Assembly: GCA_964621835.1 (NCBI GenBank)
Contig: CAZUMA010000003.1
Location: 1,727 to 65,726, forward strand
Reading direction: 5' to 3'
Length of the DNA: 64,000 nt
From: an uncultured Anaerolineales bacterium
Lineage (GTDB): Bacteria > Chloroflexota > Anaerolineae > Anaerolineales > UBA11858
The notes beneath the pieces were generated by a model. It was not told the origin of the DNA and ran no database searches. It worked only from the letters and a program-made list of their open reading frames with translations. The position numbers and the translations under genes were made by a program. Positions 1-64,000 of the stretch are shown here, piece by piece. How positions within the stretch are numbered: the stretch's first letter is position 1; every line of letters begins with the position of its first letter.

Positions 1-1
1 C

Positions 2-355
2 CTCACCTTAATCGCCCAAACTGCCAGCGGTACAGCGATATTTGTACTGGGGTTGTTTATCTACGATCGGTTTTCGATGGAAACGATCAAAAAAGCTCTT
101 GGGTTTTCAATTTTCCGGATGGTTGCCCTGCCAGTGGCCGCCCTGGGGGTTGTGAGGTTTTTACTTCCCGACGCAGGGGATCTGGCTCAGTTCCTTCTGC
201 TTGAAAACGGCATGCCAGCGGCAATTGCGCTGGTTGTTTTCGCCGAGCGGTACCATTACAAAATCGCAGAAACCGCTGGCATGGTCAGCCTGACCTCAAT
301 CTTCAGTTTTCTGAGCCTCACAGGGATTTACTATCTCTCCCAACTTTTGCATTAG
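2..355 (+). CDS. AEC (auxin efflux carrier) family permease, C-terminal fragment; the 5' end lies outside the window
   Basis: Frame is open from base 2 to the stop at 353-355. The C-terminus is hydrophobic and TM-rich (LLLENGMPAAIALVVFAERY...), as in AEC permeases. Confidence 0.55.
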   Translation, partial: LTLIAQTASGTAIFVLGLFIYDRFSMETIKKALGFSIFRMVALPVAALGVVRFLLPDAGDLAQFLLLENGMPAAIALVVFAERYHYKIAETAGMVSLTSIFSFLSLTGIYYLSQLLH

Positions 356-379
356 GGTGGATCTCCCCCATCCCCAGGA

Positions 380-1111
380 TCACACCTCATCCCAGGAAGC
401 TTTTTCCCAGGGATAGTCCGCCACCTCGCGGGCCTGGGCCCTGACAGCCTGATCCCTGGAGTAGGCCCCGCGATAATGATCAGGCAGCAAGGAAGCAATT
501 TCACGCATTATGCGCTCACCCAGGCGGTCCAGCTGCTCCCGCCGCTGCCGCCCCCGGCCGGTGACCTCCACCGGACCGTAGGGCTCCCCAATTCGAATGG
601 TGACCTTTGGCTGGTTTCGAAACCGCAGCGGGAAAATATCCCGAAATCCCGTGAAAGCCACCGGGAGGATACGGGCCTGGGTGCGGGCAGCAAGGTAGGC
701 CGCTCCAGGCCGGGCGGGCCGCAGCATTTCAGCCCAAGCACCTCCTTCTGGAAAAATTCCAAAATATCCCCTCTGGCTGAGGACATACTCGGCATCCCGG
801 ATCGCCTGCCTGGACCCGGTCCCCCGGTAGACAGTGAGCGTACCCCAAAGGCGAGGCAGCATTTTTGCCCACAGCGGTGTAAAAGCCGGGTTGGCCCCGG
901 AAAACAGCTCAATTGAGGGCGGGGCGATATGCAGCATCGCCACAGAATCCGCAAAGCTGAAGTGATTCCCGGTAATGATCATTGGACCTTCCGGCGGGAA
1001 ATTTTCTTCTCCTCTCAGCTCAAAATCAGTAAAGACCTGAAAGGCAGCTGCCAGCGCAGTTTTGATCATGGATCGGATCCACAACCGCCGGGGATATTGA
1101 ATATGGGACAT
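380..1111 (-). CDS. 1-acyl-sn-glycerol-3-phosphate (lysophospholipid) acyltransferase, PlsC family
   Basis: HxxxxD acyltransferase motif (NHFSFAD) and FPEGG block; about 240 aa. Confidence 0.8.
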   Translation of the reverse strand: MSHIQYPRRLWIRSMIKTALAAAFQVFTDFELRGEENFPPEGPMIITGNHFSFADSVAMLHIAPPSIELFSGANPAFTPLWAKMLPRLWGTLTVYRGTGSRQAIRDAEYVLSQRGYFGIFPEGGAWAEMLRPARPGAAYLAARTQARILPVAFTGFRDIFPLRFRNQPKVTIRIGEPYGPVEVTGRGRQRREQLDRLGERIMREIASLLPDHYRGAYSRDQAVRAQAREVADYPWEKASWDEV

Positions 1112-1137
1112 GTCAGTCTCCTTTTAGGAAATGCGTA

Positions 1138-2685
1138 TTACGGGAAGGATTCTTCCCAATCCCTGACGGGGGACCCGTACAGCTTTCCGGGTGCGTGATC
1201 AGGGTAATAATGATAGATCCTGCGGGCTTCCTGGTACGCTGAGGTGATCGCTCGATCCGTGCCGGGACCGATGCTCCAGGCAAAAAGGAACGGCGAATCC
1301 TGGAAGGGGGAGGAGAGCTGCAACACACTTCCATATGACATCCAGCGATCGCTGTGCACCAGCACCAGCGCGGGGGTCAGCGATTCGGCCTGCGGATTCG
1401 TGAAGGGAAGGATGTCTGCCTGCTCAATCGAATACAGACCCCGCAGGCTTTCCAAACGGGCGGGCAGATAAAACCAGAGATTGGTAAACAACAAAAGATT
1501 CATTAAGCTGAAGACGGCCAACGGCCGGACCCGCTCCCACCCCTGGCGTTCCCGGGGGCTCTGATCAGGTTGAATAGGCCAACCAGCCAACCAGGCAAAT
1601 CCAACTGCTGTCAGAATTGCCAATCCCGGCAGGGATTCGAAATAATATCGCGGACCCAGCAGCCAGGATCCGATCCAATACATCAAGTAGACCCCAACCA
1701 AAGAGAGAAAAAAGCCCAGCAAAAAATAGGTCTCTGCTCGTTTTCTGGCAGCCCACAACCCAAATGGCAAAATGACAAAGGAGAGGGTGCCCCAGCCAAA
1801 AAGATCACTCACCCCGACCCGTAGACTGTGCTTTGTGTTCCACCAGGCCTGACGAAAGCTATGACCTTGCTCCAGAACGCCAACACCCTCCCCAAATCCC
1901 AGCTTATCATAAGGCCACCATAAAGTATACGGATTCAGGAAAGGATCGCCGGTAACCGCCCACTGCCAGACAAAGTGTAGGCTCGCCAGGAGCAGAGCCA
2001 GTCCCCCAATTACCAGGATACGCTGCTTCTGCCCCGGTTTTCCCGCCAAAAATATCCCTGCGCCATACACACCGGCAACAACAGCCAGGGCGATCATGGT
2101 CAGCGGGCGGGTGAGTCCCAGGAGTCCCAGGGAAAGTCCCGCAATCACGGTCGGCAGCCAGCGGATCTTTCCGATCTCTTCCCGGGAAGGGGAAATACTG
2201 TCCCACCAACTGCTGATAAAGATCATGCTGAGTAGCAGACTCCATCCATGAGAAAGCTGGGAACCCACCTGAATCAGGAAAAAGGGAGACAGACCCATCA
2301 GCAAGCTGGCTAGCAATCCGACAATCTCTCCAAACATCCGTTTGGCCACGCGATACGTGAGCCATACAGCAAGGCCGCCCAGGAGTGGGTTGATCCAGTT
2401 TTCAATACCCAGGCGAATGCCCAGGGACAGGACCACCGGCCAGCCCAGGGGATATTTGCCAAATCGCAATCCCTGATAATCAACCACAAAAGGGACCAGA
2501 AAGCTGTCTGGAAATTCCGGGCTGGGCAGGGCGAGCTCGCCCCGGGCCATTACCTGGGCTTGCCAGCGGTAGGCAAACTCATCCTCCAGGTGAGCCATGT
2601 TTTCATACACCTGGCGGGCAACCAGGCCGCCCCCCAGAACTGCCAGAAGAGCGATCAGCAGGGCGATGCGATCGGTCGCTGTCAT
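1138..2685 (-). CDS. Polytopic membrane glycosyltransferase, GT-C / family 39 (ArnT/PMT-like)
   Basis: 515 aa with many TM segments and the overall ArnT/PMT-like layout. The family call rests on architecture only. Confidence 0.55.
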   Translation of the reverse strand: MTATDRIALLIALLAVLGGGLVARQVYENMAHLEDEFAYRWQAQVMARGELALPSPEFPDSFLVPFVVDYQGLRFGKYPLGWPVVLSLGIRLGIENWINPLLGGLAVWLTYRVAKRMFGEIVGLLASLLMGLSPFFLIQVGSQLSHGWSLLLSMIFISSWWDSISPSREEIGKIRWLPTVIAGLSLGLLGLTRPLTMIALAVVAGVYGAGIFLAGKPGQKQRILVIGGLALLLASLHFVWQWAVTGDPFLNPYTLWWPYDKLGFGEGVGVLEQGHSFRQAWWNTKHSLRVGVSDLFGWGTLSFVILPFGLWAARKRAETYFLLGFFLSLVGVYLMYWIGSWLLGPRYYFESLPGLAILTAVGFAWLAGWPIQPDQSPRERQGWERVRPLAVFSLMNLLLFTNLWFYLPARLESLRGLYSIEQADILPFTNPQAESLTPALVLVHSDRWMSYGSVLQLSSPFQDSPFLFAWSIGPGTDRAITSAYQEARRIYHYYPDHAPGKLYGSPVRDWEESFP

Positions 2686-2688
2686 CGT

Positions 2689-3693
2689 TCAAACCTGAAT
2701 CTTTCGCAGGGCATCCAGAGCAGCTTCGTGCAGAATACCATTGGTCGCACACAGGCCCCGGTTGACTGCCAGCGTCCTGCCCTGGGAAAAGTCCAGGGGC
2801 TTTCCCTCCAGATCGGTGACCTTTCCCCCCGCTTCCTCGACGATCAATGCCCCTGCGGCCTGATCCCAAATTTTCTCCCTGTACTGTGGTTTTTCAGGCG
2901 AGAGCAGCCGGAGGTAGATCTCCCCTCCTCCCCCTGCCAGCAGGGCATACTTCACCTGACTGTCCAACCGGACCGGCTGCGCAGTGCTTGCCAGGGCTGC
3001 CTGAAAGGCATCCAACTGTCCGGGGTTGGTATGCCCTGATTCAAAGGACCGCAGCAGCCGGGCCTGGGTCGGATCCGCACTCGAGGATACCCGCAGTTTT
3101 TGAAAATCCAGCTCGGGAAGGGCGTCCCCCAGTCTGGCAATCCAGCTTCCCTGCCCTTTTTTTGCAGCCAGGATCACGCCTCCCTTTGGAGATGACCCGG
3201 TCCAGGATGGGGAGAAGTTGGGACAGCCAAGAACACCAATCTGAACCTCCTTCCCTTCAACGTACGCCAGCGCAGTCGCATATTGTGCCTCCCGTAAAAA
3301 TCCCTTCGTTCCATCGATGGGATCAAGTGTCCAGTATGCATCTCCGGAAGCACCGGACCCCCGGTCAATCAAATCACAGGTCTCTTCAGCCGAGATCCCC
3401 GGCACCACCCTGCTGAGATAGGTGGTGACCGTCTCCAATGTCTCCAGCCCGGATGGTTCACGCAGGACTGCAGCGTTCTCCTCGCCCACCAACCGCGCCT
3501 CAGGAAAGCGCTTGTTGAGATAATATCCCACCACAGCCTGGGCAGCAAAATCCGCCACGGTCACCGGCGACCGATCCTGCTTGGTCAGCGCCGGGGTAAC
3601 CATTTCCCGTTGGATTTCCGCTGCTAAACGGGCCGCTTGCTGAACCGCGGTGAGTGCAAAAGAAATTTTTAAGTCAGTTAATTGAATCATCAT
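2689..3693 (-). CDS. 3'(2'),5'-bisphosphate nucleotidase (inositol monophosphatase fold, HAL2/CysQ-like)
   Basis: IMPase-fold motifs GEENA... and WTLDPIDGTKGF; 334 aa. Confidence 0.75.
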   Translation of the reverse strand: MMIQLTDLKISFALTAVQQAARLAAEIQREMVTPALTKQDRSPVTVADFAAQAVVGYYLNKRFPEARLVGEENAAVLREPSGLETLETVTTYLSRVVPGISAEETCDLIDRGSGASGDAYWTLDPIDGTKGFLREAQYATALAYVEGKEVQIGVLGCPNFSPSWTGSSPKGGVILAAKKGQGSWIARLGDALPELDFQKLRVSSSADPTQARLLRSFESGHTNPGQLDAFQAALASTAQPVRLDSQVKYALLAGGGGEIYLRLLSPEKPQYREKIWDQAAGALIVEEAGGKVTDLEGKPLDFSQGRTLAVNRGLCATNGILHEAALDALRKIQV

Positions 3694-3702
3694 TCCCTCA
3701 AG

Positions 3703-5076
3703 TCATTTATCTGCTAATGTATCCACCTGGCGAGCTGGAACCCCTGTTAAATCATAGACCATTGCCCCGGTAATCCGCACCGGGGTGATCTCCCCGACAG
3801 GAAGTTTTCCTTCGACAATCACCATCCCATCTATCTCCGGGGCATCCCGGAAGGAGCGGCCCAGGGAAATCATCTCTTCTGTATCTTCGATCTCCCCCTG
3901 ACCCTCAATGAGCACATCCAGCGTTCGGCCGATCCAGGCCTGGTTCTTCTCCAGCGAGATCTGCTGCTGCTTGACCATCAGGGTTTCCTGCCTGGCAATC
4001 TTTGTTTCCTGTGGAATTGGATCCCCGAAACGGGCAGCCTCGGTACCCTCCTCCGGGGAATAGGTAAAAGTGCCCAGGCGATCAAATTTCAACTCTTCAA
4101 TAAAGGAAAGCAGCGCCTCAAATTCCTCTTCGCTCTCCCCTGGAAAACCGACCAGAAAAGTGGAGCGAAGCGCCAGGTCCGGCACCTTGTCACGCATCTT
4201 CTCCACAGTCCGGTATATCCACTCCAGGTTGGCGGGGCGTTTCATCCGCTTCAGCACCGCCGGGTGGCCATGCTGCAAGGGCATATCCAGATAGGGCAGG
4301 ATCCGTTCTTCACGAGCCATCAGCTCGATGAATCGATCGCTGACATACCCGGGATAAGCATACAACACCCGCAGCCAATCCACCTCAGGGACTTCCTCCA
4401 GGAGGGCTTCCAGCAGAAGGGAAAGTCCATCCTGCAATCCCAGATCACTGCCGTAATCGGTTGTATCCTGCGCAATCAGGTTGATCTCCCGGACTCCCTG
4501 ATCTTGCAGAATCCGGGCATCCTGGAGGACCTGATCCAGGGGACGGCTGACCGCAGTCCCCTTAATAATCGGGATCGCGCAAAACGCACAGGGACGCCGA
4601 CATCCGTCGGCAATTTTCAGGTACGCAGAGGCTCCCTGCAGGTGCACACTGAAGATCCCATCCGGATTCCTCCCCATCTTTCGCTTTCCCGGAAGACCCA
4701 GAGGCAGAGCCGGCCCAGCGGAATCCCGCAATCGGCTGATCACCCGCAGGATATCCATCCACCTTCGCGTGCCCAGAATCCCGTCAATCTCAGGAACCTG
4801 CTTCTGCACTTCCGCTCCATAGCGCTCTGTTAAACAACCAGCTGCAATCAGCCGCTGTCCGGTGTGCTTGACAGCGGCCAGCTCGCGCAGGACCTGATAG
4901 GACTCCTTCCGAGCGGGCTCAATAAAGCCGCAGGTGTTGACAATGATTACCTCAGCTTGTCTGGGATCATCCACGGAGGTAAATCCTTCAATGTTCAGCA
5001 TCTGCGCCATGCTGCTGGAATCCACGGTGTTTTTTGCACAACCCAGGGAGACCAGGTGAAAACTATTTTCAATCAT
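3703..5076 (-). CDS. rimO: Ribosomal protein S12 methylthiotransferase RimO
   Basis: N-terminal MTTase block LVSLGCAKNTVD, radical-SAM CxxxCxxC (CRRPCAFC), C-terminal TRAM-like domain. Confidence 0.9.
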   Translation of the reverse strand: MIENSFHLVSLGCAKNTVDSSSMAQMLNIEGFTSVDDPRQAEVIIVNTCGFIEPARKESYQVLRELAAVKHTGQRLIAAGCLTERYGAEVQKQVPEIDGILGTRRWMDILRVISRLRDSAGPALPLGLPGKRKMGRNPDGIFSVHLQGASAYLKIADGCRRPCAFCAIPIIKGTAVSRPLDQVLQDARILQDQGVREINLIAQDTTDYGSDLGLQDGLSLLLEALLEEVPEVDWLRVLYAYPGYVSDRFIELMAREERILPYLDMPLQHGHPAVLKRMKRPANLEWIYRTVEKMRDKVPDLALRSTFLVGFPGESEEEFEALLSFIEELKFDRLGTFTYSPEEGTEAARFGDPIPQETKIARQETLMVKQQQISLEKNQAWIGRTLDVLIEGQGEIEDTEEMISLGRSFRDAPEIDGMVIVEGKLPVGEITPVRITGAMVYDLTGVPARQVDTLADK

Positions 5077-5080
5077 CCTG

Positions 5081-6340
5081 TTACTCCGGTGCGGCTGGAG
5101 AAGGTGTTGGGGTGATGGTGGGCGGGGATGTCGCCGTGATGGTCGGAGTCAGGGTGACGGTTGGGGTGGGCGTGGCAATCCCGTCAGCTGTATAAACACG
5201 GCTGACCACCTCGCCGTAGAGGCCCAGTACACCGAGGTCCTGCTGGTTGAAGATCACCTCCACTCCCCCGGCATTGCCGGTGAGAAGTTCAAGCCTGTTT
5301 TCTGCCTCGAAGGTTTCAACAGTGCCAGGAAGCAGTCGCCCCTCAAAAACGACCTGATCATTATCCACAACGATCCTGACCCAGGTGCGCTGAAGAATGA
5401 TCAACTGCACCTGGACATTTTTCGTCGTGAGGGCATTAATTGTCGCTGTTGCCGGGATTTCTTCAAGCTCTGCTGCTTCCTCGGCCAGGGTGAGTGTCAC
5501 CTGGACATCGATCTCCCCTGGGCTTTCCGGACTTGGGGAAAGCGACGGAAGGGGGGTGTCTGATGGCAGCAAGATCTCCGCAACCCCTGGTATCGTCGCC
5601 GTGGCCGGCAGCTCCGCTTCTTGCCGACCAAATACGAAAAAACTGGACCCAACCAGGGCGCCAACCACCAGGAGGATAATACTCAAACCCGTGAGCAGGG
5701 GACCTGAAACCAACCGGCGCAACCAAATCGGGAGGGTGATCCCTGAGCTGCTCTTCTCAGCCGGGGGGTTTTTCGCACGATAGCGCTCCTGGAGTGTCTC
5801 TGCATATTGAAGCAGCAAGGGATCCGGATCCAATCCTAAAAATTCCGCATAATTCTTAACCATCCCCCTCCCCTGCACAGGGGAAGGCAAGCGGTCCAGT
5901 TCCCCCTGCTCAATCGCTTCCAGATACCGCTCCGGGATGTAAATCTGATCTTCCACATTGCGGAGAACATATCCAAGCCGTTCTCGTTGATTTCGGATGG
6001 TCTGCCCCATTGAATTGATGCCCTGATCGGTATCACCTATCGGATCTTTTTCAGCTGTGGGATCTTTGCTTTCAGCTGCTGATTCCTGCCGGGCTTTTTG
6101 AATGATCGGTAGTTGGGCAACCACGGCATCCGGATCCAATCCAAGCGCCTGGGCATAGGCCCGCACGAATCCTTTTTGCTGGATGGGGGACGGCAAAATC
6201 TGAAAGCGGTCTGCCTCGATCGCGGCCAGGTATCTTTCCTTAATCCGCGTGGATACCGACAGCTCGTTCAGCGTGAGGCCCTGCTCCAGGCGGGCCTGCT
6301 GAAGCTGCTTTCCGACAGTGGGAGATTGGTCACTCATCAT
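5081..6340 (-). CDS. RodZ-like cytoskeleton protein with two tandem Xre-type HTH modules, a TM segment and a C-terminal DUF4115-like domain
   Basis: Two copies of the pattern ...ERYLxAIExxxxxxLPSPxQxxGxVxxYAxxLGLDPD, then one hydrophobic segment, a Pro/Ser/Thr-rich linker and a beta-rich C-terminus. Confidence 0.7.
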   Translation of the reverse strand: MMSDQSPTVGKQLQQARLEQGLTLNELSVSTRIKERYLAAIEADRFQILPSPIQQKGFVRAYAQALGLDPDAVVAQLPIIQKARQESAAESKDPTAEKDPIGDTDQGINSMGQTIRNQRERLGYVLRNVEDQIYIPERYLEAIEQGELDRLPSPVQGRGMVKNYAEFLGLDPDPLLLQYAETLQERYRAKNPPAEKSSSGITLPIWLRRLVSGPLLTGLSIILLVVGALVGSSFFVFGRQEAELPATATIPGVAEILLPSDTPLPSLSPSPESPGEIDVQVTLTLAEEAAELEEIPATATINALTTKNVQVQLIILQRTWVRIVVDNDQVVFEGRLLPGTVETFEAENRLELLTGNAGGVEVIFNQQDLGVLGLYGEVVSRVYTADGIATPTPTVTLTPTITATSPPTITPTPSPAAPE

Positions 6341-6418
6341 CTAATACAAATACCGGTCTGGCCAGCAGCTCGGCTGGTTCCAGACCGGTTATTCCTTTTC
6401 TTTTCCCGTTTCGAAGGA

Positions 6419-7060
6419 CTATTCAGGTTCTGCTTCCCCAGCGTCGTCTGCTTCCGTAACTTCGCTGGGTTCCTCTGTCCCCGAGGATTCAGCCTGACCG
6501 GTTTCAGGAACCTCATCGATCAGCTCATCAGCTTCCTCCTCAATGATCTCGTCCAACGCCTGCTGCGCTTGCATTGCCATCTGCTCTTCCTCCTCCAGCG
6601 CGGACTCGGGAGTCTCTCCCTCGCGGTGAACGATTACTTCAACTACCGGAATCAGGTCAACTGTCAATCGAACAGCGACCTCATGTTTTCCGATGGTTCG
6701 CAGTGGCTGGGATTCAATCTGCTTGGCTTCCACTTCTACGCCGATTTCCTCGCTCACTGCATCCGCTAGCATCTGGGTGTTCACAGAGCCATACAACCGT
6801 CCGGTTTCACTCGCCTTTGCCGCGAATGTGAACAATTTTCCTTCCAATTGCTCTGCAACTCCACCCATCTCCTCATTCATTTGGGCCCGCTTGATCTCCC
6901 CTTGTTTGCGGATGCGGTCAGCCTGTTTGATGGCCCCGTCTGTTGCCAGAATCGCCAGGCCCTGAGGCATGAGATAATTCCTGGCATATCCAGGGGCAAC
7001 TTTTTTCACATCCCCAGCGCGGCCCAGTTTGTAGACATCTTCCAGTAATAAAATTTTCAT
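6419..7060 (-). CDS. rplI: 50S ribosomal protein L9 with an acidic C-terminal extension of roughly 65 aa
   Basis: MKILLLEDVYKLGRAGDVKKVAPGYARNYLMPQGLA is the canonical L9 N-terminus. Start moved to the ATG at 7060, with an AAGGG upstream. The tail is E/D-rich. Confidence 0.9.
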   Translation of the reverse strand: MKILLLEDVYKLGRAGDVKKVAPGYARNYLMPQGLAILATDGAIKQADRIRKQGEIKRAQMNEEMGGVAEQLEGKLFTFAAKASETGRLYGSVNTQMLADAVSEEIGVEVEAKQIESQPLRTIGKHEVAVRLTVDLIPVVEVIVHREGETPESALEEEEQMAMQAQQALDEIIEEEADELIDEVPETGQAESSGTEEPSEVTEADDAGEAEPE

Positions 7061-7235
7061 ATTTCTAGCCCTTTGTGTATAGTGAATAGGTCGGATTCTA
7101 ACGCGAAGGGTACAACGCATCAGACCCGGGAAATTTTACCAGAAGGGGAATACTGAGTCAATGAAGCGCGGTCAGGAGTTCCCGGACTGTGATTTGTGGA
7201 TATAATTCAGCTGACGTTAGGATGAGGAGATTCTG

Positions 7236-8069
7236 ATGCGGTCCAAGACTCTGGTGGATTGGAATAATTTTTCGATCCTCGTTGAGGTTGTCCCTCCAGC
7301 CCACAGCAATCCTGAGCCAGTGCTTTCAGATCTGAAAGAAATCGCCCGGCTGCCCCTGACTGGGTTCAACATTGCCACCAATCCTGTTGCCAAACCCCGA
7401 CTCAGCGCTCTTGCGATGGCGGCATTAATCCAAGAACAAACGGGAAAACCTGCGGTGCTGCATCTCACACCGCGGGACCATAACCGCCTGGCCCTGCAGA
7501 GTCAGATTTGGGGTGCGAAGGCACTGGGGATTGATACCGTCCTTGTCACCAGCGGGGACCGACCGGCGACAGGACCGAACGCGGACACGTCGTTTGTTGG
7601 GGATCTCACCGTGTTTGAATTGATCCACCTCTCAAACGAGGCAGGCCTTCAGGTGGGGGTTGCTTTCGATCCTCCCCGGGCAATAAAGCAGCTCTCCAAG
7701 GCAGTTGAGCGCTTGGCAGAGAAAAAGGCCGCGGGCGCTGGCTTCGCGATCACCCAACCCGCTTACCAGGAGGAGACCGCCCGTTTTTGGTCCAGCAAGC
7801 TCAAGAAGGTTGGGATCCCGATCCTGGTGGGCATCCTCCCTTTACTCTCCAAAAAACATGCGCTGTTCATGGACCAGCATGTGGCAGGGATTCACATCCC
7901 GACAGCAGTCCTTGAAGCAATCAACCAATCCAATCAGCCGGCAAATGTGGGGATAGAAAATGCCCGGTCAATCATCCAAATCAGCCGGGGTCTGTTTCAG
8001 GGTGTCTGCCTGATGCCCCCCTTTCAACAGTATCAGCTGGTCGCGGACCTGATTTCATCCCCGGGATAA
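7236..8069 (+). CDS. Methylenetetrahydrofolate reductase family protein (MetF-like)
   Basis: TIM-barrel MTHFR-like pattern (VEVVPP..., LHLTPRDHNR, GIDTVLVTSGD); GAGGAG RBS 6 nt upstream of the ATG. Confidence 0.7.
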   Translation: MRSKTLVDWNNFSILVEVVPPAHSNPEPVLSDLKEIARLPLTGFNIATNPVAKPRLSALAMAALIQEQTGKPAVLHLTPRDHNRLALQSQIWGAKALGIDTVLVTSGDRPATGPNADTSFVGDLTVFELIHLSNEAGLQVGVAFDPPRAIKQLSKAVERLAEKKAAGAGFAITQPAYQEETARFWSSKLKKVGIPILVGILPLLSKKHALFMDQHVAGIHIPTAVLEAINQSNQPANVGIENARSIIQISRGLFQGVCLMPPFQQYQLVADLISSPG

Positions 8070-8095
8070 AAAAAACGGGCCGAGAAGTTCTGCCA

Positions 8096-9109
8096 TCAGA
8101 ACACCCCCTGACTTCGCTGAGCGATGATCACTGCCACCAGGAACCCGAGGAAAAGGATCAGAAGGGCTGCTGAGATAAAAACTCTCAGCTGAGATCGTTT
8201 GTCCCGGATCTCCAGATCAGGGGGCGATCCTTCCAGCAGGTAAAGCGGGCCAGCAGTAAACGCAAACAGACTCCCACCCACCAACCCGCCGATATGACCC
8301 CAGTTATCAATCCCGGGAGAAAGACCAATGATTAAATTGATTCCAGCCAGTCGGATGATTTGCCAGAGCTGCTGCTGAAAACGGGATCCAAACAGCTGGC
8401 GATGCTGGTAAATGAACACCCCTTCAGCTCCCAGCAAACCAAAAATCGCTGTTGATGAGCCCAGGGAAGCCCCCTGGGTAAACAAAAATGAGCCGATATT
8501 TCCAGCCAATCCAGCAATGCCATAGAGCAGAAGGAAGCGCACCGGTCCAAAAAGACGTTCAATATTTCTGCCCATCAGATAAAGAGCATACATGTTGAAA
8601 CCGATATGCACCAGGGATCCGTGGAGCAGCATCGGGGTCAGCAGGCGCCAGTATTCCCCCGCCAAGATTCGGGAATTGATCTTCATGCCGTAAAGAGCCG
8701 GGACATCGTAGTTGAAGACAGCCTGCGTGCCGATTTGAAGAAGATACACAAAGATGCTCAGCCCCATGATCAGGTAAGTCAGGTACGGAGTTCGATCCGG
8801 CAGCTGAATTTGCACGGCAGGGCCCGCTTGCGGCTCCCGGGGTAAACCATGGACGATCTCCTCCCGGGTGATGGAGATTTCCAGGGAGGAAGGGTCGGGG
8901 GCAAGCCCGGGGATCTCGGAAATATCGATCAAGGCAGTATTGGCCTCCTGCAGGTCCCTCCAGGCCTGGGCGGCCGCCTGTTCCAGACGATCTCTGGCAG
9001 CTGGAAGGCTCCAGGGATCAACCCCGAGCTTATTGAAAATCTTCGCCCTGATAATCTGGATGATTTCTGCCTGTGTCCCGGCGGGGATAGAAGAAGGCTC
9101 CCGGCTCAT
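8096..9109 (-). CDS. Rhomboid family intramembrane serine protease
   Basis: Catalytic Ser block GASLGSSTAIFGLLGA and catalytic His block WGHIGGLVGG within a 6-7 TM core. Confidence 0.85.
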   Translation of the reverse strand: MSREPSSIPAGTQAEIIQIIRAKIFNKLGVDPWSLPAARDRLEQAAAQAWRDLQEANTALIDISEIPGLAPDPSSLEISITREEIVHGLPREPQAGPAVQIQLPDRTPYLTYLIMGLSIFVYLLQIGTQAVFNYDVPALYGMKINSRILAGEYWRLLTPMLLHGSLVHIGFNMYALYLMGRNIERLFGPVRFLLLYGIAGLAGNIGSFLFTQGASLGSSTAIFGLLGAEGVFIYQHRQLFGSRFQQQLWQIIRLAGINLIIGLSPGIDNWGHIGGLVGGSLFAFTAGPLYLLEGSPPDLEIRDKRSQLRVFISAALLILFLGFLVAVIIAQRSQGVF

Positions 9110-9735
9110 AACGTCACTGACCTCTGATGAACCCGATGCTGCTCTGCGCTGATGATGGCTTCAATGACATCCACCGTTCTCCCCAGCTGATCCTCCCTGT
9201 TCACGACCAGATAATCAAAGATATCAATTTTTTTCATTTCCTGCCGCGCGGTGGCAATGCGCAAGTTGATGCTTTCTTTGGTTTCCGTCTTCCTTTTCTT
9301 GAGGCGGTCGATCAGCACTTCTTCTGTTTCCGGACCGAGGAAGATCAACAGGGCCTCTTCGGCCAGCTTCCGCACCGTTGCTGCCCCCTGGACATCAATC
9401 CGCATCACGACATGCTTTCCGCTCTGCAGCGCTTCCCGGACCTGGGCCTTGGGGATGCCTTTATAATCCTGATACACCACGGCATATTCAAGCAGTTCAC
9501 CCTCATCAATCATGCGGGCAAACTCATCCTCCGAAAGGAAAAAGTAATCCACGCCATCTTTCTCCCCGGGCCGGGGTTCGCGTGTTGTGGCCGTGATCAC
9601 AAAATGAAAGGGTAGATCCCGGACCTTCATCTCTTCCAGCACGGAATCCTTCCCCACCCCAGAAGGTCCGGAGATGACAATCAACAGCGGGTTTGGTTTT
9701 CTGGGCCTCATGGGGTCATTCGTGTGTGTGCTCAT
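9106..9735 (-). CDS. gmk: Guanylate kinase
   Basis: P-loop ISGPSGVGKDS, TTREPRPGE, YAVVYQDYKG; its stop overlaps the start of the rhomboid gene. Confidence 0.9.
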   Translation of the reverse strand: MSTHTNDPMRPRKPNPLLIVISGPSGVGKDSVLEEMKVRDLPFHFVITATTREPRPGEKDGVDYFFLSEDEFARMIDEGELLEYAVVYQDYKGIPKAQVREALQSGKHVVMRIDVQGAATVRKLAEEALLIFLGPETEEVLIDRLKKRKTETKESINLRIATARQEMKKIDIFDYLVVNREDQLGRTVDVIEAIISAEQHRVHQRSVTL

Positions 9736-9801
9736 GGAAAAAAAACCTCATCGGATTATAATATGGATCAGAAGAGAAGGATCTGTTCTGGAGAGATGGT
9801 T

Positions 9802-10164
9802 ATGCCCCATTATGATTTCAAATGTAAGGAATGTCAGCATCATTTTACTGTATTCATGAGTTATCAGGAATATGACAACGCAGCGATTACCTGTCCTGAG
9901 TGCAGCAGTGAGGACATCCGCAGGGTGATCAAGCCGATCCGGGTGGCCCGCTCTGACGAGTCCCGCCTGGAATCGCTGGCGGACCCCGCTGCCCTGGCCG
10001 GCTTAGAGGATGATCCAAAAGCACTCGGCAGTATGATGCGCAGGATGAGTTCAGAGTTAGGGGAAGACCTGGGACCGGAATTTGACGAAGTCGTTGATCG
10101 ATTGGAAAAAGGACAATCCCCCGAAGACATTGAAAAAGAGCTCCCGGATCTGGGCCTGGATTAG
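9802..10164 (+). CDS. FmdB-family zinc-ribbon regulatory protein
   Basis: MPHYDFKCKECxxxF...CPECSS double CxxC zinc ribbon. Start trimmed to the ATG at 9802, downstream of GGAGAG. Confidence 0.7.
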   Translation: MPHYDFKCKECQHHFTVFMSYQEYDNAAITCPECSSEDIRRVIKPIRVARSDESRLESLADPAALAGLEDDPKALGSMMRRMSSELGEDLGPEFDEVVDRLEKGQSPEDIEKELPDLGLD

Positions 10165-10826
10165 CGTTTAGTTGTCCCATCCCCGATGGGGAATCCCGCT
10201 TGCTGGAGACGGGGGAAAAGAAAAGCGCGCAGTTCTTGTTGGACCTCGTCAAAAGTCTGGCCGGCATCCACAACCACCCAGCGGTTCGGATCTCGTTCAG
10301 CGAGGGTCAGATACCCTTCCCGGACCCGTTGGTGAAATGCGAGGTCATACGCATCGAGGCGGTTGAAATCTCCCCCCTCTACCCTGCGCTGCAGCCCCAC
10401 CGCGGGGTCAATATCAAGTAAGACTGTGCAATCCGGTATTAATCCGCCCGTTGCATACGCGATGATTTTTTCAAGGGAGTCCAGAGGGTTTTGATGGCCA
10501 AACCCCTGGTAGGCCAGGGTGGAATCAGCATACCGGTCAGACAGGACAATGCCGCCTTGCTCCAGGTGGGGTTTGATCACCTCCTCAACCAATTGGGCCC
10601 TGGCTGCCTGGTAAAGCAGCGCCTCTGTACGGTCAATCATAGCTGTATTTTCAAGATCCAATAAAGTTGCTCGAATCTGGTTGCCAATCGATGTTCCTCC
10701 AGGCTCACGGGTTGAGATGATCGGCAAATTCACTGCTTTTAATTCCCGGATCAGGGGTTTAAGCTGGGCAGTTTTTCCGCTGCCGTCCGGTCCTTCGAAG
10801 GTAATAAACAATCCGGATCTGCGCAT
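10161..10826 (-). CDS. tmk: dTMP (thymidylate) kinase
   Basis: FITFEGPDGSGKTAQ P-loop and STREPGGT. Start trimmed to the ATG at 10826, 17 nt after the stop of the upstream gene. Confidence 0.9.
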   Translation of the reverse strand: MRRSGLFITFEGPDGSGKTAQLKPLIRELKAVNLPIISTREPGGTSIGNQIRATLLDLENTAMIDRTEALLYQAARAQLVEEVIKPHLEQGGIVLSDRYADSTLAYQGFGHQNPLDSLEKIIAYATGGLIPDCTVLLDIDPAVGLQRRVEGGDFNRLDAYDLAFHQRVREGYLTLAERDPNRWVVVDAGQTFDEVQQELRAFLFPRLQQAGFPIGDGTTKR

Positions 10827-10843
10827 GATCACCTCGACCGGAC

Positions 10844-12406
10844 CTACTCTTCTTCCCGGAAGACCCGGACCCGCCGGTTCGGATCCTTGCCATAAGAATG
10901 GGAGGCTAAATTGGCCTGCTGGACCATCTGGTGCTGCAGCCGTCGGATATAGGAGGATGCAGGCGGCAGCTCTACCCACCGTTCGCCGTTCAGCACAGCC
11001 TGAATCGCACCCTGGGTCTGCCGCAGGGCTTCTTCTTCACCGGAGCTCAGAGACCCGTTTTTGAGATTAAAAATGTCTTTTAAGAAATGCTCCATCCGTT
11101 TGCCCGTATTGGACCGCAGCACATAGATTGGGAGGCCAAGTTCCTCTGCGTCCAGGATCGGTTTGGGCCGGTTGCGGTAGTGGTGCTTTAAAGTCACCGC
11201 CAGCTGAGCATCCCGGACGTTCTTCTGGATTTCAATGGGGACGTCAAGGGTCTTGGCCGCTTTCAGCATCCGGTTGCGCGCCACCCCATAGGTAAAAATT
11301 GGGACGGTCTCCAGGTTATTTCGGTCCGGGTAAATCTGATCCTCAAGGCTGGGAGGCTGCTGGTTGAAGGTCAGCCCGCCTCCATCAACTGTCACACGTC
11401 CTGGCTGGGGGGACTTTTTAATCCGGATTTCACCATCTTTCTGCCGGGAGCGAATTTCCGGGACCAGCGGTTCTCCTCGCAGCAGGGAGTCAACCGCCGT
11501 GGCAACATCCTGATGGATCGCCAGGGTGTCGCGGGTTTGAATTTCTATCAGGACATGAAAGGTTGGATTCGACCGCCGCTCCAGCACTGTTTTCTGTGTA
11601 CCGCGCCGGCGAGCTTCCTCATCAGAGAGCGTCACCGATTCAATCCCGCCGACCAAATCAGCCAGGGTTGGGTTGATCAGCAGATTCTGCAGCGTATTGC
11701 CGTGGGCGGTGCCGATCAACTGCACCCCCCTTTCTGCAATGGTCCGGGCAGCCAGGGCTTCCAGCTCCCGGCCGATCTCATCAATCACGATCACCTCTGG
11801 ATTATGATTTTCAACCGCCTCAATCATGACCTCATGCTGCAGGGTTGGCAAGGCGACCTGCATTCTTCTGGCTTTCCCGATGGCTGGGTGGGGCACATCG
11901 CCATCCCCGGCGATTTCATTTGAGGTGTCGACAATCACCACCCTTTTTGACTCTGCCAGGATCCGGGCAGCTTCTCGAAGCATCGTGGTTTTTCCCACAC
12001 CAGGCCGCCCTAAGATCAGCAGGCTTTTCCCGCTTTTTATTAAATCATTGATAATCTCTGTGGTTCCATAGACGGCCCTACCAACCCGACAGGTCAGGCC
12101 AACAATATCCCCGGTGCGGTTTCGAATCGCCGCGATGCGGTGAAGGGTGCGTTCCAGCCCAGCCCGGTTATCCCCATCAAATGCCCCAATTCGTTCAACC
12201 ACGTAATTGATGTCAGCCCGGGTCACTTCCTCCCGACGGAGGACCCGCTCTTCCCCTGCAAAACGGGCAGTCGGGACCCGGCCTAAATCCAGAATCACCT
12301 CAATCAGATCATCGTTTCTTTCTTCCCCATTGATCGATTCGCTGATGCCGGGTGGAAGGACTTCAAAAAGGGTTTCTAAGTTATCAGTTATTCGTTGATT
12401 GGCCAT
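10844..12406 (-). CDS. AAA-type ATPase with C-terminal R3H nucleic-acid-binding domain (Ycf45 / SpoIIIAA-like)
   Basis: Walker A GRPGVGKTTMLRE, Walker B VVIVDT..., C-terminal R3H-like basic region; 520 aa. Confidence 0.7.
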   Translation of the reverse strand: MANQRITDNLETLFEVLPPGISESINGEERNDDLIEVILDLGRVPTARFAGEERVLRREEVTRADINYVVERIGAFDGDNRAGLERTLHRIAAIRNRTGDIVGLTCRVGRAVYGTTEIINDLIKSGKSLLILGRPGVGKTTMLREAARILAESKRVVIVDTSNEIAGDGDVPHPAIGKARRMQVALPTLQHEVMIEAVENHNPEVIVIDEIGRELEALAARTIAERGVQLIGTAHGNTLQNLLINPTLADLVGGIESVTLSDEEARRRGTQKTVLERRSNPTFHVLIEIQTRDTLAIHQDVATAVDSLLRGEPLVPEIRSRQKDGEIRIKKSPQPGRVTVDGGGLTFNQQPPSLEDQIYPDRNNLETVPIFTYGVARNRMLKAAKTLDVPIEIQKNVRDAQLAVTLKHHYRNRPKPILDAEELGLPIYVLRSNTGKRMEHFLKDIFNLKNGSLSSGEEEALRQTQGAIQAVLNGERWVELPPASSYIRRLQHQMVQQANLASHSYGKDPNRRVRVFREEE

Positions 12407-12410
12407 AAGG

Positions 12411-13364
12411 TTAGGTTTCTTTCAGGGTTGTGTTCGAGATTGGTGTTGTAATATCAGGTTGTTTTTCAAATGCTTGATAAGGATAAGCTTGCTTGGCATT
12501 AGCATGCAAGACCAGTTTTTTTACGACAGCCGTTTGACGGATGCTTGACCGCGCTCCAAGGGATTCCAAGGCAGTCTCCAGCTGCGGCTGATACGCCCTG
12601 ACTCGGAAGTAAATCACTTTCGAGTATCCCCTGGGCAGGCGGTGAATAATCTCCGTGAGATGTCTGTCCAGCTCCGGTAAATCTGGCGCAAGCACGATAT
12701 CCACTAAAATAGCTTGAGGGCCAAAAGTAGGCCGGGCACATCCCACTACCTCATCTCCCTGCATGGTGACCAGGCCCGGTAAATCCGGGAAACGCGGAGG
12801 GGGTTCTACTCGCTGCACCTGGTGGGGGGTCACGCGATTATAAAGGGAGATCACGCTTTCTTGATGCTGCCCGGTGATCGGACACCATCTTTCTGTCCCG
12901 GACTGTGGAGACTCATCGGCAAAAATCATCCAGATGGTCTGCTCTGCGTAGGGACGAAAACCACCCTGGTAGAGGGTCTCTTCGATGACCTCTCCCTGGG
13001 GTACCTCGGCGAGAATCTGATATGCTCCCCGTTCCCCGGCTTGCTTGCTGAGATAGGCGAGCAGGCGGGTGAATCCAGGATGGGCAATCTCCATTTTTGG
13101 GGCTAAAAAGGCCAGCCTGGCTGAGATCTGATTCGCCGGGTGATAGAGCTGGCCCATCAGGTTGAGGGTTGAAGAATCCTCCAAATGCTGCACGGTGGTG
13201 AAATAACCGCTGGCGGGAGCGACCACAGAAAGGAGAATACTTGAAAATAACCCCGGCGTATACAACAGCCTGAGCTCATTATCCAGATACTGCTGTTGAT
13301 CACGATAGCGAGGTAAGGAGAGGAAATCCTTCCACGCAAAACCTTGAGCCATACCTACCCGCAT
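12411..13364 (-). CDS. Hypothetical protein, possibly a tandem GNAT-like fold
   Basis: Long ORF tightly packed between pdxT and the R3H ATPase gene. I recognise no diagnostic motif; the GNAT idea is a weak impression only. Confidence 0.45.
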   Translation of the reverse strand: MRVGMAQGFAWKDFLSLPRYRDQQQYLDNELRLLYTPGLFSSILLSVVAPASGYFTTVQHLEDSSTLNLMGQLYHPANQISARLAFLAPKMEIAHPGFTRLLAYLSKQAGERGAYQILAEVPQGEVIEETLYQGGFRPYAEQTIWMIFADESPQSGTERWCPITGQHQESVISLYNRVTPHQVQRVEPPPRFPDLPGLVTMQGDEVVGCARPTFGPQAILVDIVLAPDLPELDRHLTEIIHRLPRGYSKVIYFRVRAYQPQLETALESLGARSSIRQTAVVKKLVLHANAKQAYPYQAFEKQPDITTPISNTTLKET

Positions 13365-14000
13365 TCAGCGTGTTTGCGCTGACTGTGTCAGGGTCAGAAA
13401 ATAGCGGTGCACACGGTCATCCTCGGTCAATTCAGGATGAAACGCAGTGGCTAACAAATGACCCTGCTGAGCGGCAACGATGCGGTGATCCGGGAGCTGG
13501 GCAAGGACAACAGCATCCCCGGACACGGAATCAATTAACGGGGCCCGAATAAAAACACCATGGAAGAGGGTGCCGTTTTGGGAAACGGATTCTAAAGCAG
13601 GAAATTCCAGGTCTGTCTCAAAGCTGTTGATTTGTCTCCCATAGGCATTCCGTTCGACTGTGATGTCCATGAGACCCAGAATCGGCTGGCTCCGGTGGGC
13701 ATCTTTGGAGAGCAGGATCGCTCCAGCACAGGTGCCCCAGATGGCTTTCTGCTTTCCAAATTCCCGGATTGGTTCCAGCAGGTGAAAATCCTCTGCCAGT
13801 TTCCCAATGGTGGTCGACTCCCCCCCGGGGATGATCAATCCGTCCAGATCTTCCAGCTGATCTGGAAGCCGAACCTCAACCCCTGCTGCTCCAATGTTGT
13901 TGAGGACCCGAAGATGTTCCTCAAATGAACCCTGCAGCGCCAAAACCCCAATCCTGCGTTCTGGAACTTGAGAAGCCTGATGTTTATTTCCTGAAACCAT
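13365..14000 (-). CDS. pdxT: Pyridoxal 5'-phosphate synthase glutaminase subunit PdxT
   Basis: IGVLALQGSFEEH, GGESTTIGKL, GTCAG (catalytic Cys), FHPE. The start is uncertain (ATG 14000 or TTG 14033). Confidence 0.9.
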   Translation of the reverse strand: MVSGNKHQASQVPERRIGVLALQGSFEEHLRVLNNIGAAGVEVRLPDQLEDLDGLIIPGGESTTIGKLAEDFHLLEPIREFGKQKAIWGTCAGAILLSKDAHRSQPILGLMDITVERNAYGRQINSFETDLEFPALESVSQNGTLFHGVFIRAPLIDSVSGDAVVLAQLPDHRIVAAQQGHLLATAFHPELTEDDRVHRYFLTLTQSAQTR

Positions 14001-14026
14001 TGTATTACTAATACCGCAAATCGTTA

Positions 14027-14914
14027 CTACCAACCACGTTCTGCCAGTCGTTCCCCTTCCAATAAACCTGAAACGCTGCGGCCTACCATTGCTTCCCCAA
14101 GATTTCGGCTTACCTCGGCCAAAATCTCCGGGTTGTTGAAATGCGTGACAGCTTTGACGATTGCTTCGCCTCTTTTTGCCGGATCCCCGGATTTAAATAT
14201 ACCCGAGCCAACAAAGACCCCATCCACACCCAGCTGCATCATCAGGGCTGCATCCGCGGGAGTGGCCACCCCACCGGCAGCAAAATTAACCACGGGGAGC
14301 CTTCCCAGATCCTTGGTTTCCTTGACCAGCTGATAGGGTGCGCCTATCCTCTTGGCAAAGCTCATCAGCTCCTCATCCGGGATCATGGTCAGTTTTCGAA
14401 TATCTCCCAGGACAGCGCGGGCATGTCGGACGGCTTCAACCACATCTCCTGTTCCCGCTTCGCCTTTGGTGCGGATCATCGCTGCCCCCTCGCCTATGCG
14501 GCGCAGGGCTTCACCGAGATTCCGACAGCCACATACAAAAGGTGTTTTAAAGTCATGTTTGTTGATATGGTGTGCTTCATCTGCCGGGGTGAGCACTTCC
14601 GATTCATCGATATAATCCACCTCAAGCGCTTCCAGGATCTGGGCTTCAACAAAATGCCCAATACGAACCTTGGCCATCACAGGGATAGAGACACTTTCCA
14701 TAATTTGGATGATCAATTCTGGATCGCTCATCCGGGCTACCCCCCCATCGGCGCGGATGTCTGCGGGAACCCGCTCTAATGCCATGACCGCGACTGCGCC
14801 TGCGTCCTCAGCGATTTTCGCCTGATCCGCAGTGACCACATCCATGATCACCCCACCCTTGAGCATTTGTGCCAGCCCTTTTTTCGTGGTAAACGTGCTA
14901 ACTTTTGAGTTCAT
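14027..14914 (-). CDS. pdxS: Pyridoxal 5'-phosphate synthase lyase subunit PdxS
   Basis: [32 protein letters not shown]. Start trimmed to the ATG at 14914, which has GGAG upstream. Confidence 0.95.
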
Positions 14915-15206
14915 CGGTTTCTTACTCCTGTCCCACCAACTTGCTTGGATGATGACTTGCTGAGGGGGCAAAGGTGAGTGATAAAACCCTTCGATTTCCA
15001 AAGCAAGCGGAGGTTTTTGATATGCGGCAGAGAACAACCAGCTGCAGGCTGATTCTACCACGCAGCCATATTCAAATCAAATTATCCCTGTTAGAGCTTT
15101 ATTAGATAAGCCGCGCCTGTTCAGCTCACAGAATGAGAGGGCCCTTCTGGGATCTGGAACAGAAAGGATCTTCAATCATTGACCCGTTCAGCAGCCTGCG
15201 GGAAAT

Positions 15207-15482
15207 CTAGCGGGAGACCACGTTAAGCCGGATGGCTGTACGGATGTTCCCGTCGATTTCCACATCGACAAATTCCGGGATGCTGACTACATCATATCCA
15301 TCCTCAGCCAGGTAATCCCGCGCAAGGGCCAGCGCTTTCACAGCCTGATTGACCGCACTGGCACCAATTGCCTGCACATTGGCAAATTTCTGCTCGCGAA
15401 AGATACCTGCTATTGCCCCCGCTACAGCTGAGGTTCGGGATGTCGCTGAAACCTTGATGATTTCCACATTGTGGGTGTCCAT
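15207..15482 (-). CDS. spoVS: Stage V sporulation protein S family protein
   Basis: KVSATSRTSAVAGAIAG...QAIGASAVNQAVKALALAR is the SpoVS signature. ATG at 15482 with GGGAG 6 nt upstream. Confidence 0.9.
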   Translation of the reverse strand: MDTHNVEIIKVSATSRTSAVAGAIAGIFREQKFANVQAIGASAVNQAVKALALARDYLAEDGYDVVSIPEFVDVEIDGNIRTAIRLNVVSR

Positions 15483-15578
15483 GACAAGCTCCCTGGGCAA
15501 GACGCAATCCAGTCATCGAATGATGGATCTATTCATTTGGTGCTATTCATTGTACAAAATGCCCAGCATAAAATCAAT

Positions 15579-15596
15579 ATCTTGTCTAGACAAGAT
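15579..15596. promoter_or_regulatory. 18-bp perfect palindrome in the spoVS / cupin divergent intergenic region (candidate operator)
   Basis: ATCTTGTCTAGACAAGAT read directly. It is followed by two direct copies of CTCTTTATGT (15597-15606, 15616-15625) and a TATAAT at 15640-45. Confidence 0.5.
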
Positions 15597-15707
15597 CTCT
15601 TTATGTAACCTGACGCTCTTTATGTGATTACAAATACAGTATAATGGGTCTATAAGCCGCGGTGGAGATCGTACTGATGGCCCCCACCCCGGACCAAGGA
15701 GGAATCC

Positions 15708-16031
15708 ATGCCCGAGGACTATCATTTTTTTGCCCAGCTTCCCCAGGGGAGTGATCCCCTCCCTGAAGACAGCATCCTCAGCCGCACCCTGCTTGAAAAA
15801 CCAGGGATAAAAACCATTCTGTTCAGCTTTGCAGAAGGGCAGGAGCTCTCCCAACACACCGCCTCTGTGCCGGCGGTGATCCATTTTCAAAAAGGGAAAG
15901 CCCGGCTCACCCTGGGCGAGGATCAGCACACAGCCCAACCCGGGACCTGGATTTACCTGCCGGCAAAAATGCCCCACAGCATCGCTGCTGAAACCAGGGT
16001 GGAGATGCTCCTATACCTGCTGGGAACATAA
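15708..16031 (+). CDS. Cupin domain-containing protein
   Basis: About 107 aa beta-barrel with an H-containing cupin-like pattern (ELSQHTASVPAVIHFQKG...YLPAKMPHS); GGAGG RBS. Confidence 0.6.
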   Translation: MPEDYHFFAQLPQGSDPLPEDSILSRTLLEKPGIKTILFSFAEGQELSQHTASVPAVIHFQKGKARLTLGEDQHTAQPGTWIYLPAKMPHSIAAETRVEMLLYLLGT

Positions 16032-16061
16032 TCGGCCAGATCCGCGAGAAGGAGACCTGCC

Positions 16062-16826
16062 ATGCAGATTCTGGTGATTTTCAACGGGGAGTACGGGAAA
16101 CGGCATTTTGAGAACATTGCCGCCCATGGTCCGCCTACCTGGACCCTGCATTCCTGGCAGGCCCCCCGGATTTTTCCACCTGTCATCGATGATCCCAAAG
16201 ATTTCCTTCCTGAGAAACTACCCGAAGTGGATTTAATTCTCTCGGTTGCAGAACACCGGGGGGTCGCAGAACTGCTTCCGGAGATCGCCCGTCAGACCGG
16301 CGCCGAAGCGGTGATCGCAGCAGTGGACGATGATTCCTGGCTTCCGCGAGGGTTAGAAAACCAGCTTCACCAATGGTTATCAGAGATCGAGGTGGTTTGT
16401 GTCACTCCCCGTCCGCTGTGCTCCCTGACCAAAAAAGATTTTGGGCTCACCCGCCACCAGCGCCAACCCTATCAGCAAGAGCGGATCGCGGAGTTTGCCG
16501 CCGAATTTGGCCAGCCAACGCTGGAGCTGACGATTGATGAAGACTCCCGGACCATCTGTAAAGCAACCGTCTCTCGGGATGCCGTTTGCGGCTGCGCCCA
16601 GCATGTCGCAGCTGGTTTGGTTGGCGTTTCCGTGGACGAAGCAGAGGAAAAAACCGGGCTGCTGCACCATCATTATCCCTGCCTGGCGAGCATGCAGAAA
16701 CTGGCTGATTTCAACCAGGATACCTTGATGCATGCCTCCGGTCAGATTTTGAAAAATCAGGTGAGCGAGCAGGTCAAGCCTTTCCGGAAAATCCGCACCA
16801 TCACCCCCGGGAAACGCTCGGAATAG
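16062..16826 (+). CDS. DUF166-like protein
   Basis: Pattern ...CVTPRPLCSL...VCGCAQHVAAGLVG...HHHYPCLASM resembles DUF166 as I remember it; AAGGAG RBS. Confidence 0.4.
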   Translation: MQILVIFNGEYGKRHFENIAAHGPPTWTLHSWQAPRIFPPVIDDPKDFLPEKLPEVDLILSVAEHRGVAELLPEIARQTGAEAVIAAVDDDSWLPRGLENQLHQWLSEIEVVCVTPRPLCSLTKKDFGLTRHQRQPYQQERIAEFAAEFGQPTLELTIDEDSRTICKATVSRDAVCGCAQHVAAGLVGVSVDEAEEKTGLLHHHYPCLASMQKLADFNQDTLMHASGQILKNQVSEQVKPFRKIRTITPGKRSE

Positions 16827-17084
16827 CCCTCACCGGTGGCGTGGTTTTCAAGCTCCAGCCGCCTCTTTCCGACCCCTTTCCGCCGTGATTTCTCGAATCG
16901 AAAAATCCCCCAGGGGGCATTTCAGACTCCATCCCTGTGCTGGAACCAGGAAGCGCTCCCCTCTCTGAGTTAGTGAATTCCCGGGCAGAAACCAGGAGAA
17001 GCGGGGGAAAGGGATTTTTTCCTCGCTGCGAAAAATGAGCATGAATGCGTTACAATTAATATCCCTGATCAGGAAGACAAATTC

Positions 17085-17942
17085 ATGCTCCAGAAATTTC
17101 AAGAAAATTACCTGCCGTTAATTAAAACCCCGCAAACCCTGCTGCTGCTTCTCACCGGTATGGCCGGGTATATGACTGCCCGCTGTCCCCTATTGAGCAT
17201 ACCCACCCTGCTGGCTGCCGCAGGCAGTCTTTTCTTGTCAATCAGCGGGAGCACCATCCTGAATATGTGGTACGACCGGGATCTTGATGCCCAAATGCCC
17301 CGGACCTGTGACCGCCCCCTGGCGGCCAGTCGACTCCTGCCCCGGGAGGGGTTTCACGTCGGGACTGTGGTCTCCACCCTGGGGATCAGCTGGGCGCTGG
17401 CGCTGGATCCGCTGTTTGGAGGAATTGTTTTTTTGGGGTTCTTTTTTGATGTGGTCATCTACACAATCTGGTTGAAACGCCGCAGCCCCTGGTCGATCCT
17501 CTGGGGAGGGATCTCGGGGGGCATGCCGGTGCTGGCCGGGCGCACCCTGGGTCTTGGAAAGATTGATTGGATCGGTGTTACCCTGGCCCTGGCAATTCTC
17601 TTCTGGATCCCAACCCATATCCTCACCTTCAGCCTCCGCTACGACCAGGAGTACCAGGCCGCTGGGATCCCGACCTTTCCTGCAACCTATGGTATTCGTG
17701 CGACCCGGATGATCATTGCTGTCTCCAGCATCCTGGCTGCGGTCGCGATGGTAGTGAGCGGGTCCGGCGTGGGGATGACCTGGGGGTCCCTGCACATCCT
17801 GGGAGGGCTCTCAGCAGGACTTCTTTTTTTGGCCATCCGCAGCCTCACCCGACCTTCAGAGCGATCTACCTGGAGATTATTTAAATATGCCTCATTTTAT
17901 ATGATGGGGTCGATGCTCTTGCTGGCCATCACTGGGTTATAA
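17085..17942 (+). CDS. ctaB: UbiA-family prenyltransferase, most like protoheme IX farnesyltransferase (heme O synthase)
   Basis: NMWYDRDLDAQMPRTCDRPL aspartate-rich motif and about 9 TM segments. Confidence 0.7.
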   Translation: MLQKFQENYLPLIKTPQTLLLLLTGMAGYMTARCPLLSIPTLLAAAGSLFLSISGSTILNMWYDRDLDAQMPRTCDRPLAASRLLPREGFHVGTVVSTLGISWALALDPLFGGIVFLGFFFDVVIYTIWLKRRSPWSILWGGISGGMPVLAGRTLGLGKIDWIGVTLALAILFWIPTHILTFSLRYDQEYQAAGIPTFPATYGIRATRMIIAVSSILAAVAMVVSGSGVGMTWGSLHILGGLSAGLLFLAIRSLTRPSERSTWRLFKYASFYMMGSMLLLAITGL

Positions 17943-18054
17943 TCTCCTGTCTTGAGTTCCGCCCTGTGATGGAGAAGGTTTCTAAACCAGGCTGGGCACC
18001 AGGGGCAAGTTCATTAGAAAATTTTTTAGACAGCGGTAAGTTCTACAGATAAAA

Positions 18055-18906
18055 CTACTTGTTTTTATTGCCCTTGTCTTTGCTGCCCTTATCTTGATTG
18101 CCCTTGTCTTTATCGCCCTTGTCTTGATTACCCTTGTCTTTGCTGCCCTTGTCTTGATTGCCCTTTCCGTTGTTTTCTTTGTCCTGCTTATTAGTGCCTT
18201 TTGCTTTCCCCGGTGGCTCATGCTCGTCCTGCTCCGATGACGGACCCTGGGAGTCCGGTGCTTTACTTTTCTCCAGCTTCTCCCTGATATGCTCCGGGAC
18301 ACCCTTATTCTGTTCTTTCCCCCTCCCCTGATCGAACTTATCAATCTCAGGTACTTGATGTCGATCTGGCGGCCTTGCATCCCTCACAGAAATCGGGTCC
18401 CTGCCAGGAAAAGTTTTTGGAGTTAGTAAATTCTCTTGATGGATCTCAAGATTTGAAAGTACCTGCCCGGGTATTGGTTGACCCTGACGGGTCAGGGTGA
18501 AGATTTCATCAACACGGCGAGTAAAAAACTTGGTGTGAAGAGCAATTTTCTTTTCTTCCTGGAAAGCAAATCGCAGTCTCACTTCTTCACTGAAGATTTT
18601 TAGCGTATAAAGCTGATCATTTGGAAGGCTGTCCTGGGAGGCATAGACCGTACCGGTCAGTGTTCCAAGCATGAGTCCAGCAGCAATCATCAAACTCAAC
18701 AAGACAGGAGACAGACTTCGCTTCCCCATGGCAGGGGTCCGGACCAAGCGCCTCCTTTTTTTCTGCCTGGGATCAATTTCCAGGTCCTTAAGAAGGGACT
18801 TTGCTTCAGAAAGGAAAATCCTTCTCCCCCGTGCTGCCTGCTGGGGATCTCTGGGACAGGACAGGTTTTTATAGGCAGAAATATATCCCAACAAAAAATC
18901 AGACAT
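18055..18906 (-). CDS. Putative anti-sigma factor: single TM, DUF5667-like ectodomain, C-terminal K/D/G/N pentapeptide repeats
   Basis: The ATG at 18906 overlaps the sigma-factor stop (ATGTCTGA coupling). One TM segment (VLLSLMIAAGLMLGTL). The C-terminus is GNQDKGSKDKGNQDKGDKDKGNQDKGSKDKGNKNK. Confidence 0.5.
   Translation of the reverse strand: MSDFLLGYISAYKNLSCPRDPQQAARGRRIFLSEAKSLLKDLEIDPRQKKRRRLVRTPAMGKRSLSPVLLSLMIAAGLMLGTLTGTVYASQDSLPNDQLYTLKIFSEEVRLRFAFQEEKKIALHTKFFTRRVDEIFTLTRQGQPIPGQVLSNLEIHQENLLTPKTFPGRDPISVRDARPPDRHQVPEIDKFDQGRGKEQNKGVPEHIREKLEKSKAPDSQGPSSEQDEHEPPGKAKGTNKQDKENNGKGNQDKGSKDKGNQDKGDKDKGNQDKGSKDKGNKNK
18070..18174. repeat. Seven tandem copies of a 15-nt unit (three 30-nt super-units plus one) at the 3' end of the anti-sigma gene
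   Basis: Units: GCCCTTGTCTTTGCT / GCCCTTATCTTGATT / GCCCTTGTCTTTATC / GCCCTTGTCTTGATT / ACCCTTGTCTTTGCT / GCCCTTGTCTTGATT / GCCCTTTCCGTTGTT. Confidence 0.85.
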
Positions 18907-19471
18907 GGTTTGTCTCATATACTTCATCTTTTCTAATCTTCTGTTTATCTAACAGCCTTTTGAGAGAAGCGATGGCTCGATGGTGGAGAGATTTCACGGC
19001 GCCTTCTGTTTTTTCCATCACCTGAGCGATTTCAGCGTTGCTCAACTCTTCAACATACCGAAGAAGAATGACCTGCTGCTGATCCGGGGTGAGTCTTCTG
19101 AGCACGCTCCGAAGTGCTAAACCCTTTACCTTTAGATCCATTAAAGCGGACGGGCTGCTGCTTTCACTGTAACAATCCTCATTCAACTCCAGCGGAGGAG
19201 GTGGTTCCCGTCGGTACACATCCGTGATCAAATTATGGATCATTCGATAAAGATATGCCTTCAGGTGGTCCTCCGGCCCTCCTCCATTTTTTATCGCGTG
19301 TAAGAATCTGCTGAATGTTTCCGAGACAAGATCCTCTGCTTTTTGGGGATTCCCCAATCTTCGATCTGCATAGGCATACAGCTGGTCACTGTACCGATCA
19401 TAAATTTCCTCCAAAGCCTGTTGGTCATACTTTTGAGCTTTCTGGAGGAGCTGTTTTTCGATTAAAGACAT
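18899..19471 (-). CDS. ECF-type RNA polymerase sigma-70 family factor
   Basis: Region 2 (DLVSETFSRFLH...) and region 4 HTH (LSNAEIAQVMEKTEGAVKSLHHRA); 190 aa. Confidence 0.85.
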   Translation of the reverse strand: MSLIEKQLLQKAQKYDQQALEEIYDRYSDQLYAYADRRLGNPQKAEDLVSETFSRFLHAIKNGGGPEDHLKAYLYRMIHNLITDVYRREPPPPLELNEDCYSESSSPSALMDLKVKGLALRSVLRRLTPDQQQVILLRYVEELSNAEIAQVMEKTEGAVKSLHHRAIASLKRLLDKQKIRKDEVYETNHV

Positions 19472-19758
19472 GTGCTTCGCCTACTACGACGCAAATTATT
19501 CCGGATGGTTACGGGGAACCTTTTTACAAAAATATTAGCTGGAAAACTGGCCTCTGAAAATATTCTCTCAATCAGGACATGATTTGCAATCATCGTTCAG
19601 GATTGATCCTGATCAGCCTCAAAAAATAAAACGCTTTTTCATGGGACAGCACCTACATTATTTGGATCCAACATATCGTTTATTGGTGGATAGTGATCCA
19701 TGTCCAGCTGTTTTAAATGCTTTCCATCAACAGTTGCTGCCCGTTAATTCTATCCGAC

Positions 19759-19785
19759 AAAAAAGATCCCCGCCATCCAGGGGAT
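19759..19785 (-). terminator. Orphan terminator-like hairpin (minus-strand sense) in the 496-bp gap upstream of the TadE-Calx gene
   Basis: Minus strand: ATCCCC - TGGATGGC - GGGGAT, then C and T6. No annotated minus-strand gene lies upstream of it. Confidence 0.35.
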
Positions 19786-19967
19786 GCCTGGGATACTATC
19801 AAAATTGATAGGATTGAGCCCGCAACCCACCAAATACCAGGATTTAATTGCATCCCTGTTAGCAATCGTTACCCAACCTAATAATGTGCGTCTTAAAGGG
19901 CGAAAGAAGGCAGCGATTATTAACCAAGTCATCATTCAGTCAGTTTTTATGAAAGAAAGGTGCTCAC

Positions 19968-22511
19968 GTGGCCACAAAAATGAGGTTCTCCAAAAAGTCA
20001 AGGAAAGGACAGAGCATGGTGGAATTTGCCATGGTTTTTCCCCTTCTCCTGATGGTGCTTTTAGGGATCATTGAATTCGGGCGTTTTTTCTTTGTCTATT
20101 CCTCTGTGGTATCTGCAACAAGGGAAGCCGCCCGGTATGGAGCAGCGATCCAGGATGTCGGCGGTGGGATTGCCCAATATGAAGACTGCCAGGGAATCCG
20201 GGACGCAGCTGTCCGGGTTGGAGGAGTTGCAGGGATCTCAGAAAATGACGTTGAGATCAAATATGCTGATTCAACGGGAATATACTCAACTTCCTGTCCT
20301 CCTTCCCAGGAAGTCCGCCAGGAGGACCGGATTATCGTTTCCATTTCTACGGTCGTCAGTCCCCTGGTTCCCATCGTGGATATCCCCCCGATCCCTGTGG
20401 AAATGGCCAGCAACCGGACCATCCTGAAAGAGATTGCCCTGGGCAGGAGCGGAACCGGGGCGGGCGCCATCGCCGGGTCCATCACCGATGTAAATTTTAA
20501 GACCACTGCGCAAACTGCCGAGGAAACCAAAGGGACGCTCTCCGTGGACCTGGTTCTCAACCAGGTGATCGCCGACGATGTCACCGTCCCCTTTTCAGTC
20601 ACGGGAACCGCGGTGGATGGCACGGACTACAACATCACCAGCAGTCCCGTGGTCATTCCAGCAGGCTCGCAAAGCACAAAAGTTTATATCAGCCTCATCC
20701 ATGATGGCATCGATGAAGGGGCAGAATCCCTGGTCATCGGGATTGGAAATCCAACCAATGCCACCAAAGGTCCCCAGAACATTCACACGATCACAATCCA
20801 GGATCCCCCCAAGGTGAACTTTTCTGAGATCTCCTGCACAAAAAACGAGAACTCAGGAAGTACAGGGGTGATGCTGGAACTTTCCAAAGCCTCGTCTCAG
20901 GATATCACCGTCCCCTACAGCTTCAGCGGCAGTGCTTTCTGGGGCGCCACAGCGGATTATATAACCGGTCCAAACCCGATTGTCATCCCCGCTGGCTCCC
21001 TCACCCAGATGATTAATGTCACCATCCATGATGACCTCATCGATGAATATGATGAAGTGGCTACTCTTCAGCTGGAAACCCCAACCAACGCTCTGCTGGG
21101 TGGGCAGACAACCCACAGCCTGACCATTCTGGATGATGATGCGCCGCCAGAAGTGATGTTTTACTTACCCGCCCTGACCATTTCAGAAGAGGTGGGTGTT
21201 TTCACAACAACCCTCAAGCTCAGCAGCATTTCAGCGAAAGAAATCCAGCTTCCCTATATCCTCTCGGGGACCACGACCGAGGAAGATTATAACGTTCACC
21301 AACCCTCGCCGCTGACAATCCCACCTGGAAATCAGACAGTCGATCTCAGCTTTGACATTCTGGAAGGAGATGGATGGGAAGTAGATGAAACCCTGATCAT
21401 TGATCTTGACACCCCGGTGAACGCCACGAAAGGTGTCCCGGGGACCCAAACGGTGACCATTACCGAGGATACACTGATCCCAGATGTGTCCTTTGAACAG
21501 TCCTATTCCAGTGTGCTGGAGGATGGCGGCAGGCAAACGATCGGAGTGAGTTTGAGCAACGGGTGGTTTGATGACATCACAGCTCATTACTCCCTCGCGG
21601 GCACAGCGAGTGAGGGGGTCGGGGGAGATTATTTCATCGCCGCCAGCCCGCTGGTAATCCCTTCGGGTTTTCTCCGGGGAGAAATCACGCTTGATCTGGT
21701 GGATGACATTATCTCTGAGGATGATGAAACGATCACAATCACGATTAACTCAGTTGAAAACGGGAATTTGGGTGAGGCACTCAACCACACCATGACGATT
21801 GGAGATAACGACCCGATTCCGGAAGTCTCCTTTAGTACACCGCAGCAGTCCGTCACCGAAGGAAATACAACCGTCAATATCCATGTCAATCTGTCTGCCC
21901 CTTCCTCAAAAACAATCGCGGTCCCCTTTTCATTCGCCGGATCTGCAAGCGCAGGCTATGATTACAGTCCAGCTACCACTGAACTGAGTCTTGCCCCGGG
22001 AGTCACCAGCGATGTCCTGACTGTGGATATATTGGATGACGCGCTCTATGATCCTGACGAGACCGTCCTGATCAGCATTGGCTTACCAACCAATGCAATT
22101 CTCGGGGAAGTATCTGAACACACCATTAAGATCAACGACGATGAACTGCCCCCCTGCGATGTCAAAGATTCCTTACTCACTGTGGGAACCTCTTCCATCA
22201 CCTGGACGATCCGTAACGCCGGGCAGGAGGTCACCTTTACAGGCGGCAGTGTCACCTGGCCTGAAGCCACAAATGGCAAGCCCCGCCTGGCCAATATCTA
22301 TTTTTCTGGCGCAGAAGTGTACAGTGGAAACGATAAACCCACCAGCGTGAGCTACGCCGCAAGTGAGGTATTCCCATCAGAATCAGACGCTAATTTGGGG
22401 CTTGTGTTTTCAGAAGCGATGGGAGTGGGCCAGCACACCCTGGTGGCAACCTTCCAGAATGCTCAATCCGGCGATAGCTGCTCCCTGACCAAAACCTACA
22501 ATAAGCACTAA
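19968..22511 (+). CDS. TadE-like pseudopilin N-terminus fused to five Calx-beta domains and a 117-aa C-terminal domain
   Basis: N-terminus KG|QSMVEFAMVFPLLLMVLLGIIEFGRFFF...REAARYGA (TadE-like). Five repeats of about 105-115 aa each end in a Calx-beta-like block, e.g. VTIHDDLIDEYDEVATLQLETPTNALLG. Start is GTG 19968 (AAGGTG upstream) or ATG 19980. Confidence 0.8.
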   Translation: MATKMRFSKKSRKGQSMVEFAMVFPLLLMVLLGIIEFGRFFFVYSSVVSATREAARYGAAIQDVGGGIAQYEDCQGIRDAAVRVGGVAGISENDVEIKYADSTGIYSTSCPPSQEVRQEDRIIVSISTVVSPLVPIVDIPPIPVEMASNRTILKEIALGRSGTGAGAIAGSITDVNFKTTAQTAEETKGTLSVDLVLNQVIADDVTVPFSVTGTAVDGTDYNITSSPVVIPAGSQSTKVYISLIHDGIDEGAESLVIGIGNPTNATKGPQNIHTITIQDPPKVNFSEISCTKNENSGSTGVMLELSKASSQDITVPYSFSGSAFWGATADYITGPNPIVIPAGSLTQMINVTIHDDLIDEYDEVATLQLETPTNALLGGQTTHSLTILDDDAPPEVMFYLPALTISEEVGVFTTTLKLSSISAKEIQLPYILSGTTTEEDYNVHQPSPLTIPPGNQTVDLSFDILEGDGWEVDETLIIDLDTPVNATKGVPGTQTVTITEDTLIPDVSFEQSYSSVLEDGGRQTIGVSLSNGWFDDITAHYSLAGTASEGVGGDYFIAASPLVIPSGFLRGEITLDLVDDIISEDDETITITINSVENGNLGEALNHTMTIGDNDPIPEVSFSTPQQSVTEGNTTVNIHVNLSAPSSKTIAVPFSFAGSASAGYDYSPATTELSLAPGVTSDVLTVDILDDALYDPDETVLISIGLPTNAILGEVSEHTIKINDDELPPCDVKDSLLTVGTSSITWTIRNAGQEVTFTGGSVTWPEATNGKPRLANIYFSGAEVYSGNDKPTSVSYAASEVFPSESDANLGLVFSEAMGVGQHTLVATFQNAQSGDSCSLTKTYNKH
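20484..22157 (+). repeat. Protein-level tandem array of five diverged Calx-beta-type domains inside the 19968-22511 CDS
   Basis: Recurring pattern (D)ITVPFS..G(T/S)A..G.DY......(V/L)(V/T)IP(A/P)G.......(I/V).(I/L).DD...(D/E).DE(T/V)..(I/L).(I/L)..P.NA..G seen five times. Confidence 0.75.
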
Positions 22512-22523
22512 GGACCTTGAAGC

Positions 22524-22982
22524 ATGCATCAAAAAACGCGCAATGACGAGAGGGGACAGAGTCTAACAGAATTTTCGATGTGCCTGGTCTTCCTGTTGGT
22601 CTTGCTCGCGGGTGTGGCTGATTTCGGCCGGGCATACTTTTCTTATATCATCATCCGGGATGCAGCCCAAGAAGGCGCAGTTTATGGGGCAATTACAGAG
22701 AAGAGCAATATTTCTGATTTCAAAAATCGGGTTGAGCAGCGGGTCAGAACAGCGTTCATCGATCCAGCGGATCCGGATAAAATCCCAATTGATGTTGATG
22801 TCCTTTCTGTAACCACAGATATCATTGGCAGTCCCTGTGCCGGCGTTGGAAACAGCGTCCGGGTCACGGTTGATTATTCTGTTCCTATTGCCACCCCATT
22901 TCTGGGGACGGTGCTGGGAACCCAAGAAATCCTCATGAGCACAAGCATTGAAGACACAACCCTTTATCCAATATGTCCCTAG
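22524..22982 (+). CDS. TadE/TadF-like pseudopilin
   Basis: N-terminus RG|QSLTEFSMCLVFLLVLLAGVADFGRAYF...RDAAQEGAVYGA; 152 aa. Confidence 0.8.
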   Translation: MHQKTRNDERGQSLTEFSMCLVFLLVLLAGVADFGRAYFSYIIIRDAAQEGAVYGAITEKSNISDFKNRVEQRVRTAFIDPADPDKIPIDVDVLSVTTDIIGSPCAGVGNSVRVTVDYSVPIATPFLGTVLGTQEILMSTSIEDTTLYPICP

Positions 22983-23016
22983 AAAATAACCAGGTCTTCA
23001 GTAGGAACCAAAAGAT

Positions 23017-24330
23017 ATGAATCAATATAATCAATCAGAACGAGGCCAGGTCCTTGTTTTCCTTGCTTTGGTCCTGGTGGTGCTGCTCGGTTTTGCTGCG
23101 TTAGCCATCGATGGAGGGATGCTGTATTCGGATCGACGTCACGCCCAGAACGCTGCTGACTCCTCCTCATTAGCGGGCGCTAACGCTGCGGCCATCTTCA
23201 TGACCAACTACGCGGTAAATTACAATGCTTTTGTCTGTGGAACCAGCGGTACTTATCATACTGGACAGGCGGCGATTAATGCTGGCATTGACCGTGCGCA
23301 AAGCAATGATTATATTCTTGACAGTGACACCAGCGACCATCACGGTGTGACCGCCGAATGCGGCATTAATGATCATGGAAGTTATTTGGAAAAATATATT
23401 GATGTGGTGACTGATATTACCCGGGAAACGAAAACTAATTTTGCCCACCTGGTATATGATGGCCCCCTGGTCAGTGAAGTAGAAGCCGTGGCCAGGGTGT
23501 ATCCCCCGATGCCGCTTGCCTATGGTCATGCCATCGTGGCCCTTAACACAGATGCTTGCTCTGGGAACCAGAATGGTGTGATCTTTTCTGGAAGCAGCAC
23601 AACCACGGTCACAGGGGGGGGTGTCTGGTCAAACGGCTGCTTAACGGGAAATGGGACCAGTTTTAATGTCACCGTTAATGATGGCGGTGTTGGCTTCGCT
23701 GGTTCCTCAACCGGGACGCTTTCCAACATCAATCCCGCCCCAAACTATATCCCCTTTCCTCTCCCATCCCACTCCTCTGAGGTCCCCCCTCCTGATTGCT
23801 CCGGACTCCCTGCTGAGAGCGCTCCCAATGCCGGGTCGGCAACGATTGCTCCGGGGGTCTATGACCACATCAAATGGACCAATGGGGATCTCACCCTGCA
23901 GCCGGGTTTATACTGTATCACCGGTAAGAAAGGCTTCTCGGCTAACGGCGGTGAGCTGTACGGGGACGGGGTGACGATATACCTGATTGGCGGAGGTATG
24001 ACCATCAATGGGAATGTGTCCCCTGTTGATTTGAGAGCTCCGGAGGAATCCCCCGATCCCGCTCCAGCTGTCCCGGGAATCCTCGTCTATATGGCCCAGG
24101 GCAACACGGATACGATCAGTCTGACAGGAAACAGCACATCATTTTATCTGGGCGCAATCTATGCACCCGATGGAGAAATATTCGCCTCAGGATCAAGTGG
24201 AACCAGTCCCACTTTTAACACCCAGCTGATTGGCAATAATGTCGAAGTCAGTGGTGGTGCAACGATCGACATCAACTTCAACGACGATGAGAATTATGAA
24301 AAGCCTCCTTACTTGAATTTGCAAAAATAA
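23017..24330 (+). CDS. TadG-like pilus-assembly protein (Tad N-terminal domain plus a Gly/Ser/Thr-rich beta-rich C-terminal region)
   Basis: ERGQVLVFLALVLVVLLGFAALAIDGGMLYSDRRHAQNAADSSSLAGA matches the TadG/Tad N-terminal pattern. Confidence 0.75.
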   Translation: MNQYNQSERGQVLVFLALVLVVLLGFAALAIDGGMLYSDRRHAQNAADSSSLAGANAAAIFMTNYAVNYNAFVCGTSGTYHTGQAAINAGIDRAQSNDYILDSDTSDHHGVTAECGINDHGSYLEKYIDVVTDITRETKTNFAHLVYDGPLVSEVEAVARVYPPMPLAYGHAIVALNTDACSGNQNGVIFSGSSTTTVTGGGVWSNGCLTGNGTSFNVTVNDGGVGFAGSSTGTLSNINPAPNYIPFPLPSHSSEVPPPDCSGLPAESAPNAGSATIAPGVYDHIKWTNGDLTLQPGLYCITGKKGFSANGGELYGDGVTIYLIGGGMTINGNVSPVDLRAPEESPDPAPAVPGILVYMAQGNTDTISLTGNSTSFYLGAIYAPDGEIFASGSSGTSPTFNTQLIGNNVEVSGGATIDINFNDDENYEKPPYLNLQK

Positions 24331-24482
24331 ATACACAAAACCTTTTCCGTCCCCAGATACATCCCCTCCAAACCGGTTGATCTGTCGTGAGCGCAGCACG
24401 CTCCCGTCGTATTCCTCCTTTACAAAACAACAAGGAATACGATATAGTATTGTGTAATTGGTATTTATTAAGGGAGTTGAGT

Positions 24483-24926
24483 ATGAAAAACAAAATGGTT
24501 TTCTTGATTGCGATCCTCTTGATCTCCCTGTCCCTCGCTGCCTGTGGCGCCCCCACTGAACCAGAGCCTGCTGAACCAACAGCAGAAACAGAACCGGCAG
24601 TAGAGGAAGAAACAGAGGTTGAGGTTGAGCCTGTGGAAGAGGCTGAAACAGAGGAAGAGCAGGATGCCGAGCCGGAAGAAGAGTCGGAACCTGTGGCAGC
24701 GATCGACGGGGCCGCTATTTATGCCAGCAACTGTGCGGGCTGCCATGGAGCGGATCGGTCCGGTAATAACGGTCCTGCCCTGCTGCCAGATCGCCTTTCC
24801 CCGGATGCCGCGGTGCATGTCGAGATCATCACCAACGGCCGTGGGGGGATGCCCGCCTTCAGCGACCGATTGACCGCGGAAGAAATTGACGCTGTGGTCA
24901 GCTTTATCCTCACGGAACCTGAATAG
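24483..24926 (+). CDS. Lipoprotein class-I c-type cytochrome with an acidic E/P-rich linker
   Basis: Lipobox LSLAAC|G, a long EPxxE linker, one CxxCH (CAGCHG) and a distal GGMPAF (Met ligand). Start trimmed to the ATG at 24483 after AAGGGAG. Confidence 0.8.
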   Translation: MKNKMVFLIAILLISLSLAACGAPTEPEPAEPTAETEPAVEEETEVEVEPVEEAETEEEQDAEPEEESEPVAAIDGAAIYASNCAGCHGADRSGNNGPALLPDRLSPDAAVHVEIITNGRGGMPAFSDRLTAEEIDAVVSFILTEPE

Positions 24927-25016
24927 TCAGTATATCAAGGGACCATCAGCAGCATCTGATATACTAGGGGATGTGAGCTAAACCTAAAAAGAAAAAATCA
25001 CCAAAGGAGTGGATAC

Positions 25017-25373
25017 ATGTCAGAAGAAATTGTCAACACCTCTCCAACCGGAGAAGAAATTACCAGTGATGATAAGTTGTGGGCTGCCCTCAGCTGGATC
25101 CCTTATGTAGGATGGATTCTGGCCATCATCGCCCTGCTCGTTGAGCCCCAGAAAAACCGGGCCTTTGTTCGTTTCCACGCTGTGCAAGCGCTCGGCGCCA
25201 GCGTGATTTTAGGGGTCATCAGCATCGTGCTGGGCTTTACCGTCATCCTGGCCTGCATCGCCCCCTTCCTGTACCTGATTACAATTTATCCAGCCATCAA
25301 GGCGTACCAGGGAGAATGGTTAGAAATCCCCTGGCTGACCGAGTTCTGCAAAGACCAGGGCTGGATCTCCTAA
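25017..25373 (+). CDS. Small membrane protein, DUF4870-like
   Basis: DKLWAALSWIPYVGWILAIIALLVEPQKNRAFVRFHAVQAL plus 2-3 TM segments; AAAGGAG RBS. Confidence 0.55.
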   Translation: MSEEIVNTSPTGEEITSDDKLWAALSWIPYVGWILAIIALLVEPQKNRAFVRFHAVQALGASVILGVISIVLGFTVILACIAPFLYLITIYPAIKAYQGEWLEIPWLTEFCKDQGWIS

Positions 25374-25395
25374 GATCATCTCTTTATCAACCATA

Positions 25396-25428
25396 AAACA
25401 ACCCTTCTCTCGTTGAGAAGGGTTGTTT
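25396..25428. terminator. Bidirectional intrinsic terminator between the convergent DUF4870 and FHA genes
   Basis: Perfect 14-bp stem AAACAACCCTTCTC / GAGAAGGGTTGTTT with loop TCGTT, flanked by A/T runs on both sides. Confidence 0.8.
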
Positions 25429-25498
25429 GGTTCCAGGATACGCGACCTGCTAACTAAGGAAATTCGGGTCCCCAATTCAGCGCTGGCTCAGGAAGCTT

Positions 25499-26080
25499 TC
25501 AACCAGATGTTCTTTCCTTCACCATGGTGACATCGTCCTCAAATCCGGCTGTGTTGGAAACCTCACCCGTTGAGTCTATTGTCGCTTTTTTCTGTCTGAC
25601 CGGAGTATATATTAAGGTTGCAGTATCGCCCAATTGAACCTTGTCTCCATAAACCAGCGGCCCAGGGGTTGATTTGAGCTTTTCCCCATTCAGATACGTG
25701 CCAAAGCGTGAGCCAAGATCATGAAGAAGGCTTTGATTATTCAATTGGGTAATTTTGGCATGGGAGCGGGAGACTGAGGCTTCCTTAAGAAGGACATCAT
25801 TGTCTCCGGCTCTCCCAAGATACGTCGGGAGGCTGAACACCGGAAATTCCTTCCCCAGCTGGCTTGCAAACTCGCTGTGGATCACAATCAGTTTACCAAC
25901 AACTGCTCTTTCCTTCTTTCCCTTGTTGTTTTGTACAGATTTTTGTCTTCCTGTGACCATTGCTCTCGTTCCTCTTGGGTTGACTGTCAATTTTTTATTC
26001 CGGGATGACAGGTCGGCAAATTTATTTTTTGCACTTACCGTCCATTGATCAATTATTTCTATAATTCTTTCAAAAACCAT
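25499..26080 (-). CDS. FHA domain-containing protein
   Basis: YLGRAGDNDVLLKEASVSRSHAKI...DLGSRFGTYLNGEKL...GDKVQLGD is a canonical FHA core. The start is uncertain. Confidence 0.8.
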   Translation of the reverse strand: MVFERIIEIIDQWTVSAKNKFADLSSRNKKLTVNPRGTRAMVTGRQKSVQNNKGKKERAVVGKLIVIHSEFASQLGKEFPVFSLPTYLGRAGDNDVLLKEASVSRSHAKITQLNNQSLLHDLGSRFGTYLNGEKLKSTPGPLVYGDKVQLGDTATLIYTPVRQKKATIDSTGEVSNTAGFEDDVTMVKERTSG

Positions 26081-26447
26081 TATTTTCCCCTGCGCTGATT
26101 TGACATTTGATCGGCCTTTATTTCCAGGAAAACAAAACTTCTGTTACCATTATATGGCAGCCTTAATCAGATATACTCTCAGATATGTTAGCGGTCCCGG
26201 ATCACGAGGTTTGTGAGCTTACAGTTTTCTACAGCTTTCCGGGGGAATTTGAAAACCACCCGCTTCCAAACGATCGCCGTACTTCTTTGGCTGATCCTGT
26301 TTGGAGATAGGATTGATTGATACAATGTGGGTAGTGAACCCTCAACTCAGAAAATTATCACATTCTCTGTTTGGATCGATAAAAAATGCCTGAACAACAT
26401 TCTCCCTCTCAAATCACGAGTTATCATCTCCTGGCGGAGCAGCGCAA

Positions 26448-27656
26448 ATGACAGCTCAAATTCTTATTGCGGATGACGAACGAAGCTCTCGTGAGCTCAT
26501 CTCCAATTCTCTGAAAACCAAGGGGTATGAATCCATCGTTTTTGAGTCCGGCAAGAGCCTCCTGGATGAAATTGACCAATATGATCCTGGTCTGATTATC
26601 TTGGATGTGATGATGCCTGACCTGAATGGTTACCAGGTCTGCAAGCTTTTAAGGGAAAGGGAAAGCACCAAACACACCCCGGTGATTATCGTCACAGCCA
26701 TGGAATCCTTAGAAAGCAAGATGAAAGGGTTTGAAGCAGGGGCGGACGATTACCTTACCAAGCCATTTGAGGTCAAAGAATTGCAAGCCCGGGTTGAAGT
26801 CTGGCTGCGGAGAGCCATGGCTGCCACGGTCAGTGACGAACTCCTGGAAAGCAAATCCCTGGCTATCTATTCCCTGCGGGGAGGCATTGGTGTCTCCTCA
26901 ATTGCCGCCAATCTCTCCGCAGGATTAGCAGAAATCTGGAACCTTCCCACTGCATTAATCGATCTCTCGATGGTTTCTGGACACAGCGCCCTGTTAATGA
27001 ACACCCCGATTGTCCATTCCTGGACAGATCTCGCCGGCTTTCCCCTTGAAGATGTCACCTTGGATGTTCTAAATCAGGTCATGCTTACCCACCCAAGCGG
27101 GGTCCGGATTCTTGCCGCCCCAAAAGATCCCCAGGACGCTGAAAGGATCTCTCCAGATCTAGTTACCCGGGTTCTCAATCTTCTCGATAAACAATATCAT
27201 TACCTGGTCTTTGATCTCCCCCATAATTTCAACAGCTTCACCCTGGGCGGACTGGATTTTGCAGATCAAATCATCTATGTCCTGGCCCCTGAACTGGCTG
27301 CCATCCGGTCCACCTCTATCGCTCTCAATGTTTTTTCAGACCTGGAGTATCCAGCCAGCAAAGTGTTCCTGCTGCTGAATTGGGTTTTTGAACGCCGCGG
27401 CTTAGCAAAAGAGGACATCGAGAAAGCACTGGGGCAAAAAGTAGATTTGGTGCTTCCATATCTGGGCCAAGAACTTGTGACCGCGATTAATTTGGGCCGT
27501 CCTCCGGTTCTGGAAAAACCCGATGAAACCATCGGTTCACTGTTTGAGGATTTAGCCTTTTATTTCAGTAAAAAGGAACACCGTCAGAAAAAACCTGATC
27601 AACCAACAGAAGCATATATGCGGATTTTTAACAGGTACAAGAACAGGAAAAAATAA
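26448..27656 (+). CDS. Response-regulator receiver fused to a CpaE/TadZ-type (MinD/ParA-fold) pilus-assembly domain with a degenerate Walker A
   Basis: Canonical REC residues are present (ADDE, ILDVMMPD, VTA, TKPF). The MinD/ParA-like domain has LRGGIGVSS (26874-26900) in place of KGGxGK[ST], plus LVFDLP and VLAPEL. Confidence 0.8.
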   Translation: MTAQILIADDERSSRELISNSLKTKGYESIVFESGKSLLDEIDQYDPGLIILDVMMPDLNGYQVCKLLRERESTKHTPVIIVTAMESLESKMKGFEAGADDYLTKPFEVKELQARVEVWLRRAMAATVSDELLESKSLAIYSLRGGIGVSSIAANLSAGLAEIWNLPTALIDLSMVSGHSALLMNTPIVHSWTDLAGFPLEDVTLDVLNQVMLTHPSGVRILAAPKDPQDAERISPDLVTRVLNLLDKQYHYLVFDLPHNFNSFTLGGLDFADQIIYVLAPELAAIRSTSIALNVFSDLEYPASKVFLLLNWVFERRGLAKEDIEKALGQKVDLVLPYLGQELVTAINLGRPPVLEKPDETIGSLFEDLAFYFSKKEHRQKKPDQPTEAYMRIFNRYKNRKK

Positions 27657-27673
27657 AATTTTCCGGATCAGTT

Positions 27674-28108
27674 TCAATCTAAAGGTATCTGGGTGGTAGT
27701 GTACTGAATGATCCCCACATCGAAAGTTTCCCCCGCTTGCAGCTGATATGGAAATTGAAAAGCCATTTCCCCATAGCCAACCAACAGCATTACATTCCCT
27801 GGCGGCAGTCCAGTCAGGGTAAATTCACCAGCAGCGTTCGCGTTTGTTCTGAGCTCTGTTCCCAATACCATCACTTCAGCTGGGACCGGTTGTTGAAACT
27901 CGTCAACCACTTTTCCAGTTATTGACGCCGTTCCCCTCCGGGGGGATTGATTCCTGCTGGTCACAAATGTGACCAGGAACAAACCTGTAATAGCCGCAAG
28001 TAAAAGATAAATGGCAATTCTTGCTCCAGAGGGGTTATGTTGTCTTTGGCTACCTGCTTGAAGTCCAGCTTGAAAGTCCTCTAAGGACGGTGAATCCTGT
28101 AAGCTCAT
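27674..28108 (-). CDS. Single-pass membrane protein with a carboxypeptidase-regulatory-like (prealbumin-fold) domain
   Basis: One TM segment (IAIYLLLAAITGLFLVTFV) followed by ITGKVVDEFQQPVPAEVMVLGTELRTNANAAGEFTLTGLPPGN. Confidence 0.55.
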   Translation of the reverse strand: MSLQDSPSLEDFQAGLQAGSQRQHNPSGARIAIYLLLAAITGLFLVTFVTSRNQSPRRGTASITGKVVDEFQQPVPAEVMVLGTELRTNANAAGEFTLTGLPPGNVMLLVGYGEMAFQFPYQLQAGETFDVGIIQYTTTQIPLD

Positions 28109-28116
28109 CCTCGCTC

Positions 28117-28788
28117 CTAATGCCTAGAGACAGAAATCCTCTCAATACAAAGATGTGAATTACCCCATACACGAACCCCAACCCCACCGGATTGATAAGA
28201 ATCGTCGGTCACAGAAAGAACTTCCTCTCCATCGATAAAGGCGGTGAATGTATCCCCCGAAATATGGATTTTGACAGCTCTTGGGCTGCTGTACCAATCA
28301 TAATCATGGGGAGCGTACTCCCGGGCAATCGGAGGGAGCTCATAACCATTGACCCATTTTCTGAACAAGAAAGCTCCTGATCCGTACCCCGGATCATATT
28401 GAAAATTGTACCCGTCAAACCCGCTCTTGTCTCTTTGTGTCCTAAAAAACAACCCATACCCCATACCCTGCGTGAGATGAGCCTGGCTGACCTGGACTGT
28501 GTAGTCTTCCCCAAAAAAATCATTGGCAAAGAAATAACCCCAGTTTTGACAGCAAACTCTCCCTCCCTCCTCCGTGCAATTGCCTTTATAAACTTCCCAA
28601 TCCAGCAGATCCTGATCACAGGCGTCTACTCCGATTTCTGACATGATCTGGCAGTAAACCCCTCTCAGGTCAACGCCGGCAGCAGAGAGTGCCCCCACCA
28701 GAAAAACACTCGCAAGAAGAAGTATCAACCCATATTCCAGGAGACTCTGTCCTGATGGATAGATGCTGATTTTCTTCCCTTTATTCAT
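28117..28788 (-). CDS. Flp-type prepilin-like N-terminus fused to a ConA-like lectin/glucanase-fold (DUF1080-like) domain
   Basis: N-terminus MNKGKKISIYPSG|QSLLEYGLILLLASVFLVGAL fits the G/xxxxEY Flp motif. The C-terminal ~160 aa (GYGLFFRTQ...GYNFQYDP...AFIDGEEV...GGVGVRVWGNSHLCIERISV) resembles DUF1080/LamG-type folds. Confidence 0.55.
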   Translation of the reverse strand: MNKGKKISIYPSGQSLLEYGLILLLASVFLVGALSAAGVDLRGVYCQIMSEIGVDACDQDLLDWEVYKGNCTEEGGRVCCQNWGYFFANDFFGEDYTVQVSQAHLTQGMGYGLFFRTQRDKSGFDGYNFQYDPGYGSGAFLFRKWVNGYELPPIAREYAPHDYDWYSSPRAVKIHISGDTFTAFIDGEEVLSVTDDSYQSGGVGVRVWGNSHLCIERISVSRH

Positions 28789-28817
28789 ACCTCTCCCAAG
28801 CCGGTAATCTTGCTGAT

Positions 28818-29186
28818 TTATTGAAGAACTTGTTTTAATTTTTCTTCCAGCTTCAGATACTCAGTTTTAATTTCAGGAATCCTTTGCGCGATTTGCTCTA
28901 ACAACCCATCCCTGCCCAGTTTCTCCAACTCATAAGCGTGAGCGCTGAGTTTCGTTCCCCCAACATTTGCGGCAGCTCCTTTGATGCTGTGGGAGATCCG
29001 CGTCGCAGACTCGGGATTCCGGCTTTCAACTGCTTTGCTCAGCTCTTCAATCAGGTTTGGTGTATCATCGATGAATATGTCCACAACAGCTGCAATCAGC
29101 TCCTGGTCATTCCCAAGGCGGTGATATAAATCAGCTTCATCAAATACTGCGGATTCGTCTTTAGTCAGGTTTGTTTGGGGATCCAT
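28818..29186 (-). CDS. Histidine phosphotransfer (Hpt) protein
   Basis: HSIKGAAANVGG phospho-His motif in a ~120-aa helical protein. Overlaps the 3' end of the kinase gene by 22 nt. Confidence 0.85.
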   Translation of the reverse strand: MDPQTNLTKDESAVFDEADLYHRLGNDQELIAAVVDIFIDDTPNLIEELSKAVESRNPESATRISHSIKGAAANVGGTKLSAHAYELEKLGRDGLLEQIAQRIPEIKTEYLKLEEKLKQVLQ

Positions 29187-31462
29187 TTTTCAAGCACCTT
29201 TGCTAATTCTTTCGGTTGGATTGGTTTTGATATGTAGTCATTCATGCCTGCTTCCAAACACCGTTCTCGATCTCCCTCCATGGCATGAGCAGTCAAGGCG
29301 ACAACTGGAATCCCGTGGTTGATCGCTTTCTGATCAAATTTCCGGATTTCCTCGGTGGCTTTCAAACCATCCATCTCCGGCATTTGCACATCCATCAAGA
29401 CCAAATCAAAATGGGATCCTCCCAGCGCTTCTAAGACCTCGAGGCCATTTTCAACAGGGTGGACAGTGAGGTCAAATTTACTGAGCATGGCCAGGGCAAC
29501 CTTGCGATTCACCAGATTGTCCTCCGCCAGGAGGATCCGGCTTGTTTCAGGACGGTTGGAGAATGGAGTGTATTCAGTAAAAAACCGGACCTCACCCGGA
29601 TCTTCTGCTCCGCTCTCTTGACTGAGAACCGCCCCAATCATGTCCACCAGTTTTCGCTGCTTTACCGGTTTGGTGAGGTAGCCTGCTGCCCCCATGTCTT
29701 GAAGCTGGGCAGCATCCATCCGCCTTCCCATGGAGGTGAGGATGATCACCTTGAGATCCCTGCCAACCGGATCGGACTTAACCCGCTTTAGGCACTCCAC
29801 ACCATCCATCCCCGGCATCTGCATATCCAGCAGAACGATCCGGTAAGGATCTCCTGACTGTTCAGCTTCCTGGAGGATGGAAACTGTTTGTTTACAGCAA
29901 TCGATGACATCAATCCGGGCATAATGTTTTGTCAGGGTTTTTTCCAGCAGCAGACGGTTTGTCGGATTATCATCGATGCCCAGAATTCTGACCCCCCGAA
30001 GGGGAATTGGCATTGACCGGTAGCTTCCCCGGGTAAGTTTTTCAAAAACAGCAGTAAACCAGAATGTGCTGCCTTTGCCAAACTCACTTTCCAGGCCAAT
30101 CTCCCCACCCATCATGGCGGATAACTGGGAAGAGATTGCTAATCCCAACCCTGTTCCCCCAAACTGCCTGGTTGTCGATCCATCCGCCTGCTGAAACCGG
30201 TTAAATATGGCTTCTTGGCGGTCTGCAGGCACTCCGATTCCTGTATCGTTGACGATGAACTTTAGTTTAATAGCTAGGTCAGTTTCTTCGATTGGCTCAA
30301 CCCGGATGCAGATCTCTCCCTGATCCGTAAATTTCACGGCGTTGCCGGTCAGGTTTACCAAAATTTGTCTCAATCGACCGGGATCTCCGACCAGCCGGGA
30401 GGGGAGATCTGGATTGAGATAGCTGGTCATCTCCAATCCCTTTTCTTCCGCCCGCAGGGCAAGCGTATGGGCAACGCTTTCTACAGTTTGGAAGAGGTCG
30501 AACTCTATCTCCTCCAGACCCAGATGGCCGGCTTCAATTTTTGAGTAGTCCAGAATATCATTGATAATTCCCAGCAAGGCTTCTGCGCTGGATTGGGCGG
30601 TGGTCAAGAATTCACGCTGCTCCGCTGTCAAATCCGTGTCCAGGGTGAGTTCAATCATTCCCATGATGCCGTTCATCGGAGTTCGAATTTCATGGCTCAT
30701 ATTCGCCAGGAACTCACTTTTTGCTTCATCGGCCTCTTCGGCATCTTTTTTGGCCTTCAGCAGGTCGGTCACATCATGGTAAATCCCCAACAAACCCTTC
30801 TGTTCTCCAGCAATCGCAATAGGAACACCCAATATTTTGACATCGATGCCCTGTCCATCTTTTCGTTTTCGTCTGTCAATCCCTTCAATCATCTCCCCAG
30901 CAGATACCCTGGCGGTGTATTCTTCCGCTTGAGCACTTGAATCATCAAATGTGATCAAATTGTCCAGTTTCTTCCCAATCAGTTCATCCTCCTGGTAGAG
31001 GAACAGCTCTTCAAAGGCAGGATTCACAGATTGAACTCTATAAGATGGATCAAGGACTACAATTGCTGCAGGACTGTGATCAAATAGCGACTCAAAATAC
31101 AGCTTTTCAAGCTCAAGCTCATGACGGGTCTGATTGATTTCTTTGACACGGTCCTCCACCCGGGATTCCAATTCCTGATTGATTTCTTCCAAGTGCTCAT
31201 ATTGAGCTCCGATGATCACGCCTGCTCCCCCTAAAAATACTGGCGCGCTCCCAATCACCCAATGTAGAGGTTGGGAGACTATCAATTCCACCACTGTGCG
31301 CAAAGTAAAGGGAACCTGGTGGATCCATAATACATCCAGCAGAATGCTGAAAACTGGAAAGAATACGCCAAACATCCAACCGTAGTGAAAGTATCTGGAG
31401 CGGAACCCTGCTTTAAGATCAACTGTATCCATCATTTCCTCATTTAGCTCCTGATCAGCCAA
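29165..31462 (-). CDS. Hybrid sensor histidine kinase (TM - PAS - HisKA - HATPase_c - REC - REC)
   Basis: H-box MSHEIRTPMNGI, N/G boxes (LTGNAVKFT, DTGIGV, GGTGLGL) and two receivers with DD...D...K residues. The start is uncertain (TTG 31462 or ATG 31435/31432). Confidence 0.9.
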   Translation of the reverse strand: MADQELNEEMMDTVDLKAGFRSRYFHYGWMFGVFFPVFSILLDVLWIHQVPFTLRTVVELIVSQPLHWVIGSAPVFLGGAGVIIGAQYEHLEEINQELESRVEDRVKEINQTRHELELEKLYFESLFDHSPAAIVVLDPSYRVQSVNPAFEELFLYQEDELIGKKLDNLITFDDSSAQAEEYTARVSAGEMIEGIDRRKRKDGQGIDVKILGVPIAIAGEQKGLLGIYHDVTDLLKAKKDAEEADEAKSEFLANMSHEIRTPMNGIMGMIELTLDTDLTAEQREFLTTAQSSAEALLGIINDILDYSKIEAGHLGLEEIEFDLFQTVESVAHTLALRAEEKGLEMTSYLNPDLPSRLVGDPGRLRQILVNLTGNAVKFTDQGEICIRVEPIEETDLAIKLKFIVNDTGIGVPADRQEAIFNRFQQADGSTTRQFGGTGLGLAISSQLSAMMGGEIGLESEFGKGSTFWFTAVFEKLTRGSYRSMPIPLRGVRILGIDDNPTNRLLLEKTLTKHYARIDVIDCCKQTVSILQEAEQSGDPYRIVLLDMQMPGMDGVECLKRVKSDPVGRDLKVIILTSMGRRMDAAQLQDMGAAGYLTKPVKQRKLVDMIGAVLSQESGAEDPGEVRFFTEYTPFSNRPETSRILLAEDNLVNRKVALAMLSKFDLTVHPVENGLEVLEALGGSHFDLVLMDVQMPEMDGLKATEEIRKFDQKAINHGIPVVALTAHAMEGDRERCLEAGMNDYISKPIQPKELAKVLEKWIPKQT

Positions 31463-31481
31463 AACATCCTACCTGCTCCCC

Positions 31482-31937
31482 TTAATCAGGTGGGGAGGGG
31501 ATCTCCACTCCTTGAAGCTCTTCAGGCAGGGGAGGTTCAGTCGGGGTGGGGGGTGCGGGAAAGGTCTCCACCTGATCCGGATCTGGAGGAATTTCATCTC
31601 CCCCGGAAACAGCCTGGATGGTTGGCGTTGGCAGGAGGGACTGATTTGCTGGCACTGATAGGACCTGGGTTGGGGGGCCTCCTGCAAAAACACGGACTTC
31701 AGGAGCAGCGGCTTCCTTTTGAATAAACCAGAAGTCCACCGCTGTGATGATCCCCAACAACACAATTAACCCGCGGATCAGCCAGGCTTTCCGGTGGCCC
31801 CCAATGACCTTCGGTGACCAGCCTGATTGGGAGATCTGCGGGGCAGAACTATCCTCCTGTTCGGCTTTTTCGCGTAGAAATGCTAAGGGATCCTCAGCTT
31901 CTGGTGATTGTTCCGGATTGAAGTTTTGATTTGTCAT
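31482..31937 (-). CDS. Hypothetical single-pass membrane protein with a proline-rich ectodomain
   Basis: One TM segment (LIRGLIVLLGIITAVDFWF) and a P/T/E-rich tail. Packed within the operon, 8 nt after the upstream stop. Confidence 0.45.
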   Translation of the reverse strand: MTNQNFNPEQSPEAEDPLAFLREKAEQEDSSAPQISQSGWSPKVIGGHRKAWLIRGLIVLLGIITAVDFWFIQKEAAAPEVRVFAGGPPTQVLSVPANQSLLPTPTIQAVSGGDEIPPDPDQVETFPAPPTPTEPPLPEELQGVEIPSPPD

Positions 31938-31945
31938 AGATGCCT

Positions 31946-33376
31946 CTACCGTCGACTCAGCTTAATTGATATTTGCTCTGTATTCTGGGGATTGAATACC
32001 GAAGACCATTTGTACTGATAACCATAGCTGGGATAAGCCAGGATGCGGTACCTTCCTGGGGAGAGCTGAAAAGCTGCCAGACCATCACTAGATGACCTCT
32101 TCCACTGCAGAAAGCGATAGTACGGTCCATCGAGTGAATATACAAGAAGATAACAATCGGGCACGGGGTCGTTTCGGTTATCAGTAACCTGGACGGTGAC
32201 CTGCCTGGGACCAACACTTATGATCAGGGATTGTGTCTGGGGAACAGATAAATATCCTGACCAGTAGCTTCTTCCCGCATAGTCAGCACGGAATTGGTAG
32301 TCTCCATCCAACAAAGAGAAGGTAGCAATCCCTGCAGAATCGGTTTGCAAAGACTTTCCTAAATACCCTCTTTCGGAGTTAAAAAGATGCACCGGGATTC
32401 CGGATATGCCACCCCCAGTATAATCCTCCACCTTAACCGCCACCCGGTACGGTCCCACCTCAATTCTTGTTGAACTGCTGGGGGGGATGCTGACCGTGGA
32501 AGACCAGTAGGATCTGCCGTGTGAATCGGCTCTGAATTGATACCGTCCCTGGTTTAGATCAATTTCTACAGATCCTCTCTCATTTGTTTGCGCGCTTTTA
32601 CCCAAGAACTGACCATCGGCATTAAAAGCATGAACAGCAACACCCACAGCAGGTTCTCCCTGGCGATTGACAACATTCACCCTGAAGGAAACCAAATCAA
32701 TTTCTATCCTCACCGATGATTGTTCAGGGAACATGACGACATCGGATGCATAGTCTTGACCCTGGTAATTTGCGCGAATGATGTAGCTGCCTTCCACAAG
32801 ATCCAGTGTGGTAGTTCCTGTGCTCGTTGTCCCAGTCACCCCTACGTAAGCTCCAGAGGGTTTATATGCAGACACCCCCACCCCTGGAATTCCTTCCCCA
32901 TTGGGATTGACAACCTCCACCAGCAGGGGGCCTTGTCCGGTTTGGATTTGTGTGGAGGTCATTCCCGGCACATAAGCCACCTCTGACCAGAACTCTTTTT
33001 GTTGATAATCAGCCCGGAAGGAATATTCCCCTGGTTCTAATTCCAAAAACTGGGCCCACCCCTGATCATCTGTTTGAATTTGTTCCTCTAAATACTGTCC
33101 ACTTTGATCAAAAATGGAAACAGGGACTTGAGCGATCCCCTCATCATTCAAATCAACCACCTGGACGCTGAGATCAGAATAAACGGGGGTGCCAAGCATA
33201 TCCGGAGTGGGTGTATTTCGTTGAAATGCTGAGACACTTTCCCGGTATAAATCGCCGGCTCCACCCCCCAAAAGGAGCAGTGTACTCACAATCGCAGCGG
33301 TGAGAAAGAACACCAAAACTATATATTCAACCAGACCCTGTCCGGATTCCTGCCTAATAGTATTCCAAGGTTTCAT
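31946..33376 (-). CDS. Flp-type prepilin-like N-terminus fused to five ~80-aa prealbumin/carboxypeptidase-regulatory-like repeats
   Basis: N-terminus MKPWNTIRQESG|QGLVEYIVLVFFLTAAIV fits G/xxxxEY. Five repeats each end in Y(S/I/Q/R)(F/I)(R/L)A(D/N/Y)...(Y/F)WS; AAGGATG RBS region. Confidence 0.6.
   Translation of the reverse strand: MKPWNTIRQESGQGLVEYIVLVFFLTAAIVSTLLLLGGGAGDLYRESVSAFQRNTPTPDMLGTPVYSDLSVQVVDLNDEGIAQVPVSIFDQSGQYLEEQIQTDDQGWAQFLELEPGEYSFRADYQQKEFWSEVAYVPGMTSTQIQTGQGPLLVEVVNPNGEGIPGVGVSAYKPSGAYVGVTGTTSTGTTTLDLVEGSYIIRANYQGQDYASDVVMFPEQSSVRIEIDLVSFRVNVVNRQGEPAVGVAVHAFNADGQFLGKSAQTNERGSVEIDLNQGRYQFRADSHGRSYWSSTVSIPPSSSTRIEVGPYRVAVKVEDYTGGGISGIPVHLFNSERGYLGKSLQTDSAGIATFSLLDGDYQFRADYAGRSYWSGYLSVPQTQSLIISVGPRQVTVQVTDNRNDPVPDCYLLVYSLDGPYYRFLQWKRSSSDGLAAFQLSPGRYRILAYPSYGYQYKWSSVFNPQNTEQISIKLSRR
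31955..33172 (-). repeat. Protein-level tandem array of five diverged ~80-aa beta-sandwich repeats inside the 31946-33376 CDS
   Basis: Repeat landmarks: GEYSFRADYQQKEFWS, GSYIIRANYQGQDYAS, GRYQFRADSHGRSYWS, GDYQFRADYAGRSYWS, GRYRILAYPSYGYQYKWS. Confidence 0.7.
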
Positions 33377-33856
33377 GGTTCTTCATCCTTCGATTCCTTC
33401 TGAGCCCAAAGTGTTGAACTGCTGCTAATATTTTTAGGTTATGCCGGAAAAAACTGGAGCTGACCAGGGTATTCTTGAGATCCAATTCTTTAAGGCTGAT
33501 CGTGTTTGGTTTGTCCCATTATATTTTAGATAAGATAAAAAACGATTCCTCCTTTCTTGATTGAAAGGCTTCTGATAGTGCATCCCTGACTACCTATCAA
33601 TTCTGAAACCAGAAAATGCGTCAGCGAGGCCTGGTGAGGGGCTGGGAGGAGGAGAAAACCGGGATGTGCTGATTGATCCAGCAAGACAAACCATCATCCC
33701 TGATGGCTGCTTCCGGTCAATGGATTAGGAAAATTGATTGTTTCTAATAGAGCAATTGGTCCAAAAAATAGACCAAAGGGATCTTAATTATCAAGATATG
33801 AAGAAACAATTGATCCGACCCTCATCCTCGAACCATATCCCCCCTGAGAGAGCAAT

Positions 33857-35440
33857 TTATTCGTTCGGTTGGGCTCTGTTCAGGTCCGCATGTAGTGTGA
33901 ATGATTGATCAGCAAATCTCAGTTGATCTCCATCCTGGAGCAGGTGGGCGTGATTGATCTCCAGGGGGTAATCATTCACCAGCGTTCCATTCTTACTGCC
34001 CAAATCAGTCAGAAGCAGCTCTCCTTTTTCCAGCTTGAAAAGCGCGTGACTCCGGGATACCTTGGTGCTGCGCAGCTGGAGGTCTGCCTCTTTACTTCGA
34101 CCAATGATGATTATCTCCTTCTTTAAAGGAATCTCCCGCCCCTCCTCATCAACCAACGTCCAGGTGGTATTCAGACTGAGTCGGGGGATCCGATCCACTT
34201 CAGACCACTCCTCAAGCTCTCCCGTAAATGCCAGTCCAATTCCCCGAACAATGATTTCTTCAGGATGATTGGGGAGGAATATTTTTTCTGATCCAAACCG
34301 GGCCTGAAGATCCTGAACCAAACTTGACAGGTGGAATCCCCCGCCGATCAGGATCACTCTGCCCACATCCGTCTCTGACAGGTTCATCGCCGCTAAAGCC
34401 CGGGAGATCAGCTGCTGAAATTTTTGATCCAGGTTGCGGCAGATGTTTTCAAAATGCTGCCGGCCTATCTTGATGTGATTCCGAAAAACCTGTTCATCCT
34501 GGGTAACCAGGGTGAACATGCGTTCTACAATCACATCCCCATGAGTGCCCTGATCCCGGATCTGCTGACTGATCGATTCTTTCAGCTCCTGGCCCAGCAA
34601 ACGCAAGGTGACAAAGGCAGCAGGATCAGCTTCCAGTGCTTTCGGGGTGATTTCCAGGGTATCCCGGAGGTGCTTGGCAATCACCGCATCGTACAACCCC
34701 CCCCCAAAGGGCTCTTGATAAATATCGACATTCAGCAAATTCCCGGTTTCCGGATCAAATTTCCTGGCATATATTGTCGTTTTGCTCCCGCCAACATCAA
34801 TGATCAGGTTGAACTCCCTGGTGTGCAGTTTCTGCAGCAATCCCTGGTGCTGGAGGCCCAGCAGCACCCCCTCCGATTCAGGGACAAAATGAACCTGTTC
34901 GTAAAGTTCCGGGGGAAAGGAGTCCAGCACAATATGGGAAAAATCATCAAATAGCGTTCCGTGATGCTCTTTCTGCCAGTGATCAGGAAAAGAAAATGTG
35001 AAGTGAACCTGTTCATCAAAGGGAGTCTGATGTTTTTCTTCCTGGATTTGCTGAATGACAGTTTTCAACAGCAACCGTGTGTAAAGCAGTGCCTGAAAAT
35101 GACTGTAGCGCTTTTGATGCGGCAGGGGTTCTTTCAAAAGGTGGGTCCCAATGGAAGGTTTAAAAAACTCCCGCACCCGGTTTCGGATGGTTTCGTCTTC
35201 AACATGCCCCAGGGAGGCTTCTCCCACGGCCACGACATCCGACCCATCTTCAGTCAGGGTCAGCACAGCTGGTAACCGCTGGTCGATGAAATTGGACAGA
35301 GGCGAGGAGAGCGGGCTGGTGACATGCTTGGCCCCTTCCTCGCCAAAATGATATTCCAACCTGTAGAGCCGCCAGTTTACGGCCCCACAGTCCAGTGCAT
35401 AAAGAGTGGTCGTGCTGTTTTGATCCATAGACCCTATCAT
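33857..35440 (-). CDS. Hsp70/actin-fold ATPase domain fused to a C-terminal FHA domain
   Basis: Sugar-kinase/Hsp70/actin phosphate-1-like YALDCGAVNWRL, phosphate-2-like IIDVGGSKTTIY and adenosine-like VILIGGGFHLSSL, then FHA IIIGRSKEADLQLRSTKVSRSHA...DLGSKNGTLVN. Confidence 0.7.
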   Translation of the reverse strand: MIGSMDQNSTTTLYALDCGAVNWRLYRLEYHFGEEGAKHVTSPLSSPLSNFIDQRLPAVLTLTEDGSDVVAVGEASLGHVEDETIRNRVREFFKPSIGTHLLKEPLPHQKRYSHFQALLYTRLLLKTVIQQIQEEKHQTPFDEQVHFTFSFPDHWQKEHHGTLFDDFSHIVLDSFPPELYEQVHFVPESEGVLLGLQHQGLLQKLHTREFNLIIDVGGSKTTIYARKFDPETGNLLNVDIYQEPFGGGLYDAVIAKHLRDTLEITPKALEADPAAFVTLRLLGQELKESISQQIRDQGTHGDVIVERMFTLVTQDEQVFRNHIKIGRQHFENICRNLDQKFQQLISRALAAMNLSETDVGRVILIGGGFHLSSLVQDLQARFGSEKIFLPNHPEEIIVRGIGLAFTGELEEWSEVDRIPRLSLNTTWTLVDEEGREIPLKKEIIIIGRSKEADLQLRSTKVSRSHALFKLEKGELLLTDLGSKNGTLVNDYPLEINHAHLLQDGDQLRFADQSFTLHADLNRAQPNE

Positions 35441-35641
35441 TAAAAAATTCTACCTGTCAGATCCCGGAGGGCATCTGATCTCACCTATTCTAAATTATAT
35501 CCAAGAATTATGTTATCCTGAACAAAAATCGGGGGATTCCCTGACCTGGGCCTCAGAGGACAAGTTCCCCTTGTGTTCGTGTTCCAAGAGAGGTAAGATC
35601 AACAAGGATGCAGTCAAACAAAGGAGGAACCGACCCGAAGG

Positions 35642-36781
35642 ATGGACAAACAAACTCTTGACCCTCAGCGGCAGGAACAAGCTCGGGAGTATGCTCGCAT
35701 TCGCCGCCGGTTTTTACTGCTGGATCTGGTGCTGGGATTCTTGCTGCTTCTGCTCTGGATTGTCACAGGATGGTCATCTGCCCTCAGAGATTGGATTTAT
35801 ACCTGGACGGAGACGCCATGGCTGGCAGTCGCTGCCTTCGGCGGAATTTTTGGGGGGGTATTTTATCTGCTTGACCTCCCCTTATCCTACTATACCGGAT
35901 ATATTCTGCCGCACCGCTACCAGCAATCAAACCAGACCCGGAAGGGCTGGATCACTGACCAGCTAAAAAACGCCCTTCTGGCCTTGATCCTTGGTGGGGC
36001 GTTGATCGAGGTGATATACCTGCTTTTGCGAACAGCTCCAAACACCTGGTGGATATGGGTTGGAGGGATTCTGCTGATCTTTAATATCCTGCTGGCCAAT
36101 CTTGCCCCGGTAATCATCTTACCCCTGTTTTATGAGTTCCATCCCCTTGATGAGGAGCATCAGGAGCTCAAAGACCGCCTGGTTAAACTTGCGGAAAGGG
36201 CGGGAACGGAGGTGGAGGGGGTCTTCAGGTTTGACATGAGCCGCCGCACCAAATCCGCCAACGCCGGGTTAACCGGCCTGGGGAATACCCGACGGATCAT
36301 CCTCGGAGATACTCTCCTCGAAGAATTTCCCGACGATGAAATCGAAACCGTATTAGCTCACGAACTCGGGCACCACGCACATCATGACATCCCCCTCGGA
36401 ATGGCAGTGCAATCCATCCTTACCCTGGGTGGGCTGTATGCAGCCAGCCTGGGATTATCCTGGGGAGTGGAGGTATTCGGCTTCCAATCCCCTGCGGATT
36501 TGGCTGCCCTGCCCCTGTTTGGGCTGGTGATGGGCTTTTATGGACTGCTGACCATGCCGGTGAGCAATGCCTACAGCCGCTGGCGTGAACGACTTGCAGA
36601 CCGGTATGCCCTGCAGATGACCGGGAAAGGGGAAGCCTACGCATCCGCATTAACCCGGCTGGCAAACCAGAATTTGGCGGAAATTGATCCCCCCCGCTGG
36701 GTCGAACTGCTCCTCTCCTCCCATCCTCCCTTATCCAAACGCATCCAGCTGGCCAGAAGATCAGGGAATTCAGCTCCCTGA
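35642..36781 (+). CDS. M48-family (Ste24/HtpX-like) zinc metallopeptidase
   Basis: HELGHHAHHD (HExxH) in a polytopic membrane protein. Confidence 0.85.
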   Translation: MDKQTLDPQRQEQAREYARIRRRFLLLDLVLGFLLLLLWIVTGWSSALRDWIYTWTETPWLAVAAFGGIFGGVFYLLDLPLSYYTGYILPHRYQQSNQTRKGWITDQLKNALLALILGGALIEVIYLLLRTAPNTWWIWVGGILLIFNILLANLAPVIILPLFYEFHPLDEEHQELKDRLVKLAERAGTEVEGVFRFDMSRRTKSANAGLTGLGNTRRIILGDTLLEEFPDDEIETVLAHELGHHAHHDIPLGMAVQSILTLGGLYAASLGLSWGVEVFGFQSPADLAALPLFGLVMGFYGLLTMPVSNAYSRWRERLADRYALQMTGKGEAYASALTRLANQNLAEIDPPRWVELLLSSHPPLSKRIQLARRSGNSAP

Positions 36782-36864
36782 GCGGCTTTTCCCACCAGCC
36801 AGCAGGCCTTTTTTTTTAAATCCTGACTTCAAGTCCAAAAAAGCAAACCACAAAGGAGGAATTC

Positions 36865-37326
36865 ATGGTTTTAGAAGCCGGTCAGAAAGCGCCAGATTTT
36901 ACTCTCCCTGATGAAAATGGGGAGCCTCACCAGCTCTCAGATTACCTGGGAAAGACTGTCCTGCTGTATTTTTATCCCAAAGATGACACGCCCGGCTGCA
37001 CCACCGAGGCATGCAGTTTTCGAGATGATTTCAGCGATTATAAAAAGGCCGGGGTTACCATCCTGGGCGTGAGCCCTGACTCGGTGGCATCCCATACACA
37101 GTTCAAAGAGAAACATCACCTTCCCTTCACGCTGCTGGCAGATGCGGATCACCAGGTCGCAGCACTGTATGGAGTATGGGGAGTGAAAAAGATCTTTGGA
37201 AAGGAATACGAGGGTGTATACCGGACAACATTCCTGATCAATCCGGAAGGGATCATCCAGGAGGTCTTTGAGCGGGTGAACCCAAAAGGACACAGCGAGG
37301 AAGTACTCTCCCTGGTTCAAGCATAA
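36865..37326 (+). CDS. bcp: Thiol peroxidase / peroxiredoxin Bcp
   Basis: YFYPKDDTPGCTTEAC peroxidatic-Cys motif; AAAGGAGG RBS. Confidence 0.9.
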   Translation: MVLEAGQKAPDFTLPDENGEPHQLSDYLGKTVLLYFYPKDDTPGCTTEACSFRDDFSDYKKAGVTILGVSPDSVASHTQFKEKHHLPFTLLADADHQVAALYGVWGVKKIFGKEYEGVYRTTFLINPEGIIQEVFERVNPKGHSEEVLSLVQA

Positions 37327-37354
37327 CAGAGCCAGTGACAGATCGGCTTAACCG

Positions 37355-37392
37355 AAACGACCCTGTGCCTTTGATCAAACACAGGGTCGTTT
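37355..37392. terminator. Bidirectional intrinsic terminator between convergent bcp and clpC
   Basis: 13-bp perfect stem AAACGACCCTGTG / CACAGGGTCGTTT with a 12-nt loop and T-rich sequence downstream. Confidence 0.75.
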
Positions 37393-37407
37393 AGGTTTTA
37401 GATTTTT

Positions 37408-39933
37408 CTATCCCACCGGGATCGGTTCTTCCTGGTCCTCTGGATCGAAATCATTTTCCAGCTGGGAGGGTTTGCCTTTCTTGAGGACGATTCTGTTCTC
37501 CTCTTCCTCCTCAGATTCCTCCACATCTACCAGCACTATATCACCATCCGAGAATTTTCCAGCAAGAACTGCATCCGATAGCTGATTTTCAATCTTCTCC
37601 TGGATGACCCTCTTCAGCGGTCTGGCTCCCATTTCAGGGTTGTATCCCAGCTCTGCCAGCAGATCGACCCCTTCTTCCGTAATCGCCAATCGCAGGTTCT
37701 TTTCTACCAGGCGGTCGCGGACCTTATCCAATTCCAGGCTGACAATATCCCGGATATTTTCCTTACTGAGCGAGTGGAAAACGACCACGGAGTCCACACG
37801 GTTGATAAACTCGGGACGGAAGGTGTTTTTGAGGGATTTCATTAATTTGCTGCGCATCTCCTCATAATCACGCTGTCGGGCGGCTTCTTCATCCCGTGTC
37901 AGTTCAAATCCAATTGCCGCATTATTCTGAATCAGATCAGCGCCGATGTTTGAAGTCATGATCACCATGGCATTCCGGAAGTCTACCGTTCGGCCGCGGG
38001 CATCGGTGATGTGTCCCTCCTCCATGATTTGGAGAAGCATGTTGTGAGCTTCATGGTGGGCTTTTTCGATTTCATCAAAGACCACAATGGAGTAAGGCCT
38101 TCTCCGGATGGCTTCAGTTAGCTGTCCTGCATCATCATAGCCCACATACCCTGGAGGTGCGCCTACCAGCCGACTGACGCTGTGCCGCTCCATAAACTCG
38201 GACATATCCAGGTGAATGAGCGCTTGCTCGCTTCCAAAGATAAATTTTGCCAAGGCTTTGGTCAGCTCAGTTTTTCCAACCCCGGTCGGTCCTAAGAAGA
38301 TAAAGGATCCTACAGGGCGTTTGGGATCTTTCAAACCAGCCCTGGACCGTCGAACTGCCTTGGAAATTTTTTCTATCGCTTCCTCCTGGCCCACAATGTG
38401 CTTGTGCAGCTCTTCTTCCATATTCAGCAAGCGGTCAGACTCTTCTTCGGCCAATTCAGTTACCGGGATCCCAGTCCACATAGAAACGATCTCAGCGATG
38501 TCCTCCACCGATACCGTGGGGCTGCTGTCCCGGTCCCAAGCAGCTTTCAGCTCGTCCAGCTCATCTTCAAGGGTGGCCTCTTCATCCTCCAGCAAGCGGG
38601 TTGAAGTGGGATCTTCATCTTCAAGGAGTTTGATTTCCTTGCGAATATTCCGCAGCTTGCGAACGACCTCTTTGGCCGACTCGCCAATGGGATTTTTATA
38701 CATTCGGACCCGCGAGGATGCTTCATCAATCAGGTCGATGGCCTTGTCCGGTAAGAAGCGGTCTGATACATACCGCGCCGAAAGATCGGTTGCGGCTTCG
38801 AGGGCTTTGTTGGAGATTTTCAGCTGGTGATGATCCTCATAAGCCGAGCGGATGCCTTTCAAGATTTCAATGGTCTCCTCTTGAGAAGGCTCATCTACTG
38901 TGATGGGCTGAAAACGCCGTTCTAACGCTGCATCGCTCTCAATATGCTTGCGGTATTCATCCAGTGTGGTTGCACCTACAACCTGCAGCTCCCCCCGGGA
39001 CAAAGCAGGTTTGAGGATATTGGCCGCATCCATCGCGGACCCGGCCGATCCCGCTCCCACCAACATATGGACCTCGTCAATAAACAGGATGGCGTCGGAT
39101 TGCTTTAGCTCGGAAATCACCCGTTTCAACCGTTCCTCAAATTGACCCCGGTACATGGTTCCGGCAACCACAGAACCCAGGTCAAGCTGCAGGACCCGTT
39201 TTCCGAGCAGCGGTGCAGGAACTTCGCCATCCGCGATGCGCTGCGTGAGTCCTTCGACGATCGCCGTTTTTCCGACACCGGGTTCACCAATTAAAGCCGG
39301 ATTGTTTTTGGTTCTCCGGGCCAGAATTTGGACTACTCGCTCAATTTCCTTTTCCCGGCCAATCACCGGGTCCAGCTTGCTCTCTTCGGCGAGTTCAGTG
39401 AGGTTCACAGCGAGCTGATCAACCATGGGGGTGGCGCTTTTTCCCTTGGACCGCTTTGGGCCCCGGCCCTGGCTGCGCTCCCGCTGAAGTTTATTTTTCT
39501 CCCTGCTTTCCTCAATCACGCGCAGGGTCTGACGGCGAATTTGCTCAGGGGTCAACCCGAGCTGGCTGAGAACGTCAATCGCAATCCCTTTTCCATGAGA
39601 AATCAATCCTAAGAGAATGTGCTCCACACCGATATAATGATGACCCAGCTTCCGGGCTTCTTCCACAGCTAACTCCAGGACCCGCTGTGTCCCCGGGGAG
39701 AGCGCCAGGGCATCACCGCGAAAATCCCCGTATCCTGTAATGCTTTCTGTTACCGTCAGTACGCTTTCAATGTCCAGGCCCAGGTCGCGAAGTACGCGTC
39801 CGGCGATGCCGCCTTGATCTCTCAGCAATCCCAACAATAAATGCTCCGTACCGATCTGAGCATGGTGCATACGTTCCGCTTCCTTATGGGCTAAGCTCAA
39901 CACCCTTCGGGCACGTTGGGTAAATCTTTCCAT
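37408..39933 (-). CDS. clpC: ATP-dependent Clp protease ATP-binding subunit ClpC
   Basis: Two Clp_N repeats ([11 protein letters not shown].., [10 protein letters not shown] / [10 protein letters not shown]) and two AAA+ modules ([18 protein letters not shown]). The start is uncertain (ATG 39933, TTG 39942 or TTG 39960). Confidence 0.9.
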
Positions 39934-40133
39934 GCTAGCCAAAGTAAAATCCTCCTGCAACCAACCGGATTTCTGCCTTCCGGATCGACGTTGCTACAAA
40001 GCAAGAATAAGAATAGCCCCCTCCACAAATCAGGTACACAGATTCTACCAAATTTAGATTTGAATTTTTATACCATACTCACTTTTAATAAAAGTATAAT
40101 AATAAACTTCCTGTTAGCTCAAATAAGCCTGGA

Positions 40134-40163
40134 ATAAAAAAAGCGCATCTTATTGATGCGCTT
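40134..40163 (-). terminator. Intrinsic terminator downstream of rpsA
   Basis: On the minus strand: 9-bp stem AAGCGCATC / GATGCGCTT, loop AATAA, then a T-run. Confidence 0.75.
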
Positions 40164-40176
40164 GGATAGGATTATT

Positions 40177-41463
40177 TTACTCATTTTCCGGGGGAGATTG
40201 GTCCGCAGGCTGGACATCCTCCTCTTCTACCACTGCTTCAGCTACCGCTGCATCCAGCCCGGACTCGTCATCCAGCTCCTCCTGGAGCAGTTCAAAATCA
40301 AGCGAGGCATATTCATCCGAATCCACTTTGTCCAGGCTCAATCCAATTCGATGCCGCTCCATGTCAAGGCTGATTACCCGCAGCGTCAGGGTTTCATTGA
40401 CGCTGACCACCTCGGAGGGATGGCCAATCCGGTCCGGGCTGAGTTCGGAGATGTGGATCAAACCCTCTAAATCAGTATCCTCAATTCTCGCAAAAGCCCC
40501 GAAATCAGTCAGATTGGTGATCACGCCCTGAATCAGCTGCCCTTCCTGGATTTCCTTGGCTTTTTCCAGCCATGGGTTCTTCTGCAGCCTTCTCAATGAG
40601 AGCCCGATGCGGCGTTTTTCCTCATCGATACTGATGACTTCCACCTCCACTTCCTGGCCGACTTTCACCAGATCGCTGGGGTGATCCACATGGTCCCAGG
40701 ATAGTTCGGAGAGGTGAACCAGGCCGTCGACACCCTGAATGTTCACAAAGGCACCAAAATCTGCCAGGCTGCTGACGTATCCGGTCACCTGATCGCCGAC
40801 CGAGAGATTCTCAAGCAGCTGGTCTTTAATTGCTTCCCGCGTCTCCCCGATTGCATCCCGCTCTGAAAGAATCAACCGCTGGCGGGAGCGATCCACCTCA
40901 ATGACCTTGAGGGTAATCTCCTCTCCCACGGTCTCAGACCAACGATCGTCCGGGGTTGCTCCTTCTCCCTCTCGAAACACACTTACCAATGAGCCGGGAA
41001 CAAACCCTCGCAGCTCACCTACCGGGACCAGCAATCCGCCTTTATTGAATCCCTCAATAATGGTGGTAATTGTTTCCCCAGAGTCTAGACATTCCTCCAC
41101 TCGCTCCCAATCCTTTTCTTCCTGGGCGCGGGTGTAGGAGAGCAGAACATGCCCATTGACATCCTCTGGCTCAAGGACATACACCGGGATTTCATCTCCA
41201 ATCTGAAAACTTTCCAGCGTTTCCGAATTGACATTTTCTAACTCCCGGCCGGCAATCAACCCATCAGCCTTGGCCTGGACATCAATCAGGATCCCGTGAG
41301 ATGTGATCGAGGTAATCACTCCCTTGCGGACATCACCTTTTTCAGGGATGTTCCCTAATCCCAGCCCTTCCTGGGCAAGCAGGGTCTCCATGTCCATGGA
41401 TTCTGCTTCCGATGGCTGTCCGTTGCTGAGCCCTCCCCCGTTTTGCGACATCTTTTCATCCAT
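40177..41463 (-). CDS. rpsA: 30S ribosomal protein S1 (four S1 domains, acidic C-terminus)
   Basis: Repeated S1 OB-fold patterns (G.V......G..V.....GL.H.SE.). Start taken as the ATG at 41463 (MDEKMSQ...). Confidence 0.85.
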   Translation of the reverse strand: MDEKMSQNGGGLSNGQPSEAESMDMETLLAQEGLGLGNIPEKGDVRKGVITSITSHGILIDVQAKADGLIAGRELENVNSETLESFQIGDEIPVYVLEPEDVNGHVLLSYTRAQEEKDWERVEECLDSGETITTIIEGFNKGGLLVPVGELRGFVPGSLVSVFREGEGATPDDRWSETVGEEITLKVIEVDRSRQRLILSERDAIGETREAIKDQLLENLSVGDQVTGYVSSLADFGAFVNIQGVDGLVHLSELSWDHVDHPSDLVKVGQEVEVEVISIDEEKRRIGLSLRRLQKNPWLEKAKEIQEGQLIQGVITNLTDFGAFARIEDTDLEGLIHISELSPDRIGHPSEVVSVNETLTLRVISLDMERHRIGLSLDKVDSDEYASLDFELLQEELDDESGLDAAVAEAVVEEEDVQPADQSPPENE

Positions 41464-41629
41464 AAAATTACACGCTCCAAAAATGAGATGGTCATCATTA
41501 TACAGTGCAAAAGTCAAGTTGGCAACCTTTGTGGTATGATAGTCCCGATGAAAAATTGCCCGAAATCAGGGCGAATAACAGCTTGATTGGTAGGGAGGAC
41601 AGGCCTGTCCTCACCAAAAAAGGCAGCCT

Positions 41630-42769
41630 ATGACAGCCATTTACCCTTTTACAGCCATTGTCGGCCAGGAACGGATGAAGCGGGCCCTGGTCCTCAATGC
41701 AGTCAACACAAGGATTGGCGGTGTGCTGATCAGGGGAGAGCGCGGGACGGCAAAATCCACCGCAGCCCGGGCTCTGGCCGCCCTCCTGCCCAGGGTGAAA
41801 ACCTTTTCAGACTGCCGCTTTGGATGTGATCCAAACCGGCCGGCAACCTGGTGCACAGAATGCAGGGAGCGGGCCAAAAACGGGGACGAACGTCAGGTGG
41901 AAATGCTCCCCACGCCATTTGTCAACCTGCCGGTATCTGCAACAGAGGATCGGGTGGTTGGCACCCTGGACCTTGAAAAAGCCATTCAGAAAGGGGAGCG
42001 TCACTTTGAACCAGGGGTGTTGGCGGATGCCAACCGGGGTCTTTTATACATCGATGAAGTAAACCTGCTGGACGATCATGTTGTCGATCTGCTGCTTGAT
42101 TCAGCGGCGATGGGGATGAACATCGTTGAGAGGGAAGGAATTTCCTTTAATCATCCCGCCCGGTTCATCCTGGTGGGGACGATGAATCCTGAGGAGGGAG
42201 ATCTGCGGCCGCAGCTCCTGGATCGATTTGCCCTCGCAGTCAACATCCGGGGAATCCGGGAAACCCGGGAGCGCGTCCTGATCATGGAACGTCATCTGGC
42301 CTACGAGGAGGATCCGCAGCACTTTCGTGAGCAGTGGCTCCCCCAGGAGGAAGAGCTCTCCGAGCAAATCGCCCAGGCCCGAAAATTGCTTCCCGAGGTA
42401 AATTACTCCTCCAGAAATCTGGTTGAAATCGCAAATTTGAGCACCTCTCTCCATGTCGACGGGCACAGGTCCGACCTGGTCATCCTCAAGACCGCCCGAG
42501 CCCACGCTGCGTTTGAAGGCAGAACAACCATTACCGGCCGGGATATCGCCTTAGCTGCCGAATTGGCTTATCCACATCGGTTGAAGCGGGGTCCATTCCA
42601 GGAGTCCGACATCACAGCAGAAGAACTGGCAGAGAAAATTGAGCAGCTGAAAGGGGGTTCGCTGTCAGCAGATCCGGCTGCTCCAGCAGAAGAATCCCGG
42701 GATGGATCCGCTCAAGAAGCGGGTCAAACAGGGGATAAAAAAAAAAGCCAGCCAGCGCAGCCGAGGTAA
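41630..42769 (+). CDS. Mg-chelatase subunit I (ChlI/BchI) family AAA+ ATPase with a Cys-rich insert and a linker-like C-terminal tail
   Basis: [37 protein letters not shown] (Walker A), [19 protein letters not shown] (Walker B), [35 protein letters not shown]. Ends 8 codons after an A10 tract. Confidence 0.85.
42737..42746 (+). other. A10 homopolymer at the ChlI-like / VWA junction; a candidate -1 frameshift or indel site
   Basis: Ten consecutive A read directly. The -1 frame is open from 42739 (just after TAA 42736-38) and runs straight into the VWA ORF. Confidence 0.6.
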
Positions 42770-42810
42770 TTGAAGGAAAGGATCCACCGCTGGAGGCTGG
42801 CCATCAAGAA

Positions 42811-43695
42811 GTGTTTGATTCAGGATCCGCCGACTGGTGGGAGGGGGGGGATCCGGTCAAAATCGGGGACACCTTCAACCCGGACCTCCTGGATACACCC
42901 CTCGACCGGCGGGAACGCCGTTCCAGTGGAAGACGATCTCAGACCAAGACGGAAAGAAAACGCGGCCGCTACATCCAGGCACGACCCGCTCACGGTGAAA
43001 TCTCAGACATCGCTCTCGATGCCACCATTCGGGCTGCCGCGCCCTATCAAAAACAGCGGCGTGACGATCCCCAGCAGCTGGCATTTTCCATAAAAAAACA
43101 AGATCTGCAGCGGAAAGTGCGTATCAAGCGGACATCGAACCTGATTCTTTTCGTCGTGGATGCCTCCTGGTCAATGGCGGTCGCTGAGCGGATGAGCGCC
43201 ACCAAGGGCGCAATCCTCTCGCTGCTTACCGATGCCTATCAGCGCAGGGACCGTGTGGGGCTGGTCGTCTTTCAGAAAGACCGGGCTGTGCTGGTGCTTC
43301 CCCCTACTAACTCTGTTCTGCTGGCCCAAAAATCCCTCTCCGACATCCCTGTGGGTGGGAAAACCCCCCTGTCAGCGGGACTTCACCTGGCCTATCAAGT
43401 CATTCGCCGGGAAGGCATCTCCCGCCCTGACATCCGTCCTCTGATGATCTTGCTCACGGATGGAGTCGGGAACGTTTCCATGACCCACCTCCCCCCCCAG
43501 GAGGAAGCCCAGAAAATCGCCGAGCAGATCGCTGCAGCCGAGATCCCTGCCATCGTGATCAATATGGAACACCAGGAATTTGATAAGGGGTTGGCCAGAG
43601 AGATCGCTAACCACCTTAAAGCTTCCTATTACAGCCTGGCAGATTTACACGCGGAAAAACTGCTGCAAACCGTGAAAGGGGAAATTCACCAGTAA
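42811..43695 (+). CDS. VWA domain protein equivalent to the linker plus C-terminal integrin-I domain of Mg-chelatase subunit D (ChlD/BchD)
   Basis: RGRYIQARP...DIALDATIRAAAPYQ...LILFVVDASWSM (MIDAS DxSxS) ...LLTDG. The only in-frame starts are GTG 42811, with a poorly spaced SD, or non-canonical codons upstream. Confidence 0.7.
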   Translation: MFDSGSADWWEGGDPVKIGDTFNPDLLDTPLDRRERRSSGRRSQTKTERKRGRYIQARPAHGEISDIALDATIRAAAPYQKQRRDDPQQLAFSIKKQDLQRKVRIKRTSNLILFVVDASWSMAVAERMSATKGAILSLLTDAYQRRDRVGLVVFQKDRAVLVLPPTNSVLLAQKSLSDIPVGGKTPLSAGLHLAYQVIRREGISRPDIRPLMILLTDGVGNVSMTHLPPQEEAQKIAEQIAAAEIPAIVINMEHQEFDKGLAREIANHLKASYYSLADLHAEKLLQTVKGEIHQ

Positions 43696-43763
43696 AGTTT
43701 GGGATGGCGCGGGAACCCCGGCGCCGCTCTCTTTTCCCCACACGATCTGTTATCATTAGGGCG

Positions 43764-46340
43764 ATGATTCCCCTCTCACTGACGATCGCTGGATTTCTTT
43801 CCTACCAGGATCCGGTCGAGATCGATTTCTCCGGGATCGACCTCGTCTGCATCACCGGGGACAATGGCGCCGGTAAATCGACAATCCTGGATGCCATCAC
43901 CTGGGTGCTGTTTGGTCGAGCAAGGAAACATGATGAATCCATCATCAATCTTAACTCCGAGACAGCGGAGGTGAACCTCGAGTTTGCATATGAGGACAGC
44001 CGCTACCGGGTGATCCGAATCAACCCGCGGGGGAAAACCAAAACTGTCGAATTTTTTATCCAGGGACCCCAAGAATCCCCGGACCAGTCACCCACCTGGA
44101 TTCCATTAACCGAGCGGACCATCCGGGAAACAGATCAAAAAATCATCGACGTTCTGCGCCTGGATTACGAGACCTTCATCAATGCGGTGTTCTTTCTCCA
44201 GGGGGAAGCAGATCAATTCACAATCCAAACCCCCTCAGCAAGAAAGCAGATCCTCTCAAAAATATTGAACCTGGATATCTGGGAGACCTACAAGCAGCGA
44301 GCTCGCCAGCATGGGAACCGGCTCACCTCCAAACTGATGACCCTGGAAGACCGCATGTCAAATATCCAGAATGAACTCGCTTCGGAGGAAGAAAGAAGGT
44401 CAACCCTGGAAGCCCTGCAAGCAGAGCTTGATCAGGCAGTCCAGGAGCGTGAAGCGCAGGAAAAAGTGCTGGAGGAGATGAGAGGCCGCCGGGCTGCGCT
44501 TGAGGAACAGCGCAAGCTGGTTGAAGCCCTCCGCGGCCAACTTACAACCACGCAGGAGAAGCTCTCTCAGCTCACTGCCAGGATCCAGGAGCGGGAACTC
44601 GAACAGGACAAACATCAGAAACTGATCGAGAAGAAAGATGAGGTGGAGAGGAAATACCAGGAATGGCAAGCAGCTCAAAATGAACTGAGCGAGTGGGACA
44701 AGACAGCTGAGAACTTTCATCTGCAGGAAAAAAAACGGCAGGGACCCCTGACCACCCTGGCCGCTGAAGAAGCCAGGCTGACCCAGGAAATCTCCGACCT
44801 TGAGACCCAGCAAGCGGCCCTGCAGCAGTTGGTTTCCAAGCTCCCCACCCTGGAAGAAGAGGTTGCCCGGGAAACCGAATTCATCCAGGAAGCAGAGACC
44901 CGGCTGAAAGAACGGGACCAAACAAAATCATCCCTGGAAGAAGCGCGGCAGCAGCTGGCCGATGCCAGGGCGGAAAATCCCCGCCTGATGAAAGAAATGA
45001 AAGAGCTGGAAAGGCGCATCCAGGAGCTGAGTGACACGGAGGGGGCAACCTGTCCCCTCTGCGGGCAGCAGCTCCCCCCGGAGGAGCGGGCTGAATTGGT
45101 TGAGTCGCTCAAACGCACAGGAAAAGATCTTGGGGATCGCTACCGGAGCAATCAAAAGCTGCTCGAAGAAGCAGATCAAATCGTCCGGGAGCGGCAGGTC
45201 AAAATCACCAAACTGAGTGCTGCAGAAAAAGACCTCCGGTCCCACAATAAAAAAGCTGACCAGCTGGAAAATCAGATCACGGAAATTAAATCAAAACAAT
45301 CTGCCTGGGAATCCGGGCCCGGAAAGAAATTAGCAGACCACCAACGCGTGGTCGAGGAAAAATCCTTTGCCCCCCAGGCCAGAAAAGAGCTGGAGGCCAT
45401 CCATCAAACCCTCAAGGAAATCGGCTACGATGCTGCCCGACACGACCAGGTTAAAGAGCTCGTGGCTGAAGGGGACACCATTCAACAACAGATCAGAGCC
45501 CTTGATCAAGCCCAGGCTGCTTTGACAGCGCTGGATCGCGAGATAGCTGATCTTAAAAAGCAGCACCAGGAAGAAACCGATCAGCTCTCCAAACAAATCC
45601 AAACCCTGGAGGAAAGCCAGCAGAAACTGGAGACTTCAGCTGAGAAACTGCCCTCGCTGGATCAAGCTGAACAGGCTCTGCGGGAGTTAAGAGAAAAAGA
45701 AAATATCCTCCAGCGAAACCTGGGCGCCGCCCAACAGAAAGTTTCGGTTTTGGAGACTCAGAAGCAAAAACGAGACCAGCTGGAGCAAGAGCGGGGGCAG
45801 ATCGCAGAGCAAATTAAGCTTACCAGCCAGCTGGAGGATGCTTTTGGGAAGAACGGCGTGCCCGCGCTGTTGATCGAGCAGGCACTCCCGCAAATAGAAA
45901 CCCGGGCTAATCAAATCCTGAACAAACTCAGCGGCGGGACCATGTCCATTCACTTTCTCACCCAGACCCCGTACCGGGATGCCGGTCGGAGCGATAAAAA
46001 GGAGACCCTTGAAATCCAAATAAAAGATCAAGCGGGAATCCGGGAGTATGAACTGTACTCCGGGGGGGAGTCCTTCCGGATCAACTTTGCAGTTCGCCTG
46101 GCAATCTCCCATCTGCTCACCCATCGGGCTGGAGCCAGGCTGCAAACGCTGGTGATCGATGAAGGCTTTGGCAGTCAGGACCTGATTGGCCGTCAGCGGT
46201 TAATTGAAGCCATCAACCTGGTCCGGGGTGATTTCAAAAAAATCCTGGTGATCACGCATGTCGAAGAAATCAAAGAAGTCTTTTCCACCCAATTCCTGGT
46301 GGAAAAAACGCCCCGTGGATCTCAGGTGACTGTCCTGTAA
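43764..46340 (+). CDS. sbcC: SbcC/Rad50-family SMC-like ATPase with a CxxC zinc hook
   Basis: N-terminal GDNGAGKSTILDAITWVLFG, a long E/Q/K/L coiled coil with central CPLCGQ, and C-terminal LSGGESFR...LVIDEGFGSQD. Start taken as the ATG at 43764. Confidence 0.8.
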   Translation: MIPLSLTIAGFLSYQDPVEIDFSGIDLVCITGDNGAGKSTILDAITWVLFGRARKHDESIINLNSETAEVNLEFAYEDSRYRVIRINPRGKTKTVEFFIQGPQESPDQSPTWIPLTERTIRETDQKIIDVLRLDYETFINAVFFLQGEADQFTIQTPSARKQILSKILNLDIWETYKQRARQHGNRLTSKLMTLEDRMSNIQNELASEEERRSTLEALQAELDQAVQEREAQEKVLEEMRGRRAALEEQRKLVEALRGQLTTTQEKLSQLTARIQERELEQDKHQKLIEKKDEVERKYQEWQAAQNELSEWDKTAENFHLQEKKRQGPLTTLAAEEARLTQEISDLETQQAALQQLVSKLPTLEEEVARETEFIQEAETRLKERDQTKSSLEEARQQLADARAENPRLMKEMKELERRIQELSDTEGATCPLCGQQLPPEERAELVESLKRTGKDLGDRYRSNQKLLEEADQIVRERQVKITKLSAAEKDLRSHNKKADQLENQITEIKSKQSAWESGPGKKLADHQRVVEEKSFAPQARKELEAIHQTLKEIGYDAARHDQVKELVAEGDTIQQQIRALDQAQAALTALDREIADLKKQHQEETDQLSKQIQTLEESQQKLETSAEKLPSLDQAEQALRELREKENILQRNLGAAQQKVSVLETQKQKRDQLEQERGQIAEQIKLTSQLEDAFGKNGVPALLIEQALPQIETRANQILNKLSGGTMSIHFLTQTPYRDAGRSDKKETLEIQIKDQAGIREYELYSGGESFRINFAVRLAISHLLTHRAGARLQTLVIDEGFGSQDLIGRQRLIEAINLVRGDFKKILVITHVEEIKEVFSTQFLVEKTPRGSQVTVL

Positions 46341-46442
46341 AGGACGGATTATCTTTGGTAAGATTTAAGAGATTACCGGCGTCATGCAGGTGGAGAAATA
46401 TCCTTAGCACCCCACAATTGGGGCCAACAAAAGGAAAAGTTC

Positions 46443-46766
46443 ATGGCAGAGATAACATATGTCACTGATGAGGAATTTGACGAGCATGTGCTCAAGGCAG
46501 ATACCCCGGTTTTGATTGATTTCACGGCAGCCTGGTGCGGGCCCTGTAAAATGCTCTCGCCGGTCGTGGAAGAATTAGCAGAGGAATGGCAGGAAAAAGT
46601 TAAGGTCCTGAAACTGGATGTAGATTCCAGCCAGGCAACTGCCATGAAATACGGAGTGATGGGCGTCCCGACGTTGATCCTTTTTAAGGATGGGGAAATT
46701 GCCGAACGCATCACGGGATTCCGACCGAAAAAGCACCTTTTGAAAACTTTCAACAGCCATATTTAA
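46443..46766 (+). CDS. trxA: Thioredoxin
   Basis: WCGPCK active site; 107 aa. Confidence 0.9.
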   Translation: MAEITYVTDEEFDEHVLKADTPVLIDFTAAWCGPCKMLSPVVEELAEEWQEKVKVLKLDVDSSQATAMKYGVMGVPTLILFKDGEIAERITGFRPKKHLLKTFNSHI

Positions 46767-46930
46767 CAATCGGCCAGGGTCTGCGCCAAAGCCCAGCGGT
46801 CAAAGGCGTGGAAGGGACCTGGAGACAGGGGACCCGTTCCCCAAAAGGTAAGCTGGATTCATTCTCTGAAACGCTTCCTTTTGGGGAATTTATGATTCAG
46901 AAAAGGACCCCAGGAGGCCAGCACTCCTGG

Positions 46931-46958
46931 TTGACAAATCAAGATAATTATTTATAAT
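46931..46958 (+). promoter_or_regulatory. Sigma-70-type promoter of the fur-cbiMQO operon
   Basis: TTGACA (46931-36), 16-nt spacer, TATAAT (46953-58), about 48 nt upstream of the fur ATG. Confidence 0.7.
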
Positions 46959-46959
46959 A

Positions 46960-46989
46960 TTATTTATTGCAATAAGTTGCAATAAATAA
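46960..46989. promoter_or_regulatory. Perfect 13+13 bp inverted repeat (putative Fur-family operator) abutting the -10 box
   Basis: TTATTTATTGCAA-TAAG-TTGCAATAAATAA read directly. It lies in an AT-rich stretch that also contains GATAAT (46943-48). Confidence 0.65.
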
Positions 46990-47005
46990 AGGGGAACAAG
47001 TAACG

Positions 47006-47428
47006 ATGAAGACAAAGATCGAAACCCTGTTTGACAACCTGCGGGAAAAAGGCTACCGGATCACTCCTCAGCGGGAGCTCATCATCAACGCGATCTCCCC
47101 AACTTCATCCCATTTCACTGCAGAAATGGTTTTCAATGCAGTCCACAAACAAGCCAGGGCTATCAACCTGGCAACCGTCTACCGCACGCTGGATTTGTTG
47201 GTTGAAGAAGGATTGATCAGCCGATCAGATTTTGGACAGGACCGGGTAATTTATGCCACAGATGAACACGGACCGCACATCCACCTGGTTTGCCGGCAGT
47301 GTGGTGAGGTGACCGCAGCGGATGCAGGCTTTGCCGATTCTCTGGACGCCAATCTCCAGAAGTCGCATGGATTCAGGCTGGACCTCAACCATTTCACGCT
47401 ATTTGGGATTTGTGCCCAATGCCAATAA
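47006..47428 (+). CDS. Fur-family metal-responsive transcriptional repressor
   Basis: Winged-helix N-terminus (ATVYRTLDLLVEEGLI), HGPHIHLVC, and two CxxC pairs (CRQCG, CAQC). Confidence 0.85.
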   Translation: MKTKIETLFDNLREKGYRITPQRELIINAISPTSSHFTAEMVFNAVHKQARAINLATVYRTLDLLVEEGLISRSDFGQDRVIYATDEHGPHIHLVCRQCGEVTAADAGFADSLDANLQKSHGFRLDLNHFTLFGICAQCQ

Positions 47429-47441
47429 GGAGAAAAGATCG

Positions 47442-48398
47442 ATGAGTTTAAACATATTGTTTATCCCCGAACCGCTCCACATCCCCGACGGATTCCTCAG
47501 CTTACCGGTCTCCCTAGTCTTTTGGGTGATCAGCATTGTGTTCGTCGGTAGGGCTCTCCAACGCTCACAAAAGCAGCTTGGTGAGGGCCAGATTCCGTTG
47601 ATGGGAGTGCTTGCAGCCTTCATCTTCGCCGCCCAGATGATCAACTTCCCCGTCGCTGGAGGAACCTCAGGCCACCTGCTGGGCGGCGCATTGGCTGCGA
47701 TTGTCCTTGGTCCCTGGGCGGGTATCCTGGTCATGACCACAGTGGTCGGTGTCCAAGCCCTGTTTTTCCAGGATGGGGGATTGTTGGTGCTCGGCGCCAA
47801 CATATTTAATATGGGCATCCTCACCACTTTAATTGGGTATGGCCTGTACCGCGCGGTGAAAAATCAATCCACCTCCATCAAATTGGTGGTAGTGGGAGCA
47901 GCTGCCTGGCTGTCAGTTGTAGCCGGTGCTTTGGTGACCGCACTGCAATTGTGGATCAGCGGGACTTCTGCTCTGGATATCGTCCTCCCTGCTATGCTTG
48001 GTGTCCATGTCCTGATCGGGTTTGGGGAGGCCCTTATCACCGTTGGTGCTGTGGCCTTCATCACCCAGGCCAGACCAGATCTGATGACCTCGGCTGCGCA
48101 GCAGGGAGGACGCGGCTGGATCCTTGCTGGTGTGCTTATTTCTTTAGCCGTGGTCCTGATCTCGCCGCTGGCCTCTGCCTCACCCGACGGATTGGAGAGG
48201 GTAGCTATCAATCTTGGATTCATCAATCAGGGTCAGAACGCGCCGTATCAGATTCTTCCAGACTATACCCTCCCATTCCTTGGAGAAACTGCCGCTTCGA
48301 CCATCCTGGCAGGTGCTATCGGAACCCTACTGGTTGGGGTGCTGTTAATTGCGATAGCCAGAGGATTAAAGAGCGAGATCACCCCTGAAAGGACATGA
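47442..48398 (+). CDS. cbiM: ECF-transporter substrate-capture component CbiM/NikM fused to a C-terminal PDGLE domain
   Basis: LHIPDGFLS, FPVAGGTSGHLLGG, and C-terminal SPDGLERV. ATG at 47442 after AAGGAGAAAAG. Confidence 0.8.
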   Translation: MSLNILFIPEPLHIPDGFLSLPVSLVFWVISIVFVGRALQRSQKQLGEGQIPLMGVLAAFIFAAQMINFPVAGGTSGHLLGGALAAIVLGPWAGILVMTTVVGVQALFFQDGGLLVLGANIFNMGILTTLIGYGLYRAVKNQSTSIKLVVVGAAAWLSVVAGALVTALQLWISGTSALDIVLPAMLGVHVLIGFGEALITVGAVAFITQARPDLMTSAAQQGGRGWILAGVLISLAVVLISPLASASPDGLERVAINLGFINQGQNAPYQILPDYTLPFLGETAASTILAGAIGTLLVGVLLIAIARGLKSEITPERT

Positions 48399-49189
48399 AT
48401 CAGGGTATATTAAGCCTCTACCAAGCCCAACAAAGCCCAATTCATCACCTTGATCCCCGGGTCAAGGTGATTCTTTCTGTCCTGCTAATTATTTCCATTG
48501 GGCTGCTGCCGGAAGGTTCCTGGTTGGGCTTGGCTCTGTCAGGAACATTTCTCCTGTTCGTGGCGCAGCTTTCCCGGATAGGAATCCGTTTTTTGTTTTC
48601 CCGCTCGGTGAGCGTTCTTCCCTTTGCATTGGCTGCAGGCACAACCCTGTTCTCGACCGCTGGAAAGGAACTGGCGAGCCTCCCCTGGCCAGCACTCACC
48701 GTTACCGACCAGGGGATAATTCGCTTTGGGACCATCATGCTTCGCAGCTGGATTTCAATTCAGGCAGCCATTTTGCTCTCAGCAACCACCCCTTTTCCAG
48801 ATTTGATCCATGCCTTGCGCCATCTAAAAATTCCCGCGGTCCTGGTTTCGATGATTTCCTTCATGTACCGGTATTTATTCGTACTAACCGACGAAGCGCA
48901 CCGCCTGCTCCGTGCCCGAGCGTCTCGCAGTGCCGCTGACCCAGCTTACAAAGCGGGTGGGAAAGCTTACTGGAACGTGCGATCAGCTGGGAACATGGTA
49001 GGTCAATTATTCCTCCGCAGCATGGAGCGCAGCGAGCGAATCTACCAGGCAATGCAGGTGCGCGGATACCAAGGACACTTATTAACGCTCAATCCCCACC
49101 AGATGAAACCCTCCGATTGGGCAGTCCTTCTTGGGAGCAGCATTTTCATGCTCGGAGTGCTGGTTCTGTCCCTGATCTCCTATCACTAG
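48395..49189 (+). CDS. cbiQ: ECF transporter transmembrane (T) component CbiQ
   Basis: ATGA overlap with the cbiM stop. Polytopic protein of ~260 aa with the typical ...RARASR.. arginine-rich loop. Confidence 0.75.
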   Translation: MNQGILSLYQAQQSPIHHLDPRVKVILSVLLIISIGLLPEGSWLGLALSGTFLLFVAQLSRIGIRFLFSRSVSVLPFALAAGTTLFSTAGKELASLPWPALTVTDQGIIRFGTIMLRSWISIQAAILLSATTPFPDLIHALRHLKIPAVLVSMISFMYRYLFVLTDEAHRLLRARASRSAADPAYKAGGKAYWNVRSAGNMVGQLFLRSMERSERIYQAMQVRGYQGHLLTLNPHQMKPSDWAVLLGSSIFMLGVLVLSLISYH

Positions 49190-49207
49190 CAGAAGAAATT
49201 TGTTCTC

Positions 49208-49969
49208 ATGCCAATCCATCATCCAGAAGACCGACCTCTGTCCCCCGCCCCGCACTGCACTGCCCGGGCGGTTTCCTTGCAGGAAGTCAGTTTTTCCTAT
49301 CCGGACGGCCATCAGGCGCTCACGTCCATCAACCTCGAGATCCCGCGGGGTGACAAGGTAGCTCTGGTGGGTCCAAACGGGGCGGGGAAGAGTACGCTGC
49401 TGCTGCAGTTGAATGGGGTTTATCATGGAGAAGGCAAGATCGATATTATGGGTATCCCTCTCAGAAAGGACACCCTCCCCCTGATCCGGGCCCGGATTGG
49501 TCTGGTTTTTCAGAATCCGGATGATCAGCTCTTTTCCCCCACCGTGTTTGAGGATGTCGCCTTTGGGCCTTTACACATGGGGCTTCCAGGGGATATCGTC
49601 AAAGAACGTGTGAAAACTGCCCTGGATGAAGTCGGAATGAGGACCTACAGTGACCGGCAGTCTTATCATCTCAGTCTGGGGGAGAAAAAGCGAGTTTCCA
49701 TTGCTACGGTACTGGCTATGAAGCCGGACATCCTGGTCTTCGATGAACCTACCAGCGGCCTTGATCCGCGAGCCCGCCGGTCTTTGATCAATTTTCTAAC
49801 GGAGCTTGAAATGACCACGCTGGTCTCCACCCACGATATGCGGCTGGTGGAGGAAGTATTCCCTCGGATTATCATTATGGACCAGGGAAAAATTGTCGCA
49901 GACGGCCTGACCGCACAACTCCTGAACAATCCACGACTGCTTTCAGCACACGGCCTGGAGCAGCCATAA
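49208..49969 (+). CDS. cbiO: ECF transporter ATP-binding protein CbiO
   Basis: Walker A GPNGAGKST, signature LSLGEKKR, Walker B ILVFDEPTSGLD. Confidence 0.85.
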   Translation: MPIHHPEDRPLSPAPHCTARAVSLQEVSFSYPDGHQALTSINLEIPRGDKVALVGPNGAGKSTLLLQLNGVYHGEGKIDIMGIPLRKDTLPLIRARIGLVFQNPDDQLFSPTVFEDVAFGPLHMGLPGDIVKERVKTALDEVGMRTYSDRQSYHLSLGEKKRVSIATVLAMKPDILVFDEPTSGLDPRARRSLINFLTELEMTTLVSTHDMRLVEEVFPRIIIMDQGKIVADGLTAQLLNNPRLLSAHGLEQP

Positions 49970-50064
49970 CGATCAGGCCGAAATTAACATCTAGCCTTCT
50001 ACAGCCTGACCTTGCTTTCAACAGCGCTCGGCAATCATCGCCGGGAGGAACGGAAAATCGCCCC

Positions 50065-51276
50065 TTACAATCCAGCTGCTTCCCGCAGCTGCGAGGCGCG
50101 TTCCGTATTTTCCCAGGGAAGATCCAGGTCATCCCGACCAAAATGACCGTAGGCCGCCAGCTGCTGGTAAATCGGTCTGCGCAGATCAAGATCCTGGATT
50201 ATGGCTCCGGGGCGAAGGTCAAAAAACTCCCGAATCAGCTGACTGATTTTTTGATCTTCAACAGTCCCGGTCCCAAAGGTTTCCACGTTGACGCTCAGGG
50301 GTTGAGCCACGCCAATCGCATAGGATACCTGAATTTCACATCGTGAGGCCAACCCTGCAGCCACAACATTTTTTGCAGCCCACCTGGCTGCGTACGCGGC
50401 TGACCGGTCGACTTTGGTGGGATCTTTTCCAGAGAATGCCCCTCCCCCGTGCCGTCCCATTCCTCCGTAGGTATCCACGATAATTTTCCTTCCCGTCAAA
50501 CCAGCATCCCCCATCGGTCCACCAACCACAAATCGCCCTGTGGGGTTGACATAAACCTTGAGCTGATCATCCACCATTTCCTCCGGAAGGGTGGGGAGAA
50601 TCACCTGCTCAATTATCGCCTGCCTGATCTCCTCCTGCTCAATCTCCGGGGCATGCTGGGTGCTGACCAGCACGGTGTCAACTCGCATCGGTTTCCCATA
50701 TTGATATTCAATCGTCACCTGGCTTTTGCCATCGGGACGAACCCAGTCCAGGATCTTATCTTTCCGCACCCGGGACAGCCGGCGAGAAAGCTTGTGTGCC
50801 AGGTAGATCGGCATGGGCATCAGCATCGGCGTTTCGTCACAGGCATACCCAAACATCATCCCCTGATCTCCAGCCCCAATCGCTTCAATTTCCGCTTCGG
50901 TCATTTCACCTGTTTTCGCTTCCAGGGCTTGATCCACACCCCGGGCGATATCCCCGGATTGCTGGGAGATGGCGATCAACACCCCGCAGGTTTGCCCGTC
51001 AAACCCTTTTTTAGCCCGGTCATACCCGATCCCAGTGATCACGTTTCTCGCCAGCGTGTCATAATTAATATCCGCATCAGTGGTGATCTCTCCCAGCAGC
51101 ATCACATAGCCAGTTTTCGTGGCTGTCTCGCAGGCTACCCGCGAGCGGGGATCGTGGGCAAGGCAAGCATCGAGTACAGCATCACTGATCTGGTCACACA
51201 TCTTGTCTGGATGACCCTCGGTGACGGATTCTGATGTAAACAGTAAGCTGGGGAGTTCGCTGAATGTGCTGTGCAT
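50065..51276 (-). CDS. metK: S-adenosylmethionine synthase
   Basis: [45 protein letters not shown]; GGAGG RBS. Confidence 0.95.
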
Positions 51277-51310
51277 AAATCCTCCATCAATAACCTTGGT
51301 TCTTTAATGA

Positions 51311-51473
<163 letters not shown>

Positions 51474-51503
51474 CCTTCAGAGGCTTTTAATTTTGTCCTA
51501 GGG

Positions 51504-51532
51504 ATCATAACATGACTGGGGTCCCCTGTCAA
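51504..51532 (-). promoter_or_regulatory. Sigma-70-type promoter driving the SAM riboswitch and metK
   Basis: Minus strand: TTGACA, 17 nt, TATGAT, placed about 30 nt upstream of riboswitch helix P1. Confidence 0.7.
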
Positions 51533-51709
51533 TTTCCGTGTCCCGGATTCAGGGGAAATTTGCCCGGAAATCTCACCTGTCCGAATGGCCCGGACCAGGT
51601 GAGGGAGTTTATGAAGATCACCCCAACCTAGCAATTTTACTGCTCTCATTGTATACTTACACTACGATTGATCGTACAATGCCCAGCAGCGAAAAAGAGG
51701 AATCTCCCT

Positions 51710-52846
51710 ATGAAAATCTCCGTCCTGCAAGAAAACCTCGCCCATGGATTGAGCATTGTCTCGCGGGCTGTTTCCCCTCGAAGCACTCTTCCGGTATTAT
51801 CCAACATCCTGGTAGCCACGGATAACGGTCGGCTCCGGCTATCAGCAACCAATTTAGAACTGGGGATCACCTGCTGGATCGGGGCTAAAATCGAGGAGGA
51901 AGGATCAACGACAGTCCCCGCCCGCACCTTTACAGATCTGGTGGGCACGATCCCCCCCGCGGCAACGGATATGACCTACCAGGCATCCTCCCAGACCCTG
52001 AATATCAAAAGCGGGACCCTCAATACAGATATCAAGTGTATCGACGCCCAGGAATTCCCCCCCATGCCAACACCGAATTTGGATAGCGGGGTTGAGCTCA
52101 ATGTGACCGATTTTAAGGAGATGATCAAGCAGGTCGTATTTGCTGCCTCCCACGATGAAGCCCGGCCGATTTTGACCGGGGTGCTGATCACCGTCGAGGA
52201 CAACACGATTACGCTGGCTGCCGCCGACGGATTCCGCCTTTCTGTCCGGCATGCCAATCTATCCTCCGCGGTCCCCCAACCCGTGAAAGCGGTCATTCCC
52301 AGCCGGGCCCTGAGTGAACTCGCCCGGATCAGCAGTGACGGTGACGAAGTGATCACCATGTCCATTCCACCCGATCGCGGACAGGCCATCTTCCAGACAA
52401 AAAATGTTGAGCTGGTTTCTCAATTGATTGAAGGAACTTTTCCAGACTACCAGCAAATCATTCCCAAGGGCTATCAAACCCGTACTGTCCTGACCACACC
52501 AGCTTTCTTGAAAGCATGCAAGCAAGCGGAGGTGTTCGCCAGAGAGGGATCTTTGATCGCCCAGGTGAACATCAGCCCAGGGCCGGAGGAAAATACCCCC
52601 GGTGAAGTGGAGATTTCCGGTCAATCAGAGGAAACCGGGTCCAGCCAGACAGTCCTTGATGCTACAGTTGAAGGAGGTGATTTAATCATTGCCTTCAACG
52701 TCCGCTACCTGAGAGAAGTCCTGGAAATTATCAAATCCCCCAATGTCGCCCTGGAGACCACCAAACCCACCAGTCCTGGCGTGATCCGGCCCGTTGGCGA
52801 TGAGGAATTTTTGCACGTCATCATGCCGATGCACCTGGGAAATTGA
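51710..52846 (+). CDS. dnaN: DNA polymerase III beta sliding clamp
   Basis: MKISVLQENLAHGLSIVSRAV...LPVLSNILV; three-domain, ~378-aa layout. ATG at 51710 with GAGG 9 nt upstream. Confidence 0.9.
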   Translation: MKISVLQENLAHGLSIVSRAVSPRSTLPVLSNILVATDNGRLRLSATNLELGITCWIGAKIEEEGSTTVPARTFTDLVGTIPPAATDMTYQASSQTLNIKSGTLNTDIKCIDAQEFPPMPTPNLDSGVELNVTDFKEMIKQVVFAASHDEARPILTGVLITVEDNTITLAAADGFRLSVRHANLSSAVPQPVKAVIPSRALSELARISSDGDEVITMSIPPDRGQAIFQTKNVELVSQLIEGTFPDYQQIIPKGYQTRTVLTTPAFLKACKQAEVFAREGSLIAQVNISPGPEENTPGEVEISGQSEETGSSQTVLDATVEGGDLIIAFNVRYLREVLEIIKSPNVALETTKPTSPGVIRPVGDEEFLHVIMPMHLGN

Positions 52847-53170
52847 TGGCCCAGGCCGCTTCGCTCTAGTTTCCAAATCCGCCAGCTGCCCTGTTGGACC
52901 TCAAGATCATCTTTGAGGCTTGCTGGCAGCAACCTCACCATTTTAACTTCGCAATCCCAGCAGCCCAACCAGAGCAGAACTTCCTCCCCTGCGGGAAACG
53001 CGAAGGCGACCAACCAATCACCAAATCCTCTAAAAATCCCCCGCAAGAAATTGATTTTACTGTTACACTCCACTTAAGCAGCAATCCATCCGATCTCACT
53101 CCGCGCCAGGGAGCTGGATTGGTGTCAGAAAACGCGAGCTTCTAATCAGTCATTCTGTTCTGGAGTCGGT

Positions 53171-53827
53171 ATGAAAAAGTTTGTCGCAGTTGCTGGAAAT
53201 ATTGGTGTGGGAAAAACCACTCTGGTCCAAAAGCTCTGCAGCAAGATGGGTTGGACTCCGTTTTATGAACCGGAACGTGAAAACCCGTATTTGGCTGATT
53301 TCTACGATGACATGAAAACATGGGCTTTTCATTCCCAGGTCTTTTTCCTGACCAGGAGGCTGCGGCTGCATAAAAGCCTTTGCACCCATCCCGGATCTGT
53401 TATCCAAGATCGCAGTGTTTACGAGGATGCAGAAATCTTCGCTCACAATTTATACAGGCAGAATCAGATTTGTGATCGGGATTATCAAACCTACCAGGAG
53501 CTCTATAAAGTGCTGGTGGAATTTCTTCCTCCTCCCGACCTGGTTGTGTATATCCGCGCCTCCGTACCGACGCTTCAACACCGGATCAAACTTCGCGGAC
53601 GGGACTACGAAGAACAGATTGCCTACCAGTATTTAGATCAGTTGAACGGCCTCTATGAGCAGTGGATCGAGGATTTTTCACTCTGTCCGGTCCTGACCAT
53701 CCCGGGAGACGACCTGGATTTTGTGTCCAACAATGGACATTTTGAACTGATTATTGAAAAAGTGGAAGAAAAACTAATGGGCAAGGAAGAAGTCCAGTTT
53801 TCCCGCCAGGAAGTCCTCGACCGCTAA
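53171..53827 (+). CDS. Deoxynucleoside kinase (dAK/dGK/dCK family)
   Basis: P-loop VAGNIGVGKTT, FYEP...NPYL, DRSVYED (ERS-like), RGRDYE. Confidence 0.85.
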   Translation: MKKFVAVAGNIGVGKTTLVQKLCSKMGWTPFYEPERENPYLADFYDDMKTWAFHSQVFFLTRRLRLHKSLCTHPGSVIQDRSVYEDAEIFAHNLYRQNQICDRDYQTYQELYKVLVEFLPPPDLVVYIRASVPTLQHRIKLRGRDYEEQIAYQYLDQLNGLYEQWIEDFSLCPVLTIPGDDLDFVSNNGHFELIIEKVEEKLMGKEEVQFSRQEVLDR

Positions 53828-53932
53828 CCCTCCCGCGCTGCCCCATTGGCCTGGTTGGTTTCCCCCGCTTCCCCTTCAACCACCGCCCAGGCAGCGTGCT
53901 GCTGGCTGAAGAGGAAGATCTGATCCATCTGG

Positions 53933-55300
<1,368 letters not shown>

Positions 55301-55468
55301 TCAGATACAAATAATAATCATGGTCAGCTAAAGCTAAGATGGTTTTGGTTCAACAACATCCCTGCCCTGGGACCCTGGGTTTGCAGACACAGCTTTCTTT
55401 CCGCAGTCGGTTCGCCCACCCTGAACTCGCAATCCGCTTGATCCTTGAGCAATGGATGTTATCTAACC

Positions 55469-56716
55469 TTAATCTAATTCTCGTTTTAACGCCAGCCCGA
55501 GACGGCGGATTCCCTCGACGATGACATCCTCCGTGGAGTAGGAGAAATTTAACCGCATCGCGTGATACCCACCGTCCTGGTTGGGATAAAAATGAACTCC
55601 GGGGACAAAAGCTACTTTCTCCTCCAGGGCCGTCTCACGCAAAAAAAGATCGGTCTCGATGGAGGTTGGCACCCGGGCCCACAAGAACAGGCCTCCTTCG
55701 GGCAAGGTCCACTCACAGCAGTCCGGCCAAAACTCAGCTAAGGCATCCACCATCACATTCCGGCGCTTCCGGTAAACTTTCCGGATATTTTTGATGTGCG
55801 GCTTCAAGAGCCCCCGCTGGGTAATATCATTGGCAATGTACTGAACAAAAGTTCCTGTATGCAGATCGCAGCCTTGCTTGGCTTGTATGAACCGTTTCAT
55901 CAACGCTTCAGGGCAAACAATCCAGCCCAGCCGTAAGCCCGGGGAGAGAATTTTTGAAAATGTCCCCAGATAGATCGTTCGCTCCGGAATCAGATTACAG
56001 ATCGGGGTGATGTCCTTGCCTTCAAAGCGAAGCTGACCATAAGGATCATCTTCAACCACGGGAAGGTCCAGTTTTGTGGCGATCTCCGCGAGCTCGATCC
56101 TGCGTTCCAGCGGGAGCGTCGTCCCGGCAGGATTATGAAAGTTGGGGAGGACATAGATAAATGCCGGGGGTCTTCCGTCCTCCTCGCGGGCTTTTTCGTA
56201 GGCGCGCTCAATTTCTCCGACTACCATACCATCCTCATCCAGCTGCATGGTGTGAAATCGACCCTGATAGGCATTCCAGGCCTGGATGGCTCCCAGGTAC
56301 GTCGGTCTTCCGGTCAGGACAAATCGACCGGGGTCAATAAAAATCTTCCCCAGCAGATCCAGGGCCTGCTGGGACCCATTGGTGAGCAGCACGTTTTCCG
56401 GTTGAGCGGGAATGCCGTACTTATGCATGGAATCGGCCAGATATTCCTTCAGCGGTGGGTATCCCTCCGTGGCGCTGTACTGCAGCGCGTCTGCTCCATG
56501 TTCCTCCAGGACATAACGGCAGGCTTCTTCGACTTCCCGCAGGGGAAATAAATCAGGCGCAGGTAAACCACCAGCAAATGAAATGATCTCAGGATCCTGG
56601 GTGAATTTCAGCAGCTCGCGGATAGCAGAGCTTTGCATGCGCTGCGTTCGTTCCGCCAGATGAGGCTCCCAATCCAGAACAGGAATTTCACGGTTCAGGT
56701 CATGACTTATTTCCAT
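55469..56716 (-). CDS. PLP-dependent aminotransferase, class I/II (LysN / MocR-catalytic-domain-like)
   Basis: SSAIRELLK, FAGGLP, NPAGTT, FSKILSPGLRLGW (PLP Lys); AGGAGAG RBS. Confidence 0.85.
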   Translation of the reverse strand: MEISHDLNREIPVLDWEPHLAERTQRMQSSAIRELLKFTQDPEIISFAGGLPAPDLFPLREVEEACRYVLEEHGADALQYSATEGYPPLKEYLADSMHKYGIPAQPENVLLTNGSQQALDLLGKIFIDPGRFVLTGRPTYLGAIQAWNAYQGRFHTMQLDEDGMVVGEIERAYEKAREEDGRPPAFIYVLPNFHNPAGTTLPLERRIELAEIATKLDLPVVEDDPYGQLRFEGKDITPICNLIPERTIYLGTFSKILSPGLRLGWIVCPEALMKRFIQAKQGCDLHTGTFVQYIANDITQRGLLKPHIKNIRKVYRKRRNVMVDALAEFWPDCCEWTLPEGGLFLWARVPTSIETDLFLRETALEEKVAFVPGVHFYPNQDGGYHAMRLNFSYSTEDVIVEGIRRLGLALKRELD

Positions 56717-56774
56717 GGTTCTCTCCTGTCAAACAGGCTGAACTTGGTTGAAGACTATTGATCCTTGAGTTTCG

Positions 56775-56813
56775 AAAAAAAAAGCCCATTTCGACATCCC
56801 TGGCGAAACAGGC
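56775..56813 (-). terminator. Intrinsic terminator inside the 347-bp region upstream of the aminotransferase gene
   Basis: Minus strand: GCCTGTTTCG - 10-nt loop - CGAAATGGGC (10 bp including two G-U pairs), followed by T9. Confidence 0.65.
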
Positions 56814-57063
56814 CCGGTCAGATCTTTTCGAGGATCTGCAACAACAGCCAAATACTGGTAAGATCACCGGGAAGAATATCTCCTCGCCGGTAGCGCAAAG
56901 GATGACTACCGGGGAAGGCCTTCTTTTGGTTTTTCAGGAGAAGGCTACCCATCCTCAACAATCCCCTTTGCTGCCCAGCCTCAGTAAAGATAGGCTGATT
57001 ACCGAATCCACTACGGAAATTTTAGCATCGGGCGGTATCACGGCAAAGTGTTGAATATCACCC

Positions 57064-58308
57064 TTAAGGGGTAGTTTTTTTCAAGAGATTGATGCTTTCA
57101 ATATGATATGTTTGTGGAAACATATCCAGGGGAGTGGATTGGGTGAGGCTGTATCCCTGTTTGCTAAAGCGCAGCAAATCCCTTCCCAGGGTCGCGGGAT
57201 CACAGGAAATGTAGACCATTTTTTCAGGAGCCAGCTCGACCATACTATCAAGTACGGTGGGGGAGATCCCTCCCCGGGGAGGATCCAGGACAATCACTTC
57301 CGGGGCCAGCTGCAAGTGGGGAAGGACCTCTTCTGCAGCTGCATCATAGATCTTGACCTGGTCATACCCAGAGAGATTATACAGGAAATCATCCACAGCG
57401 CTGGGGTTGGACTCCACGCCAATCACTTTCCCACCCCGCTCAGCTAAAAACAGGCTGAACAGCCCCACGCCGCAGTACACATCCAGCACCAGTGCATTGT
57501 CAAGCGGTTGGAGAATGTCCAGCAGATGGCCAACCATCAGCTCCGCTGCCAGCGTGTTGACCTGGAAAAAAGATCCGGCTGAGACCACAAAGGGAAACTC
57601 GAAGACTTCCAGAATGGTGAAATCATCCCCTGCCAGCACTATCTCTCCCCCGGGTCCCTGGTACACGGCGGACAATGGAAGATCCAGCTCGAAAGAAAGC
57701 GGGTGAGGATCCTGGCTCTCCAGGATCAGCAGGGCATCCTGCTCCCCTTCCCCGGACCGCAAAATGACCCGATCCAGACCGGGGATATGTTCAGCTTCCA
57801 CCACGGGCCAGATCATATTCAGCAATGGTTCCGGAAGATGACACTCCTGAATATCCACCAGCTGGTGGGAGTGCTGCTGGCGAAATCCCAGCCTGCCCTC
57901 CGGGGAGATCTGAAACTGGATCTGGTTGCGGTAGTTCCATGGTTGGGGAGAGGGAATGATCTTCTCAAGCGGGGGATCGGTAATCTTGCCAATCCGCTGC
58001 AGCTGATCCTCGAAAACCGCTTCTTTGGCTGCCAGCTGATCTGGATAGGATAGATGCTGGTAGTGGCAGCCTCCGCATGTTCCAAAATGAGCACAGCGGG
58101 GCGTGATTCGATTGGGTGCGGGTTTGATCACCTCCACCAGCTCTGCCCGTGCATAGCGCGGTTTATCTTCCACCACCTGGATGCGGACTTTTTCGCCTGG
58201 GATCGTGTGGGGAATAAAAACTGCCCGACCGTCAGGCAGTCGGGCGATGGTCTCTCCACCATATACAAAGGCGGTGGGTTGGACGATAAATGTGTTCTTT
58301 TCAATCAT
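57064..58308 (-). CDS. TRAM-domain, Fe-S-containing 23S rRNA (uracil-C5)-methyltransferase (RlmD/RumA family)
   Basis: N-terminal TRAM, Cys cluster CAHFGTCGGCHYQH, SAM motif VLDVYCGVGLFS, and catalytic ...YISCDPATL. Confidence 0.8.
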   Translation of the reverse strand: MIEKNTFIVQPTAFVYGGETIARLPDGRAVFIPHTIPGEKVRIQVVEDKPRYARAELVEVIKPAPNRITPRCAHFGTCGGCHYQHLSYPDQLAAKEAVFEDQLQRIGKITDPPLEKIIPSPQPWNYRNQIQFQISPEGRLGFRQQHSHQLVDIQECHLPEPLLNMIWPVVEAEHIPGLDRVILRSGEGEQDALLILESQDPHPLSFELDLPLSAVYQGPGGEIVLAGDDFTILEVFEFPFVVSAGSFFQVNTLAAELMVGHLLDILQPLDNALVLDVYCGVGLFSLFLAERGGKVIGVESNPSAVDDFLYNLSGYDQVKIYDAAAEEVLPHLQLAPEVIVLDPPRGGISPTVLDSMVELAPEKMVYISCDPATLGRDLLRFSKQGYSLTQSTPLDMFPQTYHIESINLLKKTTP

Positions 58309-58384
58309 ACCAGCCGATCCACAACATGCGTATCAGACGGGAAAACAGGGAAGGTTTTGACCCGCTTTCCCGCTGTAAGATCCA

Positions 58385-59005
58385 TCAGGAGGGGCAGGTG
58401 TAGAGGAAATTCAGCAGTGTATCAAAAGGCGGGGTGCAGTACAGGTTTAGATAATCAAAAGCGATCAAACCAACCACGGCTAAAAAGATAATCACCACCA
58501 GACAGCCCAGCCCGGCCCAGAGCCAGGTTTTCCTTCCCCCTTCCTCAGTCAGCTGCTCTTCCTGGAGCCGACCCACAGCGGCAGGTTGGGGAGGGGGCGC
58601 TGCGGGTGACCTTCCCGGTTCCCGTCTCGGCGTTACCGCGGTTGAGGCCGGATCTTGAACTGCCTCGGGCATTGGGGAAACCAGGGTGGCATCCGGATCA
58701 GCATCTGCCTCATAGGTCAGGTACACCGCGTCTCCAAGCATAACCGTATCACCGGGTTTTAGTAAATACTTCCCCCCAATGCGTTTCTTATCCACAAAGG
58801 TCCCGTTGGTGGAATTGAGGTCCTTTAGAATATAGCTGTCCTCCTGCTTGGTGAGGAGAGCATGTTCCCGGGAAATCTCCGCGATGTTGAGGACAATTTC
58901 ATTGTCTTCGCCGCGGCCAATGACTATCCGATCCTCCTGGAGCGGAAAAACTTCCCCTTTGTTAAATCCCTTAATGACTGTCAAACGATGGTTATGATAC
59001 CCCAT
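58385..59005 (-). CDS. FHA domain protein with a Pro-rich linker and C-terminal TM anchor
   Basis: VIGRGEDNEIVLNIAEISREHA...DLNSTNGTFVD, then WLWAGLGCLVVIIFLAVVGLIAF; GGAGG RBS. Confidence 0.8.
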   Translation of the reverse strand: MGYHNHRLTVIKGFNKGEVFPLQEDRIVIGRGEDNEIVLNIAEISREHALLTKQEDSYILKDLNSTNGTFVDKKRIGGKYLLKPGDTVMLGDAVYLTYEADADPDATLVSPMPEAVQDPASTAVTPRREPGRSPAAPPPQPAAVGRLQEEQLTEEGGRKTWLWAGLGCLVVIIFLAVVGLIAFDYLNLYCTPPFDTLLNFLYTCPS

Positions 59006-59127
59006 TTCCCAACCTCCTGCTTCAGGTAGCTTGCCATTATTAAAGTCTATCGGGTTTCTTCACCCATGTCAAACATGTTTTGTCCAAAAAACTGCTGATT
59101 GGTTAGGTTTGTGAGAAAGAAATCCCC

Positions 59128-60543
59128 TCAAGGCAGCGGATTCTCCATCACCCAATCGGATCCCAGGATGACCTCGATGTCCACATCGGCACCCTCTTCT
59201 GCACGGTAATACAGCCTGCTTTTTGAGATCTCCATGGCCTCAAGAATCGCCTGCACGGTTTTTGACTTCCCGGAATAATCAAAGATCTGGGTCTGATCAT
59301 AGAATCTTTGCGCATTCCCAACGACTGCTACCTGGATTCCGTTTTCCCCCAAATAATTGGCTGTTGCATCTGCCAGCCCCGGCGATGTGGTTCCGTTCAA
59401 AACCGCGATCCGGGCGTTTTCCTGAACGATGTAGTCATCGATTGTGGTCGTTTTTGTCGGCTTTGGCGTGGGGGTTGCTGTCATCACCAGAAGATCCTGC
59501 CAGATCCTTCGAATTGCCTCAATATCTGGAAAGAGCACGTACTGTCCAGCCTCATTGATCCCCTGCTCCACCAGGGGGGAATCAATCACTTCAGTCTGGA
59601 CCATCTTCGGATCAAGGTCTTTTGCGATCCAGCCCAGGCGGATGATTTGCCGCAGGGTCAGGTTGGTTTCAATGTGGGTGGAGAGCTCACGGTACAGCCC
59701 GGGCAGTTTTGGAATCAACTCCTGTAAAATATTATATCTGGTAATTTTTTTTTGGAGTCCGACAAGGACCTGCTGCGCTCGCTTCATGCGGCCAAAGTCC
59801 CCTTCCTCCGTACTGCGGGTTCGCACGTATCCCAACGCGAGATCTCCGGGCAGGACCTGAATGCCCGGCTCAAGCCTTTTCATATCGCCTTCCACGGATG
59901 GATCCGGGTCAACCAGGATCTTTCGGGGAACATCCACCAGCACCCCGTTGACAGAGTCAACCAGGGCGATAAAGGCCCGGAAATCGACCTGAACATAATA
60001 GTCAATCGGTACTCCAAGCAGATTTCCAGCCGTATCCATCAGCAGCGCCGGCCCTCCACCAGGATAATCCGTGGATTCCCCCAGCGCATATACCTGGTTG
60101 ATTTTATAAAACCCATATCCCGGCGGCTGCACCCAGGTATCTCGAGGAATGGATATCATGCTCGCCAGGCCAGATTCGTTATCCAGCACAGCAACAATGA
60201 TGGTGTCTGTCAGGCTGGAGCCTGTCTGTCCTTCCCACTCCCGGAGGTCCAGCCCAGTGAACAGGAAGAACACCGGTTCCTCCAGGTTGAGCTTTTTAAA
60301 ACCCGGCCGATTTCCGCCCAGTTGGAGCTGCCGGTCCTCATCGAGCTGGAAATACTCGGTGGGAGCGGGGCTGCTCTCCCTCCGGTCTCCAGATTCAGTT
60401 ACTCTTTCCTCCGGGGAGGGATCCTTCCTGCAAGATCCAAAGGAAAGGATGACCGTGATCCCCGCAGAAACGAGAAAACCAGCCCAGAGAAGCCGCTTAA
60501 TCCAATCAGGTGAATGACGCGCTTGGGAAGGGAGTTCTTGCAT
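59128..60543 (-). CDS. LCP (LytR-CpsA-Psr) family protein with a LytR_C-like C-terminal domain
   Basis: N-terminal TM segment, TDTIIVAVLD...SIPRDTWV, R..Q.... LCP core. Confidence 0.8.
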   Translation of the reverse strand: MQELPSQARHSPDWIKRLLWAGFLVSAGITVILSFGSCRKDPSPEERVTESGDRRESSPAPTEYFQLDEDRQLQLGGNRPGFKKLNLEEPVFFLFTGLDLREWEGQTGSSLTDTIIVAVLDNESGLASMISIPRDTWVQPPGYGFYKINQVYALGESTDYPGGGPALLMDTAGNLLGVPIDYYVQVDFRAFIALVDSVNGVLVDVPRKILVDPDPSVEGDMKRLEPGIQVLPGDLALGYVRTRSTEEGDFGRMKRAQQVLVGLQKKITRYNILQELIPKLPGLYRELSTHIETNLTLRQIIRLGWIAKDLDPKMVQTEVIDSPLVEQGINEAGQYVLFPDIEAIRRIWQDLLVMTATPTPKPTKTTTIDDYIVQENARIAVLNGTTSPGLADATANYLGENGIQVAVVGNAQRFYDQTQIFDYSGKSKTVQAILEAMEISKSRLYYRAEEGADVDIEVILGSDWVMENPLP

Positions 60544-60733
60544 AGAAATACGAGAAGACTCAAACTACTATAAAATAAAACTACCCTGCCAGATACGTCC
60601 CAGGCCAACTATAATATCCCCTGGCAGGAAAGCCAGTATTCTGGACGAGATTATATCACGCTCATCCTGGTGAGATCATGATGATTCCAGACAATCAGGG
60701 GGAGCTCAGCGCTCCCCGGGAACCCAGTTATCT

Positions 60734-62773
60734 ATGTCTCTAGTTACCACCACCAACCTTTCAAAATCCTTCGGCCCTGTGGATATATTTACCGGGTTAT
60801 CACTGACGATTCCTCCAGATGCAAGAATCGCTCTGGTGGGTGAAAATGGAATCGGAAAAACCACCTTGCTGAAAATCTTGGCCAACCTGGAATCTCCCTC
60901 TGAAGGAAGGATCCAACAAGCATCCGGACTCACCATTGGATATCTTCCTCAGCGGGGAGAGGTTTCCACACAAGGTACCCTATGGAACCAGGCCATGGAA
61001 GCGCTCGCAGATCTCCGCAAACAGGAGCGGGGCTTAAAAGACCTGGAGCAAGTCATGGAATCATCTGCCACGGTGGATGAGGATATCCTGTCCCGGTATG
61101 GCAACCTTCAGGCAGAGTTTGAAAGGCGGGGGGGATATTCTTACGAAAACCGAATCAAGCAAGTGCTGGGAGGACTGGGATTTGAAGAAAAAGATTTTCA
61201 TATGCCTGGCGATTATCTCTCCGGGGGACAGCGCACAAGGGCCCTGCTCAGCCGACTCCTGCTTTCCTCACCAGATTTGCTGATCCTTGACGAACCCACA
61301 AATCATTTGGATATCGAGGCGATTGTGTGGCTGGAGGGCTACCTGAAAGCTTTCCCGGGGGCAGTGCTGCTGGTTTCCCATGATCGCTTTTTCATCGATC
61401 AAGTCTGCAGCCGGATCTGGGAGATGAGCCGGGGAGGGTTTGAAATCTACCGGGGCAATTACACCGCTTACCTTAACCAGCGGCAGGAGCGCTGGCAGCG
61501 GCAGCAGGAGATCTTTGACTCAGAAAAAATCCGCCTGGAAAATGAGCTGGATTACATCAAGCGCAACATTGCCGGGCAGAACACCCGCCAAGCCCAGGGA
61601 AAACTGCGTCGGCTGAGCCGCCGGGTCCAGGCTATCGAACAAGTTGGGGTGCAGGCCATCCAGGGAAAATCCTGGTCGGAGATCAGCCGGGAGGTCAGCA
61701 CATCAACAAACCCGATGAGCGTGCAGGAAGCCCAGCAGCGCATTCAAGCACTTCAAAATCCGGTAAAGCAACCGGACCAGCTGACCCTGCACCTGGAGAC
61801 CCGTCAGCGTGGGGGCGATCTGGTACTCCGCACCACTAATCTCAAAGTGGGTTATCCAGACGGGGATCAACCGCTGTTCTCCGTTCCTGACATTTCGCTT
61901 CAGAGAGGAGAGTGCGCAGCATTGATTGGCCCAAACGGCGCCGGGAAAACCACCTTTCTAAAAACTATCCTCGGCCAGCTTCCTCCCTGGTCCGGGGAGG
62001 TGAAGATCGGTGCAAACCTGGATGTCGGGTATTTTGCCCAGGCCCATCAGGATCTACATGGGGGCAATCGGGTAATCGAGGAAATCGCGGAGGCCGGCAG
62101 GTTCCAAAATGAGCAGGAGATTCGCAAGGTCCTGGCCACCTACCTGTTTACCGGGGAGGAGGTCTTCAAACAAGTCAGCACGCTTTCCGGTGGAGAGCGG
62201 GGTCGCCTGGCCCTGGCCAAGCTTTCCCTGACCGATGCCAATCTTCTCTTGCTGGACGAACCTACCAACCACCTGGATATTCCCTCTCAGGAAGCGCTGC
62301 AAGCAGTTCTCTCCAGCTATCCAGGGACAATCCTGCTGGTTTCCCACGACCGCTATTTGATCAACTCCCTTGCCAGCCAGATCTGGGCAATCGATGTCCA
62401 TGAAAAGGGTTTGGGGGTTTTCACGGGGAACTTCCAGGAATATCTCGCGGCGCAAGAGCAGCAAGACCAGGAAAAGCAGGATCCGAAACAAGAAACCCTG
62501 GCTGCATCATCCTACCGGGCGCAGAAAGCGGCCAAAAACCAAGCCCTGGCGGCAGCGCGAAAGCGAGCAGCTCGCCTGCAGGAGGTGGAAGGTCGGATCA
62601 CAGAATTAGAAGCCCTACTCGAGGACCTGGCAGTTGCCCTGGCAGCTCCCCCGGACAGCTCAAATGAAGTGATCCAGCTGGGGAAGCAGTACGCCACAGT
62701 AGAACAGGAGCTGGAAGACCTGCTGGAGGAATGGGAACGGCTGGCAAGCGCTATGGACGGGGACTCTCAATAG
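60734..62773 (+). CDS. ABC-F family ATPase (two ABC cassettes plus a C-terminal coiled coil)
   Basis: GENGIGKTT / LSGGQRTR / LILDEPTNHLD and GPNGAGKTT / LSGGERGR / LLLDEPTNHLD. No TM domain. Confidence 0.9.
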   Translation: MSLVTTTNLSKSFGPVDIFTGLSLTIPPDARIALVGENGIGKTTLLKILANLESPSEGRIQQASGLTIGYLPQRGEVSTQGTLWNQAMEALADLRKQERGLKDLEQVMESSATVDEDILSRYGNLQAEFERRGGYSYENRIKQVLGGLGFEEKDFHMPGDYLSGGQRTRALLSRLLLSSPDLLILDEPTNHLDIEAIVWLEGYLKAFPGAVLLVSHDRFFIDQVCSRIWEMSRGGFEIYRGNYTAYLNQRQERWQRQQEIFDSEKIRLENELDYIKRNIAGQNTRQAQGKLRRLSRRVQAIEQVGVQAIQGKSWSEISREVSTSTNPMSVQEAQQRIQALQNPVKQPDQLTLHLETRQRGGDLVLRTTNLKVGYPDGDQPLFSVPDISLQRGECAALIGPNGAGKTTFLKTILGQLPPWSGEVKIGANLDVGYFAQAHQDLHGGNRVIEEIAEAGRFQNEQEIRKVLATYLFTGEEVFKQVSTLSGGERGRLALAKLSLTDANLLLLDEPTNHLDIPSQEALQAVLSSYPGTILLVSHDRYLINSLASQIWAIDVHEKGLGVFTGNFQEYLAAQEQQDQEKQDPKQETLAASSYRAQKAAKNQALAAARKRAARLQEVEGRITELEALLEDLAVALAAPPDSSNEVIQLGKQYATVEQELEDLLEEWERLASAMDGDSQ

Positions 62774-62849
62774 GAAAACCTTGCCCCTGCTCCTGATCCA
62801 GAATGAAGTACAATCAGGGGCAGGCAATCCTCTACCTAGGAAAGATCGA

Positions 62850-64000
62850 TTGAGCCGTCCTCTCCTGCTGATTTTGACCTTTGTTTTCGTGGATGTCCTG
62901 GGGTTCAGCCTCATCCTGCCCTTGCTTCCTTATTACGCAGCCGATTTTAACGCCAGCTCTGTGGTTGTGGGCTTACTGCTCTCGTCCAATGCGCTGACAC
63001 AGATGATAGGCTCCCCCATCCTGGGAAGGCTCTCAGACCGCCATGGGCGCAAGCCGCTGCTGATGACCAGCATCGCTGGAACCGTTTTTAGCTTCTTAAT
63101 CCTTGGTTGGGCGAACTCCCTGGTAATGTTGTTTGTCAGCCGGATTCTGGATGGATTTCTGGGCGGGAATGTTTCCCTGGCCCAGGCGTATATCACGGAC
63201 TCCACCACGACCAAGGACCGGGCAAAGGGCCTGGGGTTGATTGGAGCGGGATTCGGGCTGGGGTTCATTATTGGGCCTGCCCTGGGGGGGGTATTGAGTG
63301 CAGGGGGAAACTACGCTCGACCCGCTTTTGCCGCGGCCGGCCTGGCAGCACTCAACCTGGTTGGGGTCATGCTGTGGCTGCCGGAGTCACTTTCCGAAGA
63401 AAACCGCCAAAAACAACAGGTTAATCCAAAACCCGAATTTACCATCCGGGCCCTGCTGAAAGCGCTGCAAAGGCCTTGTGTGGGCCCGTTGCTCACGGTC
63501 GTGCTCATTTTTGGATTGGCAAATACCATGTTCGAGACCATATTTTCCCTTTTCACGCAGAAAAAACTCGGTCTTACTGCCCAAACCACCGGCTACATCC
63601 TGACCTATGTGGGGGTGCTGGTTGTGCTGGTGCAAGGAGGAGGGATCCGACCGCTCAGCAAGCAATTCTCAGATAAACAGCTGATTTTCGGAGGCTCAAT
63701 CCTGCTGTCCTTGGGTCTTTTTGGCTGGGCTTTTTCACCCTCAATCTGGCTGCTGATGGCCGCGCTGCTGCCGCTTGCCCTGGCCTCAGGCCTGCTGCGG
63801 GTTTCCACGAACAGCGCGCTGACAAAAAGCGTCTATCCCTCTGAAGTGGGGGGAATCCTGGGACTATCCTCATCGATGAACAGCTTCACCAGGGTGGTCT
63901 CACCGCTGGTCGGTTCATTTCTCCTGGCTGAAATCAGCCCAGCTGCCCCCGGCGTGGTTGGCTCTTTGCTGATGATCGGGACAGTGATCTACAGCTGGCA
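62850..64000 (+). CDS. MFS transporter, 3'-truncated by the window edge
   Basis: Frame is open from TTG 62850 (AGGAAAG upstream) to the window end. MFS motif A GRLSDRHGRKP and 10 or more hydrophobic segments. It is absent from the ORF track because no stop lies within the window. Confidence 0.8.
   Translation, partial: MSRPLLLILTFVFVDVLGFSLILPLLPYYAADFNASSVVVGLLLSSNALTQMIGSPILGRLSDRHGRKPLLMTSIAGTVFSFLILGWANSLVMLFVSRILDGFLGGNVSLAQAYITDSTTTKDRAKGLGLIGAGFGLGFIIGPALGGVLSAGGNYARPAFAAAGLAALNLVGVMLWLPESLSEENRQKQQVNPKPEFTIRALLKALQRPCVGPLLTVVLIFGLANTMFETIFSLFTQKKLGLTAQTTGYILTYVGVLVVLVQGGGIRPLSKQFSDKQLIFGGSILLSLGLFGWAFSPSIWLLMAALLPLALASGLLRVSTNSALTKSVYPSEVGGILGLSSSMNSFTRVVSPLVGSFLLAEISPAAPGVVGSLLMIGTVIYSW

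Follow-up and report, generated by a model that had tools for sequence, protein, structure and literature searches.

A Tad minor-pilin operon and a phosphorelay, ATPase and pilin gene cluster are neighbouring, separately conserved modules in a Chloroflexota genome

The usual role of TadE, TadF and TadG is that of pseudopilins. In other type 4 filaments, initiation depends on tip-located minor-pilin complexes (PMC9934059). TadZ carries the Walker A consensus K/RGGXGXS/T (bioRxiv 10.64898/2026.07.08.737194), and the Kil system of Myxococcus is a dispersed Tad-like system rich in FHA proteins (PMC8460266). Here we describe a region of about 15 kb within a 64-kb stretch of Anaerolineales (Chloroflexota) DNA (the window), which an initial annotation had presented as one pilin-adhesin locus with its own signalling. 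Its gene content was borne out by Pfam across the locus, and the pilins, the relay and the lack of a motor in the window stood. What did not stand was the idea of one integrated system: when about 90 related loci were compared, two independently conserved units emerged. With moderate confidence, we read the region as a mosaic in which two separately conserved, motor-less type IVc (Tad/Flp) accessory modules lie among unrelated neighbours, the ATPase of the second being putatively gated by a phosphorelay.

Module 1 (19968-24330) is a minor-pilin operon, tadE(Calx)-tadE-tadG. Module 2 (26448-33376), a cluster that occurs throughout the Chloroflexota, has a core set of a REC-TadZ-like ATPase, a fusion of an Flp-type pilin with a CBM66-like lectin domain, a CarboxypepD_reg membrane protein, a hybrid histidine kinase and an Hpt protein; optional extras in some genomes are a Pro-rich membrane protein and an Flp-type pilin that bears five beta-sandwich repeats (Table 1). 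The six minus-strand genes do form the tight operon that had been proposed, its genes being 8-29 nt apart save for one overlap of 22 nt. The tie between the two modules is adjacency in one genome only.

Table 1. Features of the locus, with positions in the window.
Feature	Position	Strand	Support
ECF sigma factor and DUF5667 anti-sigma-like protein	18055..19471	-	Pfam; low GC, 0.46-0.475
TadE-type minor pilin (G/QSMVEF) with five Calx-beta domains, 847 aa; module 1	19968..22511	+	Pfam TadE 62 bits; Calx-beta 149 bits in 5 stretches
TadE-type minor pilin (G/QSLTEF), 152 aa; module 1	22524..22982	+	Pfam TadE 40.5 bits
TadG-like protein, Tad N-terminal domain and uncharacterised C-terminal region of ~380 aa; module 1	23017..24330	+	Pfam Tad 51 bits
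Cytochrome c lipoprotein (lipobox LAAC, CAGCH); neighbour only	24387-24926	+	Pfam
DUF4870 membrane protein; neighbour only	25017-25373	+	Pfam 26.5 bits, just over cut-off
FHA-domain protein; neighbour only	25499..26080	-	Pfam FHA 60.8 bits
Canonical receiver with MinD/ParA-family ATPase (REC-ATPase), 402 aa; module 2	26448..27656	+	Pfam Response_reg 104 bits and CBP_BcsQ (BcsQ/AAA_31-type)
Bitopic membrane protein: cytoplasmic N-terminal peptide, one TM (27-52), external CarboxypepD_reg; module 2	27674..28108	-	Pfam 36 bits
Modular Flp-type prepilin (G/QSLLEY), 223 aa: two-helix pilin module (~14-51), CBM66/DUF1080-like lectin beta-sandwich (58-222); module 2	28117..28788	-	
Stand-alone Hpt phosphotransfer protein (HSIKG motif); module 2	28818..29186	-	Pfam Hpt 49.8 bits
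Membrane-bound hybrid histidine kinase, 2 TM, PAS-HisKA-HATPase-REC-REC; module 2	29165..31462	-	Pfam
Pro-rich single-pass membrane protein, 151 aa, TM 50-74; module 2, variable member	31482..31937	-	
Modular Flp-type prepilin (G/QGLVEY) with five CarboxypepD_reg/transthyretin-like repeats, 476 aa; module 2, variable member	31946..33376	-	
Hsp70/actin-fold ATPase with C-terminal FHA; neighbour only	33857..35440	-	Pfam HSP70 39 bits; FHA 66 bits

The Calx-beta TadE protein is 52-56% identical to its orthologues in two related loci (L171 and L170, tblastn), and the orthologue in a third (L174) has the same TadE plus Calx-beta architecture; the 152-aa TadE protein shares 66% identity with its L170 orthologue. 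For the TadG-like protein, identity is 64-78% across the homologue clusters listed below a top match of 98%, and those clusters that carry a source name, among the matches listed, belong to the Anaerolineales. In 3 of 3 relatives the trio stands in a different, housekeeping context and is directly preceded by a prepilin peptidase gene (Peptidase_A24); tblastn with prepilin peptidases of relatives gave no match in the window. The ECF sigma pair upstream of the tadE operon occupies the position of that gene. Because of the analogy with the tip-located complexes mentioned above and of the usual pseudopilin role of TadE/F/G, the module 1 proteins would form a filament-initiating complex, with the large Calx-beta array displayed at or near the filament tip.

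The REC-ATPase of module 2 is highly conserved, with more than 3000 homologues and a mean column identity of 64%. Residues D10, D53, T83 and K105, together with SLRGGxG, are invariant in 26 homologues, and V149-S150, right after that motif, is conserved to at least 90%. Its Walker A sequence, RGGIGVSS, fits the TadZ consensus and is without the P-loop Lys-Thr/Ser of MinD, and its conserved, basic C-terminal helix resembles the amphipathic helix of CpaE. The two-domain arrangement of receiver and MinD-like ATPase is common to the protein and TadZ, whereas the receiver is canonical and phosphorylatable here and atypical in TadZ. In the AlphaFold2 model (pLDDT 88), the receiver superposes on the phosphorylatable receivers RR468 and PhoB at a target TM of 0.95, and the ATPase half on 3EA0 and MinD at 0.85-0.89. 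Of the REC plus MinD/ParA-type entries in the 50 best Foldseek matches, TadZ (3FKQ) alone is aligned over both domains. By sequence, the ATPase half scores best against the ParA/MinD group (3EA0, E=2e-22; MinD, E=3e-19), as against E=0.009 for solved TadZ, and the protein reaches no curated NCBIfam threshold. In several genomes its gene is alone among housekeeping genes (e.g. prfA-prmC, rpoC/rho, priA), and no cpaF-like motor gene adjoins it in the 87 related loci, of which 18 extend for 9 kb or more on each side; the ATPase could therefore serve another process.

These last observations, with the strong conservation, favour a reading that we hold to be possible, if rather unlikely, according to which module 2 is independent of Tad pili. 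The ATPase would then be a positional or cell-division-type regulator, like MinD or the actinobacterial Ssd/CpaE homologue, and the phosphorelay would position or regulate membrane-anchored lectin and beta-sandwich surface proteins, e.g. to keep the cells of a filament together, and the N-termini of Flp type would be no more than membrane anchors or peptidase substrates. Against it stand the Walker A motif of TadZ type and the fusion to a receiver, which is the architecture of TadZ, and also the pilin N-termini. About 45 orthologues of the Flp-like pilins retain the class III Flp motif, G/Q[GS]xxEY with a hydrophobic helix after it, and E18 of the lectin pilin is invariant; such a G/QxxxEY with Glu at +5 is the hallmark of a prepilin-peptidase substrate, here under strong selection. 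Taken singly, the Flp-like N-termini of the window are below the Pfam thresholds (Flp_Fap, E=0.14; Class_IIIsignal, E=1.9), but the family profile matches assembled pilins, namely the Tad pilin of Caulobacter (8U1K, E=1e-3) and an Flp pilin (8U2B, E=4e-3). Pfam Flp_Fap is present in some homologues, and JGI gives some the name 'Flp pilin'. The proposal of Tad-type pseudopilins and oversized Flp-type pilins is thus supported, and the modular Flp-type pilins are probably cleaved as prepilins.

The lectin half of the 223-aa pilin has a weak Pfam match (3keto-disac_hyd/DUF1080-like, E=4e-4), and the family profile finds CBM66 in the PDB (4B1M, E=2e-14). Its AlphaFold2 model (pLDDT 92) consists of two N-terminal helices and a lectin sandwich, with CBM66 as the top Foldseek match (target TM ~0.8), which suggests lectin activity. 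Directly 3' of this gene, in almost every related locus, lies that of the bitopic CarboxypepD_reg protein, whose N-terminus shows the motif M-x-F-E-x-SPSL-x-[DE]-[FY] in an alignment of 34 sequences. The pair is separate from the REC-ATPase in at least two genomes. In one, 340 kb of the same contig lie between them; in the other, the 10 kb upstream and the 4 kb downstream of the pair contain no REC-ATPase gene.

The kinase has its transmembrane helices at residues 27-51 and 66-86, separated by a short loop, and its translation contains the H-box SHEIRTP and the receiver Asp motifs DMQMPGMDG and DVQMPEMDG. Of 31 loci, 14 have an orthologue of it beside the REC-ATPase, with identities of 40-73%. 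The 476-aa pilin matches CarboxypepD_reg in 4 stretches (109 bits), and a recurring FRADY...YWS motif marks five repeats; this pilin is found beside the REC-ATPase in L002, L089, L154 and L157, with the G/QGLVEY-type motif kept in the first two. The Pro-rich protein, which has no Pfam match, has an orthologue in L002 (59% identity), and in L089 the genes of the five-repeat pilin and the REC-ATPase flank that of a similar protein of 158 aa.

Among loci with at least 900 bp downstream of the REC-ATPase, the lectin pilin follows immediately in 30 of 64. Flanks of 2.5 kb or more on each side of the REC-ATPase are present in 31 loci, and 22 of these have at least one cluster partner near it (lectin pilin in 16, CarboxypepD_reg protein in 14, kinase in 14, Hpt in 11). 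The earlier proposal of a complete His-Asp phosphorelay and a TadZ/CpaE-like REC-ATPase beside pilin genes is supported, and literature searches found no description of this kinase, Hpt, REC-ATPase and pilin cluster, in line with the initial annotation. The TadZ-like ATPase, encoded together with a sugar-binding pilin, appears to be under the control of a signalling relay.

In the mechanism that we propose for module 2, the membrane-embedded hybrid kinase, with two TM helices, no external domain and a cytoplasmic PAS, would autophosphorylate, and the phosphoryl group would pass from His to Asp in its own receiver, to His of the Hpt protein and on to Asp53 of the ATPase receiver. Phosphorylation of Asp53 may alter dimerisation or membrane docking of the ATPase, and hence its support for a Tad machine. 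The state of the ATPase would in turn govern the incorporation of the two modular Flp-type pilins encoded in one operon, the CBM66-like lectin pilin and the five-beta-sandwich stalk pilin, both of which would be glycan- or surface-binding adhesins. The bitopic CarboxypepD_reg protein, with its conserved cytoplasmic N-terminal peptide, is the leading candidate for a partner of the ATPase in the membrane. We infer that this His-Asp-His-Asp relay gates the ATPase and so controls how a Tad machine, with its genes in another part of the genome, displays the modular adhesin pilins.

That the 15 kb form a single surface-filament system, in which the FHA and Hsp70-FHA proteins feed Ser/Thr-phosphorylation signals to the pilin and phosphorelay genes, is improbable. 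All the genes are physically adjacent here, the whole block has a lower GC than its flanks, and dispersed FHA-rich Tad-like systems are known from Myxococcus (Kil) and Bdellovibrio. The whole locus is not conserved across related Chloroflexota genomes, however, only the separate modules are: in 87 related loci, no homologue of TadE/TadE/TadG, FHA, Hsp70-FHA, cytochrome c or DUF4870 is found 10 kb or less from the REC-ATPase cluster, and in the closest relative of this cluster, at 75% identity, the genes past the five-repeat pilin are different ones. The FHA protein has no homologue (E<1e-5) in the 87 loci, cytochrome c and DUF4870 have none in related loci, and Hsp70-FHA is missing from all of them, L002 included; its PDB sequence matches are only FHA domains and Hsp70/Hsp110 nucleotide-binding domains. 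FHA genes are also common in this genome (a third lies at 58385-59005). Since co-location in relatives is absent, the FHA modules are without support as members of the system. The different context of module 1 in its relatives argues in the same direction.

As initially noted, no Tad motor is found in the window: the non-overlapping ORFs of at least 130 aa that together tile the 64 kb gave no Pfam match to T2SSE, T2SSF or Peptidase_A24 (motor ATPase, platform protein and prepilin peptidase), and a motif search found no small Flp ORF anywhere in it, the gaps included. The motor that both modules probably use would be encoded in another part of the genome. It is highly improbable that the cluster is what is left of a tad island, decaying or acquired horizontally, which has lost its motor and whose pilin-like genes no longer work as pilins. 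In favour of this are a GC about 5 points below that of the flanks, the lack of a motor in the window and the absence of the peptidase gene from upstream of tadE, its ancestral place. Against it, every ORF is intact and tightly packed, orthologues with invariant functional residues are kept across the Chloroflexota, and the lack of a motor is usual in relatives, for both modules, and no local loss. The pilin genes had been judged more AT-rich than their flanks. The lower GC is real, but it is not specific to pilins: it extends over the gene block F..M (0.447-0.491, except for the Pro-rich gene at 0.55) and also to the ECF sigma pair, against a mean of 0.544 for genes outside 18-35.4 kb (Mann-Whitney p=1e-5).

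The initial annotation treated some 15 kb of the window as one system. All of the domains that it named are real, as the ORF listing and the Pfam scans agree, and its reading of the pilin, phosphorelay and TadZ-like content was borne out by Pfam, motifs, a family profile and fold matches. The unity of the locus was not. When all window proteins were compared by blastp with the ORFs of related loci, no homologue of the TadE-Calx, TadE, TadG, cytochrome c, DUF4870, FHA or Hsp70-FHA protein was found in any related locus of the REC-ATPase, the fusion of a receiver to a MinD-like ATPase. Module 1 (the tadE-tadE-tadG operon) and these other genes are therefore set apart from module 2, which comprises the REC-ATPase gene and the six-gene minus-strand operon (table), and membership of the FHA and Hsp70 genes, which lack linkage in related loci, is unsupported. 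The Hsp70-FHA protein was also considered as a PilM-like actin-fold pilus component and rejected, as it showed neither synteny nor specific similarity.

Genes and gene groups of the window, with positions in nucleotides and the evidence for their assignment
Feature	Position	Strand	Evidence or remark
SpoIIIAA-like P-loop ATPase + phosphotyrosine-phosphatase-like domain + R3H, 520 aa	10844-12406	-	
317-aa ORF	12411-13364		
ECF sigma + DUF5667 anti-sigma-like pair	18055-19471	-	GC 0.46-0.475
TadE + five Calx-beta stretches, 847 aa (module 1)	19968-22511	+	Pfam TadE 62.0 bits (cut-off 22.9)
TadE (module 1)	22524-22982	+	Pfam 40.5 bits (cut-off 22.9)
Tad/TadG N-terminal domain (module 1)	23017-24330	+	Pfam Tad 51.3 bits (cut-off 22.3)
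Lipoprotein cytochrome c	24387-24926	+	Pfam
DUF4870	25017-25373	+	Pfam
FHA	25499-26080	-	Pfam
REC-ATPase: Response_reg fused to BcsQ/AAA_31-type MinD-like ATPase (module 2)	26448-27656	+	Pfam; Response_reg 104 bits
Six-gene operon (module 2)	27674-33376	-	gaps 8-29 nt, one overlap of 22 nt
CPD protein: TM + CarboxypepD_reg (operon)	27674-28108	-	
Lectin pilin: Flp-like + DUF1080-like (operon)	28117-28788	-	
Hpt protein (operon)		-	
Hybrid kinase: PAS-HisKA-HATPase-REC-REC (operon)		-	Pfam
Pro-rich membrane protein (operon)		-	no family
Five-repeat pilin: five-repeat Flp-like (operon)	31946-33376	-	
HSP70-like + FHA	33857-35440	-	Pfam
MoxR/ChlI-like AAA ATPase + VWA protein, then 878-aa SbcC/Rad50-like protein	41630-46340	+	
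Third FHA-domain protein	58385-59005	-	72 bits
LytR-CpsA-Psr (LCP) protein	59128-60543	-	

The closest relative of module 2 (75% identity) keeps the REC-ATPase and an identical six-gene operon, with other genes on both flanks. A 3.7-Mb Anaerolineae genome carries, on one strand, the genes for the REC-ATPase, lectin pilin, CPD protein, a PAS protein, hybrid kinase and Hpt in this order, and another genome has the order five-repeat pilin, Pro-rich protein, REC-ATPase and kinase. A scan of metagenome contigs using only the ATPase half as query yielded 80 further REC-ATPase loci; a scan of genome contigs with the full-length alignment returned unrelated response regulators and a single full-length relative (locus L007), because the derived peptide patterns fell in the generic receiver domain. 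The lectin pilin gene is directly downstream of the REC-ATPase gene in 30 of the 64 loci with enough sequence, and at least one module 2 partner was found in 22 of the 31 loci whose flanks measure 2.5 kb or more on each side (lectin pilin in 16, CPD protein in 14, kinase in 14, Hpt in 11 and five-repeat pilin in 1). The lectin pilin and the CPD protein form the tightest unit, since the pair also occurs away from the REC-ATPase, after gatB, in two genomes. Our literature searches found no description of the module 2 cluster, in line with the initial remark that the combination was not recognised as a described system.

Just upstream of the gatB-linked pair, a LysM + SdrD_B protein is encoded in the related loci L172 (3715-7092 and 7155-7982, both minus strand) and L173 (7580-8389, minus strand), and in L172 a triple-FHA ABC transporter is located beside it. 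In another related locus, L005 (1-9667; GCA_001050215.2, Anaerolineae), the REC-ATPase cluster lies directly 3' of a BREX/Pgl-type defence island (BrxC/PglY, N6_N4 methyltransferase, NERD-helicase) and an integrase. Ahead of its single TM helix, the CPD protein carries a cytoplasmic peptide at the N-terminus that is strikingly conserved (M-x-F-E-x-SPSL-x-[DE]-[FY]), both in the window and in the orthologues of L005 and of loci L092-L169. Judged by known ParA/MinD partners, this peptide is a candidate docking peptide for the REC-ATPase; it could be either a docking or a phosphorylation motif.

A canonical tad locus (flp-tadV-rcpCAB-tadZABCDEFG) is not present. The 64 kb lack the motor ATPase, both platform proteins, the major Flp pilin and also the peptidase: Pfam models of T2SSE, T2SSF and Peptidase_A24 matched no scanned ORF of the window, tblastn searches of the window with the prepilin peptidases of relatives were empty, and a six-frame scan for G-x4-E-[YF] ahead of a hydrophobic stretch matched only the second TadE and both large Flp-like proteins, leaving no small Flp gene in the window. 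The absence of both a Tad motor and a small Flp pilin ORF, as first noted, was thus confirmed. The 87 related REC-ATPase loci likewise contain no T2SSE-type/CpaF-like ATPase. Three matches to a T2SSE Walker A regular expression in related loci were false and corresponded to PriA (L088), an ABC transporter (L128) and its twin ORF (L136). The 317-aa ORF was discarded as a TadB/C-like platform protein, as it has no Pfam match and, by eye, no long hydrophobic stretch. We infer that the window holds two modules accessory to a dispersed Tad system whose motor, platform and major pilin are encoded elsewhere.

All three proteins of module 1 exceed the Pfam gathering score for an N-terminal TadE (PF07811) or Tad (PF13400) domain. 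They share this, and their arrangement as a three-gene operon, with canonical TadE/TadF/TadG; the first TadE differs in its fusion to five Calx-beta domains. In this lineage the operon is also detached from the motor and was ancestrally paired with a prepilin peptidase gene, in contrast to canonical tadE-tadF-tadG. The gene order Peptidase_A24, TadE+Calx-beta, TadE and TadG was found in all three relatives examined, in one conserved housekeeping context (PEPCK ... EPSP synthase ... SAM_HAT), with neither a motor nor the REC-ATPase cluster within 10 kb. In the window, which lacks both peptidase and motor genes, the low-GC ECF sigma/anti-sigma pair, divergent from the tadE operon, stands where the three relatives, in their other genomic context, carry the prepilin peptidase. 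Owing to this replacement and to the different context in relatives, the adjacency of the two modules is attributed to a lineage-specific rearrangement. Possibly the ECF pair was inserted here, and it might act as a regulator of the tadE operon. Among the matches listed, below a top match of 98%, TadG shows 64-78% identity across clusters, and the named sources are Anaerolineales; its conservation is far higher than the level of about 45-55% seen for the REC-ATPase. The roughly 380 residues at its C-terminus match no Pfam family, and their Gly/Asn/Thr/Ser-rich composition suggests a beta-helix.

Both large Flp-like proteins carry a class III signal (G/QSLLEY in the lectin pilin and G/QGLVEY in the five-repeat pilin) followed by a hydrophobic helix. 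Taken singly, the window sequences are below threshold in Pfam (Flp_Fap E=0.14), and motif conservation and a family profile were used instead. The motif G/Q[GS]xxEY, followed by some 20 hydrophobic residues, recurs in about 45 lectin pilin orthologues at 25-71% identity, its Glu (E18) is invariant in a 46-sequence alignment, and orthologues of the five-repeat pilin also keep the motif. Positions 14-51 of the lectin pilin family profile matched the Caulobacter Tad pilin 8U1K (45 residues; E=1e-3) and the Flp pilin 8U2B (E=4e-3), and positions 65-228 matched the CBM66 of the B. subtilis levanase (4B1M, E=2.3e-14). An AlphaFold model of this protein (pLDDT 92) has N-terminal helices at 16-36 and 41-51 and then a beta-sandwich whose best PDB neighbours are CBM66 (Foldseek E=7e-10, target TM 0.78-0.81), so that the CBM66/DUF1080 fold is indicated by both sequence profile and fold. 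The Pfam family 3keto-disac_hyd is weak on the window protein (E=4e-4) and present in most homologues; three homologues have a precomputed Flp_Fap (PF04964) assignment, and JGI names homologues either 'Flp pilin' or 'fructan beta-fructosidase'.

Mature Flp/Tad pilins typically have about 45-80 aa, and the solved structures have 45 aa. With 223 and 476 aa, the two proteins here are larger, as lectin or beta-sandwich modules follow the pilin module. Based on the motif kept in orthologues, the family profile matches and the AlphaFold model, both are predicted to be modular pilins in which a lectin or an Ig-like stalk is grafted onto a Flp module. In Streptococcus sanguinis, PilC (lectin) and PilB (vWA) likewise join a short class III pilin module to a grafted functional module (PMC9934059, PMC8179133). 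Those pilins are type IVa, whereas the carrier here is a Flp/Tad (type IVc) module with G/XXXXEY, and the grafted modules, which are presumably displayed at the filament tip, are a predicted ConA-like/CBM66 lectin and an Ig-like beta-sandwich stalk. A published survey of modular pilins relied on IPR012902 (N-methylation type), and neither Tad nor Flp occurs in its text. Unlike that of S. sanguinis PilC, the lectin here is CBM66/DUF1080-like; the best match of residues 58-222 in both profile and fold is the CBM66 of Bacillus subtilis levanase SacC (4AZZ/4B1M), with about 21% identity, but the predicted lectin sits on a pilin helix and not on a glycoside hydrolase. In the related locus L125, an open frame of 53 codons between two stops (8756-8914, plus strand) follows the lectin pilin gene (7544-8203) at a distance of about 550 bp, past the gene for the CPD protein. 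It has an N-terminus near-identical to that of the lectin pilin (GQGLIEYGLIIGL...), and may encode a stand-alone short Flp pilin or be a truncated duplicate.

The REC-ATPase has more than 3000 homologues, many labelled 'CpaE' by JGI. Among the matches listed, all that name a source belong to Chloroflexota (Anaerolineae, Roseiflexaceae) and have about 402 aa and 45-55% identity, one reaching 75%. Its architecture is that of TadZ/CpaE, a receiver-fold N-domain followed by a MinD/ParA-family ATPase. In Foldseek searches with the AF2 model, the ATPase half matched ParA-family 3EA0 and MinD (target TM 0.85-0.89), the receiver half matched the phosphorylatable receivers RR468 and PhoB (target TM 0.95), and TadZ 3FKQ was, among the matches listed, the only REC + MinD/ParA-type entry spanning both domains (378 columns). 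The receiver of TadZ is usually atypical and non-phosphorylatable, whereas that of the REC-ATPase is canonical, with the DD pair, D53, T83 and K105, and D10, D53, T83 and K105 are invariant in 26 homologues. In the same set, SLRGGxG never varies and the V-S after it shows a conservation of at least 90%; this Walker A motif has no P-loop Lys and agrees with the TadZ consensus K/RGGXGXS/T (bioRxiv 10.64898/2026.07.08.737194).

A basic C-terminal helix is conserved, as in CpaE. With TadZ/CpaE of Aggregatibacter and Caulobacter and with Eubacterium rectale 3FKQ, the protein thus shares domains, Walker A motif and C-terminal helix, and its gene, like theirs, neighbours Flp-type prepilin genes. According to two secondary accounts, the TadZ/CpaE receiver is usually atypical and its gene lies beside tadA/cpaF (bioRxiv 10.64898/2026.07.08.737194; PMC13170226). 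In contrast, the REC-ATPase gene is never beside tadA/cpaF, either in the window or in the 87 related loci, and is in conserved operon linkage with a dedicated hybrid kinase and Hpt. Its similarity to 3FKQ is marginal (E=0.009), the sequence being nearer to MinD/ParA, and NCBIfam scores are below threshold (MinD 46 bits versus 202; CpaE_hom_Actino/Ssd 36 bits versus 154). For these last two reasons, we regard the predicted protein as TadZ-like and not as a proven TadZ.

All residues of a His-Asp phosphorelay are intact (SHEIRTP, DMQMPGMDG, DVQMPEMDG, HSIKG in Hpt, and LDVMMPD). The phosphoryl route would run from the kinase His to a receiver Asp, to the Hpt His and to Asp53 of the REC-ATPase; this end point is proposed because the REC-ATPase has the sole output-bearing receiver in the operon, and conserved operon linkage is what suggests phosphotransfer between these partners. 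With two TM helices and without an external domain, the hybrid kinase may sense a membrane signal, one possibility being the unassembled pilin pool in the membrane, as PilS does for PilA. In Caulobacter, CpaE dimers encircle the CpaF motor and touch one another via their receiver domains (PMC13170226). A phosphorylated true receiver in a CpaE-like position could plausibly gate machine assembly, with the co-encoded lectin and five-repeat pilins as the displayed cargo. Module 1 would supply minor pilins, one of them bearing the Calx-beta array. We lean towards this full mechanistic reading. That, Chloroflexota-wide, a dedicated relay of hybrid kinase and Hpt phosphorylates the receiver of a TadZ-type ATPase directly and thereby switches on Flp pili tipped with a CBM66-like lectin pilin is a tentative and rather doubtful suggestion. 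Our confidence in the anatomy and synteny of the locus is much higher than in the mechanistic reading.

Two-component signalling is also tied genetically to Tad/Flp pili in the cases of Pseudomonas aeruginosa PprAB and Caulobacter PleC/PodJ-CpaE, and in the latter a polarity/signalling input converges on CpaE, as proposed here. PprB acts by transcription and PleC/PodJ by localisation partners, whereas the fusion of the receiver to a TadZ-like ATPase implies direct post-translational control via a four-step relay. We know of no earlier case in which His-Asp signalling is a post-translational input to the positional/hub ATPase in a type IV filament machine. The Myxococcus xanthus Kil and Bdellovibrio Tad loci are likewise dispersed and amid FHA/kinase genes (PMC8460266; bioRxiv 10.64898/2026.07.08.737194), but they hold motor, platform and secretin, whereas no motor gene was found in the window or in the examined flanks of either module's homologues, and the FHA genes here are without conserved linkage.

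In wastewater and sediment communities, filamentous Chloroflexota are held to adhere and to form flocs or granules by means of Tad pili; to our knowledge, Tad pilus regulation and adhesins in this phylum have not been studied so far. What is new here is a phosphorylatable TadZ-like ATPase, its dedicated relay and modular Flp-type pilins. If our interpretation holds, a predicted glycan-binding module would be seen here for the first time on modular Flp-type pilins, and the concept of the 'modular pilin' would reach beyond type IVa to type IVc filaments. The TadZ-like receiver would then be a genuine phosphorylation target and offer a direct handle on the switching of the TadZ/CpaE hub, and the four-step relay would be defined, open to testing and provided with a plausible acceptor at its end. 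The label 'CpaE' in Chloroflexota MAGs may denote a motor-detached REC-ATPase and not a pilus-operon gene.

Housekeeping genes make up the remainder of the window (L9, PdxS/T, Gmk, Tmk, ClpB-like, S1, MetK, DnaN, a cobalt ECF transporter and others). Genes inside the locus have a lower GC content than those outside it, beyond 18-35.4 kb (0.495 versus 0.544, p=1e-5). The AT-richness suspected by eye is thus real, but it is not specific to the pilin genes, as low GC spans the whole 25.5-33.4 kb block and the ECF sigma pair. Promoter and terminator consensus scans gave numbers close to those of shuffles (22 versus 17.4 and 20 versus 19.5, respectively), and are thus uninformative on operon boundaries. 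The third FHA-domain gene, beside that of the LCP protein, indicates that FHA genes are common in this genome. AT skew is very high (0.35) at 44-46 kb, in the stretch that encodes the MoxR/ChlI-like ATPase, the VWA protein and the SbcC/Rad50-like protein. At its start, the ORF for the unusual SpoIIIAA-like protein shares about 135 nt with the thymidylate kinase ORF, and one start codon of this pair was probably called too early.
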